Shown here piece after piece: positions 1-64,000 of a stretch of 64,000 bases of DNA. The translations under genes were made by a program, and so were the position numbers. How positions within the stretch are numbered: the first letter of the stretch is position 1; each line of letters opens with the position of its first letter. The stretch comes from Glycera tridactyla. Taxonomy: Eukaryota. A model generated the notes under the pieces. It saw only the letters and a list, made by a program, of their open reading frames with translations, was not told where the DNA came from and did not search any database. The DNA is taken from contig OZ286467.1 in the NCBI GenBank assembly GCA_965644265.1, positions 1,116,001 through 1,180,000 on the forward strand, read 5' to 3'.

Positions 1-776
1 CATGTGGGCGGTCCTTCTCTAATAAGAAAACATTACAGAAGCACGTCCTGCGTCGCCATGGCGGCAACCGTATTTATCAGTGTCCCACGTGCCCCAAGAA
101 GTACGCCTGGCGTGGCGATCTGCTTTACCATTGTAAACGTCTCAAACATCCCATCCCGCACCCGTACGATCTCGGTGTCCGTTATGCGCGAGAGAATGCG
201 GTGAATTATTCGGACCTCGGTGAATGGTCTGATCTTGGCGAACAAGCTTTTCTTCCGCAATCTGGTGACTCTCAGGGGCCGGAGCAACCCATATTTCCCC
301 AAGCCGAGCCACTCTCAAACTATGGTAAAACGGAGGAGGGTCAATCTGCGGCGAGTGAAGGCAGCGTTTCCATGCTATCTCAACAAGCGTCTTTTCCCGA
401 ACTGAAAGCAGCTATCGATCAACCATGTTTTCCTGAAGCAATGCCTGTTGGCAGCAATAGCAATGTTTTCAGCATCCAGCCAATGAAATTACCCGTTAGT
501 GTTCCAGACGAATCCGTTCATGCTGAAAATGATTTGGATGATGATGTCATCAGAGGTGACAGTGCTCCGCCTCAAAACTGTTCAATTGAGATGGGTAACA
601 TGGCGGATCTCACGAAAAACGACATCTCCGACTCTCTTGGAGATTTGATGGATGGAACAAACGAACCAGAAAGTAGTTCCGATGTTGGCTTATTCAGCGA
701 GCTCAACATTAGCAATGTGCGATCAGTCGATCGTCTGTCTGGCGAAGATTCGAAAGAGCCGCCGCTAGTGTCATAA
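1..776 (+). CDS. Variable terminal exon V1 (5'-truncated by window edge): class A C2H2 finger pair plus long acidic/Ser-rich tail
   Basis: Reading from nt 3 gives CGRSFSNKKTLQKHVLRRHGGNRIYQCPTCPKKYAWRGDLLYHCKRLKH, continuing in frame into ORF 201-776; stop TAA 774-776. Acceptor lies upstream of the window. Confidence 0.88.
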   Translation, partial: CGRSFSNKKTLQKHVLRRHGGNRIYQCPTCPKKYAWRGDLLYHCKRLKHPIPHPYDLGVRYARENAVNYSDLGEWSDLGEQAFLPQSGDSQGPEQPIFPQAEPLSNYGKTEEGQSAASEGSVSMLSQQASFPELKAAIDQPCFPEAMPVGSNSNVFSIQPMKLPVSVPDESVHAENDLDDDVIRGDSAPPQNCSIEMGNMADLTKNDISDSLGDLMDGTNEPESSSDVGLFSELNISNVRSVDRLSGEDSKEPPLVS

Positions 777-1664
777 AAAGCATTTTCATGATCTTGGAAG
801 ACTACCGGAACGCTTTTCAGGGCGGATGATGCAGCTGTGAACAATTTTTCTACCGTCCCATTTTAGGGGCAGCAAGTATTAGTTGGTGTTTTTGCATTTT
901 TTGCTGCTTATTCTTCCAGATTTATCAAGCAGTGAGTTATCTTGTTAAATTGTGTGTGTGCGTGGTATATAGTGATTGTGATGGTTGAATCCACATGAAT
1001 TGTGTGGAGAAAATGTATGTATCTATTTATCCAATATTCCCCAAACTGATTGCTTACATGAATTTCAATTCTTCCTGGCTGCGGTTGTTACACAAGTTTA
1101 CTGTCTTCATGTTTCTTGTGATGGGATCTTGATTGGTTGGATTTTGAAGAGCAGGCTATAGACTGTTTATGGACCTCTCTAATTTATTTTTCTTCATTGT
1201 TATATGGTCAATTTCCCGGAAATGACAAAAAGTTTTCATTTCAAAAGTTGCTGTGATCTTGCAGGAAGTTTGAAGTCATATCCCTTTGAGAATATCTCTT
1301 GATTGGAAATTTCATACAGCAGATAATTTTGCTTTCCTTGTTGACATCACTCCTTCATAAAATTACCAAGACAAACTCCGAATACCTTATTTGGGCTGTC
1401 CCACTTGGCAGTAAATAGAGAAATCCCCATTCAAAGCACTTCAATCTCAATGAAACCATGTTTCACAATACACCAGTGAAATGCACAAATTACATTTTTC
1501 AGAAATCATCTGATTTCTCGTGGCTTTGAACCTGGGTTCCCCAGCATGGCACCAACCGCCTAGACTGTGCAGGAGCAAGCTGTCTTGTACGCTGAGCTAT
1601 GTGGACCACTCCAATAAAAGTGGATCTCCTCATACATTTGCTCTTACAGAGGTCCTGTTATGTC

Positions 1665-1886
1665 CAGGGCTCTACGCTAATAGTTGCCCTACTGGCACAG
1701 GCAGGCAGATTTGCTGTTAGGGCAGGTGATTTTATCAATCTGCCTGCCTGATGGGCAGGTACTCAATCATTATTTGGCCTATGATTATAGGCAGGAGGGC
1801 AGGTGAAAATGACTGGGAGGGCAGGTTGAAATTCTACTTCACCTGCCCGAAGGACAGCTGAAGAAAAAAGTTAATGTAGAGCCCTG
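1665..1886. mobile_element. MITE with CAGGGCTCTAC termini
   Basis: cagggctctac ... gtagagccctg; flanks tatgtc/tatgtg. Related internal sequence at ~21620-21720 and ~62075-62200. Confidence 0.65.
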
Positions 1887-3940
1887 TATGTGTGAAGATC
1901 ATTCAATTGTGAAAACTTTCACGGATGATTGGTCATCTAATCGATCTGAATCAATCTTCTCGTAAAATCAATCATCTGCTGATCACTGGTGTTGAGCTCG
2001 TCATTTCTGTCGGACTGTTGGTTGTTTCCTTTGAAATGGCAGTTGAACCTGCTCAAAAGGTCACAAGTGTACAAAAAGGCCACTTCAACAAATGCCTTCA
2101 TTAGCATTTCATACCATCAATGAAGGCTCCACGCAGGCTTGCTTTCTACAAAAACAGCTTTTTCTTATGACTGAAGATTGCTTTTGTAGACAGCTTCAAC
2201 TTTGATTGAACGTTTTTTGTCTCATCCCTCCTTCAAAGCAGGAATATTCAGTGGTGGCAGCTTCATATTCTTTTCTATACGTCTTTGTGAAATTCTTCTT
2301 CGTCTCAGAAGAGGGATTGTGGTCACAGGAGAGAGGGTGGTCAGTTTGGGGTATATTTTATGATGTTCATGTTACTTTTCTGTCTCTCCAGTTTTGTGGA
2401 AAGTTTACAAGAATGCTATTGTGCTTGTCCTGGTTTAGAATTTGATATTCCCAGCCGAAAGACAATCACAATTATTATTTTTTATCTTGTTAGTGCTTTT
2501 TCGATGTAATTGGAAGAATCTCAGAATGTGTGCGCTGCCTATTTGAGTAGTTGTGGGAATTGGTTTTGTTGTTAGGTTATGTTGTTATTGAAGTAGATCA
2601 TATATCTTTAGCAGATGTTTGTTATTGATCAGTGTTGATGGAAAAATTGGACTGCCATTCCCCTTTTGGGATATCAGAATAAATTGAACTTATCACTCTT
2701 CTGGAAGCAATGTCTCTCCTAAATTCGTTATGAAAGGTTCAACTAGTTGAAAAACTTGAGGCTGATATATTTGTGTGAATACATGCCTGATCAAGACTTG
2801 AATTATTTTGAGTCCCGCCAACCCAATTTTTGCCAATATTTTTTCCTCAGAATAATACATATGCGGGCATATATAAAGCCTCGTCGGAAACAGTGTTTAT
2901 TGGTGGTGGAGTCAAAGTTGTGATTTTCTGTCTTGGCAGGTAATGCGCTGCTCTCTCATCTGGGAAAAAAAAACTGTCCTATTGGAATTTTTGAGTTGCC
3001 AAATTAGAAGACTTATCGATGATCAAACAGTTGGTTTATTTTAAGCAGTCATTGACTATATTCAGCAAGAAAAGTCGATCATCATCAGAGATGTAATAGA
3101 GCATTTATACGGTGAAACCTGCATTAAGAGACCACCTCGCAATAAGAGACCACCTCCGAGGATTGTCCCAGTTCCACATGATATCTGGGCTTCCTATAGT
3201 ATCAGGCCTTGATGTTTTGTGTTGCTATATTTCCTAGGGCAATTAACATTTCATTCGGGTAGTCAGTACGACACTGTATGTCTACTTTGTTGTTCACGTG
3301 GAGGTCAGAATATCCACTTAATTTCATCACAATCAAATTGTGTTGTTCCCATAACAAACCCACCTGCCAGTCTGTGCCACATATATCCACCCTTATCTCC
3401 GCTGATTGTACGTTATTTTACCCCTCACTGCCATGATGGAAATGGATCCTGAGTTCAACTATCAGCGATTTCATGCCATTTTCCGGGGTAACCTGACTGT
3501 AAAGCCTTTTTTCTCTCTCGACTATATGGTGAAATATGATGGAATGGTGTAATCATGTCAGGGAACGTTTGTCACATTTTGTGCAAAATCATTCATCTTT
3601 CCCGAAAAGTGTGAACTGAAGAGAAGTCTATGATTTCCGCTACCCATGATCAGAATTAATACTGATATTTGTATGACTTATGAGGAATTCAATCCTCCTT
3701 TTGTGTGTGTGCATGCATGCGCATATGTGCATGCGTGTGTGCGTGCATTCGCTATGGAATGATGCAAGTATGGAAGAACGGAGGTAGGTTATCTCGACCT
3801 CTGTTAATCAGGTGTTTTCACGTCCATACTGGACTTGTAGCCAGGTCAAAGTTCAGGTGTATCAGCTGTGTATTTGATGGGTCGAAAAAGGGTAAATGCT
3901 GCGTGATGGTGACAGCCGATTTTGCTTTTGTGTGTTGCAG

Positions 3941-4243
3941 TCGGTGTGGCCGCCGTCCTCTTGGGTCGATGTCACGCTGTCACCCTCCGCAACATTACCC
4001 GTTTTCACAACAGGTCTTAAATCGCAGCGACTTCCGTGCAAACTTTGTGGTGATACCTTCTCACAGAAACAAGCATTGATGCGTCACCTTCTACGGCGGC
4101 ATGGTGGCAAAAAGGCGTACTGTTGCCCGGTTTGCGGGAAGGGGTATGCGTTGCGTGGCGATCTCCTCTCCCATATGAAGCGTCTGCTCCATTTACCAGA
4201 TGCGGGAGACCCACCGCCTGCGGGCTCGAATCCTGAAGGGTAG
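3941..4243 (+). CDS. Variable terminal exon V2: class A two-finger C2H2
   Basis: Acceptor ttttgtgtgttgcag ends at 3940, phase 0 (SVWPP...). CKLCGDTFSQKQALMRHLLRRHGGKKAYCCPVCGKGYALRGDLLSHMKRLLH; stop at 4243. Confidence 0.88.
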   Translation, partial: SVWPPSSWVDVTLSPSATLPVFTTGLKSQRLPCKLCGDTFSQKQALMRHLLRRHGGKKAYCCPVCGKGYALRGDLLSHMKRLLHLPDAGDPPPAGSNPEG

Positions 4244-4979
4244 TACATTCCAACAACAATAGAGGGCCTCATGGGCCAGTAAAACGTCAGGGATAGTAAT
4301 CGTGCGCATCTGCCTCTGGTGTGAAAAAAAACATCTGGGGTTTTTAAAAAAAGACACAGGTCAGTTCAGATAAGATTTTTAAACGGGATATGGAAATTGC
4401 ATAATGTAACGGAAGTACTCATCCTTTTTCCGAAGTCGGGAAATTGGTTTCTTAGCGAGTGTCTGAGGTTGGAAAATACACCGGTCTTGCTGGAATATGA
4501 AACTGGCTGCTATTTGGAGTTTTTTTTTCTGTGAAAATGTGATGGCTGGAGTGGTTGTTGTGGACAGGTGGTTGCTGTATTGAGGTGACTGCTTGGTGGA
4601 TATGTACTGTGTGGTGTTTTCCGGGTATTTCTTGTGAATTTTTGAGTGCCAAGTCTTACTGGTCTCTCTATCAAGACATGCCTGGAAACACGATGGAATG
4701 AGAGATTCACCAGAGGTCTGGATGTACTGGTTATATATGCATCCAAGTCGCATTTCTTTTCATATACAGAAGTAGTTTTAACTAGCTTCAGTAGGAATAC
4801 AGGGTACTTAATGCTGAGGGGCCAAATCGTGATTAGTTTGTATTTAGTTCACTGTACATGTACATACATTGATACATACATACAACGTTTTTTCGAGCAC
4901 TGCTTTGGGGAGGTGGCGGTTAGCCATTGTCAGTGTATATAGTGGAGATGGATTGGGTATATTTCGCAAGTTTTTGTTA

Positions 4980-5195
4980 TTGTGTGTGAATGTGTGTCCA
5001 TGTGGGTGGGTGTGGGTGTGGGTGGGTTGATGGGTGTGGGTGTCCATGTGTCTGCATGTGGTCATGTGAGTGTGTGTGTGTGTCTGCATGGGGTCATGTG
5101 AGTGTGTGTGTGCGCGTGTGCATGTGCGTGTGTGTGTGCGTGTGCGTGTGCGTGTGTGTGTGTGTGTATGTGTGTATGTGTGTGTGCGCTCGTGT
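4980..5195. repeat. (TG)n compound microsatellite
   Basis: Direct reading; similar (CA)n tracts at ~11320-11410, ~29960-30030, ~33155-33230. Confidence 0.9.
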
Positions 5196-6401
5196 GCAGC
5201 ATGATAGATTAGGGTTCGTGGTTAACATAGACCACTATGATCGAGGCATCAGAGATGCTACCTAACCTTATGATGATAATATACATCACATTACATTATT
5301 GATTTAGTCTTTTGTGATTTCATTACAAATACTGTCCACACCAGTGTCAAAATAGGTGTGATTAACGTTTGTTCCATCAGGTCATGTGAGAATGATGTGA
5401 ATCAGATTATATGATGAAATACTTGGATCAGAACATAACCGCTACTCTATTCTACACGATCTCCTTCAAACATCAAGCATGAATCATTGAATGGACTTAC
5501 TGAATCTCTATTTGTTCATGTTGTGTAATACGAAAAAAGATCGGATGTCTTGCTGATTGCATCGGATTATTTCAACCGGCCTGGCCAGCTAATGAGGGTG
5601 GGGGCGCTGATTAGGGAGAATACGGTATGTGTGTTGCCGGTAGATATCTCATATTGGATAGAAGGAATGGTCAATGGTGCTTAAGATTGATATTTCACAT
5701 TTTTTGTTTGTTACAAGTTGTACCTTTGGTGTATGAGGTTTCATGTGTCTGAATGTTTTGTGAGGACAGAACTGACTATTCATTACCAGAGATGCCGCCA
5801 GGCCGCGCGATCGCGGGATGCTCGCGATTCCTCCATCATCGCCCGCGCTCCATGAGCATCACTGCGTGAGCGAAAACGCGATATCCCGCGATTAGATTCA
5901 GCCAGTGCGCGGACAAAAATCGAGAAATATGCGGAAAACGTTAGTCATTTCTTTAAACACAAACGATATTCGGCCATCTTGATCGAGAACTGCGCAGCTT
6001 TTGCCGTGAGACTCGTGAAAACGTCTTCTGCGCATGTTGTTTTTCGCGTTAGTTCCCGATTATTCCGCGATGTGGCGCTGTTCGCTTCTTGGTTGAGGCA
6101 ATCGCAGCGCCATTCGGCTCGTAGTGAGATTAATGCGAACTATCGGCAGCTTCGTTTTGGCGCGAAAATTTGAATGCTAGTATGGTGAACGTGTCAGATT
6201 GACTAAGCACCCAATCAGTGAGTGGGGTTATTCCAATAATAGTCAAACCTGCTCAAACCACCTTCCCTAAAAGACCACTTTCCTACAAAAACCCCTTTTT
6301 TCATCCAACCAGTTGCAATGATTTAACATACTTTTTTCAAACAAATTTTATTTGATTTCTATTTGAATTGGCTATAGTGTTGTACAATTTAATGTCATAA
6401 T

Positions 6402-7683
6402 CAGGGCTTGGAAAAATCCGTGTTGCATATAACACGCACGTATTCGCACATTTGACGTTTTAACACGGATCGCACCATTAACGCGATTTTTGCAGAACAT
6501 GCCAATGAAAACTCGGGGAAAACAAGAAACGGGTTGAATTTCAGCCGCATAAATCTCATATTCACTGACAATAAGCGTGAATAACGCAAGAAACGTCTTG
6601 TCAACAAGACGCGCCGCCATCTTGGTTTTTCTTGTATCGTTTGAAATCACGCGGCCAACGTGACCAAAACAATAATAATTCGCCGAAATCTGTACTAAAA
6701 AGCATCAGATTTTCGAATATTCACTATAATTCCTATAGGAATCTGGTTCTTTGCTTAGATTTCACGTTTGAAAGCATTAAAATGAAAAATAATAATTTTT
6801 CGACGAACCCTCGCCGAATCACGTTCGAAGTCACGTCCTCGCGAGATTTGAAAATAAATATTAAGATCGGCGATTTTCTCGCAGAATCAGACGAATTACC
6901 TCGAGTTGGCTTTCATACAGTCAAGATAGGCTACTGATCTTTCGTTTTGCTTGCGATATGAGATGCAAACGTGTCTTTATTGTGTATGAAAGCGCCATTT
7001 CCGGCCGCTATTTGTCTCTTATCAAAAATTCCAAGATGGCGCCCGATATTAGACTAGCCGTGATCTGCAGTCAATCCCTCGCGATTTTCTCGCAGAATCA
7101 GACGAATTACCTCGAGTTGGCTTTTATACAGTCAAGATAGGCTACTGATCTTTCGTTTTGCTTGCGATATGAGATGCAAACGTGTCTTTATTGCGTATAA
7201 AAGCGCCATTTCCGGCCGCTATTTGTCTCTTATGAAAAATAACCGAGATGGCGCTCGATATGAAACCAGCCTTGCTCTGCAATGCAATTTTTCAGTTTAC
7301 GGTATTACCACAAGATTCGCATAATCCCACAAAAAAATCACAGAAAAAACAGAACATGGACTTTAAAAGAACAGAAAACGCAGAACTAGATGTTTTTTGC
7401 TTGCACGGAAAATGCAGAACCATCAGGTTTCAACACAGAAAAAACAGAATTGGTCATGGTGCGGAGAACACCGAATTTGAAGTTTTTATCGCTTACAAAA
7501 TGGAAAGTAAGGAAATTCAGCGATATTTTGTGCGTTTTAATCAAATTTTAGCGCATATTTCACGGAATTTCAAGTTTTGTGCATAGAACACGGAATTTTC
7601 GCTGAAAAAAAAGGATAACACATAAAGTGCCAAAAAATAAAACAGAATTATTGATTTTTTAAAATGGATTTTTCCAGGCCCTG
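6402..7683. mobile_element. Non-autonomous TIR DNA transposon (CAGGG ends, hAT-like)
   Basis: 18-bp TIR cagggcttggaaaaatcc / ggatttttccaggccctg (1 mismatch), flanked by CATAAT on both sides; internal ~211-bp direct duplication (6870 and 7081). Confidence 0.75.
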
Positions 7684-9629
7684 CATAATACGACTTCTAG
7701 ATATTAAGAAACGTTCCTGAAAATTGGAAATGAAGATCCCCCTCTTCATATGTCAGATCCCCCTCATCTCAGAAGTCTGGGGGGGAAATCCCCCTCCGGG
7801 AAAAAATCCTGGAAGCATCTCTGCATTACTCAGTGGTGCCATTTTTCCGAAAATTGTTGGAATTCTGAAAATTTGGTGAAAATTGGATTTGAGAAATTGT
7901 CAAAAATCTCGCTGTAAGTTTGAGAATCGCTACTTTGAGAACCGCTACTTTTGAGAGAATATTGAGGTAGTTCACTACCACACCTGTTACCCGGTACAGT
8001 TTTCGGTTTGGGACTCTCTCCCCCCCCCCCCCCTCCCCCCCCCCCCCCCCACATTATAGACAATACTGTCGTCCATTTTATGGAACGATTTGCGATGTTC
8101 ACCTCACACTGTAAATGGGCAGCCATTTGTAAATGACCTGCTATAGAATCACCAGTATTAACCCAAACTGCATGGAAAATAAGCGATTTGTGTGAAAAAC
8201 ATTAGTGATTTCATGATGAAATACTGCTAAACTTGGATATTTTAGATGCATAATTGTGTGAGAACATTGAGAAAAAAAATAGTTCAGGAAAAGCGCCACC
8301 TGGCATGCAAAGGTAGCACCGTTGCGGTGGAAGCCCCTCTGTAACATCGTTAAACGCCAGCAAACATGGCGCGTGGGGAAGAAGTTGCCTTTTGATTGAT
8401 TGATGTGTCTTGATAACACCCTTGGAAAGCTCCAATTTCCAACTTCTGCTCTCCAAATGTCCTGACCGTTGGTCAACCAGCCCCAGCCTCAGGTAGCTGG
8501 CACATTCGGGGGGAAGTTGAACAAAAAAAAGGTAACTATTGGCCATGATATCCCCAAGATCGGGGAGTGGATCACAGCCTATTTTGATTGACCCATTGAG
8601 ACATTTTGTGAAGAAATGGCCTTGAAATTCTGGATGAAACCACATTTGGTAAAATTTGCCAGATTATTACTGCAGGGATAGCTTTGTGCAAGTTAGAAAT
8701 GTGCATGCCCAGAGGGCACACAAAATTCAAGATACTTTGTAAAGTTGATATTTCAGGGCACATAGGAAGGCGATTTGGCCCAACAGAACTGTATCAATGG
8801 GCCTAGCAGACCTTTATATCTTCCCTAGTTCGGGAAATCCCCCTCACATCGGGTTGCCATCAATATTGAGCCTTTTGTTGATTGATCCACTGGATAACGG
8901 TCTTTTTACCAATAATCTCAAAACCCTGCTCGATGAAGGTTGAAATATGGGAGAAATAATGCTTCCATTATTGACATCAGAGGAATCTCAATCAGCATAT
9001 ATCAATGTCTGTATATGTCGTCTCCGCTGGTTTTCCATGTGAGTTTATTGTTGAGCATTTCCACTGTGTGGTTGAATAAAATGGGATGAATATATGGAAC
9101 CTGTCTTGTGTTATCTGCGGTCAAACCTGTGCGGGAAACCACCCCTGTAAGGAGGCCACCTGGGCTGAGATGATATTTTCTACGGTGAACAACCTCACTA
9201 CCACAGCCTACTGTAAATCTGTCACATTCAACAAATATTTTTGTTATGCACTCCACATTTGATGAATTTTTATCTGGCCAGCTGATCAGTGAAATGATAT
9301 AATTTGCTGGCCCGGCACCTTGATTTTACTGGCCCCGGTGCAGGCTGGCGAGTGCTGGTTTTTCACACTGCACGGGGCATCACAGCAAAATTTATCCGAG
9401 TATCGTGAGACTTTTGCTTTGAATAGTTCCAATGGATCGGCACGGAAATACAACCTTGTTTCTTGAATATCTGTGAAAATATCTTGTAGAAGAATTCACG
9501 GTAATCACAGATTCAAATCTACCAATTTATGGCTTTCAGACCCGACTCTCAATTGAGGGTCTACGATTTTGCAAAGCAGAGTAAGCTGCAGCTGAAATTC
9601 TGATAGTTTTGTTTGCGTTTCTGTTGTAG

Positions 9630-10046
9630 ATGCTCAATAATGAGGCAGCCATCTTTGCCTTAGACATCAGTCAGTTTCTGCGACCTATGCATCCTAAACC
9701 AGGTCCCGAGCATCGCAAATTCCCATGTTCCGATTGTGGCGATTCCTTTGTACAGCGCCACCATTTGTTGCGTCATAGGCAGAGAAAGCACGGCGGTGTG
9801 CCACGTTTCAAATGTCCCGCGTGCACTAAGGCGTATGCCGTTAAAGACGACCTGATGTTTCACTGTACTCGCACTGGGCATCCTAAACCACAGCACTACG
9901 CGCAAAATCCACCCATATCTCAGAACGAGAGCGAGACATGCCCCGCGAGAGTCTCTCAAGCAGATATCCCACAGAGGACATTTCAAAACCCACCGATTCC
10001 TACTGCCATCATCCATCATTCACAATTTGAAAGCTGGAATATGTGA
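9630..10046 (+). CDS. Variable terminal exon V3: class A two-finger C2H2
   Basis: Acceptor gtttgcgtttctgttgtag ends at 9629, phase 0. CSDCGDSFVQRHHLLRHRQRKHGGVPRFKCPACTKAYAVKDDLMFHCTRTGH. Confidence 0.88.
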   Translation: MLNNEAAIFALDISQFLRPMHPKPGPEHRKFPCSDCGDSFVQRHHLLRHRQRKHGGVPRFKCPACTKAYAVKDDLMFHCTRTGHPKPQHYAQNPPISQNESETCPARVSQADIPQRTFQNPPIPTAIIHHSQFESWNM

Positions 10047-11442
10047 AAAACTGAAGGACGTACCAGGAATGGGATCTGCAGATTTCAGTGTGGTGAGGGG
10101 CAACTGTAGCTAGTGTATACTAGTGTTGGCAATCGATTATAATCAGTTTGCAACATTGGCACCACACCCACTACCTTGTTTCACCAATGTTTTTTCTCCA
10201 GAATCATACTTATGCTCAAGTGTATCCAGAGAAGTTTCCTAGGATATAGGGTTTGTTATGGGTGGAGCAAGATGACAGCATTTTGACTTCAAAGGAAATC
10301 CATAGCTTTTTTCATCGAAAAGGCTGGATTTTCCATTGATATATATATATATATATATACAACAGGGTTTTCCCCAGAAAAAAATCACAGCCGGCTGCAA
10401 TTTTCGTCGACAGGAGGGCGGTACCGGAGTCAGTTCCTCGATTCAACACCAGATGGTGATTTTTCTTTGGTTCTCGATTCTGCCTCTAGGTGGCACTTTT
10501 CATTGGGGGCTGTTCAGAACTTTAAGAAGGAGTTTTTCTGTTTCTGGAGAAGGAAACCCAGCCAAGTGAGATAGAGATACTATTGAGTAGATGAAAGATT
10601 AATTGCTCTTCCAATTAAATGTTTTGACCCAATCTCATGAATATTTAATATAGTTTGCTGAAGAAAGATGCAATATCTGTGGGCAATTTTGGTCCAATTG
10701 CAAGATTTTCTGAGTGAAGTGCTATTGGAAACTTTGAAAGAAATGCATGGAGACAAGTTCAGACTAGCCCGAATCAAACACACTAAATAATACATTGCTC
10801 AGCAACATCAATTGGGGGGGGGGGGGGGGGGCAGCTCACCTCAAAATGTAAACAGTGACCTCATTACATTTTGTCTCAGACAGGAAGTGATAGTCTGCAC
10901 TAACTCAAGGGAAGTGAGCTGCTGCCTAAACTGTGTTACATAAACAATTTGCCGGGGCCCAGATTGCCACTACTAATCCACATCCCAATGATCTGACTGA
11001 CCAAGAAACTGCCGATTACATCAGCCCATCTGTCAAATTGGTGCGTCCGGCTGTTTCAGCCGCTCGGTTTTAATTATAGCCGACGCAGTTGCCGGCTGCA
11101 GGTGTCTAGGGAAATCCCTGTATACATACATGTGCTGACTGTTCCGATTAAATAGATTCCACATATCTGCAATCGATTGTCTATTTGGCCACGAAGATCG
11201 ATCGATAATCGGATAATAATCAATAATTGTGACACCACTAGTGTATACACATGAGGGGAAAGAGGATGGTATAATGAGTATTTTGGGTTTTAGATCATCA
11301 AAAATAGTGATGTTAGAGCACACACATACTCACAAACACATACACACACACATGCACGCGCACGCACACATACACACACACACATACACACGCATACATA
11401 AACACACAAAAGTTGATTTAATCAATCAAATAGAATACAATA

Positions 11443-11624
11443 TACAGTCGAACCTCCTCTAAAGACTACCTCTCTATAAAGACCACCTCCCCATAAAACC
11501 ACCCTGAGCTGCGACCATGGGAGTATTTTCAACAGTGAATAACCTCTCTATAAAGACCACCTCCCTATAAAGACCACTTTTTTTATCTGACCGAAGGCGG
11601 TCTTTATAGAGAGGTTGGACTGTA
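11443..11624. mobile_element. TA-flanked MITE family 1 (Tc1/mariner-type ends, TACAGTCGAACC...GGTTCGACTGTA)
   Basis: TIRs plus internal ataaagaccacc repeats; the most abundant element in the window. Confidence 0.75.
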
Positions 11625-12405
11625 TTTTAGATTGGTTCTGACATTGTATATGTGAAGGAGATAGCAGAGACTATAACAGAAAGAAGAGAGAACAGTGATG
11701 ATAATATAGCAAGACTATATGGCCTTGAAGTAAAAACACAATACCAAACATGGTGTGAGTTTCACTGTATGTCACTAGACCGAAGGGGAAATTCACACTG
11801 AGTTTGGTATTGCGTTTTTACCTCACAGTCATACAGTCTTGCTTTTATCACATGGATTAGGGGAGAAATCGACAAAAAGTTGTTCTCTCCCAGCTGTGAA
11901 GTATAAAACTCGATACTCAACACCTGATACTTCACTGAAAATGGCACATCACTGTGATAACAGACTCCACCATGTTGTGATGAATGTATAACTGAACAGA
12001 ATCAGAACTGAGATGCACTCAACTGTGACTATTCTTCTTTTGTCAGTATGCACTTTCTAATGGTTAGTGTGCACCCAACTCCCCCTTTCTCCCCTCCCCG
12101 GATGCATGTACCATTTGCAAAGCTCAGTCTGAGTCTTCCCTGAAAGTGAATGCAAGCAGGTCGTTGCTATCTTGATCACAATGCAACTATCTATGTATAT
12201 CGCAGAGAAGAGCACTTTACGCTGATTATTTTGGATTTTAGATCATGAAACTCAGTTGATTGGGTTTCTCGGTCCACAAAATCTTGTTGTGAATCGCCTC
12301 TGGTCAGCTTTTCAGGGTTTCGGTTGTGAGCTAATCACATCCCTGATTATCGAAATGTGTATATCTTGGCTTGTTGGGCTGATGGACTGTCACTGTGTGT
12401 TGCAG

Positions 12406-12693
12406 ATGCCGTTTGGCAGCATCCACAGAATCGAGCCCCAACTGGATAGTAACTCCGCGGTGCGCTACGTAGCCGTGCCGCTTTCCGACATTCCCGAATT
12501 TCCATGTCCCTCTTGTGGCCAGAAATTCAAGCAGAGTCATCACATGAAGCGACATTGGTTGCGGAAACATGGCGATCGTTCCCGCTACCCGTGCCCCACC
12601 TGTGAAAAGTCGTACGCGGTTGCCGAGGATCTAGTCTCGCACTGTCGCCGTCTCGGTCATTTCGCCATGGACAATGATCCACCAGCCTCCTAG
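12406..12693 (+). CDS. Variable terminal exon V4: class A two-finger C2H2
   Basis: Acceptor ctgtgtgttgcag ends at 12405, phase 0 (MPFGS...). CPSCGQKFKQSHHMKRHWLRKHGDRSRYPCPTCEKSYAVAEDLVSHCRRLGH. Confidence 0.88.
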   Translation: MPFGSIHRIEPQLDSNSAVRYVAVPLSDIPEFPCPSCGQKFKQSHHMKRHWLRKHGDRSRYPCPTCEKSYAVAEDLVSHCRRLGHFAMDNDPPAS

Positions 12694-13150
12694 CCATTAG
12701 ATAGCAGTTGTTGATGTTTTTTGGTCCACGAAATCTTGATTAGAAGTGTCTCCATTCAGGTTTTTTCAGGGGTTTTGGTTACCAGCAAGACACGTCCCTG
12801 GAATCTGGTGGCCCTACATTCAACAAATAATTGGGTGTGGAAAATTTGAATTTAGAAATTGCAGCATTATGGCTGGACGTTGCAGAATGGACACTTTTGA
12901 GAATATGTGGGAGTAGTATAAGTGACTACAATATAGCATTTTCTACAATGAACAACCGAATGTCATCTGTCTACTAGGACCACCTTTGGCTGATCATGGT
13001 CTTTATAGACAGGTTTGACTGGATGATGAACCATCAGCTTTTCAAGCACTTTCAGATGTTGCTGAAAGGAACAACACACAAACTGAAAGTATGTGAAATC
13101 ATTCATAGAAACAAATAGAGATGGTACTAATTTCAATTGGCTGATCGACA

Positions 13151-14033
13151 TTCTGAGATTGTGTGATACAACTGGATAAAGTGGCATCTTGTGTTTCTGA
13201 GAATGTGTGATACAACTGGATAAAGTGGCATCTTGTGTTTCTGAGATTGTATGATACAACTGGATAAAGTGGCATCTTGTGTTTCTGAGATTGTATGATA
13301 CAACTGGATAAAGTGGCATCTTGTGTTTCTGAGATTGTGTGATACAACTGGATAAAGTGGCATCTTGTGTTTCTGAGATTGTGTGATACAACTGGATAAA
13401 GTGGCATCTTGTGTTTCTGAGATTGTGTGATACAACTGGATAAAGTGGCATCTTGTGTTTCTGAGATTGTATGATACAACTGGATAAAGTGGCATCTTGT
13501 GTTTCTGAGATTGTGTGATACAACTGGATAAAGTGGCATCTTGTGTTTCTGAGATTGTGTGATACAACTGGATAAAGTGGCATCTTGTGTTTCTGAGATT
13601 GTGTGATACAACTGGATAAAGTGGCATCTTGTGTTTCTGAGATTGTGTGATACAACTGGATAAAGTGGCATCTTGTGTTTCTGAGATTGTGTGATACAAC
13701 TGGATAAAGTGGCATCTTGTGTTTCTGAGATTGTGTGATACAACTGGATAAAGTGGCATCTTGTGTTTCTGAGATTGTGTGATACAACTGGATAAAGTGG
13801 CATCTTGTGTTTCTGAGATTGTGTGATACAACTGGATAAAGTGGCATCTTGTGTTTCTGAGATTGTGTGATACAACTGGATAAAGTGGCATCTTGTCTTT
13901 CTGAGATTGTGTGATACAACTGGATAAAGTGGCATCTTGTCTTTCTGAGATTGTGTGATACAACTGGATAAAGTGGCATCTTATGTTTCTGAGATTGTGT
14001 GATACAACTGGATAAAGTGGCATCTTGTCTTTC
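13151..14033. repeat. 44-bp minisatellite, ~20 copies
   Basis: Unit ttctgagattgtgtgatacaactggataaagtggcatcttgtgt; runs into the V5 acceptor. Confidence 0.95.
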
Positions 14034-14043
14034 TTGCTTGCAG

Positions 14044-14463
14044 AGGGAAGGCTCACTGTATTGTTCACACTGTACAGTCCCACTCACACACCGGGATGAG
14101 TTGGATGCCCATATTATGCAAGCCCATCCCGGTCTCACCATCACAGACAGGAATACGTGCAAGTTCTGCGGTGCTTCATTTGCGTGCCGCCAAAACCTCC
14201 GTCGACATGAAGCACGCAAACATGGTGGCCCAAAAGTGTACAGATGCCCTGAAGCCAAATGCGGCAAAATGTACTCCTTGAAAGAGGACTTACTGTTTCA
14301 TATGCGGCGTTCAGGACATAGTCCACACATGTTGCGACCCCCGGTGGAAGTGAACACTTCACCAAATACTCACGGGTTTGATCAGCATCTTGGGCAAATG
14401 CAAGAGCCAGTGCTACCCAATTTTCAGGGTGACAGGAGCTCAGATTTTTTGTCGCGCAAATAA
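14044..14463 (+). CDS. Variable terminal exon V5: class A three-finger C2H2
   Basis: Acceptor tctttcttgcttgcag ends at 14043, phase 0 (REGSLYC...). Fingers CSHC..HIMQAH, CKFC..HEARKH, CPEAKC..HMRRSGH. AATAAA overlaps the stop (14459-14464). Confidence 0.88.
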   Translation, partial: REGSLYCSHCTVPLTHRDELDAHIMQAHPGLTITDRNTCKFCGASFACRQNLRRHEARKHGGPKVYRCPEAKCGKMYSLKEDLLFHMRRSGHSPHMLRPPVEVNTSPNTHGFDQHLGQMQEPVLPNFQGDRSSDFLSRK

Positions 14464-14560
14464 ACATGACTGGATCCATGGTGCAGGGATAGGAGTGTTC
14501 TGTGGATGGGTCACTTTTCAACTGGAAAATTGTGAATGTATCTCACTTAACTGATCATTA

Positions 14561-14870
14561 TGTCTCCCCCCCCCTGATGGGGGAGACATATAGAATTCGT
14601 ATTGTCCGTCTGTCCGTCTGTCCGTCTGTCCGTCTGTCCGTCTGTCCGTCTGTCTGTCACAAAACCTTGTGAGCACGATTGCAGCAAAACTACTCATCCG
14701 AATTGGATGAAATTTGGAGGGCATATCCCTTGGGATAGTCCAATGAACTGATTAGATTTTGGTCCATGTGACATAATTTTCAAGATCACCAGAGGCCTAA
14801 ATTTCACCAAAATTTCACCAAAGAGGTACCAACCTTAATTAAACTCAGTCCCTATTGTGACCTTCCCGAA
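14561..14870 (+). mobile_element. HINE-like element 5' portion (probably continuing past the gap to ~15700)
   Basis: tgtctcccc...ggggagaca short inverted repeat followed by (GTCC/GTCT)n, as in the 25386 element. ggtcaaaggtcaaggtcac motif near 15665. Confidence 0.55.
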
Positions 14871-15001
14871 ATGAACTACTTCTGTTGCCTCTCCATGAAT
14901 GGTTATGTAACATTCTTCCGGTCATACAATGCTCCTTGGTTATGCTTCAATGACTTCTGGTTGATTTCATCTCCCCTCTCTCCTCAAACAAAAGCCCAAA
15001 A

Positions 15002-15146
15002 NNNNNNNNNNNNNNNNNNNNNNNNNNNNNNNNNNNNNNNNNNNNNNNNNNNNNNNNNNNNNNNNNNNNNNNNNNNNNNNNNNNNNNNNNNNNNNNNNNN
15101 NNNNNNNNNNNNNNNNNNNNNNNNNNNNNNNNNNNNNNNNNNNNNN
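15002..15146. other. Assembly gap (others: 23922-24190, 30063-30419, 33278-33648)
   Basis: Runs of N. Confidence 1.
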
Positions 15147-16469
15147 TGGCTACCATACTTGTGATATTGGTATCCAATTGCTGTTAGCAATTTGAGAGTT
15201 ATGGCTACACCCCCCCCCCCCCCCCACCCCCTATTGGTTGGGTGGTCGAAAGAAATGATGGTTTCCGTACAATAACTTCATGAATCTCAGGGCTTGCTGT
15301 CTCAAACTTTGTGTACCTTCTTTCCTAGACTATAGATTTACATCTTGAATTTCAAGGTCACTGAGTGCAAAATTGTTTTCCGGACAATGATTTCATGAGT
15401 TTCGGGGGTAGCCTTCTCAAACTTGGTGTACAGCCTCTCATAGACTATGGCAACACACCCATCTATTTTTTAGTGGCCATCTTCAATTTCAAGGTCACTT
15501 AATGGAAAATGGTCAAAAGAGTTTCTGGACAATCACTTCATAAATTACAGGGGTGGCTTTGACAAACTTGGTGTACAGACATTCCCAGGCTATGGCAAGA
15601 TTTTGGGGTTGCCATCTCAGTGTGCATCTACAGGCTAGTGGTGATACACAGGTATGGTGCCAAAAGGTCAAAGGTCAAGGTCACACAAGCTATTTTCAGA
15701 ATTTGAGAATATGGACAAATCTCACTTGGTGAATTGTTCTAGTTTCCTGGGTCACTGATCAAGACCTTGTCAGCAAGATTCCACTCAAACCCCTGACCCA
15801 AATTCAACTGAACTTCTCTGATGCCTGGGCATATTCTCGAGGACAAATCCTACACAAGAAGACCCCCCCCCCCCCCCCCTGTACCCCAGTACACCTCATA
15901 CCCCAGGACACATTTTCATACTCATGACTAGGTATACTACATCATTGGTCACTCAAAGGATAGTTGTCAACCAATGATGTCTAGCTTTTCAGTGCGCATG
16001 CTCACTTGAAGATGAATAAGCAAGCAGGTGGACCCAGGCATGTATGCAGGTAGTGAATAATTACAAAGTCTGGGGGAGACATATTGAGTGAGGAGGTGCC
16101 TCACTAAAATTCTAGTTTGATGCAGCTGCTGTATGAATAAAAAAAACCTTGAGGTCTGCAATGCATTTTTTTCTCTCAAAAAAATTTTGATTTCAGGCTG
16201 AGCAGTGACCGCAGGAGTCGAATTCCCAATTTTAAATTTTGAATGAGCTATGATCAAATTTTGTGAAATGCTGGAGGATATAATTTATATTTAGAAAAAC
16301 AGATTCTGAAATATTCTGCTATGAGGATTTGCCGAATGGGGGAATATTTGCTCAGTGTTGTTTTAGTTATAGACATTTATTTTTTGAACATCGCCATTTT
16401 TCTCGAAATATATGTTGGGACTTGTTGGTGTGTATTCTGATTGGAGTGTTCGTCTGCCTTCCCTTGCAG

Positions 16470-16745
16470 AGACTATGCGTCAAGTGTGGAACCAGGTTCA
16501 GTTCGTCTTACGCTCTATCAGAACACCTGGCAGCTGTACATGGCAAAAGACATTGCGTCTGTCCAGAATGTGGCGATGCGTTCGCTTGCAAGCAAAACTT
16601 GAGACGTCACCGAATGCGGCGTCACGGCGGTGTCAAGTTGTATCAATGCCCAGAATGCGTTTACAGTTACGCGATCAAGGATGATCTTGTGTTTCACTGC
16701 CGCCGCCTTAGACACCGCTTGCCCGACAACTGGGGCATTGGATAA
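16470..16745 (+). CDS. Variable terminal exon V6: class A three-finger C2H2
   Basis: Acceptor ctgccttcccttgcag ends at 16469, phase 0 (RLCVKC...). Fingers CVKC..HLAAVH, CPEC..HRMRRH, CPEC..YAIKDDLVFHCRRLRH. Confidence 0.88.
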   Translation, partial: RLCVKCGTRFSSSYALSEHLAAVHGKRHCVCPECGDAFACKQNLRRHRMRRHGGVKLYQCPECVYSYAIKDDLVFHCRRLRHRLPDNWGIG

Positions 16746-17366
16746 AATCACCAGGTGGCGGTTCACTACTGCATTTCACCTTCATTTAGGAACCCATGAG
16801 GATGAGACTTGAATGATTCAACCAATGCATATAGCCTAGGTGTCTCAATATAGCCCAGATGGTACTTATAGCACTGCCATGAGATTGAACTTGAATGCAG
16901 TCTGATATGTCTACTTTTTACATTCATGGTCTCCCAGCGGCCTTTCCTGTGCTATTTTCACATTATCATCAATTATTTAGTATGTGTTAGAGGTGTTTAT
17001 GAACTGCCAGATATATCCACTTTACAACCATTCTAGTTCCCCACCTTGTTGCGTTCAGGGGTTGTGTGAGTGATGTCTGCAGAGGGGACAGAATATTCCA
17101 CTGTCATAGATGAGGAACACATGGCATACATAATCCACTGGGCCGACACATGCTGTTAAACTCTAATATATCAATCAATCATTTGGTCGATCACATTAAC
17201 AGTCTTTCCCAACTGAGTCAGGTAGCTCTCAATTCAAATTATGTACAAAATGTCTGATACTGATTGGGACTGAACAGTAATTTAAACATTGATTTATGTG
17301 ATATTTGAATCAGAGAATAATAACTAGTGAATATATTCACTCATAGACTGCTCATTGTGATTGCAG

Positions 17367-17660
17367 AGTTTTGTTACAACCACCTGGGACAGCTGGCTAA
17401 GTCAAGGGTCTCCGTCTGTAGGCCAGAAGCAAATGAGCAAGGTTGATAAACGACGAAAATTCCAGTGTATGATTTGTGGCGACCTGTTTGTGCAGAAAGT
17501 TTGTGTGCAGAAGCACATGTTGCGCAAGCACGGCGGAGAGCGTACCTTCAAGTGTACGCAGTGCGAGAAAACTTATGCTTGGAAATTTGACTTGATGAAC
17601 CATATGAAACGTACGGGACATGTGACTCGGGACGCGTCACTCGGTAATCATCTGGCGTAG
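17367..17660 (+). CDS. Variable terminal exon V7: class A two-finger C2H2
   Basis: Acceptor ctcattgtgattgcag ends at 17366, phase 0. CMICGDLFVQKVCVQKHMLRKHGGERTFKCTQCEKTYAWKFDLMNHMKRTGH. Confidence 0.87.
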   Translation, partial: SFVTTTWDSWLSQGSPSVGQKQMSKVDKRRKFQCMICGDLFVQKVCVQKHMLRKHGGERTFKCTQCEKTYAWKFDLMNHMKRTGHVTRDASLGNHLA

Positions 17661-17675
17661 GATTACACGCTGCAG

Positions 17676-18085
17676 GACCACAGATTTGGACAGAATGATC
17701 ACGAGATTCTGATTTTATAACCCATCTGATAGCTCAGCTGACCACAGATTGAAACTGAATGATCACGAGATCCTGATTTTATAACCTATCTGATAGCTCA
17801 GCTGACCATAGATTTAGACTGAATGATCACGAGATCCTGATTTTATAACCTATCTGATAGCTCAGCTGACCATAGATTTAGACTGAATGATCACGAGATC
17901 CTGATTTTATACCTATCTGATAGCTCAGCTGACCACAGATTTAGACTGAATGATCACGAGATCCTGATTTTATAACCTATCTGATAGCTCAGCTGACCAC
18001 AGATTTAGACAGAATGATCACGAGATTCTGATCTTATAACCTATCTGATAGCTCAGCTGACCACAGATTTAGACAGAATGAGCTA
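17676..18085. repeat. ~64-bp minisatellite, ~6 copies
   Basis: Unit gaccacagatttagactgaatgatcacgagatcctgattttataacctatctgatagctcagct, starting just after the V7 stop. Confidence 0.92.
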
Positions 18086-18410
18086 AACACACTGAGATTC
18101 TCATATTCTGGGAAGTAATGTCTCAGATGGACTGCAGATTTCCATGTTCTTTAGTTACCATCTTTCTCCTAGTGTTGTAAATCTTCTGTGGCGAGGATCA
18201 AATAAACCAAACTATGTAATGAAATGTTCTCGTATGCGAGGAAAGTTGAATCTTGCTCCTCTGTGGGCTTGATGTCATTCGTTTCTGTTCGGTTCTTCGA
18301 CTCTTTACTTAGATTGCTTGGCAACATGTAGTCGGGGAGAATGACTTGGACATAAATATGATCGGAGCTGTATTCTCTGGTTGTTGTAAGCATTCTTCCG
18401 TCCTTTAGAG

Positions 18411-18728
18411 AGAGATCTCATCTCATCACCAGGGGGGAGTTCACATTTTCAAAGAGCTGGTCGGCTTCATGCTGCAAACAGTCGTGAAATGACTCCTATC
18501 AAAAGCACTGGCAGATACCCTTGTTCATTTTGCAATGAAAGCTTCACGCAGGCTAGCAATATGCGACGTCATCAGCAGCGTCGTCATGGCAGCATTAAGA
18601 GGTTTGCTTGTTCCACTTGCCCGTTGGGGTATGCATGGAAGGGCGATCTTGTTGCTCATTGTAAACAGCTGGATCATGTACCACAGATTGCCCAATATCC
18701 CATGAGTCAGTTGCCCAATATCCCATGA
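18411..18728 (+). CDS. Variable terminal exon V8: class A two-finger C2H2; acceptor uncertain, possibly degenerate
   Basis: Open frame 18390-18728 encodes CSFCNESFTQASNMRRHQQRRHGSIKRFACSTCPLGYAWKGDLVAHCKQLDH. The position matching the V9 acceptor reads TGTAA instead of TTTAG. The only phase-0 AG found is tcctttagAG ending at 18410. Confidence 0.7.
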   Translation, partial: RDLISSPGGSSHFQRAGRLHAANSREMTPIKSTGRYPCSFCNESFTQASNMRRHQQRRHGSIKRFACSTCPLGYAWKGDLVAHCKQLDHVPQIAQYPMSQLPNIP

Positions 18729-19035
18729 GTCAGTTGCCCAATATCCCATGAGTCAGTTGCCCAATATCCCATGAGTCAGTTGCCCAATATCCCATGAGCT
18801 AGTTGCCCAATATCCCACGAGCAAGTTGCCCAATATCCCACAAGCGAGTTGCCCAATATCTCATGAGCAAGTTGCCCAATATCCCATGAGCGAGTTGCCC
18901 AGTATCCCATGAGCGAGTTGCCCAGTATCCCATGAGCAAGTTGCCCAATATCCCATGAGCGAGTTGCCCAGTATCCCATGAGCGAGTTGCCCAGTATCCC
19001 ATGAGCGAGTTGCCCAGTATCCCATGAGCGAGTTG
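18688..19035. repeat. 23-bp minisatellite, ~15 copies
   Basis: Unit gttgcccaatatcccatgagtca; starts inside the V8 coding tail. Confidence 0.93.
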
Positions 19036-19143
19036 GTATAGATCCAATCTTGGTATCTGTCCAGTGGCATGATGCCTGTCCATTAATTTCACCCAATGAT
19101 ACGCCATATATCTCGGTGCTTTTATTTTTCACCATAAGTATTT

Positions 19144-19309
19144 TACAGTCGAACCTCTCTATAAAGACCGCCCTCGGTCACATAAAAAAAGTGTCCTTCA
19201 TAGGGAGGTGGTCTTTATGGAGAAGTCATTTACTATTGAAAATACTACCACAGTTGCAGCTCAGGGTGGCCTTTATAGAGAGGTGGTCTTTAGAGGAGGT
19301 TCGACTGTA
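19144..19309. mobile_element. MITE family 1 copy
   Basis: tacagtcgaacc ... ggttcgactgta. Confidence 0.8.
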
Positions 19310-19538
19310 TATGACATGTGCCAAGCTATTTCACTGCCAAGATTTCTCCCGTCCTTGTATTAGCTGATGATCACATTCTTCTGGATGATGAAATCGGGAT
19401 TGATTTCCTGTAGAAGACAAGCAACCAGCTGGATACATCGCTGTCATGCTTCAAAATATATGCTGCATGATAGGATGGATTCTTACAAATTTGGGAAGAC
19501 GCAATTATGATAGGAGTTGTATTTTCTGGTTGTTTTAG

Positions 19539-19826
19539 GCATTCATCAGTCCTTTAGAGACACCACCTATGCCACCATCTGGGAGTTCATATTTTCAAAG
19601 AGCTTGGTCTCATCCCGCTCAAAGCACCGGCAGGTACCCATGTATATTTTGCGATAAGAGTTTCACTCGATCGGGGAGCTTGCAGCGCCACCAGCAGCGT
19701 CGACATGGTGGTGTTAAGAGGTTCGCATGTTCCAGTTGCTCCTTGGCGTATGCTTGGAAAAGTGATCTTGTCGCCCATTGTAAACAGCTGGGTCATGTGC
19801 CACAAAGTGATCTCAAAATTCCATGA
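19539..19826 (+). CDS. Variable terminal exon V9: class A two-finger C2H2, close paralogue of V8
   Basis: Acceptor ttttctggttgttttag ends at 19538, phase 0 (AFISPLETPPMPP...). CIFCDKSFTRSGSLQRHQQRRHGGVKRFACSSCSLAYAWKSDLVAHCKQLGH. Confidence 0.87.
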   Translation, partial: AFISPLETPPMPPSGSSYFQRAWSHPAQSTGRYPCIFCDKSFTRSGSLQRHQQRRHGGVKRFACSSCSLAYAWKSDLVAHCKQLGHVPQSDLKIP

Positions 19827-20560
19827 GCAAGTTGGTATGAATCCAGTCTTGGTGTCCATCAATGGACCTGATGCATGCCAATCTATTCAACTTGATTACC
19901 TGACATGACTTGTGATTACCGCTATTGTTTTGACGGATGCAAATAATGATCTGATTGCCAATTACAAAATCCAGTCGGATCAATCAGCACTAGTCATTGC
20001 GATCATGGATCACCAAAATAAACTTTCGTGAGCAGAGTGACCCGAGAAATATCAAGCATTTGTTGAAAATGATGAGTATTGTCTACACCTCAGGTCTCCA
20101 CTTTGGCCAAAATAGGAGCTGGCTGGAACAATTAGGAGCCCAATGCTTGAAAATAAGTCATTAGGACCGAATAAATGATACATACCTGTGCTGACGGGAG
20201 TTTCCTCCTCACAGGTTTGAAGATGGGATGTCCGTATCCTGAATGATTTCTTTACAAATCGAGGAAGAATTTGCCCGCTAGCCTCCACGGCTGTAGAACC
20301 TGACGGTGATTCAGACACGACTTCTGCCAACATACGTCTTTTCTTTACGAGTTGAAACAGTTGAGATTTATTGAGCTCACATTCTGAATGATAACATTCA
20401 AATCCTCGTCATCTGTTTGTGTAGCGCCCTCGCAAAAACTCTTTGGAATATTTGCGCAGAAAGTGTGAAATAAGGCGTGGCATTATCATGATGGGTCTTA
20501 TTTGGTGATTGTGGGATCAAGCTCTGCTGGTAGTCGATGCACAGTGAAGGAAAATGACAG

Positions 20561-20726
20561 TACAGTCGAACCTCCTTATAAAGACCGCCTTCGGTCGCAC
20601 CAAAAAAGTGGCCTTTATATGGAGGTGGTCTTTATAGAGAGGTCATTTACTGTAGAAATTACTACCACGGTCGCAGTTCAGGGCGGTCTTTATAGAGAGG
20701 TGGTCTTTAGAGGAGGTTCGACTGTA
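20561..20726. mobile_element. MITE family 1 copy
   Basis: tacagtcgaacc ... ggttcgactgta. Confidence 0.8.
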
Positions 20727-20997
20727 TATTTATTCTTCAATATAAGCATATAAGGTGGTCATGAAGGAGAACTGATAATTGTATTTTAGATTGCCAAAAA
20801 CTAAATTGTGTCAAATTGTCACTGGATTATCTCCAAATGACTGCTGCCATCTTTTCCTGATTGAATGCTGTCTGAAGTTTAGAGAGAGTGATACATAGGA
20901 GTGGTGAAAAACCTGCATGACGTTTTTAATTGTGGTTGAATAGGCGAGGGAGCGAGTAAATGTTGCTTGCACTGACATGACTTTATTGTCTTTGCAG

Positions 20998-21273
20998 GCT
21001 GTGTGCCCTGTGTGTAAGAAAGCTTTTGGTCGGCCAGACGCTCTCCGGAAGCATTATCGCGAGGTGCACCTCCGCATGAGGAAATTCTTCTGCCAGCAAT
21101 GTCAGATTAGTTTCGGGCAGAGCATAAATTTGAAACGACACATGATGCGTCGTCATGGTGGACAACGCATTCATGCATGCACACAATGCGAGTTCTCGTA
21201 TGCACTCAAAGAAGATCTCTTGGCACATCTGAAACGAACCGGACATGTTCTCCAGCCTAATCAGGAGTCATGA
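20998..21273 (+). CDS. Variable terminal exon V10: class A three-finger C2H2
   Basis: Acceptor ctttattgtctttgcag ends at 20997, phase 0 (AVCPVC...). Last finger CTQCEFSYALKEDLLAHLKRTGH. Confidence 0.88.
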   Translation, partial: AVCPVCKKAFGRPDALRKHYREVHLRMRKFFCQQCQISFGQSINLKRHMMRRHGGQRIHACTQCEFSYALKEDLLAHLKRTGHVLQPNQES

Positions 21274-22459
21274 ACCGTTTACTCACTGGTGAATGAAATA
21301 CATCTCCGTTTATTCTGATTTCAAATATCCTTGCTGGCACCTTTGGTCCAATGGACAGTTCTGCGGATGGCTCGCATTGGTAGCACAGACCTCACATTAG
21401 TATATCGAAATTCTTATGTAATGGAAAGATCCACGGTACTCACAGTGGTTTAGGGAAAGTCGGAACTTCCAGAGCCCATCCAGACTCTCCTCAGTGAGTT
21501 GGTACTGTCATGTGACCTCCGGATCTTGTTGGGATCACGTGATTGAGACCAAACTTGAGAGGATGAGTGCTTCATGTATACCCTAAAACCTGCCTTGTTG
21601 GCCTAACAGGCAAATTTATTGTTAGGGCAGGTAGATTTGTCAGTCTGCCTGCCTGATGGGCAGGTATATCTTTGGTTAAATGCAAACAGACAGTTGAAAA
21701 CGTTTTGAAGGGCTGGTGAGAATTTGACCTTGCCCACTTGAAGGTCAATGTAGAGAATGAAGATGATGCTGTGTACTGTAGAGAAGATTCTCGGTACTAA
21801 TGGAAGGCAAGTTGTTGAGTAGCTGTTGAGGTAAAGTGTCCTCACCCCTTCGGTGGCAAAAGCGATGATTGGATCCCTACCACGTGACAAGTTGTGAAGC
21901 TCCCGGTTAATGGCCGGGAGGGTGTGTCGGCCCATGTCCCTATTCAGTGATGGGTGCTCCTGGTTGATTCGACTGCTTATTGAGAAACTTTCATGGTTCC
22001 AATGTAATCATAATTTGGCCAGTCATAAGAGTAGTGTGCAGATAGGAGCGTGGCCTGTATTGGGGACATTTTAACTGCAACAAGAAGCAGCCCAGCATCT
22101 GAGGATTGAGATTTCATTTCGACATGCACCTATGTGTGGTCATGATCACCCACAATGCTTCACCGATAATTCTCTTCAATAAATGATGTCAAATTCTGAT
22201 GTTACTTGACACTTGTCTTTTGATCTGATATTTGTGGTAAGTAATTGGTTTCAAAACAAGCCATATCTGCAATTTGTACTTGGGCTTTTTATCATCATGC
22301 CTCCACCCGGTAAATTCCCTGCATGTTAGGAGAACACACTTGGTGCTTGGGTGCAACTAACGTGGCTTTTTGCTCGCCTGATTTGAGGGGACCCACTACT
22401 CCCCCGCACACTTGATGATTCTGGATGACTGATGCGTGGTTTCATCTTCTGTATTGCAG

Positions 22460-23173
22460 TTTATACTACAACAGCTGGATCTGTTGTCGCAGTCCTCGCC
22501 CGTTGGAACGGGCAGTCACCAGTGTCCCGAATGTGGGAAGCGCTATAGCTTCCAGCATGCCATGAAGCGCCACATGGATATCAAACATGGCAGCCGGCGT
22601 CGGCTCTGGTCTTGCATTCATTGCGGCCGTTCGTTCACGCGCCAGGACAGCCTGCTTCGGCACAAGCTCCTTGTGCACAAAGTCGAGAATGAATTTCGGT
22701 GTCCCCACAATTGTGGATTCAGCACCCATCAGGCTCGGGCACTCAATTTGCATCTGATGGCCAAATGCACAAACTCGCCTCTCTTCGATGTGGCGCACAT
22801 ACTTTCTGATCAGGCGTCCGGCAGTCTCAATTTAATGCATGCTTTAGTTCCGGTTGCTGAACCCAACACTGTTCCCTCATCTCAGACAGTGTCGTTTGTT
22901 CCCCATTTGTCAGAACTGACATATACGATGAAGACTTCTCCCGATGCAAAACCAGTTGCCGCCCCAGTTGCCGGGGTGGCGTCTCAGCTTCATATGCAGC
23001 CTACACCCACCCCAAAACATGTGTCAGTCTCTCAGGCAGATTTACCAGATGGTACACCAGTTGCCAGGGTGGGATCTCAGCTTCATGTCCAGCCATCACC
23101 TACACCAGACCATGTGTCAGTCTCTCAGCCAGATTTATCTGGTGAAGAACATCCACCACATGCTGCGAATTAG
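22460..23173 (+). CDS. Variable terminal exon V11: class B (two C2H2 plus one C2HC finger) with Pro/Ser-rich tail
   Basis: Acceptor tcttctgtattgcag ends at 22459, phase 0. CPEC..HMDIKH, CIHC..HKLLVH, CPHNCGFSTHQARALNLHLMAKC. Tail has two copies of a ~30-aa repeat (PVA.V.SQLH.QP.PTP.HVSVSQ.DL). Confidence 0.87.
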   Translation, partial: FILQQLDLLSQSSPVGTGSHQCPECGKRYSFQHAMKRHMDIKHGSRRRLWSCIHCGRSFTRQDSLLRHKLLVHKVENEFRCPHNCGFSTHQARALNLHLMAKCTNSPLFDVAHILSDQASGSLNLMHALVPVAEPNTVPSSQTVSFVPHLSELTYTMKTSPDAKPVAAPVAGVASQLHMQPTPTPKHVSVSQADLPDGTPVARVGSQLHVQPSPTPDHVSVSQPDLSGEEHPPHAAN

Positions 23174-25023
23174 ACTAACAGGGTTGTGATATTTCCGCAG
23201 ATTTCTGTGTTTAAACTTCAGCACTCACAGAAAGGAGCATTTTATCCTGATTCTTTTGGATTTTAGGTCATGAAAATTGGACCATAATTAGCAGAGATAA
23301 AGCACGGAGTTTATACAGAGATATATTAGCCATTAGTCAGCAGATGTTGTTAGCCGATCACTTCCCTGGACTAACCAGGCTTCACCAGTAACTTTCCTCA
23401 GCTGAGGAATTTATCGACGGCTCAGCACAATACTATGCTAACTCAGTTCTTTGTCCATAGTGAGTTAGCCTAGTATTGCACTGAGCCATCGTTATGGCCA
23501 TTACAAAAACGTTTCAAGTCTCCTCTGACAACTTGTCAGACGAGAACTTGCTTAGTGCTCAGTGCATGGGTGCAGGTGCGGATGGGGTTTTCTGCTGCTA
23601 AACGTGGATCTTGGATGAGAACTGGAGCAAGATTTTATAATTCTTGAATTGCCTTGTATGCCCTCAAATATCAACAGGTGCATCATCGTTCAATACAAAA
23701 TTTGTGTCTCATTACCAGCAAAGACTTGCAGTCCTGCACGAATATTTGAAGACTTACAGTCCTGCAGGGTTGGCCGCTCACTGGCTAGTTATGTATGAGT
23801 CTAGCTCTGATGATGTATCTTCCACCTGCTCATGCAATCATGAATGCATGCATGTAAACACACACACACATTTTTTTTTAGTGATAGAAATCATGTCAGA
23901 GACATATTTCCAGATTGTACTNNNNNNNNNNNNNNNNNNNNNNNNNNNNNNNNNNNNNNNNNNNNNNNNNNNNNNNNNNNNNNNNNNNNNNNNNNNNNNN
24001 NNNNNNNNNNNNNNNNNNNNNNNNNNNNNNNNNNNNNNNNNNNNNNNNNNNNNNNNNNNNNNNNNNNNNNNNNNNNNNNNNNNNNNNNNNNNNNNNNNNN
24101 NNNNNNNNNNNNNNNNNNNNNNNNNNNNNNNNNNNNNNNNNNNNNNNNNNNNNNNNNNNNNNNNNNNNNNNNNNNNNNNNNNNNNNNNNNACGAGTATTA
24201 TATGTGAGAAAAAAACGATTAATGATTACTTTAGCTTTTAGATCATGAAAATTGGACCGATTTTAGTTGGGATAGCCCAGAGTAAGCAGGTGAATCAAGT
24301 TCATCATTGTGCTGGTCTTGAGTGACACATGTATCAACGATGGGTTGGCAGTTATACTGCAGCATAATTGCACATTTTACAGTGACGTAATTTATTTTGG
24401 GGTTAAATGTAGTAAAAATGAAGTCAATCAATGATAGGTGTACCAGACAGATGTTAACCATTACAATTTTGGACTGATGATTACTCATTTTTCAGCCAAA
24501 TTATCAGTATTTTGTGACGGGCATTACTCCCAAAAAATTCAGAATCCTCTTATTCCATCATGGATCATAGATGACAACATCACAAATTCGTTGGCATCTA
24601 CATGTATGTGCAGAGATGCCACCGACTATGCTTTTGAAGGTAGAAACTTCTCTTTTATGGCCCAAATTCTGGCATTTTATGGTTGATGTAACCCTGCAAA
24701 ATCATGATTTTCCTTAATTTTCCATTGCAAATACTGGCACTGCTGCTCTGACATTGGCACCCCTACTATTTTTGCATCATATGTGGAACAGGTTTGATTG
24801 TACACGTAATACTGATAGTGTGGTCCGAAGCAAATTTCAATGTTCTGCCATTAGCTTAGATCGCCATTGGATTTGCTTGCAAATGCTCCATTGTTAGAAC
24901 ATTGTGATTTTTTCAATAAAGGTAATGTGAAGATTATTAGTAGGTGTGTGTCTTTTGTTATACCCGGCTCTTGAAAAAGCGGGGTATTATAGTTGAAATT
25001 TACATTCCTTACAGCTGAATACA

Positions 25024-25188
25024 TACAGTCAAACCTCCCTATAAAGACTGCCTTCGGTCGCACCAAAAAGTGGCCTTTATAGGGAGGTGGTCTTTATAGA
25101 GAGGTCATTTACAGTAGAAAATACTACCACGGTCGCAGTTCAGGGTGGTCTTTATAGGGAGGTGGTCTTTGGAGGAGGTTCGACTGTA
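25024..25188. mobile_element. MITE family 1 copy (duplicated at 31254-31418)
   Basis: tacagtcaaacc ... ggttcgactgta. Confidence 0.78.
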
Positions 25189-25385
25189 GTTAGATATGTC
25201 TTTGTGAGGATCCTCAGGTTCGTGTGAGGTCCATAGAGGTGTGTATGAACTGTTAGCACTCTACTCAACTATCTTTCTGGTTTGCCATCCATTCACATTT
25301 GGGGTTTGTGAGAGTTTCCTGCAGGGGACAGAGCATGCAGCTTCCATATTAGGTCATGACTACACTGAGTACATACTCTGTTGTG

Positions 25386-26875
25386 TTTTTGTCCCCCGCC
25401 GGAATACCGGAAGGGGGACTATAAAATAGTGGGCGTCTGTCCGTCCGTCCGTCCGTCCGTCTGTCTGTCCGTCCGTCCGTCCGTGCGTCCTTTGTCCGTC
25501 CGGTGTCCGTCCGTCCGCCAACTTTGCGGAACCTGTATCTCTGGAACCGCTTCACCGATTTACACCAAATCAAGTTTCCTGGAAGCGTCTTGATGTGTAG
25601 GTGTGCACTGGCATGTTTATTCTGGATTTGGGTATGTGATTGCCTGCCCACGGGCAGGTGAAATGTGAAAAACTTCAGGATGTCATCAGGATTTTGCGGA
25701 ACTCATATCTCCACTATGGCTGCACCGAATCACACCAAATCAAGTTTCCTGGAAGCGTCTCGATATGTAGGTGTGCACTGGCATGTTTATTCTGGAATTG
25801 GGCATGTGATTGCCTGCCCACGGGCAGGTGAATGTAAAAAACTTCAGGATGTCATCAGGATTTTGCGGAACTCATATCTCCACTATGGCTGCACCGATTT
25901 ACACCAAATCAAGTTTCCTGGAAGTGTCTTGATGTGTAGGTGTGCGCTGGCATGTTTATTCTGGATTTGGGCATGTGATTGCCTGCCCACGGGCAGGTGA
26001 AATGTGAAAAACTTCAGGATGTCATCAGGATTTTGCGGAACTCATATCTCCACTATGGCTGCACCAATTCACACCAAATCAAGTTTCCTAGAAGTGCCGT
26101 GATGTGTGGGTGTGCGCTGGCCCATTCATTCTGGGGTCGGCCATGTGATGGGCTGCCCTTGGGCAGGTGAAATGTCTGAATGCCAGGCACTCCCATCCAC
26201 ACTTCGCAGAACTCATATCTCCACAACCGCTCCGCCGATTCACACAAAATAAAGTTTTCCTGAAGCGTCCTGATGTGTAGGTGTGCACTGGTAGATTTAT
26301 TACAGATTTGTACATGCAATGGGCTGCCCATGGGCAGTTGAAATATCTGAAGGACTTCAATATGGCATGCACTCTTATCTGGACTTAATGGAATGCATCT
26401 CTCTAAAACAGCTTCACCGATCCACATCGAATGAACTTTCCCTGAAGTGCCTTGATGTGTAGCTGTGCACTGACATCTTTATCATGGGGTTGGGCAAGTG
26501 ATGGGTAGCATCGGCTGCTGCACCAATCCACACTGAATCAAACTTTCTGGAAGAATCTTTTTGAAGAGCCTCAAACACTTCAGGATGGTATGCGCTGTGC
26601 AGAACCTATGTATTCAAAACAAATGCGCTGATTCATACCAAATCTTATCTTATTGATCTTTCTCATTGGTCATATGTGCACTGGCACATTCATTCTGGGT
26701 TTGGGCAAGTGCTGGGCTGCCCATGGGCATACTTTAAACACTCCATAATGGCATGCACATTGTCGACCCCATATGAAGAAAACCAACACATTTTTTCTGC
26801 ACAGTTCAGGAAGCAGAGGTGCTCACTGTAATAGTCCCACATCGGCGGGGGACCCCGCATCACTGATGCCTTGTT
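25386..26875 (+). mobile_element. Helentron-associated non-autonomous element (HINE/DINE-1-like)
   Basis: 5' subterminal TCCCCCGCCG (25392) is the inverse of CGGCGGGGGA (26843). (CCGT)n microsatellite, ~170-bp internal tandem repeats, 3' hairpin GCATCA-C-TGATGC, T-rich junctions. Absent from the second copy of the segment (~31610-31625). Confidence 0.78.
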
Positions 26876-26905
26876 GATACAAGCTCTTGTCCCTGACTCA
26901 TGACC

Positions 26906-26944
<39 letters not shown>

Positions 26945-26976
26945 CCTGTGATCAGTGGACTTCCATTCATGGGAGC

Positions 26977-27122
26977 TACAGTCAACCCCCTCTATAAAGA
27001 CCACCTTCCGTTGCATAAAAAGTGGCTTTTATAGGGAGGTGGTCTTAATAGAGAGGTCATTTACTGTTGAAAATACTACCATGGTCACTGCTCAAGGTGG
27101 TCTTTAGAGCAGGTTGGACTGT
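26977..27122. mobile_element. MITE family 1 copy (duplicated at ~31708-31852)
   Basis: tacagtcaacccc ... ggttggactgt. Confidence 0.65.
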
Positions 27123-27790
27123 GTGTAAATCATTTGAATTATGTGAGGGTAACAGGGCTAGTATTGAAGGCAGAGAATTATGCGTGCAGTGTGTCCTGAT
27201 CAATCAAAGCTAGATTATCTTGTCACCTGGTGGCATCTCTCACACAAACCCTGAACGCAAGATGATGGGAAACTGATGCAAGTAAAATTGTTTTTGGATA
27301 AGTCAGTGATGAAAGATCTCAGATAATTATTGAAAATCAGATATTTGGCACCGATAGCCCACATTATCAGATATTTTGTTCATAATGAAAATTTTGCATG
27401 GGACAAAGACTGATTTCATTTATTTTTCATGATAGCAACTTCCATCCCTGATAAGTGAATAACCATACCCACCAGTTTGTTCTGAAATGAGGGAGATCTG
27501 TCCATCTGTCCTCAACACAAGTTTGATCTTGTATTTATCACATGATCACCTAAAATAATAAAGGAACAATAAAGGTGTTGTATACAGTCAAATATGTCGT
27601 AAGCAGCCACCCCTTCGGGAAGGCAAAATGTATCCACTTAGGGCGGGTGAATAGTGGAAAACCTCCAGTGGTAAATTCAAAAGTGGCTGTCTAGGGCAGA
27701 TTCGATTGTATCATATGATATCCACCATTTTAGATGTGATGAAGGAAACAAGTCTGAACCCAGCCTCTCAAAATGTGGCTGTTCCGTGAG

Positions 27791-29325
27791 CATGGCTTCA
27801 GATCTGGACACTCCACTGTGGGATGCACAGCTGAACTAGTTGATCATTTATACCTCAGTTTGGATAATAATAATGTCACCGGCCTTGTATTTTTAGATCT
27901 AAAGAAGGCCTTTGACACTGTCGACCATCATCTAACGTCACAGAAACTGAAGAAATATGGGGTGGTCGGCAGTGCAAATTCTTGGCTTAGAAACTATTTG
28001 TCAAATCGCTCTCAACGCACAGTCTATCGTGGAGTGTCATCCGAAGTCATGGGCATCTCTTGTGGTGTTCCCCAGGGATCCATCCTTGGTCCCCTTCTTT
28101 TTATTATTTATATCAATGATCTCCCCACTGTTGTCAGAAACTCACAGGTCCTTTTATATGCTGATGACACTGTTATTTTCTATACAGGAGCTAGTGTTAA
28201 TGAGGTCAAGGATTCTCTTCAGGAGGACCTAAACTCTATTGAATTTTGGCTGAATAAAAATAAGCTCTTTTTAAATGTCCAGAAAACGAAATCTATGGTA
28301 ATCAGTAATCATTACTTCAGAGGACATACTGGGCTTCAGTTGTCAATGTCGAGAGAGCCTATTGAACAGGTCGATACCTTTAAATACCTGGGAGTTATAC
28401 TGGACGATAAGTTAAGATTTGTTGCTCATACTGATCATATTTGTAAAAAAAGCAGAAGAAAGATTGGCCTCCTTGGAAGGGTACGAAATTACATGACCCA
28501 GAACACTAGCCTGTTGTTATATAAATCCTTGATATCTCCCTTGTTTGATTATTGTGACATAATTTATTCCCAATCAACTCAAGACAACCTATTACGTATA
28601 CAGAGACTCCAGAATAGATGTTGCAGGATTATATTAAGGAAACCCTTCAGAACTCCTACTATAGACATGCATGTTGAGCTGGGTTTGAATATGTTAACTG
28701 ACCGTAGGGACCTGCACAGGAAGGTATTTATGTACAAACTTGTCACTCATAAGATTGATTCCCACTACTATGCAGCGCGATTGCTCAGTTTAGACTACCA
28801 GCATGGTAGAGAGACTAGATCAAGGGTACAAGGAAATCTCATCGTTCCTAGAACTAGAACTAACCAGGGAGAGAAGGCGTTATCTGTATATGGAGCAAAA
28901 CTGTGGAATTCTTTAGATACAGAAATAAGAAATCTGCCTTCTGCTGGATCATTCAAGAAAGCTTGTGTATCTACCTTATCTACTGGAAATTGACTAAGTA
29001 ATGTGAACACTCAGGAATAGAGTCTTTGTTGATCTATGCTGTAATACCATGCTATGATACTTGCCTATCAAGAAACTGTGATGTAATCTTAGTAATAACA
29101 TGCCTTTCAACTACCCTTCATTCAATAACCAGATCTCGCAATATTATTGGATGTTAATAGATAAACCATGTGTTTCTAATCTTGAGCCATCAGAACCCAG
29201 GTTACAGTGTTAGAGTAGGCCATATGGCCTAATGGTGAATTACTTGATGATATGTACCTTTGTTACTTCTTCAACTGTTACCACCTGGTTAAATAAAGTT
29301 TTGTCTATTGTCTATTGTCTATTGT
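27791..29325 (+). mobile_element. 5'-truncated non-LTR retrotransposon (CR1/L2-like LINE) with uninterrupted RT frame to 28993
   Basis: RT motifs HGFRSGHST, LDLKKAFDTVDH, GVPQGSILGPLLFIIYINDL, YADDT. 3' UTR with AATAAA (~29292) and (GTCTATT)3 tail. The empty site ccgtgagcaatgtg is present in the second copy of the segment (~32515-32530). Confidence 0.93.
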
Positions 29326-32300
29326 CAATGTGCTTAGCCTGCTCGTTTGACATGTGACAGTAGGAAGATGGTTCCACCAGGTGTCACTATGTGGCAGACT
29401 TCAAGCTAGTTGATGTTCCAAACAGAACATATCAGCTCTCTCTCCCTGATTGGGATTATTTCAACATCATAAATCAAACAGCATTTCTAGTACTGTTATG
29501 GTTTTTTGGCTCATCATACGGTGCAAAAAGATGGTTCGTGTCCAGGTGACAGCTGATGAAATCCACCTGCCTGCTTCAAAATTCAGCCTGTCTTCAATGA
29601 ATATCCTGTCAAGCCATTGTCATAATAATGAAACTCAACACCTGTTAGTGAATGGCTCCAAGGAGGTCAGAAATTACTCAAAAAATATGTAACAGATGGC
29701 ACTTGGTTGGACGGCTGCAGGGTATGTCCTAGGAATATGCTGTCCGATGCGAAAACACCACTGCAAAACTACCCTTCTTTGAGCTGCTGATAGAATGGTT
29801 GCCATGGCTTTAATCTTGGTATCTTCTGAACTTGTTTTGAGCATAGCAAGTACTTTCTGCATTTGCTGGGGATATCCCGGGCATGTGTGTCTCGAGACAT
29901 GCACAAGTACCAATACTAACACACATATAAGTACTAGCACACACATCTTAGGATGCCTCTGAACACACACACACACACATGCACACAAACATACACATGC
30001 ACAAGTACCGATACTCACACACTTATAAGTACTAGCACACACATCTTAGGGTGCCTTTAAAANNNNNNNNNNNNNNNNNNNNNNNNNNNNNNNNNNNNNN
30101 NNNNNNNNNNNNNNNNNNNNNNNNNNNNNNNNNNNNNNNNNNNNNNNNNNNNNNNNNNNNNNNNNNNNNNNNNNNNNNNNNNNNNNNNNNNNNNNNNNNN
30201 NNNNNNNNNNNNNNNNNNNNNNNNNNNNNNNNNNNNNNNNNNNNNNNNNNNNNNNNNNNNNNNNNNNNNNNNNNNNNNNNNNNNNNNNNNNNNNNNNNNN
30301 NNNNNNNNNNNNNNNNNNNNNNNNNNNNNNNNNNNNNNNNNNNNNNNNNNNNNNNNNNNNNNNNNNNNNNNNNNNNNNNNNNNNNNNNNNNNNNNNNNNN
30401 NNNNNNNNNNNNNNNNNNNTACGAGTATTATATGTGAGAAAAAAACGATTAATGATTACTTTAGCTTTTAGATCATGAAAATTGGACCGATTTTAGTTGG
30501 GATAGCCCAGAGTAAGCAGGTGAATCAAGTTCATCATTGTGCTGGTCTTGAGTGACACATGTATCAACGATGGGTTGGCAGTTATACTGCAGCATAATTG
30601 CACATTTTACAGTGACGTAATTTATTTTGGGGTTAAATGTAGTAAAAATGAAGTCAATCAATGATAGGTGTACCAGACAGATGTTAACCATTACAATTTT
30701 GGACTGATGATTACTCATTTTTCAGCCAAATTATCAGTATTTTGTGACGGGCATTACTCCCAAAAAATTCAGAATCCTCTTATTCCATCATGGATCATAG
30801 ATGACAACATCACAAATTCGTTGGCATCTACATGTATGTGCAGAGATGCCACCGACTATGCTTTTGAAGGTAGAAACTTCTCTTTTATGGCCCAAATTCT
30901 GGCATTTTATGGTTGATGTAACCCTGCAAAATCATGATTTTCCTTAATTTTCCATTGCAAATACTGGCACTGCTGCTCTGACATTGGCACCCCTACTATT
31001 TTTGCATCATATGTGGAACAGGTTTGATTGTACACGTAATACTGATAGTGTGGTCCGAAGCAAATTTCAATGTTCTGCCGTTAGCTTAGATCGCCATTGG
31101 ATTTGCTTGCAAATGCTCCATTGTTAGAACATTGTGATTTTTTCAATAAAGGTAATGTGAAGATTATTAGTAGGTGTGTGTCTTTTGTTATACCCGGCTC
31201 TTGAAAAAGCGGGGTATTATAGTTGAAATTTACATTCCTTACAGCCGATTACATACAGTCAAACCTCCCTATAAAGACTGCCTTCGGTCGCACCAAAAAG
31301 TGGCCTTTATAGGGAGGTGGTCTTTATAGAGAGGTCATTTACAGTAGAAAATACTACCACGGTCGCAGTTCAGGGTGGTCTTTATAGGGAGGTGGTCTTT
31401 AGAGGAGGTTCGACTGTAGTTAGATATGTCATTGTGAGGATCCTCAGGTTCGTGTGAAGTCCATAGAGGTGTGTATGAACTGTTAGCAATCTACTCAACT
31501 ATCTTTCTGGTTTGCCATCCGTTCACATTTGGGGTTTGTGAGAGTGTTTACAGCAGGGGACAGAGCATGCTGCTTCCATATTAGGTCATGACTACACTGA
31601 GTACATACTCTGTTGTGGTGTTGATACACCCTCTTGACCTTGACTCGTGACCTTCAATCAATCAATCAATCAATCCCTGTGATCAGTGGAAGTCCCATTC
31701 ATGGGAGGTAGTTGAACCTCTCTATAAAGACCGCCTTCGGTTGCATAAAAAGTGGGCTTTAAAGAGAGGTGGTCTTCGTAGAGCAGTCATTTATTGTTGG
31801 AAACACTACCATGGTCACTGCTCAAGGTGGTCTTTAGGGCAGGTTGGACTGTGTGTAAATCATTTGAATTATGTGAGGGTAACAGGGCTAGTATTGAAGG
31901 CAGAGAATTATGCGTGCAGTGTGTCCTGATCAATCAAAGCTAGATTATCTTGTCACCTGGTGGCATCTCTCACACAAACCCTGAACGCAAGATGATGGGA
32001 AACTGATGCAAGTAAAATTGTTTTTGGATAAGTCAGTGATGAAAGATCTCAGATAATTATTGAAAATCAGATATTTGGCACCGATAGCCCACATTATCAG
32101 ATATTTTGTTCATAATGAAAATTTTGCATGGGACAAAGACTGATTTCATTTATTTTTCATGATAGCAACTTCCATCCCTGATTAGTGAATAACCATACCC
32201 ACCAGTTTGTTCTGAAATGAGGGAGATCTGTCCATCTGTCCTCAACACAAGTTTGATCTTGTATTTATCACATGATCACCTAAAATAATAAAGGAACAAT

Positions 32301-33156
32301 AAAGGTGTTGTATACAGTCAAATATGTCGTAAGCAGCCACCCCTTCGGGAAGGCAAAATGTATCCACTTAAGGCAGGTGAATAGTGGAAAACCTCCAGTG
32401 GTAAATTCAAAAGTGGCTGTCTAGGGCAGATTAGATTGTATCATATGATATCCACCATTTTAGATGTGATGAAGGAAACAAGTCTGAACCCAGCCTCTCA
32501 AAATGTGGCTGTTCCGTGAGCAATGTGCTTAGCCTGCTCGTTTGACATGTGACAGTAGGTGGATGGTTCCACCAGGTGTCACTATGTGGCAGACTTCAAG
32601 CTAGTTGATGTTCCAAACAGAACGTATCAGCTCTCTCTCCCTGATTGGGATTATTTCAACATCATAAATCAAACAGCATTTCTAGTACTGTTATGGTTTT
32701 TTGGCTCATCATACGGTGCAAAAAGATGGTTCGTGTCCAGGTGACAGCTGATGAAATCCACCTGCCTGCTTCAAAATTCAGCCTGTCTTCAATAAATATC
32801 CTGTCAAGCCATTGTCATAGTGATGGAACTCAACACCTGTTAGTGAATGGCTCCAAGGAGGTCAGAAATTACTCAAAAAATATGTAACAGATGGCACTTG
32901 GTTGGACGACTGCAGGGTATGTCCTAGGAATATGCTGTCCGATGCGAAAACACCACAGCAAAACTACCCTTCTTTGGGCTGCTGATAGAATGGTTGCCAT
33001 GGCTTTAATCTTGGTATCTTCTGAACTTGTTTTGAGCATAGCAAGAACTTTCTGCATTTGCTGGGGATATCCCGGGCATGTGTGTCTCGAGACATGCACA
33101 AGTACCGATACTAACACACATATAAGTACTAGCACACACATCTTAGGATGCCTCTG

Positions 33157-33192
<36 letters not shown>

Positions 33193-34151
33193 CACACAAA
33201 CATACACATGCACAAGTACCAATACTCACACACTTATAAGTACTAGCACACACATCTTAGGGTGCCTTTAAAAGTTANNNNNNNNNNNNNNNNNNNNNNN
33301 NNNNNNNNNNNNNNNNNNNNNNNNNNNNNNNNNNNNNNNNNNNNNNNNNNNNNNNNNNNNNNNNNNNNNNNNNNNNNNNNNNNNNNNNNNNNNNNNNNNN
33401 NNNNNNNNNNNNNNNNNNNNNNNNNNNNNNNNNNNNNNNNNNNNNNNNNNNNNNNNNNNNNNNNNNNNNNNNNNNNNNNNNNNNNNNNNNNNNNNNNNNN
33501 NNNNNNNNNNNNNNNNNNNNNNNNNNNNNNNNNNNNNNNNNNNNNNNNNNNNNNNNNNNNNNNNNNNNNNNNNNNNNNNNNNNNNNNNNNNNNNNNNNNN
33601 NNNNNNNNNNNNNNNNNNNNNNNNNNNNNNNNNNNNNNNNNNNNNNNNTAAGGGACAAGTGTTAGGTATATGGCCAGGTGTCTATCCCAGCACCTCTAAG
33701 CCCATCTCCCCTGTACCCTCACAATTTCATCCCCTGGAATGGCTAATTAAGATAGGTACGATGTTGGAGTAGCTGGTTTCAATTATATCAAGCATGAATT
33801 TGTTTTGAAGATAAAACAAAACTGGTTTCTTGAACTTTCTTCACTTTTACCATCATGTGAGATTGATTACAAGTTTGTTATTGTACATGAGTTACAGGAC
33901 GGTTAGAACGATTAAGAAAGAAAATTTCAAATTTGGACCACTCCCTCCATTCAGAAATACCTATCGCTGTTTTTGGAATGACCCCTCATGCTCTGTGCAT
34001 GCTAATTTGTGTTTTTCAAACTGATTAGCTATTTCTGATGAATGTTTGCTACTTGTACATGAAGGCAGAATGAATTTCAGCACAATATAAGCGATATTCC
34101 ACGGAAAGTTAAATTCATCCAAGTAACGGGTGTGTCTGTGTCTGTTTTCAG

Positions 34152-35138
34152 TTACCAGGCGCGTCGTCGGCGTATAAACGCGGGTACCTGATGGCACTAG
34201 CAGTGCTTGGACTCAATCCAAATGCGGCCGGACTCGGTAGCCCAGCTTCGCCTTTAGACGCGGCAAATATTTCGACCGCAGTCAGCGGTCAGTCATCGCC
34301 AGTTGACCCGGAACAAGTTAGAAGCATCAGCCCGACCATTCTAAAGCTGCGCGAGCAACTGCAGAGTAGGTTAGGAATGGCGAGACCTGGCGGTGGCAAC
34401 TTGAGTGTCATCAGAGAAACACCTAAATTCACGAAGGAATTAAGTTCCTCAAAGGTATTGGGGACGGTACACAATGTTACTGAGGGGAGCTCGAAAGGTA
34501 AAGAAGATGAAGCAGAGGTTGCAGGTATATATTCTGATTCAAGGGTAGGGAAACCTGAAGCGCAGAAGGTGCGTAAGCCGGAGGAGAGCAAAGATAAGGC
34601 ATCGAGTTCGCTTACTCCTCATAAACCACCAGAGTTGGTCACCAAGGAAGGTGCTGTTGAGTCGGATGATGGGCAGAGTACAGTGGAATCGCTATCTACC
34701 CGAGCGGGATTCAACACCCGCAAGACGGCATTCACTAGGCCTGCAACACTCAATATCTCCCCGCGTACATCTGCTCCGAGATTGCCATTGAAAGCACGCA
34801 AAATTCTTGCTGGACATCCAGAATCAGGAGCTATAGTTGATTCAGAAGGTGCATTAAATCTTGTTATGAAATCTCCAGGAGGTAAGGAAATGGTTGCTGC
34901 AAAAGCTGGGCCTGCCCAATCATCGCGGGCGAAGGCGACTGAATCTGGAATAGATGATGCTGCGGCTGGCGGTTCAGATGCCGCAGTCAAGTCGGAAAAC
35001 ATTGCAGCGAGTCCAGTTGTTGAAAACCCTGTACCGGAAATGTCACCTGTATATTGCTATCGATGTCACTATTGTAATCTCGGGTTTCTGAATGACGTCT
35101 TGCTGAAGGAGCATCAGAAGGAGTCTCATGATGCGTAA
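34152..35138 (+). CDS. Variable terminal exon V12: long low-complexity region with a single C-terminal C2H2 finger
   Basis: Acceptor gtgtctgttttcag ends at 34151, phase 0 (LPGASSAYKRGYLM...). Ends YRCHYCNLGFLNDVLLKEHQKESHDA; open frame of 328 codons before the stop. Confidence 0.82.
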   Translation, partial: LPGASSAYKRGYLMALAVLGLNPNAAGLGSPASPLDAANISTAVSGQSSPVDPEQVRSISPTILKLREQLQSRLGMARPGGGNLSVIRETPKFTKELSSSKVLGTVHNVTEGSSKGKEDEAEVAGIYSDSRVGKPEAQKVRKPEESKDKASSSLTPHKPPELVTKEGAVESDDGQSTVESLSTRAGFNTRKTAFTRPATLNISPRTSAPRLPLKARKILAGHPESGAIVDSEGALNLVMKSPGGKEMVAAKAGPAQSSRAKATESGIDDAAAGGSDAAVKSENIAASPVVENPVPEMSPVYCYRCHYCNLGFLNDVLLKEHQKESHDA

Positions 35139-36318
35139 ATGACGTTATGTATGACGTCATATCGAGGAATGATTATAAATGGATAATTTAGTATGACTTT
35201 CCATGGCGAGAAGAGATAGCCACCTACCTGCCCAGGGCAGTTAAATTTTACAGGTGGGCAGGTGGAAAATGATCATGAATGACTTGCATGTGTAACCAGG
35301 GCAGGTGGATTATCCGGGGGGGGGGGCGGTGGATTTTCGTGATGTCTTCTCGGCAGGATTTACGTGAAAAAAACTTGGTTGTGATTTGAATATGACTTTG
35401 TGCCAATCGCCAAAGTTTTGTGACAGATATGATAATCAGACCGTGAAACAAACATGTATTTCTTATAAAATCTGGCGGTGTGACTCACGGTGACCATCAC
35501 GCCTCTGTAAATGTGTTTTTGTACTCGACGGGGGAAAGAAGTAGTCTTTGATCTTCCCCTGAAGAGTATAAATAAAGTTTTCAAATTCAAACCTCTCATA
35601 TCGCCTACAGTGTGTAGATGACGATTTGTCAGCTCAATTCTGATTGGTCTGTAGAAATGGAACTATTTGATTTCAGCCAATCAGTGTGTATGCTTTAACC
35701 CTCTAACCCTCAAACTGCCTGATCAAAGTTTTTACCTTTCTCCCTCAAACCGCCATAATCCATGAACCTCTGACCATGACCCATGTGATTGGCACAAAAC
35801 CTCAGTGATGCTCGTGTGACATGAAACTAACAACTGATCTTGATTTCATATATTTTCACCTCCTGTGGGTGACTTGTCAGGAAGCATCTTTAATGATCTT
35901 TAACCATCCAATCTATGAAATGTATATGATTGAGGTGTATTCGGATATATATCTGGGATTTTGCTGCACAGTCATATAAAACCACATTTTAATTGGAGGG
36001 GGTCAAGGGGCAGAATGGTTGGCCTGCTGTGTCCCCTACAGGAGCTAAAGTCAGATGTAAATTTTTTGAATTATTCTTGAAGTTGAATATCTGGCAGTCC
36101 AGGTATTTTGTGTTGTATGTATTACAGATTGACGCCAGAACATAGTCCTGGGGCATACTTCAATGTACTGCATATATTTTATCTTGCCTATCACTGCAAA
36201 TAAATAGCTACAGGTTTGAATTTATGTCAAATGTCTCAAGGTTGATTATTTCCATATCGATCATGTTGAAATGCGTTCACAGATTTCTCAACTCTCAGGG
36301 GGTCGGTATAATGTCCAG

Positions 36319-36514
36319 AGTCCCTATAGTAGAGCTGGGACGAAATACATTAGTCATGAAACAAAACATTTCTAGAAACACGCCTTGCAAAATGAACGAC
36401 AAGACGGAATGCCATGCATCCCTTCTTCAGGAGTCTGGCACGGTCCTGAAAGTGTTTCTAGAAATGTTTTGTTTTGTGACTAATGTGTCTGATCCCAGCT
36501 CTACTATAGGGACT
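36319..36514. mobile_element. Long-TIR fold-back element
   Basis: ~63-bp arms 36319-36381 and 36452-36514 are near-perfect reverse complements around a ~70-nt spacer. Confidence 0.65.
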
Positions 36515-36959
36515 TATTACTAGATATCTCCTCTCCAAATCAGTTCTATCTCTCTGAGCTCTTTTTTAAGTTTTTCAGTGAAATGGTCTCAGGTATGGGT
36601 GGCTGACTGTCTTCCTGCAGCAGATATTTTCACCATGCAAAAAGTGCATGCCAGGCCCACCAGTTGTGTGTTACTAGGGCTGCGACTAGGTTCACTATGA
36701 AGTATGATGACATTGTACTGGGAGTATAGGGCACCTATAATTGTAAAGCTGGTTTGAAGTAGACAGTCCGTAATTGATCACATTGGTTGGGTATTCTACA
36801 AACGTACCAAATTCTCCCTAATTAGCGCCTAATTGCTTACTGAGGGAGAATACGGTATTGCTATTCCTTGTACTGCATTTTGCTCATACTGAAGCATGAT
36901 TTTCATGCTCGAGTGTCATCTTCCATCCTTGTTACATAGTAAGGTTTTCCATGTTAATA

Positions 36960-37130
36960 TTGGATAGTTAGGGGTGTGTCTGAACAGTCAGCCACTTCTA
37001 ATTGACAGTTTTTCAGGTTCCCCATCATCTTGTGTTCAGGGTTTGTGTAAGTGATGCCTGCAGGGGACAGAACATCTAACTTTCTTTGACCAGGAATACA
37101 CATCATACATAATCCTCTGATACCACCTCT
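36960..37130 (+). repeat. Co-oriented ~200-bp dispersed repeat, possibly a SINE 3' body; other copies at ~16985, 25225, 31455, 39315, 41740, 43085, 43770, 59950
   Basis: Shared core gaggtgtgtctgaactgtcagcc...ccccatcatcttgtgttcagggtttgtgagtgatgtctgcaggggacagaacat...acatgctgttaaac(caat)n; no tRNA-like head seen. Confidence 0.6.
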
Positions 37131-37470
37131 GAGTACCACCTGCCTAATAAAGCCACTTTTTGATGCGACCGAAGACAGCCTTTATAGACAGGTTTGACAG
37201 TAACTTGATCATGATTCCCAACAGAGCAGTACCAGATGGGCCCTGTACACATATGGACAGGCTATGACATGTACCAATGATGTTCAGCTAAGCACTTTCA
37301 TCTGTTCGATATTGTGAAAATAAAATAAGAGATTGTTGCAAACGCGTTGCTTGAACAGCAGGTGAATGATGTTGAACAAAATTGCCGGTCAACCCCTTGT
37401 ACAGCCACAACACATGATCACCTCATGCACTAGATTCTGTGCTTCATGTCCTATTTTTCCATTATTGCAG

Positions 37471-38112
37471 ACTTCGTCACTGGCAAAGAAATCTACATTC
37501 AGCATTGAATCCGACCGTTCTTCAGCAGACCCATCAGCGATGCAGACAGACCCTTTACCCGTCAAATTGTTTGTACGCAATAGGTTGAGGAGTTCATCTG
37601 CTGTGGACGTCAAGTTCTACAGCCCAGATGGCGTTGACAGTGATGAGAAACTGCCCAGGAGGTCGACTCCTTCCGGAAGATATTATCAACGAAAGTTGAA
37701 GAAAATGACACCTCTACAGATCCAGCAATTCCGTGAAACTGAAAGAGAGCGAACGAGAGCAATTTATCACAAACAGAAAGATGAAATGACTGACGAGCAA
37801 ATAGAGCGCCGCAGAGCTGCAGGAAGACTGAGAGCTCAGCATTTTCGTGACCGGAAAAGAGAAAAGGCTGCTCAGCAACCGAAATGTCCCATTAATAAGG
37901 CACAGAAAGAGAGAGAAGCTAGGCAAAAACGGCAGCATGAGTCAAAAATTAGAAAGGGAATGACACAAGCCGAGAGAGAAGAGAAAGAAGCCAGGCAAAA
38001 TCAGCAGCGTGAGTATTGGAGAATTAAAAAGCAGGAGTCAAGAAATAAAAAGCGAATGAAAAAGCAATTGAAAATCAAGATTGAACCGGAAACTGACCAT
38101 GGTGGCCACTAA
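37471..38112 (+). CDS. Variable terminal exon V13: non-zinc-finger, basic helical/coiled-coil repeat domain
   Basis: Acceptor tttttccattattgcag ends at 37470, phase 0. Has ~27-aa R/K/E-rich repeats starting MTPLQIQQFRE..., MTDEQIERRR..., MTQAEREEKE...; conserved with V14. Confidence 0.75.
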   Translation, partial: TSSLAKKSTFSIESDRSSADPSAMQTDPLPVKLFVRNRLRSSSAVDVKFYSPDGVDSDEKLPRRSTPSGRYYQRKLKKMTPLQIQQFRETERERTRAIYHKQKDEMTDEQIERRRAAGRLRAQHFRDRKREKAAQQPKCPINKAQKEREARQKRQHESKIRKGMTQAEREEKEARQNQQREYWRIKKQESRNKKRMKKQLKIKIEPETDHGGH

Positions 38113-39460
38113 AATCAAGGATGGTGTTCGTAGTCCTGAGCCGGTGACGATAGCGGAGATGGTAATTTGTGTGCCCTGCCTTCATGGATATACATGTATA
38201 GACATAAGAAACGACAAAGTGATAGATTTAGAACATGTGAATATTAATGATATTATGTACAATGCCTGGTGCTTGTGAAAAAATCAATTGCCAGTTTTTT
38301 TTTCAAAATGGTCTGCTTGGTTTAAAAGCAAGAATCTATCTTCATGAAAAAGCCTCATCTACCCGGTAGTTGCTCATAACAGTCAATTATTTTTTTATGA
38401 AAACAGCAGATAATTCCACTAGCTTGTGACAGTTTCGCTGACAGGGGCAGCCATCTTTATGCGGACTGCTGCGCCATCTGGTGGAACTTGACACAGCGAC
38501 GTTGGTGTTGACTGTAAAGGCTACCTCCTCCACCGTTGTGGTCAAGAAAGGATGGTGGCTCATGTACATCCGATGTCATCTGAGCCCTGGTCCCTGTTCA
38601 TGGTGTTGTATGCTTTGATGGCTAGGCTCTCTCTCGCCCATCTTTTGGAGTGATCATCTTCTCTGATCACCATTGGGGGGGGGGGGGGGGGGGGGGTTAG
38701 AGACAACACGAACATCGCTGCTTCATATTCCGCCAGATGGCACAGCAGTCCTCATGACTCCGTCATCGAAACCATCAAAAGTAAGTTGGAATTTTCGGCT
38801 GTGTTTATAAACTTGCTGTTTGATGAGTCAGCTGTTTCTCCCACAACCTTAATTCGGTTCAGTTGTGTGCTTCCCGCTACTGGTTTGCGCCACGCCTGCC
38901 GCCATCGAATCGCTTCGTACGGTCACAATCGGTTGGTGCTGCACATGCGAGATCAGTCTGGTCCCGTTCCAATCACTAGATGTCGAAATGATCGGCGCGC
39001 CACACTCCTTCACCTGGCGGTTGGGGTCACTTTCAAAACTATTGGACTGTCAACAAGCAAACTGGCAGCGGCATGATTATTCAGATTAAATCGATTGTTG
39101 ACTTTGGCTAGTAAGCGCTTGGTTTGATGATGTGAACAGCCGACCATTGAGTATATTTCATCATCAGCCCACCACTACTACTACCAATCTAATGCTTTTC
39201 CTTGCTTCAAGTACCATGCTTTGCTGGTAATGATGTATTGTTATAAAGTTTGAGTGTCAAATACCATCCAGTCACATCATAAGATATAGAATTTTAAGGT
39301 TCTCCACATTCATGCTGGATAGTCAGAGGTGTGTCTGAACTGTCAGCCACTTTCAGGTTCCTCATCATCTTGTTTCCAGGGAGTGATGCCTCCAGGTGAC
39401 AGAACAACCAGCCTTCTTTGACCAGGAACACATGGCATACATAATACTCTGATTATATAC

Positions 39461-39710
39461 ATGCTGTTAAACATCAATCAATCTGGGTTGTTACATGCTG
39501 TTAAACATCAACCAATCAATCAATCTGGGTTGTTACATGCTGTTAAACATCAACCAATCAATCAATCTGGGTTGTTACATGCTGTTAAACATATAAATCA
39601 GCCGGGTTGTTACATGCTGTTAAACATCAACCAATCAATCAATCTGGGTTGTTACGGGCCGTTAAACATCAACCAATCAATCAATCAATCAGGGTTGTTA
39701 CATGCTGTTG
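39461..39710. repeat. ~42-bp tandem expansion of the dispersed-repeat tail
   Basis: gggttgttacatgctgttaaacatcaaccaatcaatcaatct repeated ~6 times. Confidence 0.85.
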
Positions 39711-39797
39711 ACTCCGAGCCAAACTAATCACACCGAATCGTGTTCTGTGTATATGCATGTATTATTCCAACTCTTCACCATCTAGCTCAAATTAAAG

Positions 39798-40059
39798 TAC
39801 AGTTGAACCCGCTCTAAAGACCACCACTCTATAATGACCACCTCTCTCTGAAGGCAACCCTAAGCTGTGACCATGGTAGTACAGTCGAACCTGCTCTAAA
39901 GACCACTCCTCTATAATGACCACCTCTCTCTGAAGGCAACCCTAAGCCGTGACCGTGGTAGTATTTTCAACAGTAAATGTCCTGTATAAAGACCACCTGC
40001 CTATTAAAGCCACTTTTTGATGCGATTGAAGACGGTCTTTATAGACAGGTTCGACTGTA
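39798..40059. mobile_element. MITE family 1 copy with duplicated 5' half
   Basis: Two 5' ends (39798 and ~39880), one ggttcgactgta end. Confidence 0.7.
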
Positions 40060-40330
40060 ACCTCATCATGATTCCCAACAGATCTGTATCAGATGGGCCC
40101 TGCACAAAAATGGACAGGTCATGACAAGTCCGAATGACGTACAGCCCACCACTTTCATTTGTTTGGTATTGCGAAGATAATATCAGTGATTGTTGCGAAT
40201 GCGTTGGATAGGCTGCAGGCGCTGCAGATTATTGAACAAAATTGTCAGTCAACCCCTTGTACAGCCGCAGCATGCAACCACCTCATGCACTGGATTCTCA
40301 ACTTCTTGTCTGATTTTTCCGTTATTGCAG

Positions 40331-40786
40331 ACTGCGTTCAGCAATATATTCGATGGTTCGTCAGCGGACCCAAAGGTGATTCAGACAGATGCTTTACCGG
40401 TCAAACTGTATGTACACAGGAGGTTGAGGAGTTCATCTGCTGTGGACGTCAAGTTCTTCAGCCCAGATGGCGATGACAGTGATGAGAAACCGCCTAGGAG
40501 GTTGAGTCCTTCCGGAAGTTATTACCAACGAAAGTTGAAGAAAATGACACCTCTACAGATCCAGCAGTTCCGCGAAGCTGAGACTAAGCGAGTGAAAGCA
40601 TGTCGTGAAAAACAGAAAGACACATTGACCGAGGCGCAAATAGAGCGCCGCAGAGCTGCGGCAAGACTGCGTAGTAGGCTTTATAATAAGCGGAAAAAGG
40701 AAAAAGCTGCTCAGCAACCAAATTGTCTCACTAATGAGACACAGGAAGAGAGAGAAGCCAGGCAAAACCGGCAGCGTGAGTATTGA
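40331..40786 (+). CDS. Variable terminal exon V14: paralogue of V13 with a premature stop
   Basis: Acceptor tttttccgttattgcag ends at 40330, phase 0. Aligns to V13; V13 TGG (EYWRIKK) is TGA here (40784-40786), and the downstream sequence still reads RIKKQESRKKKQMKKQLKIKIEPETDHGGH. Confidence 0.7.
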   Translation, partial: TAFSNIFDGSSADPKVIQTDALPVKLYVHRRLRSSSAVDVKFFSPDGDDSDEKPPRRLSPSGSYYQRKLKKMTPLQIQQFREAETKRVKACREKQKDTLTEAQIERRRAAARLRSRLYNKRKKEKAAQQPNCLTNETQEEREARQNRQREY

Positions 40787-41114
40787 AGAATTAAAAAGCA
40801 GGAGTCAAGAAAGAAAAAGCAAATGAAAAAGCAATTGAAAATCAAGATTGAACCGGAAACTGACCATGGTGGCCACTAAAACCAAGGATGGTGTTCGTAG
40901 TCCTGAGCTGGTGACGATAGCGGAGATGGTAATTTCTGTGCCCTGCCTTCATGAATATACATGTATAGAAGTGAAGATCACCACAGAGGTAGATTTAGAA
41001 CATGTGTATACAAATGATATTGTGTATGATGTCCGACGCTTGTGAAATATCACTTGTCAATTATTTTCAATATTGTCTGCATGGTATAAAAGCAAGAATC
41101 TATATTCATGAAAA

Positions 41115-41295
41115 TACAGTCGAACCTGCTCTAAAGACCACCTCTCTATAAAGACCACCTCTCTATAAAGACCACCTGAGCTGTGACCGTGGTAGTATTT
41201 TCAACAGTAAATGACCTCTCTATAAAGACCACCTGCCCATAAAGACCGCTTTTTGACGCGACCGAAGGCGGTCTTTATAGACAGGTTCCACTGTA
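41115..41295. mobile_element. MITE family 1 copy
   Basis: TIRs present; the paralogous site after V13 (~38350) lacks it. Confidence 0.78.
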
Positions 41296-41518
41296 ACTCA
41301 TCTGGCTGCTGGTAGCTCATAACAGTTATCTTTTGTGTAAAACAGCAGAAAATTCCACTCATTTTCGAAAGTTTCGATGAGAGGGTCAGCCATCTTCATT
41401 AAGACTGCTGCGCCATCTGGTGGAACGTGACTCAGCGATGTTAGTGTTGTCTCTATGTTCCCCTCCTCCACCGTGTTGGTCAGGCTTGGGTGTTAGCTTC
41501 CAGCCAGCTATATATATG

Positions 41519-41700
41519 TACAGTCGAACCTGTCTATAAAGACCGCCTTCGGTCGCATCAAAGAGTGGTCTTTATAGGCAGGTGGTCTTTATAGAGAGGT
41601 CATTTACTGTAGAAAATACTACCACGATCGCAGCTCAGGGTGATCTTTATAGAGAGGTGGTCTCTATAGAGAGGTGGTCTTTAGAGCAGGTTCGACTGTA
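41519..41700. mobile_element. MITE family 1 copy
   Basis: tacagtcgaacc ... ggttcgactgta. Confidence 0.8.
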
Positions 41701-42341
41701 GTTAGATATGCCATCATAGGTTTATTATGTATATGTTCAGATTAGGTAGAGGTGTGTTTGAACTGTCAGCCACTTCCTCTTGACAACCTTTCAGGTTCCC
41801 CATCATCTTGTGTTCGGGGTTTGTGAGTGATGTCTGCAGGGGAGAGAACATCTAGCTTTCATTAACAAGGAGCACACGGCATGAATAATCCTGTGGGTTG
41901 ATACATGCCGTTAAACGTCAAACATACAAAACCACCGTGTTGGTGGCTGATAGGATTGTGGTGCATGTACATCCGATGTCATCTGAGCCCTGGTCCCTGT
42001 TCATGGTGTTGTATGCTTTGATGGCAAGGCTCTCTCTCTCACCCATCTTTTGGAGTGATCATCTTCTCTGATCACCATTGTGGGGGGGGGGGGGGGGGGG
42101 TTAGAGACGACACAAACATCGCTGTGTCATGTTCCACCAGATGGCACAGCAGTCCTGATGAAGATAACCAACGCTGTTATTGAAGCGGTCAAAAGTAAGT
42201 TGGAATTTTCGGCTGTGTTCAGAAAAAATTGACTCAAGGATCTGTGTTTTTAAAGTTGTCAGAATTAGCTGTTTGATGAGTCGGCTGTTTTTCCCACAAA
42301 CTAAATGGGGTTCAATTGAGGTACAGTTATTTAGGACAAAA

Positions 42342-42526
42342 TACAGTGAAACCTGTCTTAAGTGAAAAGTCACGGGACCAAATATTTCTTCCACTTAAGA
42401 CAGGATTTTGCTTAGCGCAGGACAATTATAGTGAGAAATTAAAAAACATCCGGGCAGACTGTGGGGTATGTGCTTAAGACAGGATTTTGCCTAGCGCAGG
42501 TTTACACTCAAGCAGGTTTTACTGTA
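42342..42526. mobile_element. MITE family 3 copy
   Basis: tacagtgaaacctgtcttaagtgaaaagtcacgggacc ... agcaggttttactgta. Confidence 0.78.
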
Positions 42527-42927
42527 CCTGTAAATGTGTACAGGGAAGGTGGGAAATCTTATCATAATATGGCGGAAGGCATATAGTGTTTACCCTGGCC
42601 GATTGATCCCCAAATTCATGGATTTTCTTGCTCGGGAATATGTATGGGCCTTTCGGGCACATTGATGCAGATTTCATGTGCCATTTCGGATTTGTGTGTG
42701 CCTCAAACCATGTAATCATATCAAAGTATGGAAAATTCTATGTGCCTTCTGGGCACAAGATATATGGTTTAATGTGCCCTTTCACAAGTTTATGTGCCAT
42801 TTGCCACAGGGCACAGCCCAAAATTATCCCTGCAAATTGCATGCAAAAGTAAATTCGAATCGCCAAGTTAGTGCAAGTTTTGCAAGGATTGGAACAAGAT
42901 GAATCTGGCCCTCTAACTGATCCGTCT

Positions 42928-43057
42928 GAATGTGAGTCAGAGAGGGACGAATGTGAGTCCGAGAGGGCCGAATGTGAGTCCGAGAGGGATGAGTGTGAGT
43001 CCGAGAGGGATGAGTGTGAGTCCGAGAGGGCCGGATGTGAGTCCGAGAGGGCCGCAT
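42928..43057. repeat. 21-bp minisatellite, ~6 copies
   Basis: Unit ga(a/g)tgtgagtccgagaggg(cc/at). Confidence 0.9.
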
Positions 43058-43249
43058 GATTTGGTGAAAGCTTCTGGACTGGCTTCCAAACTTATCCACT
43101 TGACAACCTCTCAGAAACCCCATCATCTTGTGTTCAGTGTTTGTGAGAGTGATGTCTGCAGGGGAGAGAACATCTAGCGTTCATCAACCAGGAATACAAG
43201 GTATACATCTAACCCTAGGGTTGATACATGCTGTTACACCTCAAACAAA

Positions 43250-43397
43250 TACAGTTGAACCTGCTCTAAAGACCACCTCTCTATAAAGACCACCCTGAGC
43301 TAAGACCGCAGTAGTACTTTCAACAGTAAATGACCTCTCTATAAAGACCACTTTTTGATGCGACCGAGGGCGGTCTTTATAGACAGGTTTGACTGTA
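43250..43397. mobile_element. MITE family 1 copy
   Basis: tacagttgaacc ... ggtttgactgta. Confidence 0.75.
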
Positions 43398-44053
43398 CAG
43401 ACAATAATAGAAGATTTGTGATAGTAATTATGTACATGAATATTGCGAATATTCGATGAAGTGAATAACTTTTGGGGGAAAGGGGAGAATAACTCATCTT
43501 ACGGGTGGGGCGAACTGTAGGAGGGATGTTAGATGCTCTCAGATCTCAGAGCTCTTAGATGCGATCAATGTTGAAATTGCAATACTGACGATATTTGTGG
43601 TGGTTGGGGTGACTTAAAGGGGTGAGTTCACTCCGTGTGAAAATTCTTAGGGCTTGGAATAATGCGTGATGTAGATTGATTTTAATCAGATTTTGTTGTT
43701 ATTACCTGTTCGTCTTCATTTTACTGAAGTTGACGATTATGTTATTAGATGTGGGAAATCAGAAAATCTTGTTCCCATCATCTTGTGTTCAGGGTTTGTG
43801 AGAGTGATGTCTGCAGGGGAGAGAATTTCTAGTTTCTATCAACCAGGAATATATGTCATACATAATTCTCTGGATCTAAAAAAAACCTCTGATATTATCA
43901 AATGCTCCATAGCTGACAGTGTCCCTGGATGTGTTTGTGTTCATAGAAATCAGTTGAAATCCTGTTAGTTTTTTGTTTTTTTGAATAATTATTGCTCATG
44001 TATAGTGGAAGCTTAGCCAGACAGCCCTCTAGATGTTGTTCCATTTGAAATAT

Positions 44054-44218
44054 TACATTCAAACCTGCTCGAGAGACCACCTCTCTATAAAGGCCACCCT
44101 GAGCAGTGACCATGATAGTGATTTCAACAGTAAATGACCTCTCTGTAAAGCCCACCTGCCTATAAAGACCGCTTTTTATGCGCCGGGAGGTGGCGTTTAT
44201 AGACAAGATTTGGCTGTA
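44054..44218. mobile_element. MITE family 1 copy (diverged)
   Basis: tacattcaaacc ... atttggctgta with internal gaccacc repeats. Confidence 0.6.
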
Positions 44219-45108
44219 GTTTAGTGATACTGTTTGAAGCATGAAAAATAATGTATGGGGAAAAATACAGGAATACCAACCATCTATTGGTTGAAGCTGG
44301 AATTTTTAAGTCAACTAACTCTATTTTTGAGTCAACTATTTTCTGTCATTTCAGGAAAAGAAGTCCTAACATATTGCAGTTCATGAGCTTCCAGTTCTGT
44401 GCCCTCTTCTGGTAATGAGAAACAATTGATATTTCACTTTCTTCTTGAGGAAAATTATTTGAGAGTATTCGTTGAAATTACCTGCCAAAGTCTGAGACGG
44501 TGAATAAAAGATGGCAACCACAGCGGTTGTTCCACTTTTTGCACTCTTTAGAACTTCTGCTGGGCATGAGTGAATGTGTCTAGCTTTGTAGCTCCAAAAA
44601 CATACATCAAACATATAATTCAGATGTTGGAATTTATAGATCAGGAATGTGATTGTTCCGAAAATTCGCGGATTTGTGTTTTTGAAGTTGGAATTTTCTG
44701 CCGTTTTTAACATTTTATGCTGATCATTTTCTTTTAGATTATATAAATTGCCCCCTTTGATCGCCAGGATCATATACTCAGGGACTTTTCTCCAAAAACA
44801 TACATCAAACATGTAATTTGATGTGGAATTTTATAGATTAGGGATTTGATTATTCTGAAGATTCGTGTTTTTGATCATCCGACAATAAGTAGCACAGCCA
44901 ATTGATTGCGGTAGGGAAGGATTTGAGTCACCAATTCTGCCAGAATTCGTAGAGATAGAGCACTGAGTTTGTAGGGAGTTGAAGTAGGTGTTAGTTTTTT
45001 TTTAGACACTTTCTTGGTTCACAAAATCTTGGTGAAAAGTGCCCCCAGTTGAGTTTTTGGTTGTTAGCCAATCACATCCCTTGTAGGATAAGATCATGCG
45101 TCGTTGTA

Positions 45109-45585
45109 TTTAGTTCAGCATGCCATCAATATGATTAGTTCAGCATGCCATCAATATGATTAGTTCAGCATGCCATCAATATGATTAGTTCAGCATGCCA
45201 TCAATATGATTAGTTCAGCATGCTATCAATATGATGAGTTCAGCGTGCCATCAATATGATGAGTTCAGCATGTCATCAATATGATTAGTTCAACATGTCA
45301 TCAATATGATTAGTTCAGCATGTCATCAATATGATCAGTTCACCATGCCATCAATATGATTAGTTCAGCGTGTCATCAATATGATTAGTTCAGCATGCCA
45401 TCAATATGATTAGTTCAGCATGTCATCTATATGATTAGTTCAGCATGCCATCAATATGATTAGTTCAGCATGTCATCAATATGATTAGTTCAGCATGTCA
45501 TCAATATGATTAGTTCAGCATGTCATCAATATGATTAGTTCAGCATGCCATCAATATGATTAGTTCAGCATGCCATCAATATGAT
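45109..45585. repeat. 25-bp minisatellite, ~19 copies, followed by a degenerate T-rich derivative to ~45735
   Basis: Unit ttagttcagcatgccatcaatatga. Confidence 0.93.
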
Positions 45586-48165
45586 CATCTTTTATTTTCT
45601 TATTCAATATGATCATCTGTTTTTTTCTCTTCTTAATCAATATGATCATCTGTTTTTTTCTTAATCAATATGATCATCTTTATTTTTTCTTAATCAATAT
45701 GATCAACTTTTTTTTTCTCAATCAATATGTATATGGTCATCTGTTTTATGCGTGCTACTGCATTTGTGAATAAAGTTTTAGGCTTGAGTATAACCCTACC
45801 AAATGGTCTTTTCTTTTTTGTGCCATATTCACAACAAGATCTATGATGAGAGGACGTCATCCCATTAGGAAGAGCATACTTTCACAGGGTAGCTTTTTCT
45901 CTTAACAGTCAAATATACAGTTGAACCTCTCTATGAAGGCGACTCTGAGCTGTGACCATGATAGTATTTTATACATTGAATGACCTCTCTACAATGACCA
46001 CCTGCTTGCACAGGTTATAGCTAGACTATATGACCGTGAATTATGGGATAAATCATCAAAAATTAGTTCTCGCTCAGCTGTGAAGTATCACACGCAATGT
46101 TCAACACCTGATACTCCACCGAAAATGGCACATCCATGTGATAATTTTCTTGTTTGAGTGTGCCTCCAACCAGAGAACAATCTTTCTGAACGATCTTCTG
46201 GTCTCTTATGGCAGATTCCATCATATTTGTTGTACATTCATTGTCAACAGTTAATCAATATAACAAGAACGCATGATTGTCGGATAAAGTCATGATATTC
46301 CATGATGTGAGACTGCAACATCAGAAGGCTGAAGTGGAATATTACAATTTTTATGTGGTAATTATGGGTTCGTGTTAGGAAGCAATAACGAATGATAAGA
46401 CAGTGGTGTGAATTTTCCGAAAATTTTCGGAAATCGGAAAATTGGGGTGAAAAATAATAATTTCAGGAAGTGCTGAAAACTGGATGAGTGTTTCAAAACA
46501 AATAACTTTGATAATATGTGGAGGATAGTTTCAGAAAATGGTTCTATATTTCCGAAAATTTTGCTTCATCTCTGACAAAGAAAATCAATTCCAAACTGAG
46601 GCCCAGACTGGTGTAAATGGCTACTATATTGAGTGTCTGAGTACAATAATGAATTGGAATAGTGAATAGCATGGGAAGCACTGATATGTAAATCAGAAAC
46701 CAAGGTTACGACCTTTGATGACATTAACAAGAATGCTGAAAGAATTGCGACATGGGGGGGTGTGCCCCATCGAATATACAGTCAAACTTGTCCTAAGCGG
46801 GAGGCCAGGGGATGAACCAAAACCTATCGCTTAGGACAAGTTCTCGCTTAGTACAAGTTACCTGAGACTGAATTTCACAACGATGTTTTCACAAATTCTG
46901 ATCGCTCTTGAAATGGCCAGAATACAGTATGGTGTCGATAAATAGTACCAAACGCACGAATAGTCATTCTAATTGCATATTTGATGATCGTTTTCAAGAA
47001 AATCAAGACGATTTCGCCATGAACATGATGAGAACAAGCGGCATGTATGTTGTAACTATCCGAGAGAGTGCCGCCATCTTGGGCCCCGTCAGTACCGGTA
47101 TTGTGGTTGGTTTCATGTCATGTGAGACAATCAAATGTCTGGCTCACTCTACCTGTGTTGGGTGGTTCTTTATCTGGGCTATATCGGGACTGGATGGTGT
47201 GCATGCGATGTAAAACCAACCAACCAACCCTAAAAATCCCTGCATGCTTATGCCCACTATTCGTACTCAGTGATTATGCTAGGAATAAGGTGACTGGGAT
47301 CCTTGGACCTTAGCCCATTGCTTTACTAGGGTCCTGCCTCGAGATTTTGGGGCCCATCTTGAATTCTGAAGCAGTCGGCACAAAAACCTCTTGACGCAGA
47401 AACCTTAACCAAATGCTAGTACCCTGAAACTGAATATGCAAGTGTTGTTCAACTGCGGGGGGGGGGGGGGGGGGGGGGTAGGTACTTCCATGATACCCTG
47501 ACTTTCAAAACGATATACACAGTATTACTGAATGAAACTAGTGTCACCAATTACCATGTATTGTACAGCCATGAATCTGGTAGTTAGGGAAATTGCAGAG
47601 GGCAAATGTCAGGGAGTTGTCAGGGAATTTCATAGGGTGTCAGGGAATATTGATTTCGGGCAAAAATCCAATGAAAATGTTGGTGAAATTTATTTTAATT
47701 TCAAGGCTTTGTCAGTGAATTTCATTTTATGGTGTGATGAAATGATGCTGGTCATTGGACTGAGAGTGACTGTGTGCAAGCCAACTTCTTATCACTCAAG
47801 TAGACGTCCTATTTGTCAATAGAAAAGACGTTATTCTTGGTTCCAAGGCCATCCATAGTAATGTCTTACTTTAGAACGATTGTAGAAACAACATTTCAAC
47901 TCCCCGACTAGTCGTGGGCAGTATTACAATGCGCATGTAACAACACATGATCGAGACTTCTGGTCGAGGAGTCAAAATGTGGAATCATTTTAACAATCGT
48001 TCTAAAGTGGGGATTATAGGTCATTTTCATATCACAGACTTTCCACATTTCAACTATGTTCTGATATTGTTGAAGGGTTGTAAACAATTGAATGTGTGAT
48101 CAGGGTGGCTATAAGAGGTGCTAGAGGGCCGTCCATCTCTATGTTTCAACTGGTTCGGGAAACTA

Positions 48166-48347
48166 TACAGTCGAACCTGCTTTAAAGACCACCTCTCTGT
48201 AGAGACCACCTCTCTATAAAGACCGCCCTGAGCTGCGACCGTGGTAGTATTTGCAACAGTAAATGACCTCTCTATAAGGACCACCTGCCTATAAAGACCA
48301 CTTTTTGATGCGACCGAAGGCGGTCTTTATAGACAGGTTCGATTGTA
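48166..48347. mobile_element. MITE family 1 copy, 130 bp upstream of the V15 acceptor
   Basis: tacagtcgaacc ... ggttcgattgta. Confidence 0.78.
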
Positions 48348-48477
48348 TATCCTGTCAGGGAAAAATCCGGGATTTTCTTCACGGATTATGGGTGAACATC
48401 CTGCCTTCGAGCCACAACAGTCAGTCATTTTCTGTATAGGATTCCAACTCCTAATTGATTTTGCTTTTATTTTTCAG

Positions 48478-49785
48478 TCATCTCGCCAAACTTCTCTCCA
48501 CGAAGCTAGTGTATGTGGTCCCATTGGCAAAGAATGCAACTTTCCCGTTACTAAGCCCATGACCTCCATGACCCGCCAAGATGTGACCTTTGACCTTCAG
48601 CCAGGGAAATGCAGTAGAAAGTCGGTTGATTATCTTAGTAGTTCCTTGACCCCCACAGAAAGGGATCAGCCATTGATCAGGCAGAATACTGGTTTATCCG
48701 CAGTAAGATACGAGTCACGAGACAAGCTCCCTCCTCTTCTACAGATTGAGCAAACTAGACCCGTATGTAGTTCCTTTCTTGATGAAATGTTGAGGGTTTG
48801 CAAGTTTTCAGTTGACTCATCACCAGAGGAGTCTGTTACTCTACCCACACAGTCAGAAGTTATCCAGGTTTCTGACAACAAAACATCATCCAACATCACG
48901 AACAGCAGTCGGGCAATCCGCAAATCCGAACGCATCCAAAGGAAGCGAAGCAAAGCTCAATCCAAAATTCACCTAACACCAGTGAATAAAGCAGATATGG
49001 ATACAAGTGGTGTAGTGGATACTAGGGAAAAACTTGGAGAGAAAGGTCATGGCCCAATTCAAAAGGTGAAACATGGCCCAGTGAGAATTCCCAGCAACCT
49101 AGATAACGTCTCTCTCAGAACTCATGGCATTTACACTGACTGTAAAGTTTCATCAAGTAAAAAAACGAAAGAAATGGATTTCTTGCCAATCATGTGCAGA
49201 CATGTGCCTGTTATTATCAGATGTGTGCACAAAAAGTCCAAGAGCTCACGTGTCAAGTGGTTTCCTTGCGATAAATGTGGGGCGGCATTCAGGTCACGCG
49301 CTTCCTTGAAGCATCACAGGGGAGGTCATGAAGAGAAAGGTCATCACCCCATTCAAAAGGTGAAACATGGCCCAGTGAGAATTCCCAGCAACCTAGATAA
49401 AGTCTCTCTCAGTGCTCATGGCATTTACACTGACTGTAAAGTTAATCTTACCAGGATTCCTGAAAAGTACCTGAAAACACTTGCATCCAGTAAAAAACCA
49501 AAGAAAGTGGATTTCTTGCCTATCATGTGCAGACATGTGCCTCTTATGATCAGGTGTATACACAAAAAGTCCAAGATCTCACGTGTTAAGTGGTTTCGCT
49601 GCGATAAATGTGGGGCGGCATTCAAGTCACGCGTTTTCTTGAAGCATCACAGGGGAGGTCATGAAGAGGAGATTCGGGAGAAGTGTGTCTTCTGTTTGAA
49701 AACATTTTCTGGTCCCGCTGCTCTGCGTTCCCATCTCACAGCCGTGCACAAGACGAGAATGTCATTGAGGCCGCGAAAACCATGA
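48478..49785 (+). CDS. Variable terminal exon V15: long exon with an internally duplicated finger module and a third C2H2 finger
   Basis: Acceptor ttgcttttatttttcag ends at 48477, phase 0 (SSRQTS...). Two copies of HGPVRIPSNLD...CDKCGAAF.SR..LKHHRGGH, then CVFCLKTFSGPAALRSHLTAVH. Confidence 0.83.
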   Translation, partial: SSRQTSLHEASVCGPIGKECNFPVTKPMTSMTRQDVTFDLQPGKCSRKSVDYLSSSLTPTERDQPLIRQNTGLSAVRYESRDKLPPLLQIEQTRPVCSSFLDEMLRVCKFSVDSSPEESVTLPTQSEVIQVSDNKTSSNITNSSRAIRKSERIQRKRSKAQSKIHLTPVNKADMDTSGVVDTREKLGEKGHGPIQKVKHGPVRIPSNLDNVSLRTHGIYTDCKVSSSKKTKEMDFLPIMCRHVPVIIRCVHKKSKSSRVKWFPCDKCGAAFRSRASLKHHRGGHEEKGHHPIQKVKHGPVRIPSNLDKVSLSAHGIYTDCKVNLTRIPEKYLKTLASSKKPKKVDFLPIMCRHVPLMIRCIHKKSKISRVKWFRCDKCGAAFKSRVFLKHHRGGHEEEIREKCVFCLKTFSGPAALRSHLTAVHKTRMSLRPRKP

Positions 49786-50235
49786 ACAATATAGCACGTG
49801 TACACTTATCGTTGTATACTGCTACCTTTGACCTCTATCAGGGTTGCATCCAAAGGGTGGCATTTCACACAATTATAGTGACTGCCGGCTCCTTTCTGAG
49901 GAGAACAGGGGCCACAGTGCCACCTGAATCAACAAGGGGCTGCAATTTTTGGTATTCAGTGAATCCATATTGAAATTTTCATTCGATGAAATGCCCCTTT
50001 TTTTCAAATTTAATGGGACAAATGCCTCAAATTTTACAAATCTTGGATGCAAAACTGCACTGTGATATACTAGCATTCAAGTATCATATTTATCTATCTA
50101 TCTTTGTACAAAAACTATTGTACAGGTCTCTGCCTTCATAATGCTTGAAGAGCCATGAAATGTCGTTTCAGTCAGAGATAATGAATATATATTCTTTAAT
50201 CCATGCCTTCATGATAACAGAACAAGAAGGATCAT

Positions 50236-50757
50236 TACAGTGACACCTGCGACGAGAGACCACCCTAAATGTCACCATGAAGCGGTATCTCAAAAGAAGT
50301 GGTCTCTCATCGGAGGTAAGTTTGACCATGTCAAATAGGGAAGCTGTCCTTGAAGCTGCCTTTGATAAGTGGTCTCCCATCAGAGGGTGGTCTCTTGTCA
50401 GGGGTCTCTCGTGGCAGGTTTCACTGTATTAGGATTTCAGATCAATTAATAATGCAGAGTTATATCCAGAGCTGGGCATGGGGTGTTCCTTCCTCTTCCA
50501 CATTGAGGGCAGAATTCTCAGTACATGAGAATACTTGATAGTTGTGCTGCAAGAATTAGGTGATATAAGAGGGAGCGTACAGTGAAACCTGTGACGAGAG
50601 ACCCCCGATGAGAGACCACCTCCGACGGGAGACCGCTTCTTCAAGGCAGCTCTCTTATTTGACATAGTCAAATATACCTCCACCGAGAGACCACCTCTTT
50701 TCAGAGACCACTTTTTGGTGACATTTAGGGCGGTCTCTGGTCGCAGGTTTCACTGTA
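50236..50757. mobile_element. Two MITE family 2 copies (50236-50428 and 50578-50757); relatives at ~52175-52342, ~56323-56487, ~61498-61645
   Basis: tacagtga(a/c)acctg ... caggtttcactgta ends with gagagaccacc internal repeats. Confidence 0.72.
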
Positions 50758-51755
50758 CAATATACTTAATATATAACAACAAACAAACAACATTTTTATG
50801 CAATTACGGGCTGCGATTCCTTCTAAATCAGCAAGAGATGTGCGCATTCTCCATATTGATTAGAAGCAGTTTGAAATATTTTGTTCAGAAACGCCCCCTT
50901 CTCCTAATAGCTCCCAATTCTGAAAATCCTGTAGATAGTTCAATCAACTGGCTATGCACTTGGATGATGAGATTCAAATAGAAATAATTTCCCATGAATG
51001 ATGAAACTTTTTATGGTGCATGGTATTGATATTACTTCATATTGTAGTCCTGCAAAGGGATTGCAGATTAACAATTGAACCTGTCAACAATGACCACCCC
51101 GGATCATAACAAAAAGTGGTCACTGTAGGTGGCTTTTGAAGAGGGGTCATTCACCATGTGACGTGCATGCTGAAATGATCAATTTTGACACATTTCTTTC
51201 ACGATTTTAATAAAAACACTATTTGTGGGTGTTCTATTGGCAGTTCACGTGATAAGGACATGTACTCAATTGAGCCCATGACCTTGCTAGTTACAATTAG
51301 CGTTTGCACCTAAATTCGGCGAGCATGCTTCCTTGTGATCAACTTTCAAGCATTTTGTTCGCTCCTCTTATTAAAATGTCATTTCGAATCACCACAATTC
51401 TTCCAGCAAAATGTTGACAACATTGTCAACATTTTGCTGGAAGAATTGTGGTGATTCATTCATTTGCAATGATGTGGAAAAGAATGAGACGAGGTTGATC
51501 AGAATATATGCCTCAGTTTTGTTGCTGATATCAGTGTTGGCGCTCCTTGCTCATTGCTTGTTTCTTTCTAGAACCTGTATGTAGTTGTTCGCCTGCCGCG
51601 GGTGTGGCGGGAAAGAGTACCGGAAAGCATGCAATTCCTTGAAATTAAATCTCCCGAGATAAGTGCTCGCTAGTTTGAAGAGAGTTGTCCTGAAGAAAGA
51701 CACTTGCTCACTACTTGTAGTTGCTTGTCATCAATTCCAATATAGTACATCTGTT

Positions 51756-51964
51756 CAGGGCTTGATGCAAAGGTTTTCATGGCACTTGCCATCGGGCAAG
51801 TGCTCACTGGGGTGTACACGCCTGAACAGTAAATGAACTTGCCCCACTTATTTGAAGTATTTAGATATGCTTGCCCTTCGGGCAAGTAGGCTTGGCAATC
51901 TATTTGCCCGAATGCAAGTTTTACTTGCCCCAGGCAATAGGGCAACCCTTAACGTCGAGCCCTG
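51756..51964. mobile_element. MITE with CAGGGCT termini
   Basis: cagggcttgatg ... cgtcgagccctg, with CTGTT duplicated on both sides. Confidence 0.65.
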
Positions 51965-52513
51965 CTGTTATATTTTTGATATTCTCTTTAGTTAAGTGTT
52001 GTTCTGGACTGGTTTAGTTTATCAACTCACTACCTAACATCATATGTTATCCTTTCTTTAAAACTTAAATGCAGGGATGATCTCTTTGAAGTCAAATGAG
52101 TCAGTTTTGAGAGTTTTTTCTGAATTAGCCAATAATTCCTATACAGTTCATTAGTTTCAGCATTCAGCAAATTACAGTAAAACCTGTCTTGGGAGACCGC
52201 CCCAAATGCCAATGAAAAGCGGTCTCTCAAGACAGGTGGTCTCTTATTTTAGGTATATTTGACTATGTCAAATAGAGAAGAGCCGATAAAGACCGGTCTC
52301 CCATTAGAGGGTGGTCTCCCAAAAGAGGGGTCTCCCACTGTACCACTGGCAAAGATTTACATGTATATATGACCTGTCTGTGAGTTCAGAATTTCTTTAA
52401 TACAGCAGAAAAATGAACTCATAGTAATTTTTTTTTTTTTTCAATTTGTGTCAGTACAGCTGGAAAGGGCCTCATGGTAATTTTCATGATTCTTTTTTTT
52501 ATTTTGGTTCCAG

Positions 52514-53362
52514 TCTGCTAGGCTGTCAATGGCTGCTGGGTGTGGAATGTTTGGATACATCAGTGTGAAGCCTGAAAACAGCAGGCATGAGCAAAGTACC
52601 AGTCACATCAATGAAGATCGTCATCCTCATCATCATCAGTCTTTCTCGAAGAACTCACGACAATCAGTATCGCAGAGACGTGAGAATCACGCTAAAAAGA
52701 ATCAGAGAACAAGAATCAGTGCCCAAGCAGCTGACTTGACCCCTGACGCTACTCCACGCCACAGTCAGGGCTATGATTTATCACGTGGTGATTCTAGTCA
52801 ACTTCTGTCTGTTGTGGATGCAACATCAGGGATTGATTATCAGGGTAATCAGGAAGGCAAGCAGGAGCCAGCAGATGATGAAATGAAACCCTTTTCAAGT
52901 GGTGTTTCTTATGACCAATCTGGAATGTATTTCGACGCTTATAACCAGTCCAGTCATTACGCCAATTCCATGAACCAACCGGGTGTTAGCGGTATACAAT
53001 CCGTAGGAAATATGTCGTTTGGAAACTTGATGGGTCATCAGGGAGCTTTCGGTTTTGGTGTTGCAAATTCTGCAAGTAAATACGTGTCAACAGATAGGCG
53101 GAGAGGAACCTACTCTTGCCACATCTGTAAAAAGGCGTTCACATTCAAGAACGTCTTGGTTCGGCATTTGAAAACGCACGCGGCACAAGACCTCTCATGC
53201 ACTCACTGCAAAAAGTCTTTCAATCGCAATGATGTCCTACAGCGCCATCTGTTAACAGTACATAAAGTCACCAAGTTGCTTGTCTGCCCACTGGATTGTG
53301 GGTTTAGTACGACCAAACAGCAAGGCCTCACTCTACATCAGTGTAACTCAAAAAATCGTTAA
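52514..53362 (+). CDS. Variable terminal exon V16: class B (two C2H2 plus C2HC)
   Basis: Acceptor ttttttattttggttccag ends at 52513, phase 0 (SARLSM...). CHICKKAFTFKNVLVRHLKTH, CTHCKKSFNRNDVLQRHLLTVH, CPLDCGFSTTKQQGLTLHQC. Confidence 0.87.
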   Translation, partial: SARLSMAAGCGMFGYISVKPENSRHEQSTSHINEDRHPHHHQSFSKNSRQSVSQRRENHAKKNQRTRISAQAADLTPDATPRHSQGYDLSRGDSSQLLSVVDATSGIDYQGNQEGKQEPADDEMKPFSSGVSYDQSGMYFDAYNQSSHYANSMNQPGVSGIQSVGNMSFGNLMGHQGAFGFGVANSASKYVSTDRRRGTYSCHICKKAFTFKNVLVRHLKTHAAQDLSCTHCKKSFNRNDVLQRHLLTVHKVTKLLVCPLDCGFSTTKQQGLTLHQCNSKNR

Positions 53363-55619
53363 CTTCTGTATTTTGTTTGCACTTTCCATATTCTTGAGCA
53401 GTTTTGTTGCATCCATTAAAATTTATCACTAGATACAATAGAAACTGGGAGGAACAAGCACCATTAATTTCTTGAAATTATTTTCATTGAGACAGTTGCT
53501 TGCTCATCAAGCATATATATTTGCTGCGGAATGGTAGAGAAGTATTCTTGGAAATGCTTGCCCGTTACAGATAATTGTGTCTCTCAGGTTGGCTTATCAC
53601 AGATTCCATCGCAGAATACAGTTTGAATAAAGGGACTTATCCTTTGTAATCAGCCCTTGCCATTGACAATGATGATCTGTGATCAGTGATGCTCCCTCAT
53701 TGGTTACCAGGTATTTTAGATTTTTATAGAGATATGAATTTCACAGTACTCACAGTCAGTTGGGAAAGTCAGAGCTTTCAGGATCCATCCGGACTCTTTC
53801 CTCGGCAAGAGGCTACTGCGATGAGTTGGTCGTTGAGTCAAATTTGAAATTGAAAACCGTTGGAAACTCAGGATGAGAAGAGACCAGTGTCCTACCTGAC
53901 TAGGACTTGATGATTTTCCGGGTGGGCAACTTAATCTTGAATTCACCTGATGGATTGGTTGGAAATTATGATAAACATAGAGATAGATGCCTACCATTAT
54001 GATTATGATATAATTGTTGTTCTTTTTAGGCCAGAATGATGGCATTTTATGCAAATGATTACTTCTCCTAATTTGATTGTGGCAGATACAGTACTGGGCA
54101 TCATCATTATTTTTGTTTTGAAGTTGTGGAACATGGAATCAGGATGAATTTTGTCATGGGCAGGTAGAAAATTTGGCTTTGATTATGTCTTGTCACAAAA
54201 CTGTCTTGTCAAAATTTCAGATGATTATGACATGTAAAAATATGCCGTTCTGTTGGAAAGGCTGCTGTTTGAAATATGGAAAGATTCATCAGGATACAGT
54301 CAGCCCTGCACTAGCGGCCACCTGCGTACGGCGGCCACTCGCCGATAACGGCCACTCCCTATCGCAACCGTCGAAATTTCACCATAAATCACCTCTGTGT
54401 AGCGGCCAACCCCTGACTACGGCCAGCGGCCATCATATTTGACTAACCCTGTTTATAGCGGCCATCCACATTTGAAATCGTCGATTGCAATTGGTAATCT
54501 GTGAGGGGGCCAGGGCGATTGAACAAAGAAAACCGTGTTGACAGCTGGTAGAGAGGCCAATTCGCGGCTTACCCCAGCCTTGTTACTTCAATGATTTATC
54601 CTGAACGCCACAAAAACACATGTCAATGCCAAACAAGCATTCATTTCGTGATAATAACGAAAGGCCGGCTTCTTTAATATATGTGGTAATCATAAATTTG
54701 ATAGTTATGCACGTTTTAGCGTGTCACACATTTTTATATAGATTTTACGGTAAATTGTATGCATTTTCGACTAATGCCATTGGAATTGCATTGCTCTTAA
54801 ATCTTTCACACAACAGGTGATGTTTCATAGGATGATCATGATGATGAAAGTCTTGATAAAGTTGGTCTTTTGGTCTCTCATCAGAGGTGTCACCTCATAT
54901 GGAATAGTTGATGCACACAATTTGTAGCAGTTGTAGCAGTTGTTCATAATATGTTTCATTATTTGTTGTCTTGGTACAATCTGTTTTATCTTGCATTATT
55001 TTTTTAAAATCAAATTTCAAAACGAGTTTGTCTGCAGCTCAGTTGTGGATCATTGTCCACTGCCCTTGTTTGTCTGATTGAAAAATGTGGAAAAGGTTTC
55101 TTTGTATTAAGCAGCATGCAAGTAGTGGTTATAATCTTCAGTTTGAAACATTATCATCCCCTTCATGTTCAATCAGCAAGTATCTTCCTCATTGTTTAAC
55201 CAAAACAATCCAGTTTCCTTTCCTGTGGATGAAAAAGAGGATCAAGACAGTACAATACATCAATCTCTTGAAATGTCTATTCTTGACTATGCTACGTAGG
55301 TGAGAAACTTGATGTAATACCGGACAATGTCAATATATAGGAGTTATATTCATAATAAACTTTCCTAGTTTGACTGAAAAATTCATTTCAGAAGAAAGCT
55401 CATTTTTGAGTGTCATGTTACATTCTAGATTGGCCATATTGTCTCCAACTGAAAGCAGCATGTTGTGGCAGGCTCTAGAGACATCACAGCCAGTCCAAAG
55501 ATTATTCATTCTTTCCCAAATGTAAAGTGTGTTAATGATGTTGAAATGTTATGGGAAGATCTGAGGCAGAGCGTAACACACGCCTGTGAAGTAACATTTG
55601 ACGTCAACAATTAACCTTT

Positions 55620-55890
55620 ATCACATGGATGTGCCATTTTCAGTGAAGTATCAGGTGTTGAGTATTGCGTGTGATACTTCACAGCTGGATGAGGACTGCT
55701 TTTTGATGATTTCTCCCCTAATCCATGTGATAAAAGCAAGACTGTATGACCGTGAGGCAAAAAACGCAATACCAAACTCGGTGTGAATTTCTCCGGATGT
55801 CACTCGGCCTTTCGGCCTCGGGACATCCGGTGAAATTCACACCTTGTTTGGTATTGCATTTTTACTTCACGGCCATATAGTCCTACTATA
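55620..55890. mobile_element. Dispersed repeat with long palindrome (55766-55857); inverted relatives at ~11715-11955 and ~46055-46145
   Basis: gcaataccaaac..gtgtgaattt..ccggatgtc / gacatccgg..aaattcacac..gtttggtattgc; the upstream body is shared with the other copies. Confidence 0.6.
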
Positions 55891-57221
55891 GCCTTTTGAA
55901 CTACAGGTGTTCCAATAAAGAAACACTAGACAGATAAGTCAGTTCTCAGCTTAGGATGACCAGTCATTGCCACTGATTGCAATCAATCTTTGTTAGTCAC
56001 CCACGAGGAAGTCTGGAAGAACTAGAATCTTGGCCTGGAAAATGTATGGAAAAAGTATGGAATTTGATTTACAAATCTGGCTATGAAACCTGTATGATGT
56101 TGAACAGGTGATGCAAAATGACCTTGTTGAGGTTAGCTGCTTGCTAAAAGGAAACCAACTAACCTTGAATTTAAAAAAAAAAAATTATGGTTTTCCCTTA
56201 TCCACAGTATGGAAATTAAACAAAATTACAGCTGAACATTGATATAGCACTCCCAAATAATCAGTTACTGGATCAATTATTGGTGTATTGTTGATATTAC
56301 ACTACCCAATGGTAATGAAATTATAGTGAAACCTACGACAAGAGACCGCCCTAAATGTCACCAAAAAGTGGTCTCTCAAAAGAGATGGTTTCTCGTCGGA
56401 GGTATATTTGATTAAGTCAATTAGAAAAGCTGCCCGGGAAAAGCGGTCTCCCATCGGAGGTGGTCTCTCGTCGCAGGTTCCACTGTGCATGTATTAGAAT
56501 ATGCTTGGTACATGTCTACCACTCCATCCATAAGATACATATAAGACAATATATCTTTTCATTTATAATTTTATCTAATAGGTCACAGTTGAATGAACAG
56601 ATCTAATGAGTGTAATCACATGTAATAGATTGTGGATGTTATAATTGTACAAATGTTGTTTTCACCTAATAAAGTATAAGTTATTGTCATTCTCATTGTC
56701 CATCTTTTTTGCATTGTAATGTTCTGTTACCCACAGATACGGGTATACAGCATACGATAACAGGGTGTCATTCAGATGAAGCTCAATCAAACCAAGCCAA
56801 ACTTTCTCCATCCCAAGATGAGATCAGCAAGTGGAGGCCATGTGACTTTATTGGGTGTCCCTTGGGAAATGGTGTAACGCTGGGCTTCCTCTAGGATGGA
56901 AAGACTTTTAGTGAATGATTTTAGCAAAATCGAAATAATTTTAGCAATTCAGAATGCCAAATCGATTCAATTGCATTTTCTCACCAAAACAAATTAAATT
57001 AATAAATTTACATCTACTATGAAGCACCACTACCACTTTTGTGCTATCAGAAATGAAAATCACTTTAGCAAATCATTTTAGCGAATGAGGTTTTCCTCAG
57101 CATTTCACTGATTAGCTATAGCTAAAACACTAATCTATAGAGGGAGACCTGAAACGTGGTGGACACGTCACTCGGATATGGCCCATATGTTAATGGTAGG
57201 GATAATGTACTAGAAACCATA

Positions 57222-57389
57222 TACAGTCGAACCTGGCTATAAAGACCGCCTTCGGTCACACCAAAAAGCGGTCTTTATGGGCAGGTGGTCTTTTACTGTT
57301 GAAAATACTATCACGGTCGCACCTCAGGGCATTCTTTATAGGCAGGTGGTCTTTATAGAGAGGTGGTCTTTAGAGCAGGTTTGACTGTA
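57222..57389. mobile_element. MITE family 1 copy
   Basis: tacagtcgaacc ... ggtttgactgta. Confidence 0.78.
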
Positions 57390-58289
57390 CATCCTCTGAT
57401 GACGTCAAGCAGCCAGAATACATGTACACAGCTGTATCAAGTCCAGGGTACAAGTGCCTGGTTCCAGTTAGGCCACCTCTCATTCATCATAAGTAAAAAA
57501 AAATGATACCACACTCATCCGGCGCAATGACAATACCAGCAGCACCATGAACAGCCAAGGCAAAGTTGGACAAGTCATCAGTGAAATACAGACCCCTGGT
57601 GAAGGGAGACCTGGTGGCCCAGCCAAGATTGAAGGAATCTTGACATCTGTCCAACTCCATCCACAGCTCCTCAAAGACAGCCAGTGGATCCAAAATTGAA
57701 TACTCGACCTCTCTAAGAATAAGTGTGAACTTGATAGAAAAGAGAGAGGCCCACACCAGAGGTCTCCTTGGCACCAGGCATGCATTAAAACACGGATAAA
57801 ACATTGAGAATGATTGTGCATAGAACTGGTCATCTCAATCCACTCTAGAATTTGTTCCAAGCTGAAATATTTATTGTGATCCCTGACGATGGATTTTCTT
57901 GCATCTCAGCATCAGGATATAGTGCCCAGATGATCTAAATGGTCATTATCATGAAATAATGGGATTTTCTAAAACTTGTTGAAGGGTGTTTGGTGGTCAG
58001 GAACGACCCTACATGGACCTGGCAGAGTGAATTATTTAGCTTGGATGGCACAGATGACCTAACAATAGCCCAAATGGCTTCTCCACAGCTCAGAAATGAC
58101 ACCATGAGAGTGTGAATATCACAAATTTACATCTTCCTTTGAGGATAGAATATGTCTTGAAGGATCCTAACCATACTCATTGCATGAACATACATACATG
58201 TCCGTCTGGTCACATTTTGCTCAATACCTGTGGATTAGCTGGTCTTATTTCCACAAAACTTCATAACTGTGATGTATGTAAAAATCGTA

Positions 58290-58920
58290 TTCCAGTATAT
58301 AATTTGTGTCCCCCCAAAGGTCAATCGTCAACGTCACAGGAGCTATTTAAAGATTTTCTTATTTCACACTCTAACTCAAGCTAGCACTGATGGACATTGA
58401 TCAACCTCATACAAAGTGTTGACCTGATGATGGGACATCTCCCTTTTGATGCATGTGACCCTAGGTCAAAGGTCAAGGTCACAGGAGCTATTTATAGATT
58501 TTCTTATTTTACCCTGATCCAATCTATCATCGATGGATGTGAACCGTATTTATAAAGAGTAATGACCAGATGATGGGACATCTCCCTTTAGATGCATGTG
58601 ACCTGAGATCAAAGGTCAAGGTCACAATAGGTATTCATAGATTGTCACATTTTACACGATTACTCCAGCTACTTGATATTTTGGTGGTCCATTAGATGTG
58701 AATATGCTAGGGATGTGATTGTCCCTCGCCATAAAGCGGGGGGCTATTAAAATGATGGGCGTCCATCTGTCAATGCATCTGTGCATCCATCGACCTTTGG
58801 TTTCTGCTCATTATCTCAGGTATTGCTGTCAGAACTGACTCCTTGAGTGTCTGTTAATTTCATAAAATGTTTGACTTCCATTGAGGACCCAGAAGGAGGA
58901 GTGTTGAAAGGTCCCGTCAG
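58290..58920. mobile_element. HINE-like fragments
   Basis: Repeated ggtcaaaggtcaaggtcac modules (58450-58630), and ttgtccctcgcc...gggggctattaaaatgatgggcgtccatctgtc at ~58720 resembling the 25386 head. Confidence 0.45.
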
Positions 58921-59031
58921 TCCCCATTGCATTGGCTTCTCAATATAGCACAGGTGGTGTTCATGGGAAAACCTACCGACCAATCAAGATGCAAGTCAGA
59001 TACTGATGCTAGATTGTCTGTCTCTTTGCAG

Positions 59032-59409
59032 CAGTATCCTATGCTACCACCACCGCCACCCTATGAAATGTGCCTGATGGGCCAGATCGGCAGTAAACCT
59101 CGTTCAGCAAAGTCGCCAATACCTTGCACAGTCTGCGGCCGAGTGTTCAGTCATACATACACACTGAGGCGCCATCTAGAGCAACATACAAACAACCAGC
59201 ATCCTTGCGAGCTGTGCGGAAAATCATATGTTCGTCTCGATGTTTTGCATCGTCATAGACTGGAAGTTCACAAAGTTCGGAAATTACATGTTTGTCCGAA
59301 CCAATGTGGTTTCAGCACTGACCACCAGACGGCCTTGAGGTTGCATGTGCAAAAATGTGACGGGAAGCTCAGGGCATTTGTTAATAAACCTGAGATTGTT
59401 TATGAATAG
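59032..59409 (+). CDS. Variable terminal exon V17: class B (two C2H2 plus C2HC)
   Basis: Acceptor gtctgtctctttgcag ends at 59031 (tandem CAG alternative, also phase 0). CTVC..HLEQH, CELC..HRLEVH, CPNQCGFSTDHQTALRLHVQKC. Confidence 0.87.
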   Translation, partial: QYPMLPPPPPYEMCLMGQIGSKPRSAKSPIPCTVCGRVFSHTYTLRRHLEQHTNNQHPCELCGKSYVRLDVLHRHRLEVHKVRKLHVCPNQCGFSTDHQTALRLHVQKCDGKLRAFVNKPEIVYE

Positions 59410-60883
59410 CTCTAACTAGTGATGTGCCGATGTTCGACTAGAGTCGATGTCGTTTCGATAGCTCTGACAAATCAGATATTCAAATGCCAAGTCAATGTTT
59501 GATTTTGTTTCAGTGATCCATCTGCAACCCTCACGCTCTTCTCAGCCTGCCAGGACTCATTGCTTTCATAAACACCAGACCAATTGATTTTGATGGTGAA
59601 TGCATCCACATCTGAACACAGCAGCAGCTCACATTTCCCCCTTCTTGCTCCTTCCAAGCCCTCCTAGCCACATGCAGGAAAAAATGTGCTCAATGAGTAA
59701 ATAGATAATAATTGGTTACACTGGAAACTGAATAGAGCCTTGCACAGTTTTCAGGTTATGCAAATGGACTCAACACCTGAATGTTATTTCCTCCAGGAGC
59801 CAAATGCAAGAATTTGCCAGTGAAGGTATGTGAGACAGAAATCAAACATTGTTTGAAGTTTGTTTGGTTTTGAAGATCGAACTTCAAACATGGAAAAAAT
59901 CAAATCCAAAACGAGCTCTAGCCATGAATGGGGATCCAACTTGTAGAGATTTTTCTGACTGTCAGTCACTTCCACTTGACAATATTTCAGACTCTCCAAC
60001 ATCTTGTGTTCAGGGTTCATGTAAGTGATGCCTGCAGGAGACAGAACACACAACATACGTAATCCTTTGGTGTGATTCATGCCACTGAACCTCAACCAAA
60101 CTGAACAAAACCAATCCATAACAAACACACTCGTCTATAACCTGGCGGAACCTGGTATTCTACATCCGCTGACAACAAATGAGTCATCTGAATATGAAAT
60201 ACAGTCGAACCTGTCTATAAAGACTGCCTTTGGTCGCATCAAAAAGCGGTCTTTATAGGCAGGTGGCCAAGACATCGCGAAATGAAAGTAATTGACTGTG
60301 GTTCTTGACATCTCTGGCGACTAGACACGTGGCAATGAGGACATTTATCTTTATATATCACCCCAGCATCTCCATGTAACATCACCTGGTTTCATGGCTC
60401 GTGCGATGGCCGTATCTCCACTGTCTCACATGCAATATTCGCCGATAAAGTGAGTGGATTTGCCATAAAAATGCAATGAAATGATAGTGTATCCTCTTCA
60501 GAAGCATGCAGACTACCCAGAACTAGGCTCCATAATCACCAGGAGACCTATACAATCCATTTGTGCCATTAAATCTCAAATCAGATAAGAAATAGCGAAT
60601 TTAGTCTGTGAAATGTACCCGCCACATTTGGATTTGACAGAGTTTAGTCTTGCCCGAGGTTTCTGTGTTTGTTAGATTTCTTTGAATGAACAAACCTACT
60701 TTGGAGATTTTAAGTTATATTTCCCCAGACTAGCACTGATAGTACATGCAATCTGAATAGGGAATTCTGGGAATGGATCCACCAGTTGTGGGCAAGATCA
60801 GGGGTTATGCCAAATATACAACATTTATCAAAGAGGTCTATATTTTTTAAGAGCTACGTGTATTATTTCCTGTCTTTGTGAAA

Positions 60884-61063
60884 TACAGTGAAACCTGTCT
60901 TAAGTGAAAAGTCACGGGACCAAATTTTTCTCCCACTTAAGACAGGATTTTGCTTAGCGCAGGACAATTATAGTGAGGAAAAATATCCGAGCAGACCGTG
61001 GGGTATGTGCCTAAGACAGGATTTCGCCTAGCGCAGGTTTACACTCAAGCAGGTTTTACTGTA
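60884..61063. mobile_element. MITE family 3 copy
   Basis: Same sequence as the 42342 copy; near-identical inverted copy at 62506-62685. Confidence 0.78.
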
Positions 61064-61736
61064 GTATTGATTATTCCAAGGAAGATATATTCTAGTCAAC
61101 TGTTTCGATCATCCATACATTTTGTCGCTTTGCTGCTTTCAATGATATATATGTCGTTATATTTTAGTTACTCAATCAGAACCCAGCTGGGAACCATGGA
61201 TCCATGTTTCGAAACAGTCCTGACTGTCCACTTTGTGATAAACTGATTTTGCACTTATATCGTCGTCTATTTAGGATATTTTGTCTATTCTCGTGATGGG
61301 CTACCTCTGAATTGTGACAGGGTTAAATGCACACAAATATCATTTACCTTTTTTCTTTTACCTGGCTAAGGTTCTCACAATCAACTAGTTGAGCTAATCC
61401 TTTTTATTGGCATTAGAATAAATTTGGCTTATATATTTTTTACAGCCAGAGACTTCAGCCAGAACTTGTATCAGTCTAAGGAACATACTTTCAACATATA
61501 CTGTGAAACCTCTTTTGAGAGACTGCTTTTCATGGTTCATTTCTTTCTAGCATAGTCAAATATACCTCCAATGAGAGACCACCTCTCTCTCAAGGCCACT
61601 TGTGGTTGACATTTGGGGCAGTCTCTCAAAAGAGGTTTTACTGTACTACAATTTCACAGATCAGATCTGAACATGGTTTTTCACTGATGACCTGTCCTAA
61701 TTCATCATTTCTTCATCTGTGTCCCTCTGAGTGAAG

Positions 61737-61905
61737 TACAGTCGAACCTCTCTATAAAGACCGCCTTCGGTCGCGTCGAAAAGCGGTCCTTACAAGGAGG
61801 TGGTCTTTATAGGGAGGTCATTTACTGTTGAAATTACTACCACAGTGGTCTTTATAGGGAGGTGGTCTTTATAGAGAGGTGGTCGTTAGAGGAGGTTCGA
61901 CTGTA
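61737..61905. mobile_element. MITE family 1 copy
   Basis: tacagtcgaacc ... ggttcgactgta. Confidence 0.78.
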
Positions 61906-62505
61906 CATACCAGTTGCTCAGATGTGAGAAACTGGTATAGACACCACTCAGAGGGACACAAGCACTCATATGGGAGAACCTGTATCGAGCAATCACCCTC
62001 AGAAAACCAAAATTGGTTGCTTTATACAGGTACATTCGAACCTGTCTACAAAGACCACCTCTGGCAGGTGAGTGATTAGGACAGGTAATTTTGACAGTCT
62101 ACCTGCCCTATTGACAGATTTGTCACAAATATTCAGTCTATGATCAAATTCAGGAGAGCAAGAGGAAATATGCGGCAGGGCTGGTGAGAATTCCACTTCT
62201 GTCTGAACAACAGCGGAATAAAGTAGTAGAGCCATGCTCAGTTGCATTAGAGTGGACTTTGTAGAGAGATAATTTACTGTTGAAAATACTTGAGATGTCT
62301 CAAAGCAGTTTTGACTGTGCAGTCGAACCAGTTCTAAGCAGCTGCCCTTCAGGAAGGCAAAAAGTGGCTGCTTATATATAGGGTAGGTGGCTTATGTGAA
62401 AATATAGTGAATTATAGTGAAAAAACGTCCAGTGGGAAATTCAAAAGTGGCTGCTTAGGGCAGGTGGCTGCTTAGTACAGTGGCTGCTTAGGGCGGGTTA
62501 GAATC

Positions 62506-62685
62506 TACAGTAAAACCTGCTTGAGTGTAAACCTGCGCTAGGCGAAATCCTGTCTTAGGCACATACCCCACGGTCTGCTCGGATATTTTTTCTCACTATA
62601 ATTGTCCTGCGCTAAGCAAAATCCTGTCTTAAGTGGGAGAAAAATTTGGTCCCGTGACTTTTCACTTAAGACAGGTTTTACTGTA
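62506..62685. mobile_element. MITE family 3 copy, inverted relative to 60884-61063
   Basis: Reverse complement of the 60884 copy. Confidence 0.78.
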
Positions 62686-64000
62686 TATTGTAATGGGAAA
62701 TACTCTGGTTGAGAATCAGAAAGTGGTTGTTTAAAATGGGTGGTTGCTGAATCTGGTCATTGCTTAATACAGCATCTACTGTACTTTTCTAGAGGCATGT
62801 TACCTTCACATTGTGACTTAGTTATTGAGCATCTCTTCACCGTAATCTCCGGGCCCGGTATCCACGTCTCTCATCCGGAATATATGGGTGTCAGATACCA
62901 TGACAGAGACACGCTCTCAAGGACTAATGTCCGAGTACTTGTAGTTGCAATAATCACCATTGATTTATTGGGAAGGAGAGTCACATTCATAGCCCATCAG
63001 GGTTATATCATGTGAAACATTTGTGTATCGAACATCGAAGAATAACAAAAATAAACTGAGGTGCATTGTGAGAGTCATTCACTTACACATTGCTACCAAT
63101 TTCCAGAAAATTTTCATAAATCTGAAAAATTGGTGAAAAATATTAATTTCAGAAATGGCTAAAATCTGGTTTGGAGTTTCAGGACAAATACTTTTGATGA
63201 TATGTGGGGGGGGGGGGGGGTAGTGTCAGAAAATGTTAACATATTTCCAAAAAATTAGCTTCATCTCATTGGCATCACACCACTGCTTACAAGAGAGTTG
63301 ACCAGTATGTCATATTCCATCTGGTGATATATTTAGAGGTTGTTTCACATCTCATGAGCTCCATTCAGGCTATATTGAGATACCCATGAGAGGGGGAAGG
63401 GGTTAGGTCGTCCCAGGCACCTCCTTTTGGGGTCCAACTGAAACGTGAAGTGATGTGAAAAGCACCAAGTCAAAAGTGTCATTTGAGACTATCCATCTAG
63501 TAACATCAGCCAGAGACCGACATTTTGGAGAGAGCGGGTGGGCAAAAATACCAAGGTGGTCCGAGGAAGTTGGGCGTTTCTGAAAAATGAGGGGCATTCC
63601 TAAAAAATGTTTTCTCAGATGGAAATGAATCATACAACAGTTGCATTAACATATTCATATATATTACAAGTAATTATATGCAGACATCAACTTGCACAGA
63701 GAAAGCAATGACAAAAATCAGTATGAGAAGATAATAAACATCATCATGACAATCATTGACTCATATCACTGATGCCTGGCTTATGACAGCAGATGGGTGA
63801 TTTTGTGCCCATAATGTAATTCAAACAAGGCCACAGAGAGGCAAGATACCCCGCACACGGTAGCACAGTGGGTCACCCATATCGTACATGGGAGCAAAGT
63901 GGGTTACCATATCGGAAAAGTTCAGTGAGATGTTCGGTTGGCTATGTAATAAGTCACTGGATCACTGTGTAGAATGTGAAAATCTAATACCGTCAAATCT

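Follow-up and report, generated by a model that had tools for sequence, protein, structure and literature searches.

A probable, partly demonstrated lola-like array of alternative terminal exons encoding zinc-finger and basic-helix modules

We have found, in a window of 64,000 nt (the whole stretch of DNA analysed), an array of plus-strand coding segments that is probably a lola-like locus, a reading so far partly demonstrated. Loci in which a transcription factor exchanges its DNA-binding domain through an array of alternative last exons are textbook insect oddities, such as lola and mod(mdg4). The window would cover the 3' portion of a single transcription-factor gene, with its constant 5' coding exons lying upstream of nt 1. 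A phase-0 upstream donor, at the end of an exon probably finishing in GCAG, would be spliced to any one of 16-17 or more alternative terminal exons, which bring their own stop and their own 3' end. Transcription would pass through the whole array, with 3' splice-site choice and cleavage/polyadenylation behind the chosen exon yielding one isoform. The isoforms would have a common N-terminal part and differ in their DNA-binding module, which would be a class A pair or triple, a class B module of three fingers, a single or odd set of fingers, or basic helices. We lean towards a single transcription-factor gene whose upstream constant exons are joined to these terminal exons in cis.

Scanning of the open frames and of C2H2 motifs revealed 17 plus-strand coding segments across ~59 kb, each with its own stop (Table 1). 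C2H2 fingers were present in 15 of them and basic helices in the other two, and the count given in an earlier note on this DNA was thereby borne out by the frame scan and Pfam. Pfam recognised C2H2 fingers in 14 segments; the finger of 34152-35135, which lies below the Pfam reporting level, was recognised by its canonical C-x2-C-x12-H-x4-H spacing. The class A exons are paralogs with 35-60% identity, and C2H2 spacing is observed in both fingers of their pair. The minus strand was devoid of genuine fingers, its six regular-expression matches being microsatellite or chance. Behind the other strong acceptors of the window there was no further convincing exon, and Rfam and tRNA scans of the window gave no match.

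Table 1. Features of the exon array, with the position at which each acceptor AG ends and the open frame without its stop.
Feature	Position	Strand	Acceptor AG end	Frame without stop	Description
Terminal exon cut by window start	1..776	+		3-773	Class A pair, opens mid-finger; acidic tail; stop 774-776
Variable exon	3941..4243	+	3940	3941-4240	Class A C2H2 pair
Variable exon	9630..10046	+	9629	9630-10043	Class A pair
Variable exon	12406..12693	+	12405	12406-12690	Class A pair
Variable exon	14044..14463	+	14043	14044-14460	Three fingers (class A pair plus one); no in-frame ATG before finger 1
Variable exon	16470..16745	+	16469	16470-16742	Three fingers, finger 1 from exon codon 3; no in-frame upstream ATG
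Variable exon	17367..17660	+	17366	17367-17657	Class A pair; RNA contigs in 2 runs
Variable exon	18411..18728	+		18390/18411-18725	Paralog of 19539 exon; weak in-phase AG at 18410
Variable exon	19539..19826	+	19538	19539-19823	Class A pair; zero RNA in four runs
Variable exon	20998..21273	+	20997	20998-21270	Three fingers; spliced RNA contig at its acceptor
Conserved intronic block	22330..22390	+			Kept in related species; contains ACTAAC
3' splice-site region	22428..22459	+			CTGAT branch-point-like motif, pyrimidine tract, CAG
Variable exon	22460..23173	+	22459	22460-23170	Class B three-finger module plus repetitive tail; no ATG before fingers; RNA in 4/4 runs
Variable exon	34152..35138	+	34151	34152-35135	Long disordered region, then one C-terminal C2H2 finger
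Variable exon	37471..38112	+	37470	37471-38109	Fingerless; ~65 disordered residues, then four or five long basic helices
Variable exon	40331..40786	+	40330	40331-40783	Non-finger; shortened paralog of 37471 exon
Variable exon	48478..49785	+	48477	48478-49782	435 codons; internal duplication; three fingers
Variable exon	52514..53362	+	52513	52514-53359	~195 domain-free residues, then class B three-finger module
Variable exon	59032..59409	+	59031	59032-59406	Class B three-finger module; final exon of window

The 15 acceptors listed are genuine AGs in phase 0, and all rank in the upper 10% by a crude score for 3' splice sites. Ten of them read TTGCAG, a hexamer found at 24 plus-strand sites, so that these acceptors account for 10 of the 24. 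When the best-scoring AG was taken for each frame, phase 0 was obtained in 13 of 16 exons (P ~1e-4), or in 14 of 16 with a corrected landmark for the 14044 exon. One exon departs from the series: in the 18390/18411 exon the AG homologous to the acceptor of its 19539 paralog has been lost (TAAG, not TAGG). Zero RNA was recovered for the 18411 exon in four runs, and it is possibly a decaying exon.

The same regularity could be expected, at least in part, if the window held tandem small ZNF genes, or two to three genes with sub-arrays, that each possessed a promoter and 5' exon(s) of their own and owed their common phase to duplication. Being paralogous, the class A exons could indeed share their phase by descent, whereas the common phase 0 extends over non-homologous classes (A, B, the basic-helix exons, and the 34152 and 48478 exons). 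Some in-frame ATG is present in 13 exons, which would in principle be translatable alone, whereas three (14044, 16470 and 22460) have none before the first finger. It had been claimed that most segments open directly after a splice acceptor rather than at a well-placed ATG; the 15 strong phase-0 AGs uphold this, with the restriction that those three exons alone lack any usable ATG. Room is also short for separate genes: the gaps from one stop to the next acceptor measure 625-1354 nt in the dense part of the array, and an interval of 625-814 nt would hardly accommodate a 3' UTR together with the promoter, 5' exon and intron of a following gene. The intervals contained no repeated 5'-exon-like ORF, just SINE-like repeats, which agrees with the earlier claim that no coding exon is shared between the segments. 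Less favourable to the terminal-exon model, canonical poly(A) hexamers were irregular and not near every stop. We regard separate genes as unlikely, and the RNA evidence bears on them from both sides.

This evidence consists of contigs assembled from four runs at a depth of just 2-5x. In run X2, a contig of 1,235 nt placed its final 88 nt on 20994-21081 and was joined exactly at acceptor 20997. The 1,147 nt upstream of the joint are known by length alone; there was no joint inside 17000-20993, so that the donor used with 20997 lies 4 kb or more upstream, on the far side of three other exons. Such a distant spliced partner argues against separate genes, whereas unspliced RNA across this acceptor (two contigs) and the fact that a common donor was never seen speak for them: in the contigs and reads, the same upstream exon was not found on two different variable exons. 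The earlier prediction of one common upstream donor serving many acceptors thus gained a spliced joint at 20997, and for this one acceptor alone. No contig from the four runs carried an exon-to-exon chaining joint, so that the transcripts combining several segments which had been named as contrary to the model did not appear.

The strong acceptor before every ORF, together with an ATG directly after the AG in two exons, would also fit a spliced-leader operon, in which closely spaced same-strand genes receive a short leader at each acceptor. A leader would measure a few tens of nt, in contrast to the 1,147 nt joined at 20997. Moreover, in most exons the stretch from the acceptor to the first finger is free of ATG; this finger begins at codon 3 in two exons, and two start inside the finger. 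The operon is contradicted by the long partner and the missing ATGs, and we consider it highly improbable.

Coverage by RNA was exon-biased, with 1-kb stretches at zero depth. Past the stop of the 20998 exon, RNA continued for ~1 kb to ~22314, a stretch that is likely a 3' UTR; there was then none until 22456, where a second contig begins, 4 nt before exon 22460. The 37471 exon gave a weak signal, and the RNA variants that were translated were all synonymous (4/4). At least three exons are transcribed.

We have compared the 22460 exon with a genomic fragment of a related species (L001). The finger module has a dN/dS of 0.04 with a dS of ~1.6, at which synonymous sites are saturated. Despite this saturation, 31 of the 32 nt before acceptor 22459 were identical, and an intronic block of ~55 nt, 70-130 nt upstream of the acceptor, was kept as well. 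To judge from these substitution patterns, this exon and its splice site are under selection.

The intronic block could be a promoter or trans-splicing element resembling the mod(mdg4) intron motifs described in PMC13490949. The gene logic would then be the same, with variable exons that have their own promoters and are trans-spliced as in Drosophila mod(mdg4). The silence of the RNA between ~22314 and 22456 is compatible with this, as are the unspliced contigs that start 85-125 nt before acceptor 20997, although these starts (near 20872-20912) adjoin a repeat where assemblies break. Against it, the 16 acceptor-upstream regions share no docking or selector motif except an interspersed repeat in both orientations; and since all exons lie on one strand, trans-splicing is unnecessary. 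We consider it improbable, a little more so than separate genes.

Taken together, the phase statistics, the ATG-less exons, the short spacing, the spliced contig and the conserved 3' splice site support the phase-0 terminal-exon architecture. The claim of one gene with interchangeable C-termini is thereby partly supported, a long-range splice having been seen at one acceptor. We infer that a single donor serves all exons, that they are joined in cis and that the DNA sites bound differ between modules.

The two fingerless exons (37471 and 40331) share 68% amino acid identity with a dN/dS of 0.72. They presumably bind DNA, and gave no match in Pfam or among PDB sequences, nor any fold match that was meaningful. 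An STPR domain (FMBP-1/ZNF821), suggested by an Atlas lead (0.74), was not confirmed, PF21107 being unmatched even at E 10.

Protein searches with the exons of 435 and 237 aa and with a profile built on ten class A exons recovered no full-length isoform; their sole matches were generic poly-finger proteins and a single genomic scrap from a relative. An exhaustive search of representative proteins was swamped by multi-finger proteins, and its blank therefore says little. Exact look-up of seven guessed RNA-contig products in a protein collection found none of them, and the metagenomes yielded no related loci, only unrelated finger genes reached via a single short pattern.

Four N runs interrupt the window; all of them fall outside the coding segments, and at its closest such a run is ~500 nt away from an exon. 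The segments 24191-30062 and 30421-33273, which lie between gaps 2 and 4, form a 96-99% duplicate bounded exactly by gaps; hence order and spacing within 23.9-33.6 kb are unreliable, and the gaps could hide exons.

A crude literature search found no such array described outside arthropods. Tentatively, the host may be a non-arthropod and the locus an independently evolved lola-like hub, in which dozens of exchangeable DNA-binding exons are connected to one N-terminal effector or oligomerisation domain other than a TTK-type BTB. A further example, not orthologous to the insect loci, would make the design recurrent rather than a one-off, the more so if the host belongs to another phylum. With at least 15 finger modules on the same scaffold, it would also provide a natural set for the study of how binding specificity diversifies, and it would alert annotators that loci of this kind are broken up into many small "ZNF genes".

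Like Drosophila lola, the array consists of same-strand tandem alternative 3' exons with their own stops, mostly encoding a C2H2 pair and a few being fingerless. The share of fingers is 15 of 17 exons here, against 17 of 20 lola isoforms with different C-terminal C2H2 fingers (PMC11426971). TTK-type BTB domains have been reported from arthropods only (PMC11426971). The likeness to lola is one of the variable exons, the constant region lying outside the window. Unlike in lola, every module is here a single exon and both class A fingers fit C2H2 spacing. Orthology of the exons to lola was not detected, with no protein named longitudinals lacking among the profile matches, a weak test. With mod(mdg4), in which the common 5' exons receive a single alternative 3' exon out of more than 30 (PMC13490949, PMC11426971), the proposed model shares common 5' exons with variable 3' exons and a conserved intron element upstream of a variable exon. 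The mod(mdg4) modules are mostly FLYWCH, some are on the opposite strand and all join by trans-splicing, whereas here one strand carries C2H2 or basic-helix modules.

Tandem C2H2 ZNF clusters, such as those of KRAB-ZNF genes, resemble the array in their many same-strand, duplication-born finger exons. In genes of that type an exon encodes many fingers, and each gene possesses effector-domain exons and a promoter of its own. The exons of the present array encode 1-3 fingers each, three of them are devoid of a start codon, and the intervals contain no effector exons. Finally, as in the clustered protocadherin and UGT1A loci, a constant part would be paired with a single exon from a tandem array; those loci are the mirror image, with variable first exons that have their own promoters and are joined to constant 3' exons.

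A six-frame scan of the window bore out the earlier note's count of 17 plus-strand coding segments. Every frame ended at its own stop; fifteen showed C2H2 spacing, and the two frames without fingers were paralogous to each other. The minus strand gave microsatellite or chance matches only, with no genuine fingers, and no coding segment was interrupted by N runs. Pfam recognized C2H2 fingers in 14 segments, and the remaining finger-bearing exon (34152-35135; exons are named by their start coordinate) has a single canonical finger lying under the Pfam reporting level. Since the first segment (3-773) opens mid-finger, the array extends upstream of the window.

The exons were then grouped by all-against-all comparison, and the resulting classes are listed in the table together with the gaps and repeats. 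The zinc ligands and hydrophobic core were invariant in class A, three members of which have an additional N-terminal finger. Finger 1 differed between class A exons at helix positions 2 and 3, a pattern that would be expected if the modules differ in their DNA contacts.

Exon classes, assembly gaps and repeats of the array (positions in the window)
Feature	Position	Strand	Description
Class A	10 exons	+	shared finger-pair consensus, C-x2-C-G-x-S-F-x-Q-x3-L-x-R-H-x2-R-R/K-H-G-G ... C-P-x-C-x-K-x-Y-A-x-K-x-D-L-x2-H-x-K/R-R-x-G-H
Class B	22460, 52514, 59032	+	three-finger module, end C-P-x2-C-G-F-S-T
Basic pair	37471, 40331	+	non-finger paralogs
Singletons	34152, 48478	+	no class partner
Gap	15002-15146		between stop 14463 and acceptor 16469
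Three other gaps			between stop 23173 and acceptor 34151
Duplicated block, two copies	24191-30062, 30421-33273		96-99% identical
170-nt tandem repeat	25549-26344		copy 1 of block only
Retroelement ORF, 406 codons	27773-28993	+	Pfam RVT_1, E 4e-31; copy 1 only
44-nt minisatellite	13151-14034		20 copies, 98% matches; stops 9 nt short of acceptor 14043
23-nt minisatellite	18688-19035		15 copies, starting in last codons of exon 18411
93-nt tandem repeat	22964-23137		within coding tail of exon 22460
~190-nt coding duplication	49148-49335, 49481-49668		gives two near-identical finger units in exon 48478
25-nt tandem repeat	45110-45585		19 copies, within a 7.7-kb exon-free interval
SINE-like repeat, ~170 nt	19144-19312, 20553-20729, 25018-25188, 31248-31418, 41115-41295, 41519-41700, 48166-48347, 57219-57389, 61734-61905		interspersed in introns, both orientations

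The basic helical character proposed for the non-finger exons was also upheld. In the structure predicted for exon 37471, a disordered stretch of ~65 residues precedes four or five long helices (pLDDT 86-96, pTM 0.27), which are made of basic units of ~27 residues opening M-T-x-x-Q. This exon had no match in Pfam, PDB sequences or a fold search; Atlas gave an unconfirmed lead to STPR/ZNF821. The presence of 17% of its words in one RNA run is weak evidence that it is transcribed; DNA binding by the basic-helix exons is presumed. The two paralogs 37471 and 40331 diverged with a dN/dS of 0.72.

A crude score placed all 15 acceptors named in the earlier note (designated by the last nucleotide of the AG) among the best 10% of plus-strand AGs; 10 of the 15 read TTGCAG. 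We have also performed a choice-free phase test, in which all AGs from the frame opening to the first finger were scored for each exon. The best-scoring AG was in phase 0 in 13 of 16 exons (binomial P ~1e-4), or in 14 with the corrected 14044 landmark, the exceptions being 3940 (a near tie) and the 18390 exon. As phase 0 was common to non-homologous exon classes, common descent alone does not suffice to explain it. Exons 14044, 16470 and 22460 had no in-frame ATG ahead of the first finger, and in exons 16470 and 20998 the finger starts at exon codon 3. In the dense part, 625-1354 nt separate each stop from the next acceptor. Among all inter-exon ORFs there was no repeated 5'-exon-like coding piece, the search yielding only minisatellites and the SINE-like repeat; the long minus-strand "ORFs" over the 44-nt minisatellite arose artificially from its 132-nt periodicity.

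Exon 22460 was compared with a 1,240-nt piece of genomic DNA (ENA metagenome P0002/L001), the sole close relative that the searches yielded. The finger module showed a dN/dS of 0.04 with a dS of ~1.6, so that synonymous sites are saturated, and the tail a dN/dS of 0.27. Ahead of acceptor 22459, 31 of 32 nt were identical, among them those of a CTGAT branch-point-like motif and of the pyrimidine tract, whereas the first ~40 nt of the exon were far less conserved. Given the saturation of synonymous sites, this near-identity indicates, from the alignment, that the acceptor is under purifying selection. A second block of ~55 nt (22330-22390), which contains ACTAAC and lies 70-130 nt upstream of the acceptor, was conserved despite the same divergence. 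It is a candidate distal branch point, splicing enhancer or promoter; none of the other exons has a similar block ahead of it.

RNA evidence came from four small runs of one study, marked "RNA?", whose assembled contigs (depth 2-5x) were mapped on 17000-22999. Coverage favoured exons, with RNA over 17367, 20998 and 22460; stretches such as 18200-18599 and 19400-20399 had zero depth in all runs and served as silent control. At the SINE-like repeat contig depth rose to thousands and contigs broke. Exons 18411 and 19539, a paralog pair with a dN/dS of 0.2, had no RNA in the four runs. In the copy starting at 18390, an alternative start of exon 18411, the AG homologous to acceptor 19538 is mutated, which together with the absent RNA suggests that this exon is decaying. 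Its C-terminus passes into the 23-nt minisatellite.

One contig of run X2 (1,235 nt) matched 20994-21081 with its final 88 nt, the other 1,147 nt being different sequence joined at the predicted acceptor 20997. Four extra matching letters at the joint, GCAG, suggest this tetranucleotide as the end of the donor exon. No joint within the mapped stretch involves 20997, placing the donor at least 4 kb upstream, past three other finger exons. Such a distance is a prediction of the alternative-last-exon model and agrees poorly with a private promoter immediately ahead of the exon. Against this, two contigs crossed acceptor 20997 unspliced, as pre-mRNA or an internal start would. A second X2 contig starts at 22456, four letters ahead of exon 22460. 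RNA extended ~1 kb beyond the 20998 stop, to ~22314, and resumed at 22456, which fits exon 20998 having its own 3' UTR.

No contig in the four runs chained two exons of the mapped stretch, whereas chaining had been named as an outcome refuting the model. The 1,147 nt joined at 20997 contradict a spliced-leader operon, whose leader would measure a few tens of nt. Of the proposed common donor serving many acceptors, the long-range splice was seen at 20997 (one contig), but its sharing by other acceptors was not.

All four coding RNA variants translated were synonymous. Clusters of six differences in ~20 nt were present at 21219-21240 (X3; five of six at third codon positions) and 22867-22882 (X4), pointing either to a divergent allele or to a close paralog at another genomic location.

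The duplicated block has its edges exactly at gaps, and its first copy alone carries the tandem repeat and the reverse-transcriptase insertion. It probably represents two haplotypes, or a collapsed repeat, that the scaffolder set one after the other. The 11-kb spacing at this place is consequently not to be relied on, and the assembly may lack exons here.

Based on the phase, the ATG-less exons, the short spacing, the long-range splice and the conserved 3' splice site, the earlier reading of one gene with interchangeable C-termini is probable. We lean slightly towards these being alternative last exons spliced in cis; a trans-splicing variant of the one-gene reading is improbable, and separate genes or sub-arrays are unlikely. 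Protein searches returned no full-length isoform, blanks of little weight, as query length was limited and poly-finger proteins crowded the results. A crude literature search found no description of a comparable array outside arthropods. According to PMC11426971, TTK-type BTB domains, those of lola and mod(mdg4), are reported from arthropods only. If the host belongs to another phylum, the constant domain, in the proposed shared 5' exons upstream of the window, should differ from them. We have filed the locus with the lola-like kind and not as a member of the lola family.

Follow-up and report, generated by a model that had tools for sequence, protein, structure and literature searches.

The ten tandem cassettes described here are read, with a probability of about 0.55, as alternative 3'-terminal exons of one gene, anciently duplicated and selectively maintained, each of which encodes an ordinary C2H2 DNA-binding module. 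They all lie on the plus strand of the window (the whole 64-kb stretch of DNA that was analysed), where a profile built from the ten and run against the six reading frames matches them at 93–111 bits; the next-best matches, at about 22 bits, belong to fingers of other classes, and this profile revealed no decayed cassette copies in the six frames of the window. Each of the ten frames is terminated by a stop codon. Pattern scans and stop-to-stop frames recover H-x2-R-[RK]-H-G-x4-[YFH]-x-C in every cassette, which bears out what a first, sequence-only reading of this DNA had claimed for them. The last finger follows Y-[AS]-h-[KRA]-x-D-L-x2-H-x5-H in all ten, and none of the 79 zinc ligands covered by the window has been lost in any cassette. 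V5, V6, and V10 hold a third finger 5' of the pair, while the other seven cassettes are two-fingered.

Table 1. Positions of the cassettes, their fingers, and the assembly gap within the window. Finger 1 is the penultimate finger and finger 2 the last one.
Feature	Position	Strand	Stop-to-stop frame	Fingers and other parts	Predicted acceptor and remarks
Cassette V1	3..776	+	3-776	partial finger 1 3-59; finger 2 81-149; 208-residue acidic tail; stop 774-776	truncated by window start; profile match 93 bits
Cassette V2	3941..4243	+	3896-4243	finger 1 4037-4102; finger 2 4124-4192	predicted phase-0 acceptor AG 3939-3940; profile match 106 bits
Cassette V3	9630..10046	+	9630-10046	finger 1 9726-9791; finger 2 9813-9881	predicted acceptor AG 9628-9629; profile match 104 bits
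Cassette V4	12316..12693	+	12226-12693	finger 1 12505-12570; finger 2 12592-12660	predicted acceptor AG 12314-12315, alternative at 12404
Cassette V5 (three fingers)	14044..14463	+	13993-14463	extra finger 14062-14127; finger 1 14158-14223; finger 2 14245-14319 (C-x4-C)	predicted acceptor AG 14042-14043
Assembly gap (N)	15002..15146	.			between V5 and V6, outside every cassette
Cassette V6 (three fingers)	16470..16745	+	16284-16745	extra finger 16476-16541; finger 1 16560-16625; finger 2 16647-16715	predicted acceptor AG 16468-16469
Cassette V7	17367..17660	+	17361-17660	finger 1 17466-17531; finger 2 17553-17621	weaker predicted phase-0 acceptor AG 17365-17366
Cassette V8	18390..18728	+	18390-18728	finger 1 18522-18587; finger 2 18609-18677	
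Cassette V9	19539..19826	+	19539-19826	finger 1 19641-19706; finger 2 19728-19796	predicted acceptor AG 19537-19538
Cassette V10 (three fingers)	20998..21273	+	20944-21273	extra finger 21004-21069; finger 1 21091-21156; finger 2 21178-21246	predicted acceptor AG 20996-20997

The tally of ten spans the sequenced letters, and the assembly gap could hide another cassette. The gap begins 539 bases past the stop codon of V5 and about 1.3 kb ahead of the V6 acceptor, in repetitive DNA; the cassette borders closest to it are at 14463 and 16468, no cassette frame extends into it, and the ten-cassette profile gives no partial matches adjoining it. Searches of protein and contig databases found no relatives and no annotated isoforms of the cassettes, and the tail of V1 had none among 1.84 billion representative proteins.

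The exon reading draws on the predicted splicing signals. A polypyrimidine-AG acceptor with a score of at least 8.4 is present in phase 0 just upstream of seven of the nine cassettes (0.16 expected per cassette; binomial P about 7e-5), and the open frames of V3 and V9 start exactly at the acceptor AG. The constant exons fall outside the window, as V1 is itself cut by the window start (which also deprives its finger 1 of the first Cys-x2), and would lie upstream of it, in the same single gene. Splicing of the cassettes to a common donor, which we infer from these sites, would supply the protein with a different C-terminal DNA-binding module in each case, namely an ordinary tandem C2H2 pair, plus the third finger in V5, V6, and V10. 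Some features count against the exons. At the V8 counterpart of the V9 acceptor the sequence is TAA-G, with the AG lost; to regain the frame, V8 would have to use a weak AGAG at 18407-18410, the sole candidate. Canonical poly(A) hexamers follow the cassettes at background density, with none after V4, V6, and V8.

The same signals bear on whether the cassettes could instead be small genes in tandem, independent of one another and each encoding a two-finger protein of 80–150 residues. An in-frame ATG lies 5' of the fingers in seven of nine cassettes, and no junction to a common exon appears among the three public runs that contain this DNA, all of them low-coverage, DNA-like contigs without splice joints. 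However, the frequency of upstream ATGs is near chance expectation, and several observations speak against independent genes: strong acceptor sites of the same phase directly before the coding part, frames that begin exactly at the AG, and the single strand shared by all cassettes, whose array also includes fingers of other classes and frames without fingers. A family of separate genes is regarded as very unlikely.

The ten cassettes are anciently duplicated copies that have been maintained, with conservation at the protein level. Synonymous sites among them are saturated (mean pS 0.84), and codon-level dN/dS is therefore not computable for the whole set. The invariant residues use all or most of their synonymous codons, six out of six in the case of Leu +4 of the last finger, which indicates old copies under purifying selection on the protein. 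Recent duplication, gene conversion, and a nucleotide signal are disfavoured as explanations, since these residues draw on nearly all synonymous codons. In V8/V9, the youngest duplicate pair, dN/dS is 0.11, while the recognition helix of the penultimate finger is about four times more diverged than the remainder of the pair (pN 0.41 vs. 0.06–0.12 elsewhere; Fisher P = 0.009), with changes in six of its seven positions compared to one of seven in the helix of the last finger. Within each of the old pairs, V3/V4 and V5/V6, the penultimate contacts are the same but encoded by different codons, and the last-finger helices differ.

Re-reading of the contact positions -1/+2/+3/+6 of the penultimate finger yields, from V1 to V10, NKTK, QQAR, QHHR, QHHR, CQNR, CQNR, QVCK, QSNR, RGSR, and QINR, exactly as first listed. 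Its variation at base-contacting positions, also claimed at that stage, is mainly found at +2 and +3, as +6 is fixed (Arg or Lys) and -1 is mostly Gln. In the last finger, the invariant Asp +3, the H-x5-H spacing, and the lack of Arg or Lys at -1 and +6 hold in all ten cassettes, and Leu +4 is fixed too. The description of this finger as one that stays fixed is thus accurate for its framework and for +3/+4, but not for -1, +2, and +6, which vary as much as the contacts of the penultimate finger. Indeed, the last finger exhibits ten distinct contact strings against eight in the penultimate one, which contradicts the proposal that one finger tunes specificity beside a constant partner. Likewise, the excess divergence at the penultimate helix holds for V8/V9 but not across the ten, where the two helices show no significant difference in variability (P about 0.15).

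Most penultimate residues are typical of DNA-reading fingers, with Arg or Lys at +6 in 10/10 cassettes, Gln, Asn, or Arg at -1 in 8/10, and Asn or His at +3 in 6/10. In the last finger the Asp at +3 is typical, whereas -1 (Trp, Leu, Val, or Ile) and +6 (Tyr, Phe, Ser, Ala, or Asn) are atypical; a hydrophobic -1 together with a non-basic +6 is uncommon among base-reading fingers. The net charge of the last finger (0 to +5, vs. +3 to +6 in the penultimate one) also counts against a role in reading DNA.

Despite these peculiarities, the pair has the build of a tandem DNA-binding unit. Both fingers of all ten pairs fit (F/Y)-x-C-x2-5-C-x3-(F/Y)-x5-hydrophobic-x2-H-x3-5-(H/C), the C2H2 consensus (PMC3668361), whose H-x3-5-H spacing includes H-x5-H, and Pfam zf-C2H2 and zf-C2H2_4 match the cassette fingers. 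The spacing is canonical (C-x2-C-x12-H), with a 7-residue linker of the form H-G-G-x-[KR]-x-[YF]-x-C that aligns without gaps with H-T-G-E-K-P-Y-x-C of Aart, ZNF568, and the consensus finger; the second Gly and the basic residue are each retained in 8/10 cassettes, whereas the canonical Thr, Glu, and Pro are absent. A fold model of V3 reaches a pLDDT of 86–92 over both fingers, and the solved structures it resembles most are finger pairs bound to DNA, from CTCF, BCL11A ZF2-3, SALL3/4 ZFC4, and ZNF217, several of them two-finger modules, on which it superposes at 1.8–2.7 Å over 51–57 residues with 28–37% identity. Among the best 60 of 107 matches to solved fingers, the last finger is closest to those of the DNA-reading Aart, consensus finger, ZBTB48, and ZBTB20, which bear the same K-x-D-L helix. 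Stable DNA binding by a single finger is rare. Because seven cassettes hold two fingers only, these probably could not bind stably if the last one took no part.

These resemblances have to be weighed against the possibility that the penultimate finger alone reads DNA and that the last one serves as a structural cap, or as a self-association finger of the Ikaros/Hunchback type common to all isoforms of this class. Such a role would suit the invariant Asp +3, Leu +4, and H-x5-H, the always hydrophobic -1, the lack of a basic -1 or +6, and the contrast between one and six changed helix positions in V8/V9. It would also suit a weak match of the last finger to the third finger of the plant BIRD-IDD proteins (PF22995, E 1e-4 to 5e-3, below its cutoff; JACKDAW 5b3h, E 0.05, sub-threshold), which belongs to a protein-binding fragment. 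Nevertheless, a shared interaction surface would not predict ten different contact strings, a lone reading finger would seldom bind DNA stably, and the linker and the modelled geometry between the fingers are those of DNA-bound tandem fingers. The C2H2 consensus allows the H-x5-H spacing, and base specification by aromatic residues at -1 is possible (PMC3668361).

The likeness to Ikaros is also limited. According to the first reading, the last Ikaros finger shares the H-x5-H spacing and an acidic +3, and both systems place C2H2 fingers at the C-terminus, as Hunchback does. However, Ikaros interacts through a pair of fingers located away from its N-terminal DNA-binding ones (PMC5071621, PMC9741631), whereas the last finger of the cassettes is joined by a canonical linker to a typical DNA-reading finger and varies between cassettes at three of the four contact positions. 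No Ikaros-family C-terminal finger is present in the best 60 of the 107 solved matches, where this family is represented by Ikaros/Helios ZF2-3 (DNA-binding or degron fingers) with E values of at least 0.014. Taken together, the linker, the fold model, and the nearest solved fingers speak for ordinary tandem DNA-binding fingers; none of these comparisons favours the suggested structural or protein-interaction role or the dimerisation likeness, and a cap or self-association finger is considered unlikely.

Still less likely is a last finger conserved for RNA binding or for a common cofactor, with DNA contacted by the penultimate finger and flanking basic residues. C2H2 fingers can bind RNA or protein (PMC3668361), and the last finger combines a hydrophobic -1 with conserved Lys/Arg residues, both at +1 and within the loop of H-x5-H. 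Against this, it showed no specific likeness to RNA-binding finger families (the weak zf-C2H2_jaz or zf-met matches fall on other fingers), and the pair exhibits a canonical linker and a geometry like that of DNA-bound fingers.

Under the reading of the pair as an ordinary C2H2 module, both fingers would most likely lie in the major groove, although contact by both and any base preference are predicted from their resemblance to solved fingers. The contacts common to all cassettes would be Arg/Lys +6 and mostly Gln -1 in the first finger, together with Asp +3 in the last, which would address neighbouring bases under the canonical recognition model. Differences between isoforms would come from +2/+3 in the first finger and from -1/+2/+6 in the last, so that the sites read by the ten cassettes would be variations on a shared core and not independent of one another. 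The modules of BCL11A ZF2-3, SALL3/SALL4 ZFC4, ZNF217, and CTCF agree with the cassettes in C-x2-C-x12-H, the 7-residue linker, and the placement of the fingers in the predicted fold, and some DNA-reading fingers share the K-x-D-L type of helix. However, the hydrophobic -1 and non-basic +6 of the last finger, as well as the low identity noted above, set the cassettes apart from these modules.

The closest parallel in gene organisation is offered by Drosophila lola, fruitless, tramtrack, and Broad-Complex, where alternative 3' exons swap C-terminal finger pairs on a common BTB N-terminus. Like lola, the array consists of short candidate end exons in tandem on the same strand, each with its own stop codon and with one, two, or occasionally three fingers of the C2H2 type; the copies are old paralogues that differ at base-contact positions. 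Isoforms of lola with different C-terminal fingers bind distinct motifs (PMC3668361, PMC11426971). The layout of the array is lola-like, but the likeness to lola finger pairs proposed at the outset is not borne out for the type of finger, since the cassettes are C2H2-C2H2 (H-x4-H, then H-x5-H), while lola pairs are C2HC followed by C2H2 according to their published description (PMC1947980). In addition, lola has a BTB exon, whereas the window starts within the array, leaving any constant exons outside.

If spliced as proposed, one gene would give rise to at least ten transcription-factor forms with a shared DNA-reading core and defined differences in both fingers, and thereby to a natural series for studying how specificity arises in two-finger modules. 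The gene would also represent isoform diversity like that of lola with another type of finger and possibly outside arthropods; such loci have been reported as lineage-specific, the multi-isoform TTK-type BTB factors being arthropod-specific (PMC11426971). A more speculative and rather doubtful extension is that a non-arthropod animal built, independently of lola, an end-exon array with a split two-finger code, in which fixed shared central contacts (Arg/Lys +6 and Gln -1 in the first finger, Asp +3 in the last) combine with flanking contacts variable in both fingers to give graded related sites, and isoforms might also pair on DNA through the last finger's hydrophobic face at -1. In any case, it would be wrong to treat the last finger as constant, and analyses of binding and selection must cover both fingers.

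Finally, the same-strand array runs on with other finger classes and non-finger frames. Minisatellites adjoin two of the cassettes: the acceptor AG predicted for V5 lies at the end of one with a 44-base unit, and the tail of V8, where repeat families D2, D7, and D18 were noted, extends into another with a 23-base unit.

A six-frame pattern scan places C2H2 fingers at ten sites on the + strand, the class A cassettes V1–V10, each of which holds two adjoining fingers (the first, or penultimate, and the last) and an open frame closed by a stop codon soon after the second one. V1 is truncated by the start of the window, with the first Cys-x2 missing from its first finger, and V5, V6, and V10 hold an extra finger upstream of the pair, with three Pfam stretches in each. 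A ten-cassette profile run against all stop-to-stop fragments of the window returned ten matches of 93–111 bits, compared with 20–22 bits for the runners-up, which belong to another class, with three fingers, at 22.5, 53.2, and 59.2 kb; therefore, the class A cassettes form a discrete group. No decayed copy of a cassette was visible with this profile in the readable sequence of the window. The three-finger class conserves R-x-D-x-L-x-R-H in its middle finger and, in all three copies, an unusual last finger (C-P-x2-C-G-F-S-T...H-x4/5-C), and its first finger varies.

The run of N between V5 and V6 starts 539 bases past the V5 stop and lies approximately 1.3 kb ahead of the predicted V6 acceptor, with a (TGTCCGTC)n microsatellite on one side and poly-C plus 77-base repeats on the other. 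No cassette frame extends into this run and no partial profile match adjoins it, so whether the sequence is continuous there is irrelevant to all the cassettes; the run itself may hide one more.

Positions of the class A cassettes and neighbouring features in the window
Feature	Positions	Strand	Remark
Class A cassettes V1–V10	1-21273	+	
60-base repeat pair	1702-1761; 21607-21666		After V1 and after V10; 87% alike
Long frames	12963-14267	-	Artefact of the 44-base minisatellite
44-base minisatellite	13019-14154		About 25 copies, 98-99% alike
N run	15002-15146		
High-copy repeats interspersed between cassettes	16896-17243; 19000-19330; 20550-20730		Depth in thousands in three low-coverage runs
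Upstream regions of V8 and V9	18349-18434; 19498-19583		76% alike
AGAG of V8	18407-18410		
23-base minisatellite	18642-19104		Entered by the V8 tail
Single copy of the 23-base unit	19814-19834		In V9
Three-finger class	22523-22768; 53117-53340; 59125-59358		
Reverse-transcriptase-like frame	27773-28993		406 residues
Paralogous non-finger frames	37366-38112; 40190-40786	+	
Frame with internal duplication	48343-49785		480 residues

All ten cassettes hold the linker motif H-x2-R-[RK]-H-G-x4-[YFH]-x-C, and the residues at the contact positions -1/+2/+3/+6 of the penultimate finger (NKTK, QQAR, QHHR, QHHR, CQNR, CQNR, QVCK, QSNR, RGSR, and QINR) are as the sequence-only reading had listed them, together with a last finger of the form Y-[AS]-hydrophobic-[KRA]-x-D-L-x2-H-x5-H, with neither Arg nor Lys at -1 or +6. 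That reading also held that the last finger stays fixed, which its contact strings contradict: ten are distinct (WGDY, LGDS, VDDF, VEDS, LEDF, IDDF, WFDN, WGDA, WSDA, and LEDA), versus eight in the penultimate finger. Position by position, both fingers exhibit a complementary pattern, with mean pairwise identities at -1, +2, +3, +4, and +6 of 0.36, 0.09, 0.16, 0.49, and 0.64 in the first finger and 0.22, 0.16, 1.0, 1.0, and 0.16 in the last. The mean entropy of the first finger is 1.82 bits over the four contact positions and 1.78 bits over the helix, versus 1.55 and 1.27 bits in the last finger, differences that are not significant (one-sided Mann–Whitney P = 0.33 for the contacts and 0.15 for the helix).

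Synonymous differences among the cassettes are saturated (mean pS 0.84), with dS undefined in most pairs, and a paralogue dN/dS across V1–V10 is not computable because pS lies above the saturation limit in most of them. Despite these saturated synonymous sites, selection on the cassettes is evident. The invariant residues use all or most of their synonymous codons—six of six for Leu at +4 of the last finger, four of six for Arg in R-[RK]-H, and both for Asp at +3—and the 79 zinc ligands lying within the window are all intact, so the conserved motifs cannot be put down to recent duplication, to gene conversion, or to a signal at the nucleotide level. V8 and V9, the only supported grouping in the cassette tree, form the youngest pair (dS 1.47, dN/dS 0.11). 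Their first-finger helix has a pN of 0.41, compared with 0.06–0.12 in the rest of the pair (Fisher P = 0.009), and shows no excess over synonymous change. The excess divergence that had been proposed for the penultimate helix is supported by V8/V9, whereas the old pairs point the opposite way: V3/V4 (both QHHR) and V5/V6 (both CQNR) retain their first-finger contacts with different codons, and differ at four and three, respectively, of the seven positions of the last-finger helix.

The finger pair aligns without gaps to solved structures as an ordinary tandem pair, in which H-G-G-x-[KR]-x-[YF] occupies the place of H-T-G-E-K-P-Y in Aart, ZNF568, CTCF, and ZBTB proteins. The AlphaFold model built for V3 has good confidence across both fingers (pLDDT 86–92), and the structures closest to it are finger pairs bound to DNA, at 1.8–2.7 Å, among them the two-finger modules BCL11A ZF2-3, SALL3/4 ZFC4, and ZNF217. 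H-x5-H is a spacing allowed by the accepted consensus, H-x3-5-(H/C), and an aromatic residue at -1 has been linked to base preferences in fingers of Drosophila (PMC3668361). A C2HC reading of the last finger, based on the Cys directly after the first His, was discarded, since four cassettes have Met or Leu in place of this Cys and the His at x5 is invariant.

The last finger may also play a role in protein interaction, for which a likeness to the dimerisation finger of Ikaros had been put forward. This comparison fails on architecture, as the Ikaros interaction module consists of two fingers set apart from the DNA-binding ones (PMC5071621, PMC9741631). Among the best 60 of 107 matches of the last finger alone, the nearest are DNA-reading fingers whose helix is of the K-x-D-L type (Aart, a consensus finger, ZBTB48, and ZBTB20), those to the Ikaros family are confined to ZF2-3 (DNA-binding/degron) with E values of at least 0.014, and JACKDAW appears at E 0.05; the Pfam matches to the third finger of plant BIRD-IDD proteins are weak and sub-threshold.

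A two-finger DNA-reading mechanism with a shared core is proposed here as a hypothesis, with a chance of roughly one in two. According to it, the family invariants—Asp at +3 of the last finger, together with Arg/Lys at +6 and Gln at -1 of the first—would lie opposite adjacent bases in a single six-base site and provide the shared core; the rest of the site would be tuned by the variable positions, +2/+3 in the first finger and -1/+2/+6 in the last. The last finger is probably needed for stable binding, because seven cassettes have two fingers only. The original observation is confirmed and its interpretation partly supported, and what it gains is a testable, corrected view in which the two fingers of such an end exon both diversify.

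The layout matches that of lola, fruitless, and their kin, with predicted alternative end exons. In those genes, swapping the finger pairs of the end exons changes the bound motif (PMC3668361, PMC11426971); lola pairs, according to their published description, are C2HC-C2H2 (PMC1947980) and differ from the cassettes in finger type. An acceptor-like polypyrimidine-AG with a score of at least 8.4 and in phase 0 precedes the coding part in seven of nine cassettes, where 0.16 per cassette would be expected from the density of the window itself (binomial P about 7e-5), and the open frames of V3 and V9 begin exactly at the AG. The distance from the AG to the first finger is 6–18 bases in three-finger cassettes and 96–102 bases in two-finger ones, except for V4 (189). 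The predicted AGs of V2–V7, V9, and V10 are at 3939, 9628, 12314, 14042, 16468, 17365, 19537, and 20996. The reading as alternative exons is well supported by these features, splicing being predicted. Canonical poly(A) hexamers occur at background density only and are uninformative, and the three runs that cover parts of the window, the only ones to do so, are low-coverage and DNA-like, with interspersed repeats and no splice joints.

No intron element common to all the cassettes was found upstream of them, where minisatellites of local extent and a homology between V8 and V9 are all that appears. Within the latter, TTTTAG|GCATTC in V9 corresponds to TTGTAA|GCATTC in V8, where the acceptor AG has been lost and only a weak AGAG could rescue the frame; V8 may be a recently disabled exon or a user of this weak site. 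The 44-base minisatellite terminates exactly inside the V5 acceptor's polypyrimidine tract, and every unit contains a pyrimidine-rich stretch and then CTGAG, resulting in about twenty acceptor-like decoys before V5.

Word-index protein searches, which cover limited length windows, found no relative of the cassette alignment or of the V1 finger region, and an exhaustive search of 1.84 billion representatives gave no match to the non-finger tail of V1, used instead of the finger pair because multi-finger proteins would swamp the list. Metagenome scans with the V8/V9 and last-finger patterns yielded no confirmed locus, and the ESM Atlas search returned generic C2H2 clusters only. Given the length windows, the chance that multi-finger proteins swamp a list, and the poor sampling of the species, this lack of relatives is no proof of uniqueness. 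The 480-residue frame, likewise with no relative of 264–840 residues in the word-index search, holds an internal duplication of ~110 residues, with a C2H2 finger ending each copy, and a third finger. The two paralogous non-finger frames, with abundant basic, helical sequence, lie on the strand and in the array of class A, have YYQRKLKKMTPLQIQQFRE... and RRRAA-x-RLR in common, and match no Pfam family. The array also encloses, between assembly gaps, the reverse-transcriptase-like frame, whose apparent origin is a retroelement.

Follow-up and report, generated by a model that had tools for sequence, protein, structure and literature searches.

Candidate alternative terminal exons with a common acceptor phase in a 64-kb window of Glycera tridactyla

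In the vertebrate clustered protocadherin and UGT1A genes, many alternative exons share one constant part and one phase. Expression of Drosophila mod(mdg4) involves obligatory trans-splicing of exons that are located on both strands and encode FLYWCH domains rather than C2H2 fingers, and longitudinals lacking (lola), also of Drosophila, is trans-spliced in part. The mod(mdg4) gene combines a constitutive exon set with any one of its alternative 3' exons, which number more than 30 (PMC13490949). In lola, about 20 alternative 3' exons lie in tandem, and one of them at a time is attached to a common 5' part; the majority encode paired C2H2 fingers, while a few are devoid of fingers (PMC11426971). 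The authors of that study detected no TTK-type BTB domain, the type present in lola, in either Annelida or Mollusca (PMC11426971).

The window, i.e. the whole 64-kb stretch of DNA analysed here, contains at least 17 candidate alternative terminal coding exons, designated V1-V17, all located on one strand (+). Their features are as follows, the phase being read in the frame of the zinc fingers or the ORF downstream of each AG.

V1: 1-776, + strand; 3' portion of an alternative terminal exon; second finger at 81-149; stop ends at 776; acceptor lies 5' of the window
V2: 3941-4243, + strand; 2 fingers; TTGCAG acceptor ending at 3940, phase 0
V3: 9630-10046, + strand; TTGTAG acceptor ending at 9629, phase 0, which doubles as the ORF-bounding stop
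V4: 12406-12693, + strand; TTGCAG acceptor ending at 12405, phase 0; with a competing phase-0 AG, the exon would begin at 12316
V5: 14044-14463, + strand; 3 fingers; TTGCAG acceptor ending at 14043, the sole phase-0 AG of the open region
V6: 16470-16745, + strand; 3 fingers; TTGCAG acceptor ending at 16469, phase 0
V7: 17367-17660, + strand; TTGCAG acceptor ending at 17366, phase 0; in-frame TGA two codons 5'
V8: 18390-18728, + strand; finger ORF intact; no usable acceptor
V9: 19539-19826, + strand; TTTTAG acceptor ending at 19538, phase 0, which doubles as the ORF-bounding stop
V10: 20998-21273, + strand; 3 fingers; TTGCAG acceptor ending at 20997, phase 0
V11: 22460-23173, + strand; class C, 3 fingers; TTGCAG acceptor ending at 22459, phase 0
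V12: 34152-35138, + strand; unique, one C-terminal finger; TTTCAG acceptor ending at 34151, phase 0; another AG, nearly tied with it, would move the start to 34159, phase 1
V13: 37471-38112, + strand; no finger, basic helical region; TTGCAG acceptor ending at 37470, phase 0
V14: 40331-40786, + strand; shorter paralogue of V13; TTGCAG acceptor ending at 40330, phase 0
V15: 48478-49785, + strand; unique, 3 fingers close to the end; TTTCAG acceptor ending at 48477, phase 0
V16: 52514-53362, + strand; class C; TTCCAG acceptor ending at 52513, phase 0
V17: 59032-59409, + strand; class C; TTGCAG acceptor ending at 59031 with a second CAG behind it (tandem NAGNAG); phase 0 for either

The start of the window falls inside V1. 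All 17 ORFs are intact and each one is closed by a stop codon. The finger exons are recognized by Pfam as zf-C2H2: pairs or triples of C2H2 fingers are present in 13 of the 17 exons, V12 carries a single finger, the three fingers of V15 are unusual, and V13 and V14 are without fingers. V1-V10 form one family and V11, V16 and V17 (class C) another, the class C members V11 and V16/V17 flanking the unrelated V12-V15. The sequence is interrupted by four N gaps (15002-15146, 23922-24190, 30063-30419 and 33278-33648), all of them between exons and hence intronic; since every acceptor-to-stop stretch is gap-free, the phase statements cross no gap. Canonical poly(A) hexamers are absent after V4, V6 and V8. 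The hexamer counts as such were uninformative.

The window probably represents the 3' part of one gene in which V1-V17 are alternative ends, each joined in cis to one upstream phase-0 donor (probability about 0.75). A single shared phase-0 donor had been proposed in the first-pass annotation; the proposal is partly supported, by the phase common to unrelated exon classes and by acceptors of genuine appearance, the donor and the common exons themselves being located outside the window. Compared with mod(mdg4), with its FLYWCH domains and exons on both strands, the domains here are C2H2 and the finger ORFs are on the + strand throughout the whole window. The proposed arrangement is a mirror image of that in protocadherin and UGT1A, where it is the first exons that vary; each brings its own promoter and donor, and all share one common acceptor. 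In organization the array resembles lola: in both cases tandem alternative 3' exons, mostly C2H2, must all fit one donor phase. Among the features expected of a lola-type array are exons arranged in tandem on the same strand, all ending in a stop of their own and encoding an alternative C-terminal module, which are found for 17 exons, and a 3' splice site of one common phase, which is found in 15 of 16, V8 excepted. Some exons differ from those of lola in being three-fingered, and V13/V14 in carrying an unrelated basic region. As a TTK motif was absent from Annelida and Mollusca in the published survey (PMC11426971), the array is probably not a lola orthologue.

The positions of the 15 phase-0 acceptors described earlier (V2-V7 and V9-V17) and their AG ends on codon boundaries were all confirmed, as were their hexamers: TTGCAG ten times, TTTCAG twice, and TTGTAG, TTTTAG and TTCCAG once each. 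All acceptors but that of V8 display a T-rich tract, TT at -6/-5 (15/15) and YAG, with G at -4 in 11 of the 15. A branch-point-like CTRAY, located at about -21 to -33, precedes 8 of the 15 sites versus 11% of the background (p = 7e-5), and in acceptor strength every site except V17 ranks within the best 1% when set against 7,331 background AGs. In-frame stops occur 0-18 codons 5' of most acceptors. No further strong acceptor-like site followed by a long ORF was found upon searching the window. Judged by these signals, the 15 acceptors look like genuine 3' splice sites. Six exons (V2, V5, V6, V10, V11 and V14) have no Met ahead of the domain; the lack of a Met before the first finger in several exons means that an upstream coding exon is needed.

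The first-pass annotation had cautioned that the sites were picked by eye, a concern that was not borne out. A phase-blind pyrimidine-tract/YAG score also favours phase 0, with best-score sums by phase of 69.3, -3.0 and -7.3; rotation of the phases exon by exon under this score gives p of about 1e-5, and multiplying, over the exons, the share of open-region AGs that are in phase 0 gives 7.8e-7. One caveat is that in V3 and V9 the acceptor is a TAG that doubles as the stop bounding the ORF. A position weight matrix trained solely on unrelated exon classes (leave-class-out) selected a phase-0 AG in 15 of 16 exons. The same matrix agrees with the earlier claim that the proposed AG is the strongest in 12 of 15 exons and prefers another AG in V4, V6 and V17, and a crude heuristic favours a different AG in V2, V4, V12, V15 and V17. 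De novo Gibbs sampling, noisy with 16 sequences, recovered 10 of 16 acceptors and in its wide setting was drawn to a dispersed, roughly 170-bp repeat.

The original chance estimate of ~7e-8 (3^-15) is too optimistic by several orders of magnitude. Its accompanying caveat, that paralogous exons are not independent, is justified: there are 5 or 6 independent acceptor lineages. Phase 0 is moreover the commonest intron phase, in genome-wide excess. Counting one lineage per exon class, p is 0.003 to 0.009, or ~0.01 to 0.02 with a phase-0 prior near 0.47; the class-level p is thus about 0.003 to 0.02 because of the small number of independent lineages and of the prevalence of phase 0. Such modest statistics leave some room for two or more genes (e.g. 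V1-V11 and V12-V17, or a nested V12-V15) with their own donors or starts, the shared phase simply being the commonest one. An interval of 11 kb with gaps separates V11 from V12, and a Met lies within 28 codons of the acceptor in V12, V13, V15 and V16, which could in principle allow these exons their own translation start. However, no candidate 5' coding exon was seen between V11 and V12, an interval occupied by repeats and a LINE reverse transcriptase, and the V11 paralogues V16 and V17 sit beyond V12-V15. The top-ranking acceptors and the in-frame stops just upstream of most of them also speak against separate genes, which we regard as improbable.

Comparison with a related animal became possible through a search with a V1-V10 profile, all of whose matches were ORF-type calls from genomic contigs in metagenomes. 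Two of these contigs (L001 and L003) carry orthologues of V3, V5 and V6, and the AG is found at the identical position in all three testable cases. The hexamer itself varies, being TTGCAG in the orthologue of V3 (TTGTAG here) and TTCCAG in that of V6 (TTGCAG here). Identity between the species is 75-90% over the final 20 bases of the intron and 32-45% farther upstream. Exon mismatches fall chiefly at codon position 3 and gap lengths are multiples of 3; in these alignments V3, V5 and V6 show purifying selection. A JGI metagenome scan (three loci) revealed no related array. Within the window, an excess of third-position changes is observed in the paralogue pairs V8/V9, V5/V6, V3/V4 and V16/V17 and is lacking between V13 and V14. 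A V13/V14 profile gave zero matches among 1.84 billion representatives. The presumed coding status of V13 and V14 is weaker because they have neither a third-position excess nor a homologue.

V8 is the exception among the acceptors. A G-to-A change has converted the homologous AG into AA (TAAG, versus TAGG in V9), and the sole AG close by is displaced by +1, out of frame; its use would give a product without fingers, ending after five codons. The lost AG of V8, the missing codon-position bias of V13/V14 and the membership of most exons in two families would all suit a further explanation, according to which the phase was merely passed on as the exons duplicated in tandem, with many of the copies now being dead relics and the pattern uninformative on present splicing. 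This is very unlikely in view of the 17 intact ORFs, the selection and acceptor conservation seen in V3, V5 and V6, the third-position excess in four paralogue pairs and a phase common to unrelated classes.

Neither a transcript nor a protein spanning a junction was found in searches with V15, the V13/V14 profile, the V1 fingers or the V1-V10 profile. V15 gave nothing relevant against 5.8 billion proteins, a protein search with the fingers of V1 yielded no candidates, and look-ups in the PDB and the ESM Atlas produced generic C2H2 matches only. The 170-bp repeat that had attracted the Gibbs sampler, situated some 280 nt 5' of several acceptors, was considered as a selector-like element and rejected: it is a mobile element, since about 20 copies occur in both orientations. 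A k-mer search of the 300 nt upstream of the acceptors stayed at random level and disclosed no motif common to the introns other than the core splice signals. The latter result bears on trans-splicing, in which promoters of individual exons or clusters would produce outron-exon RNAs to be joined to a separate donor RNA. All mod(mdg4) isoforms are made in this manner, and the process depends on native outron sequences (PMC13490949). Such a mechanism requires a shared phase as well and fits all the observations, including the poly(A) hexamers missing between some adjacent exons. Nothing compels it, however, with all exons on a single strand, and no motif of the kind sought was detected; we consider it unlikely.

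Under the preferred cis-splicing model, each exon would be spliced to one upstream donor, itself ending on a complete codon, and the use of one exon, with its own stop and polyadenylation, would shut out the rest. The outcome would be proteins with the same N-terminal part and any one of about 16 interchangeable DNA-binding ends. The common phase would be the mark of this single-donor constraint: an exon drifting out of phase would drop out, as V8 may have done through the G-to-A change in its AG.

The common phase is an expected corollary of a lola-like array; it introduces no new principle and is of little novelty. No paper describing such an array was found within the limits of the literature searched. 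Tentatively, the array may be an annelid counterpart of lola, convergent with and independent of the arthropod TTK-BTB genes, present in at least two annelid-like species and undergoing exon turnover, V8 having newly lost its AG and V13/V14 having been newly recruited. The phase and the conserved acceptors constitute the best evidence obtainable from sequence only that the 17 exons are interchangeable ends of one protein and not separate genes, and this result supports lola-style transcription-factor diversification outside arthropods.

The C2H2 finger matches in the window all lie on the + strand and, together with the other ends, make up 17 ORFs (the putative alternative terminal exons V1 to V17), each possessing its own stop. 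V1 is truncated by the window start, its stop ending at 776 (+). The zf-C2H2 domain was confirmed in the finger exons using Pfam, which returned no match in the long leader of V12 and none in V13. Exon classes were defined by an all-against-all BLASTP comparison as follows:

V1 to V10: family 1, with an extra N-terminal finger in V5, V6 and V10
V11, V16 and V17: family 2
V13 and V14: a pair
V12 and V15: singletons

The first-pass annotation had placed 15 acceptors upstream of V2-V7 and V9-V17, all in phase 0. The coordinates and hexamers proved correct throughout, and in all 15 cases the end of the AG coincides with a codon boundary in the downstream frame. TT occupies positions -6/-5 in every acceptor and G is found at -4 in 11. 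Counts of TTGCAG are 24 on the + strand and 21 on the - strand, for a composition-based chance expectation of about 15 per strand; 10 of the 24 are these acceptors. The V17 acceptor (59026-59034) reads TTGCAGCAG, a tandem NAGNAG with both AGs in phase 0, and could, on its sequence, produce isoforms with or without one Gln.

When all AGs from the last in-frame stop to the domain were listed for each exon, the product of the phase-0 fractions was 7.8e-7. A crude phase-blind score, combining pyrimidine tract and the bases at -3 and +1, gave best-site sums of 69.3 for phase 0, -3.0 for phase 1 and -7.3 for phase 2, values matched in about 1/100,000 trials of independent per-exon phase rotation; its top AG was in phase 0 in 13/16 exons. 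Using a position matrix trained solely on acceptors from other exon classes, a phase-0 AG ranked first in 15/16 exons, and the AG originally picked ranked first in 12/15. In V6 the matrix favored an alternative AG, which was ruled out as it is not conserved in the orthologue described below. Upon leave-one-out scoring against the remaining 7,331 AGs of the two strands, every acceptor except that of V17 fell within the top 1%. De novo Gibbs sampling was weaker (10/16). CTRAY is present at -21 to -33 in 8/15 acceptors, compared to a background of 11% (p = 7e-5).

The shared phase itself is confirmed and strengthened, and the accompanying figure of about 7e-8 has to be deflated. In V3 and V9 the acceptor TAG doubles as the stop bounding the ORF, which weakens that number. 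Only 5 or 6 independent acceptor lineages are represented, bringing the chance figure to 0.003 to 0.009, and phase 0, the most frequent of the three, accounts for roughly half of introns, so that the figure rises further to about 0.01 to 0.02.

A profile search with V1-V10 retrieved two ORF-type proteins. Both are encoded on genomic contigs of a public metagenome assembly (GCA_013332675.1 / ERZ23486739), which contains genomic DNA of a related animal:

L001, 1512 nt: V3 orthologue, TTGCAG before ATG
L003, 2117 nt: V5 orthologue, TTGCAG before AGG, and V6 orthologue, TTCCAG before AGA, keeping the order seen in the window

V5 and V6 are adjacent in L003, 714 nt apart versus 2007 nt in the window. 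The AG position is identical in all three orthologues; identity over the final 20 bases of the intron is 75-90%, compared to 32-45% further upstream. Exon mismatches fall mostly on codon position 3 (41/71, 46/82 and 48/69), and alignment gaps are multiples of three. The 3' splice sites are canonical, partly conserved and of a single phase.

V8 is a special case. Upon alignment of 18380-18420 with V9 (19530-19560), its acceptor reads TAAG in place of TAGG, the AG having become AA. The sole nearby AG is displaced by one base, and translation from it would stop after five codons. The two-finger ORF is nevertheless intact, and the V8/V9 differences by codon position (23, 14 and 38) are mostly at the third, indicating that selection acted on V8 over most of its history. 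Judged from sequence, it would be either a just-inactivated exon or the source of a finger-less isoform. V13 (37471-38112) and V14 (40331-40786) are non-finger exons, the latter truncated. Their differences (22, 31 and 29) display no third-position excess, their introns are as alike as the exons and no homologue was found among 1.84 billion representatives. The case for their use as coding exons is consequently weaker; they could be of recent origin, evolving fast or not in use.

Several repeats surround the exons:

13151-14034: tandem array of a 44-nt unit, 20 copies (98% matches), ending 10 nt 5' of the V5 exon
17676-18081: 64-nt tandem repeat, 6.4 copies, between V7 and V8
18688-19035: 23-nt tandem repeat, 15 copies, starting within the V8 C-terminal tail before the stop at 18728 and extending into the V8-V9 interval
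11440-11624 (-), 19144-19312 (+), 20561-20729 (+), 41114-41295 (-), 48191-48347 (-) and 61737-61908 (+): examples of a dispersed repeat

The 44-nt unit is related to acceptor-proximal sequence (GGCATCTT...TTCTGAG), which places about 20 decoy copies of tract plus AG ahead of the real V5 acceptor. L003 appears to lack the array, its -150 to -21 interval being just 43% identical. The dispersed repeat (about 170-185 bp, containing GGTCTTTATAGAGAGGT) is present in about 20 copies in both orientations, often a few hundred nt 5' of acceptors. A role as splicing selector was rejected, as it behaves like a SINE or MITE.

Runs of N are located in the V5-V6 and V11-V12 intervals:

15002-15146
23922-24190
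30063-30419
33278-33648

No exon has a gap anywhere from its acceptor to its stop, hence no frame statement crosses one; further exons may be hidden inside the gaps. The last three flank a duplicated block (24191-30062 versus 30421-33273, 96-99% identical), making the V11-V12 interval unreliable as assembled. The block may reflect misassembly or a genuine tandem duplication within the V11-V12 intron; a LINE-type reverse transcriptase ORF is found in its first copy at 27773-28993 (RVT_1, E = 3.6e-31).

V2, V5, V6, V10, V11 and V14 have no Met ahead of the domain, and in-frame stops lie 0-18 codons 5' of most acceptors. Within the window, neither another strong acceptor-like site followed by a long ORF nor a candidate 5' coding exon was found. 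One upstream phase-0 donor would be spliced in cis to a single exon, whose stop and polyadenylation would terminate the message. This one-donor interpretation is reasonable and rests on an inferred donor lying outside what was seen. Trans-splicing, as at the Drosophila locus mod(mdg4) (PMC13490949), is a less likely alternative that would need the same phase, but all fingers are on the + strand and nothing in the window calls for it. The array logic is that of Drosophila lola, where 17 of the 20 isoforms contain fingers (PMC11426971). Orthology to lola is doubtful, since no TTK-type BTB motif was found in Annelida or Mollusca (PMC11426971) and the N-terminal part is unseen here. No publication describing annelid arrays of this type turned up in the literature searched. 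The shared phase is the expected corollary of an array of this kind.
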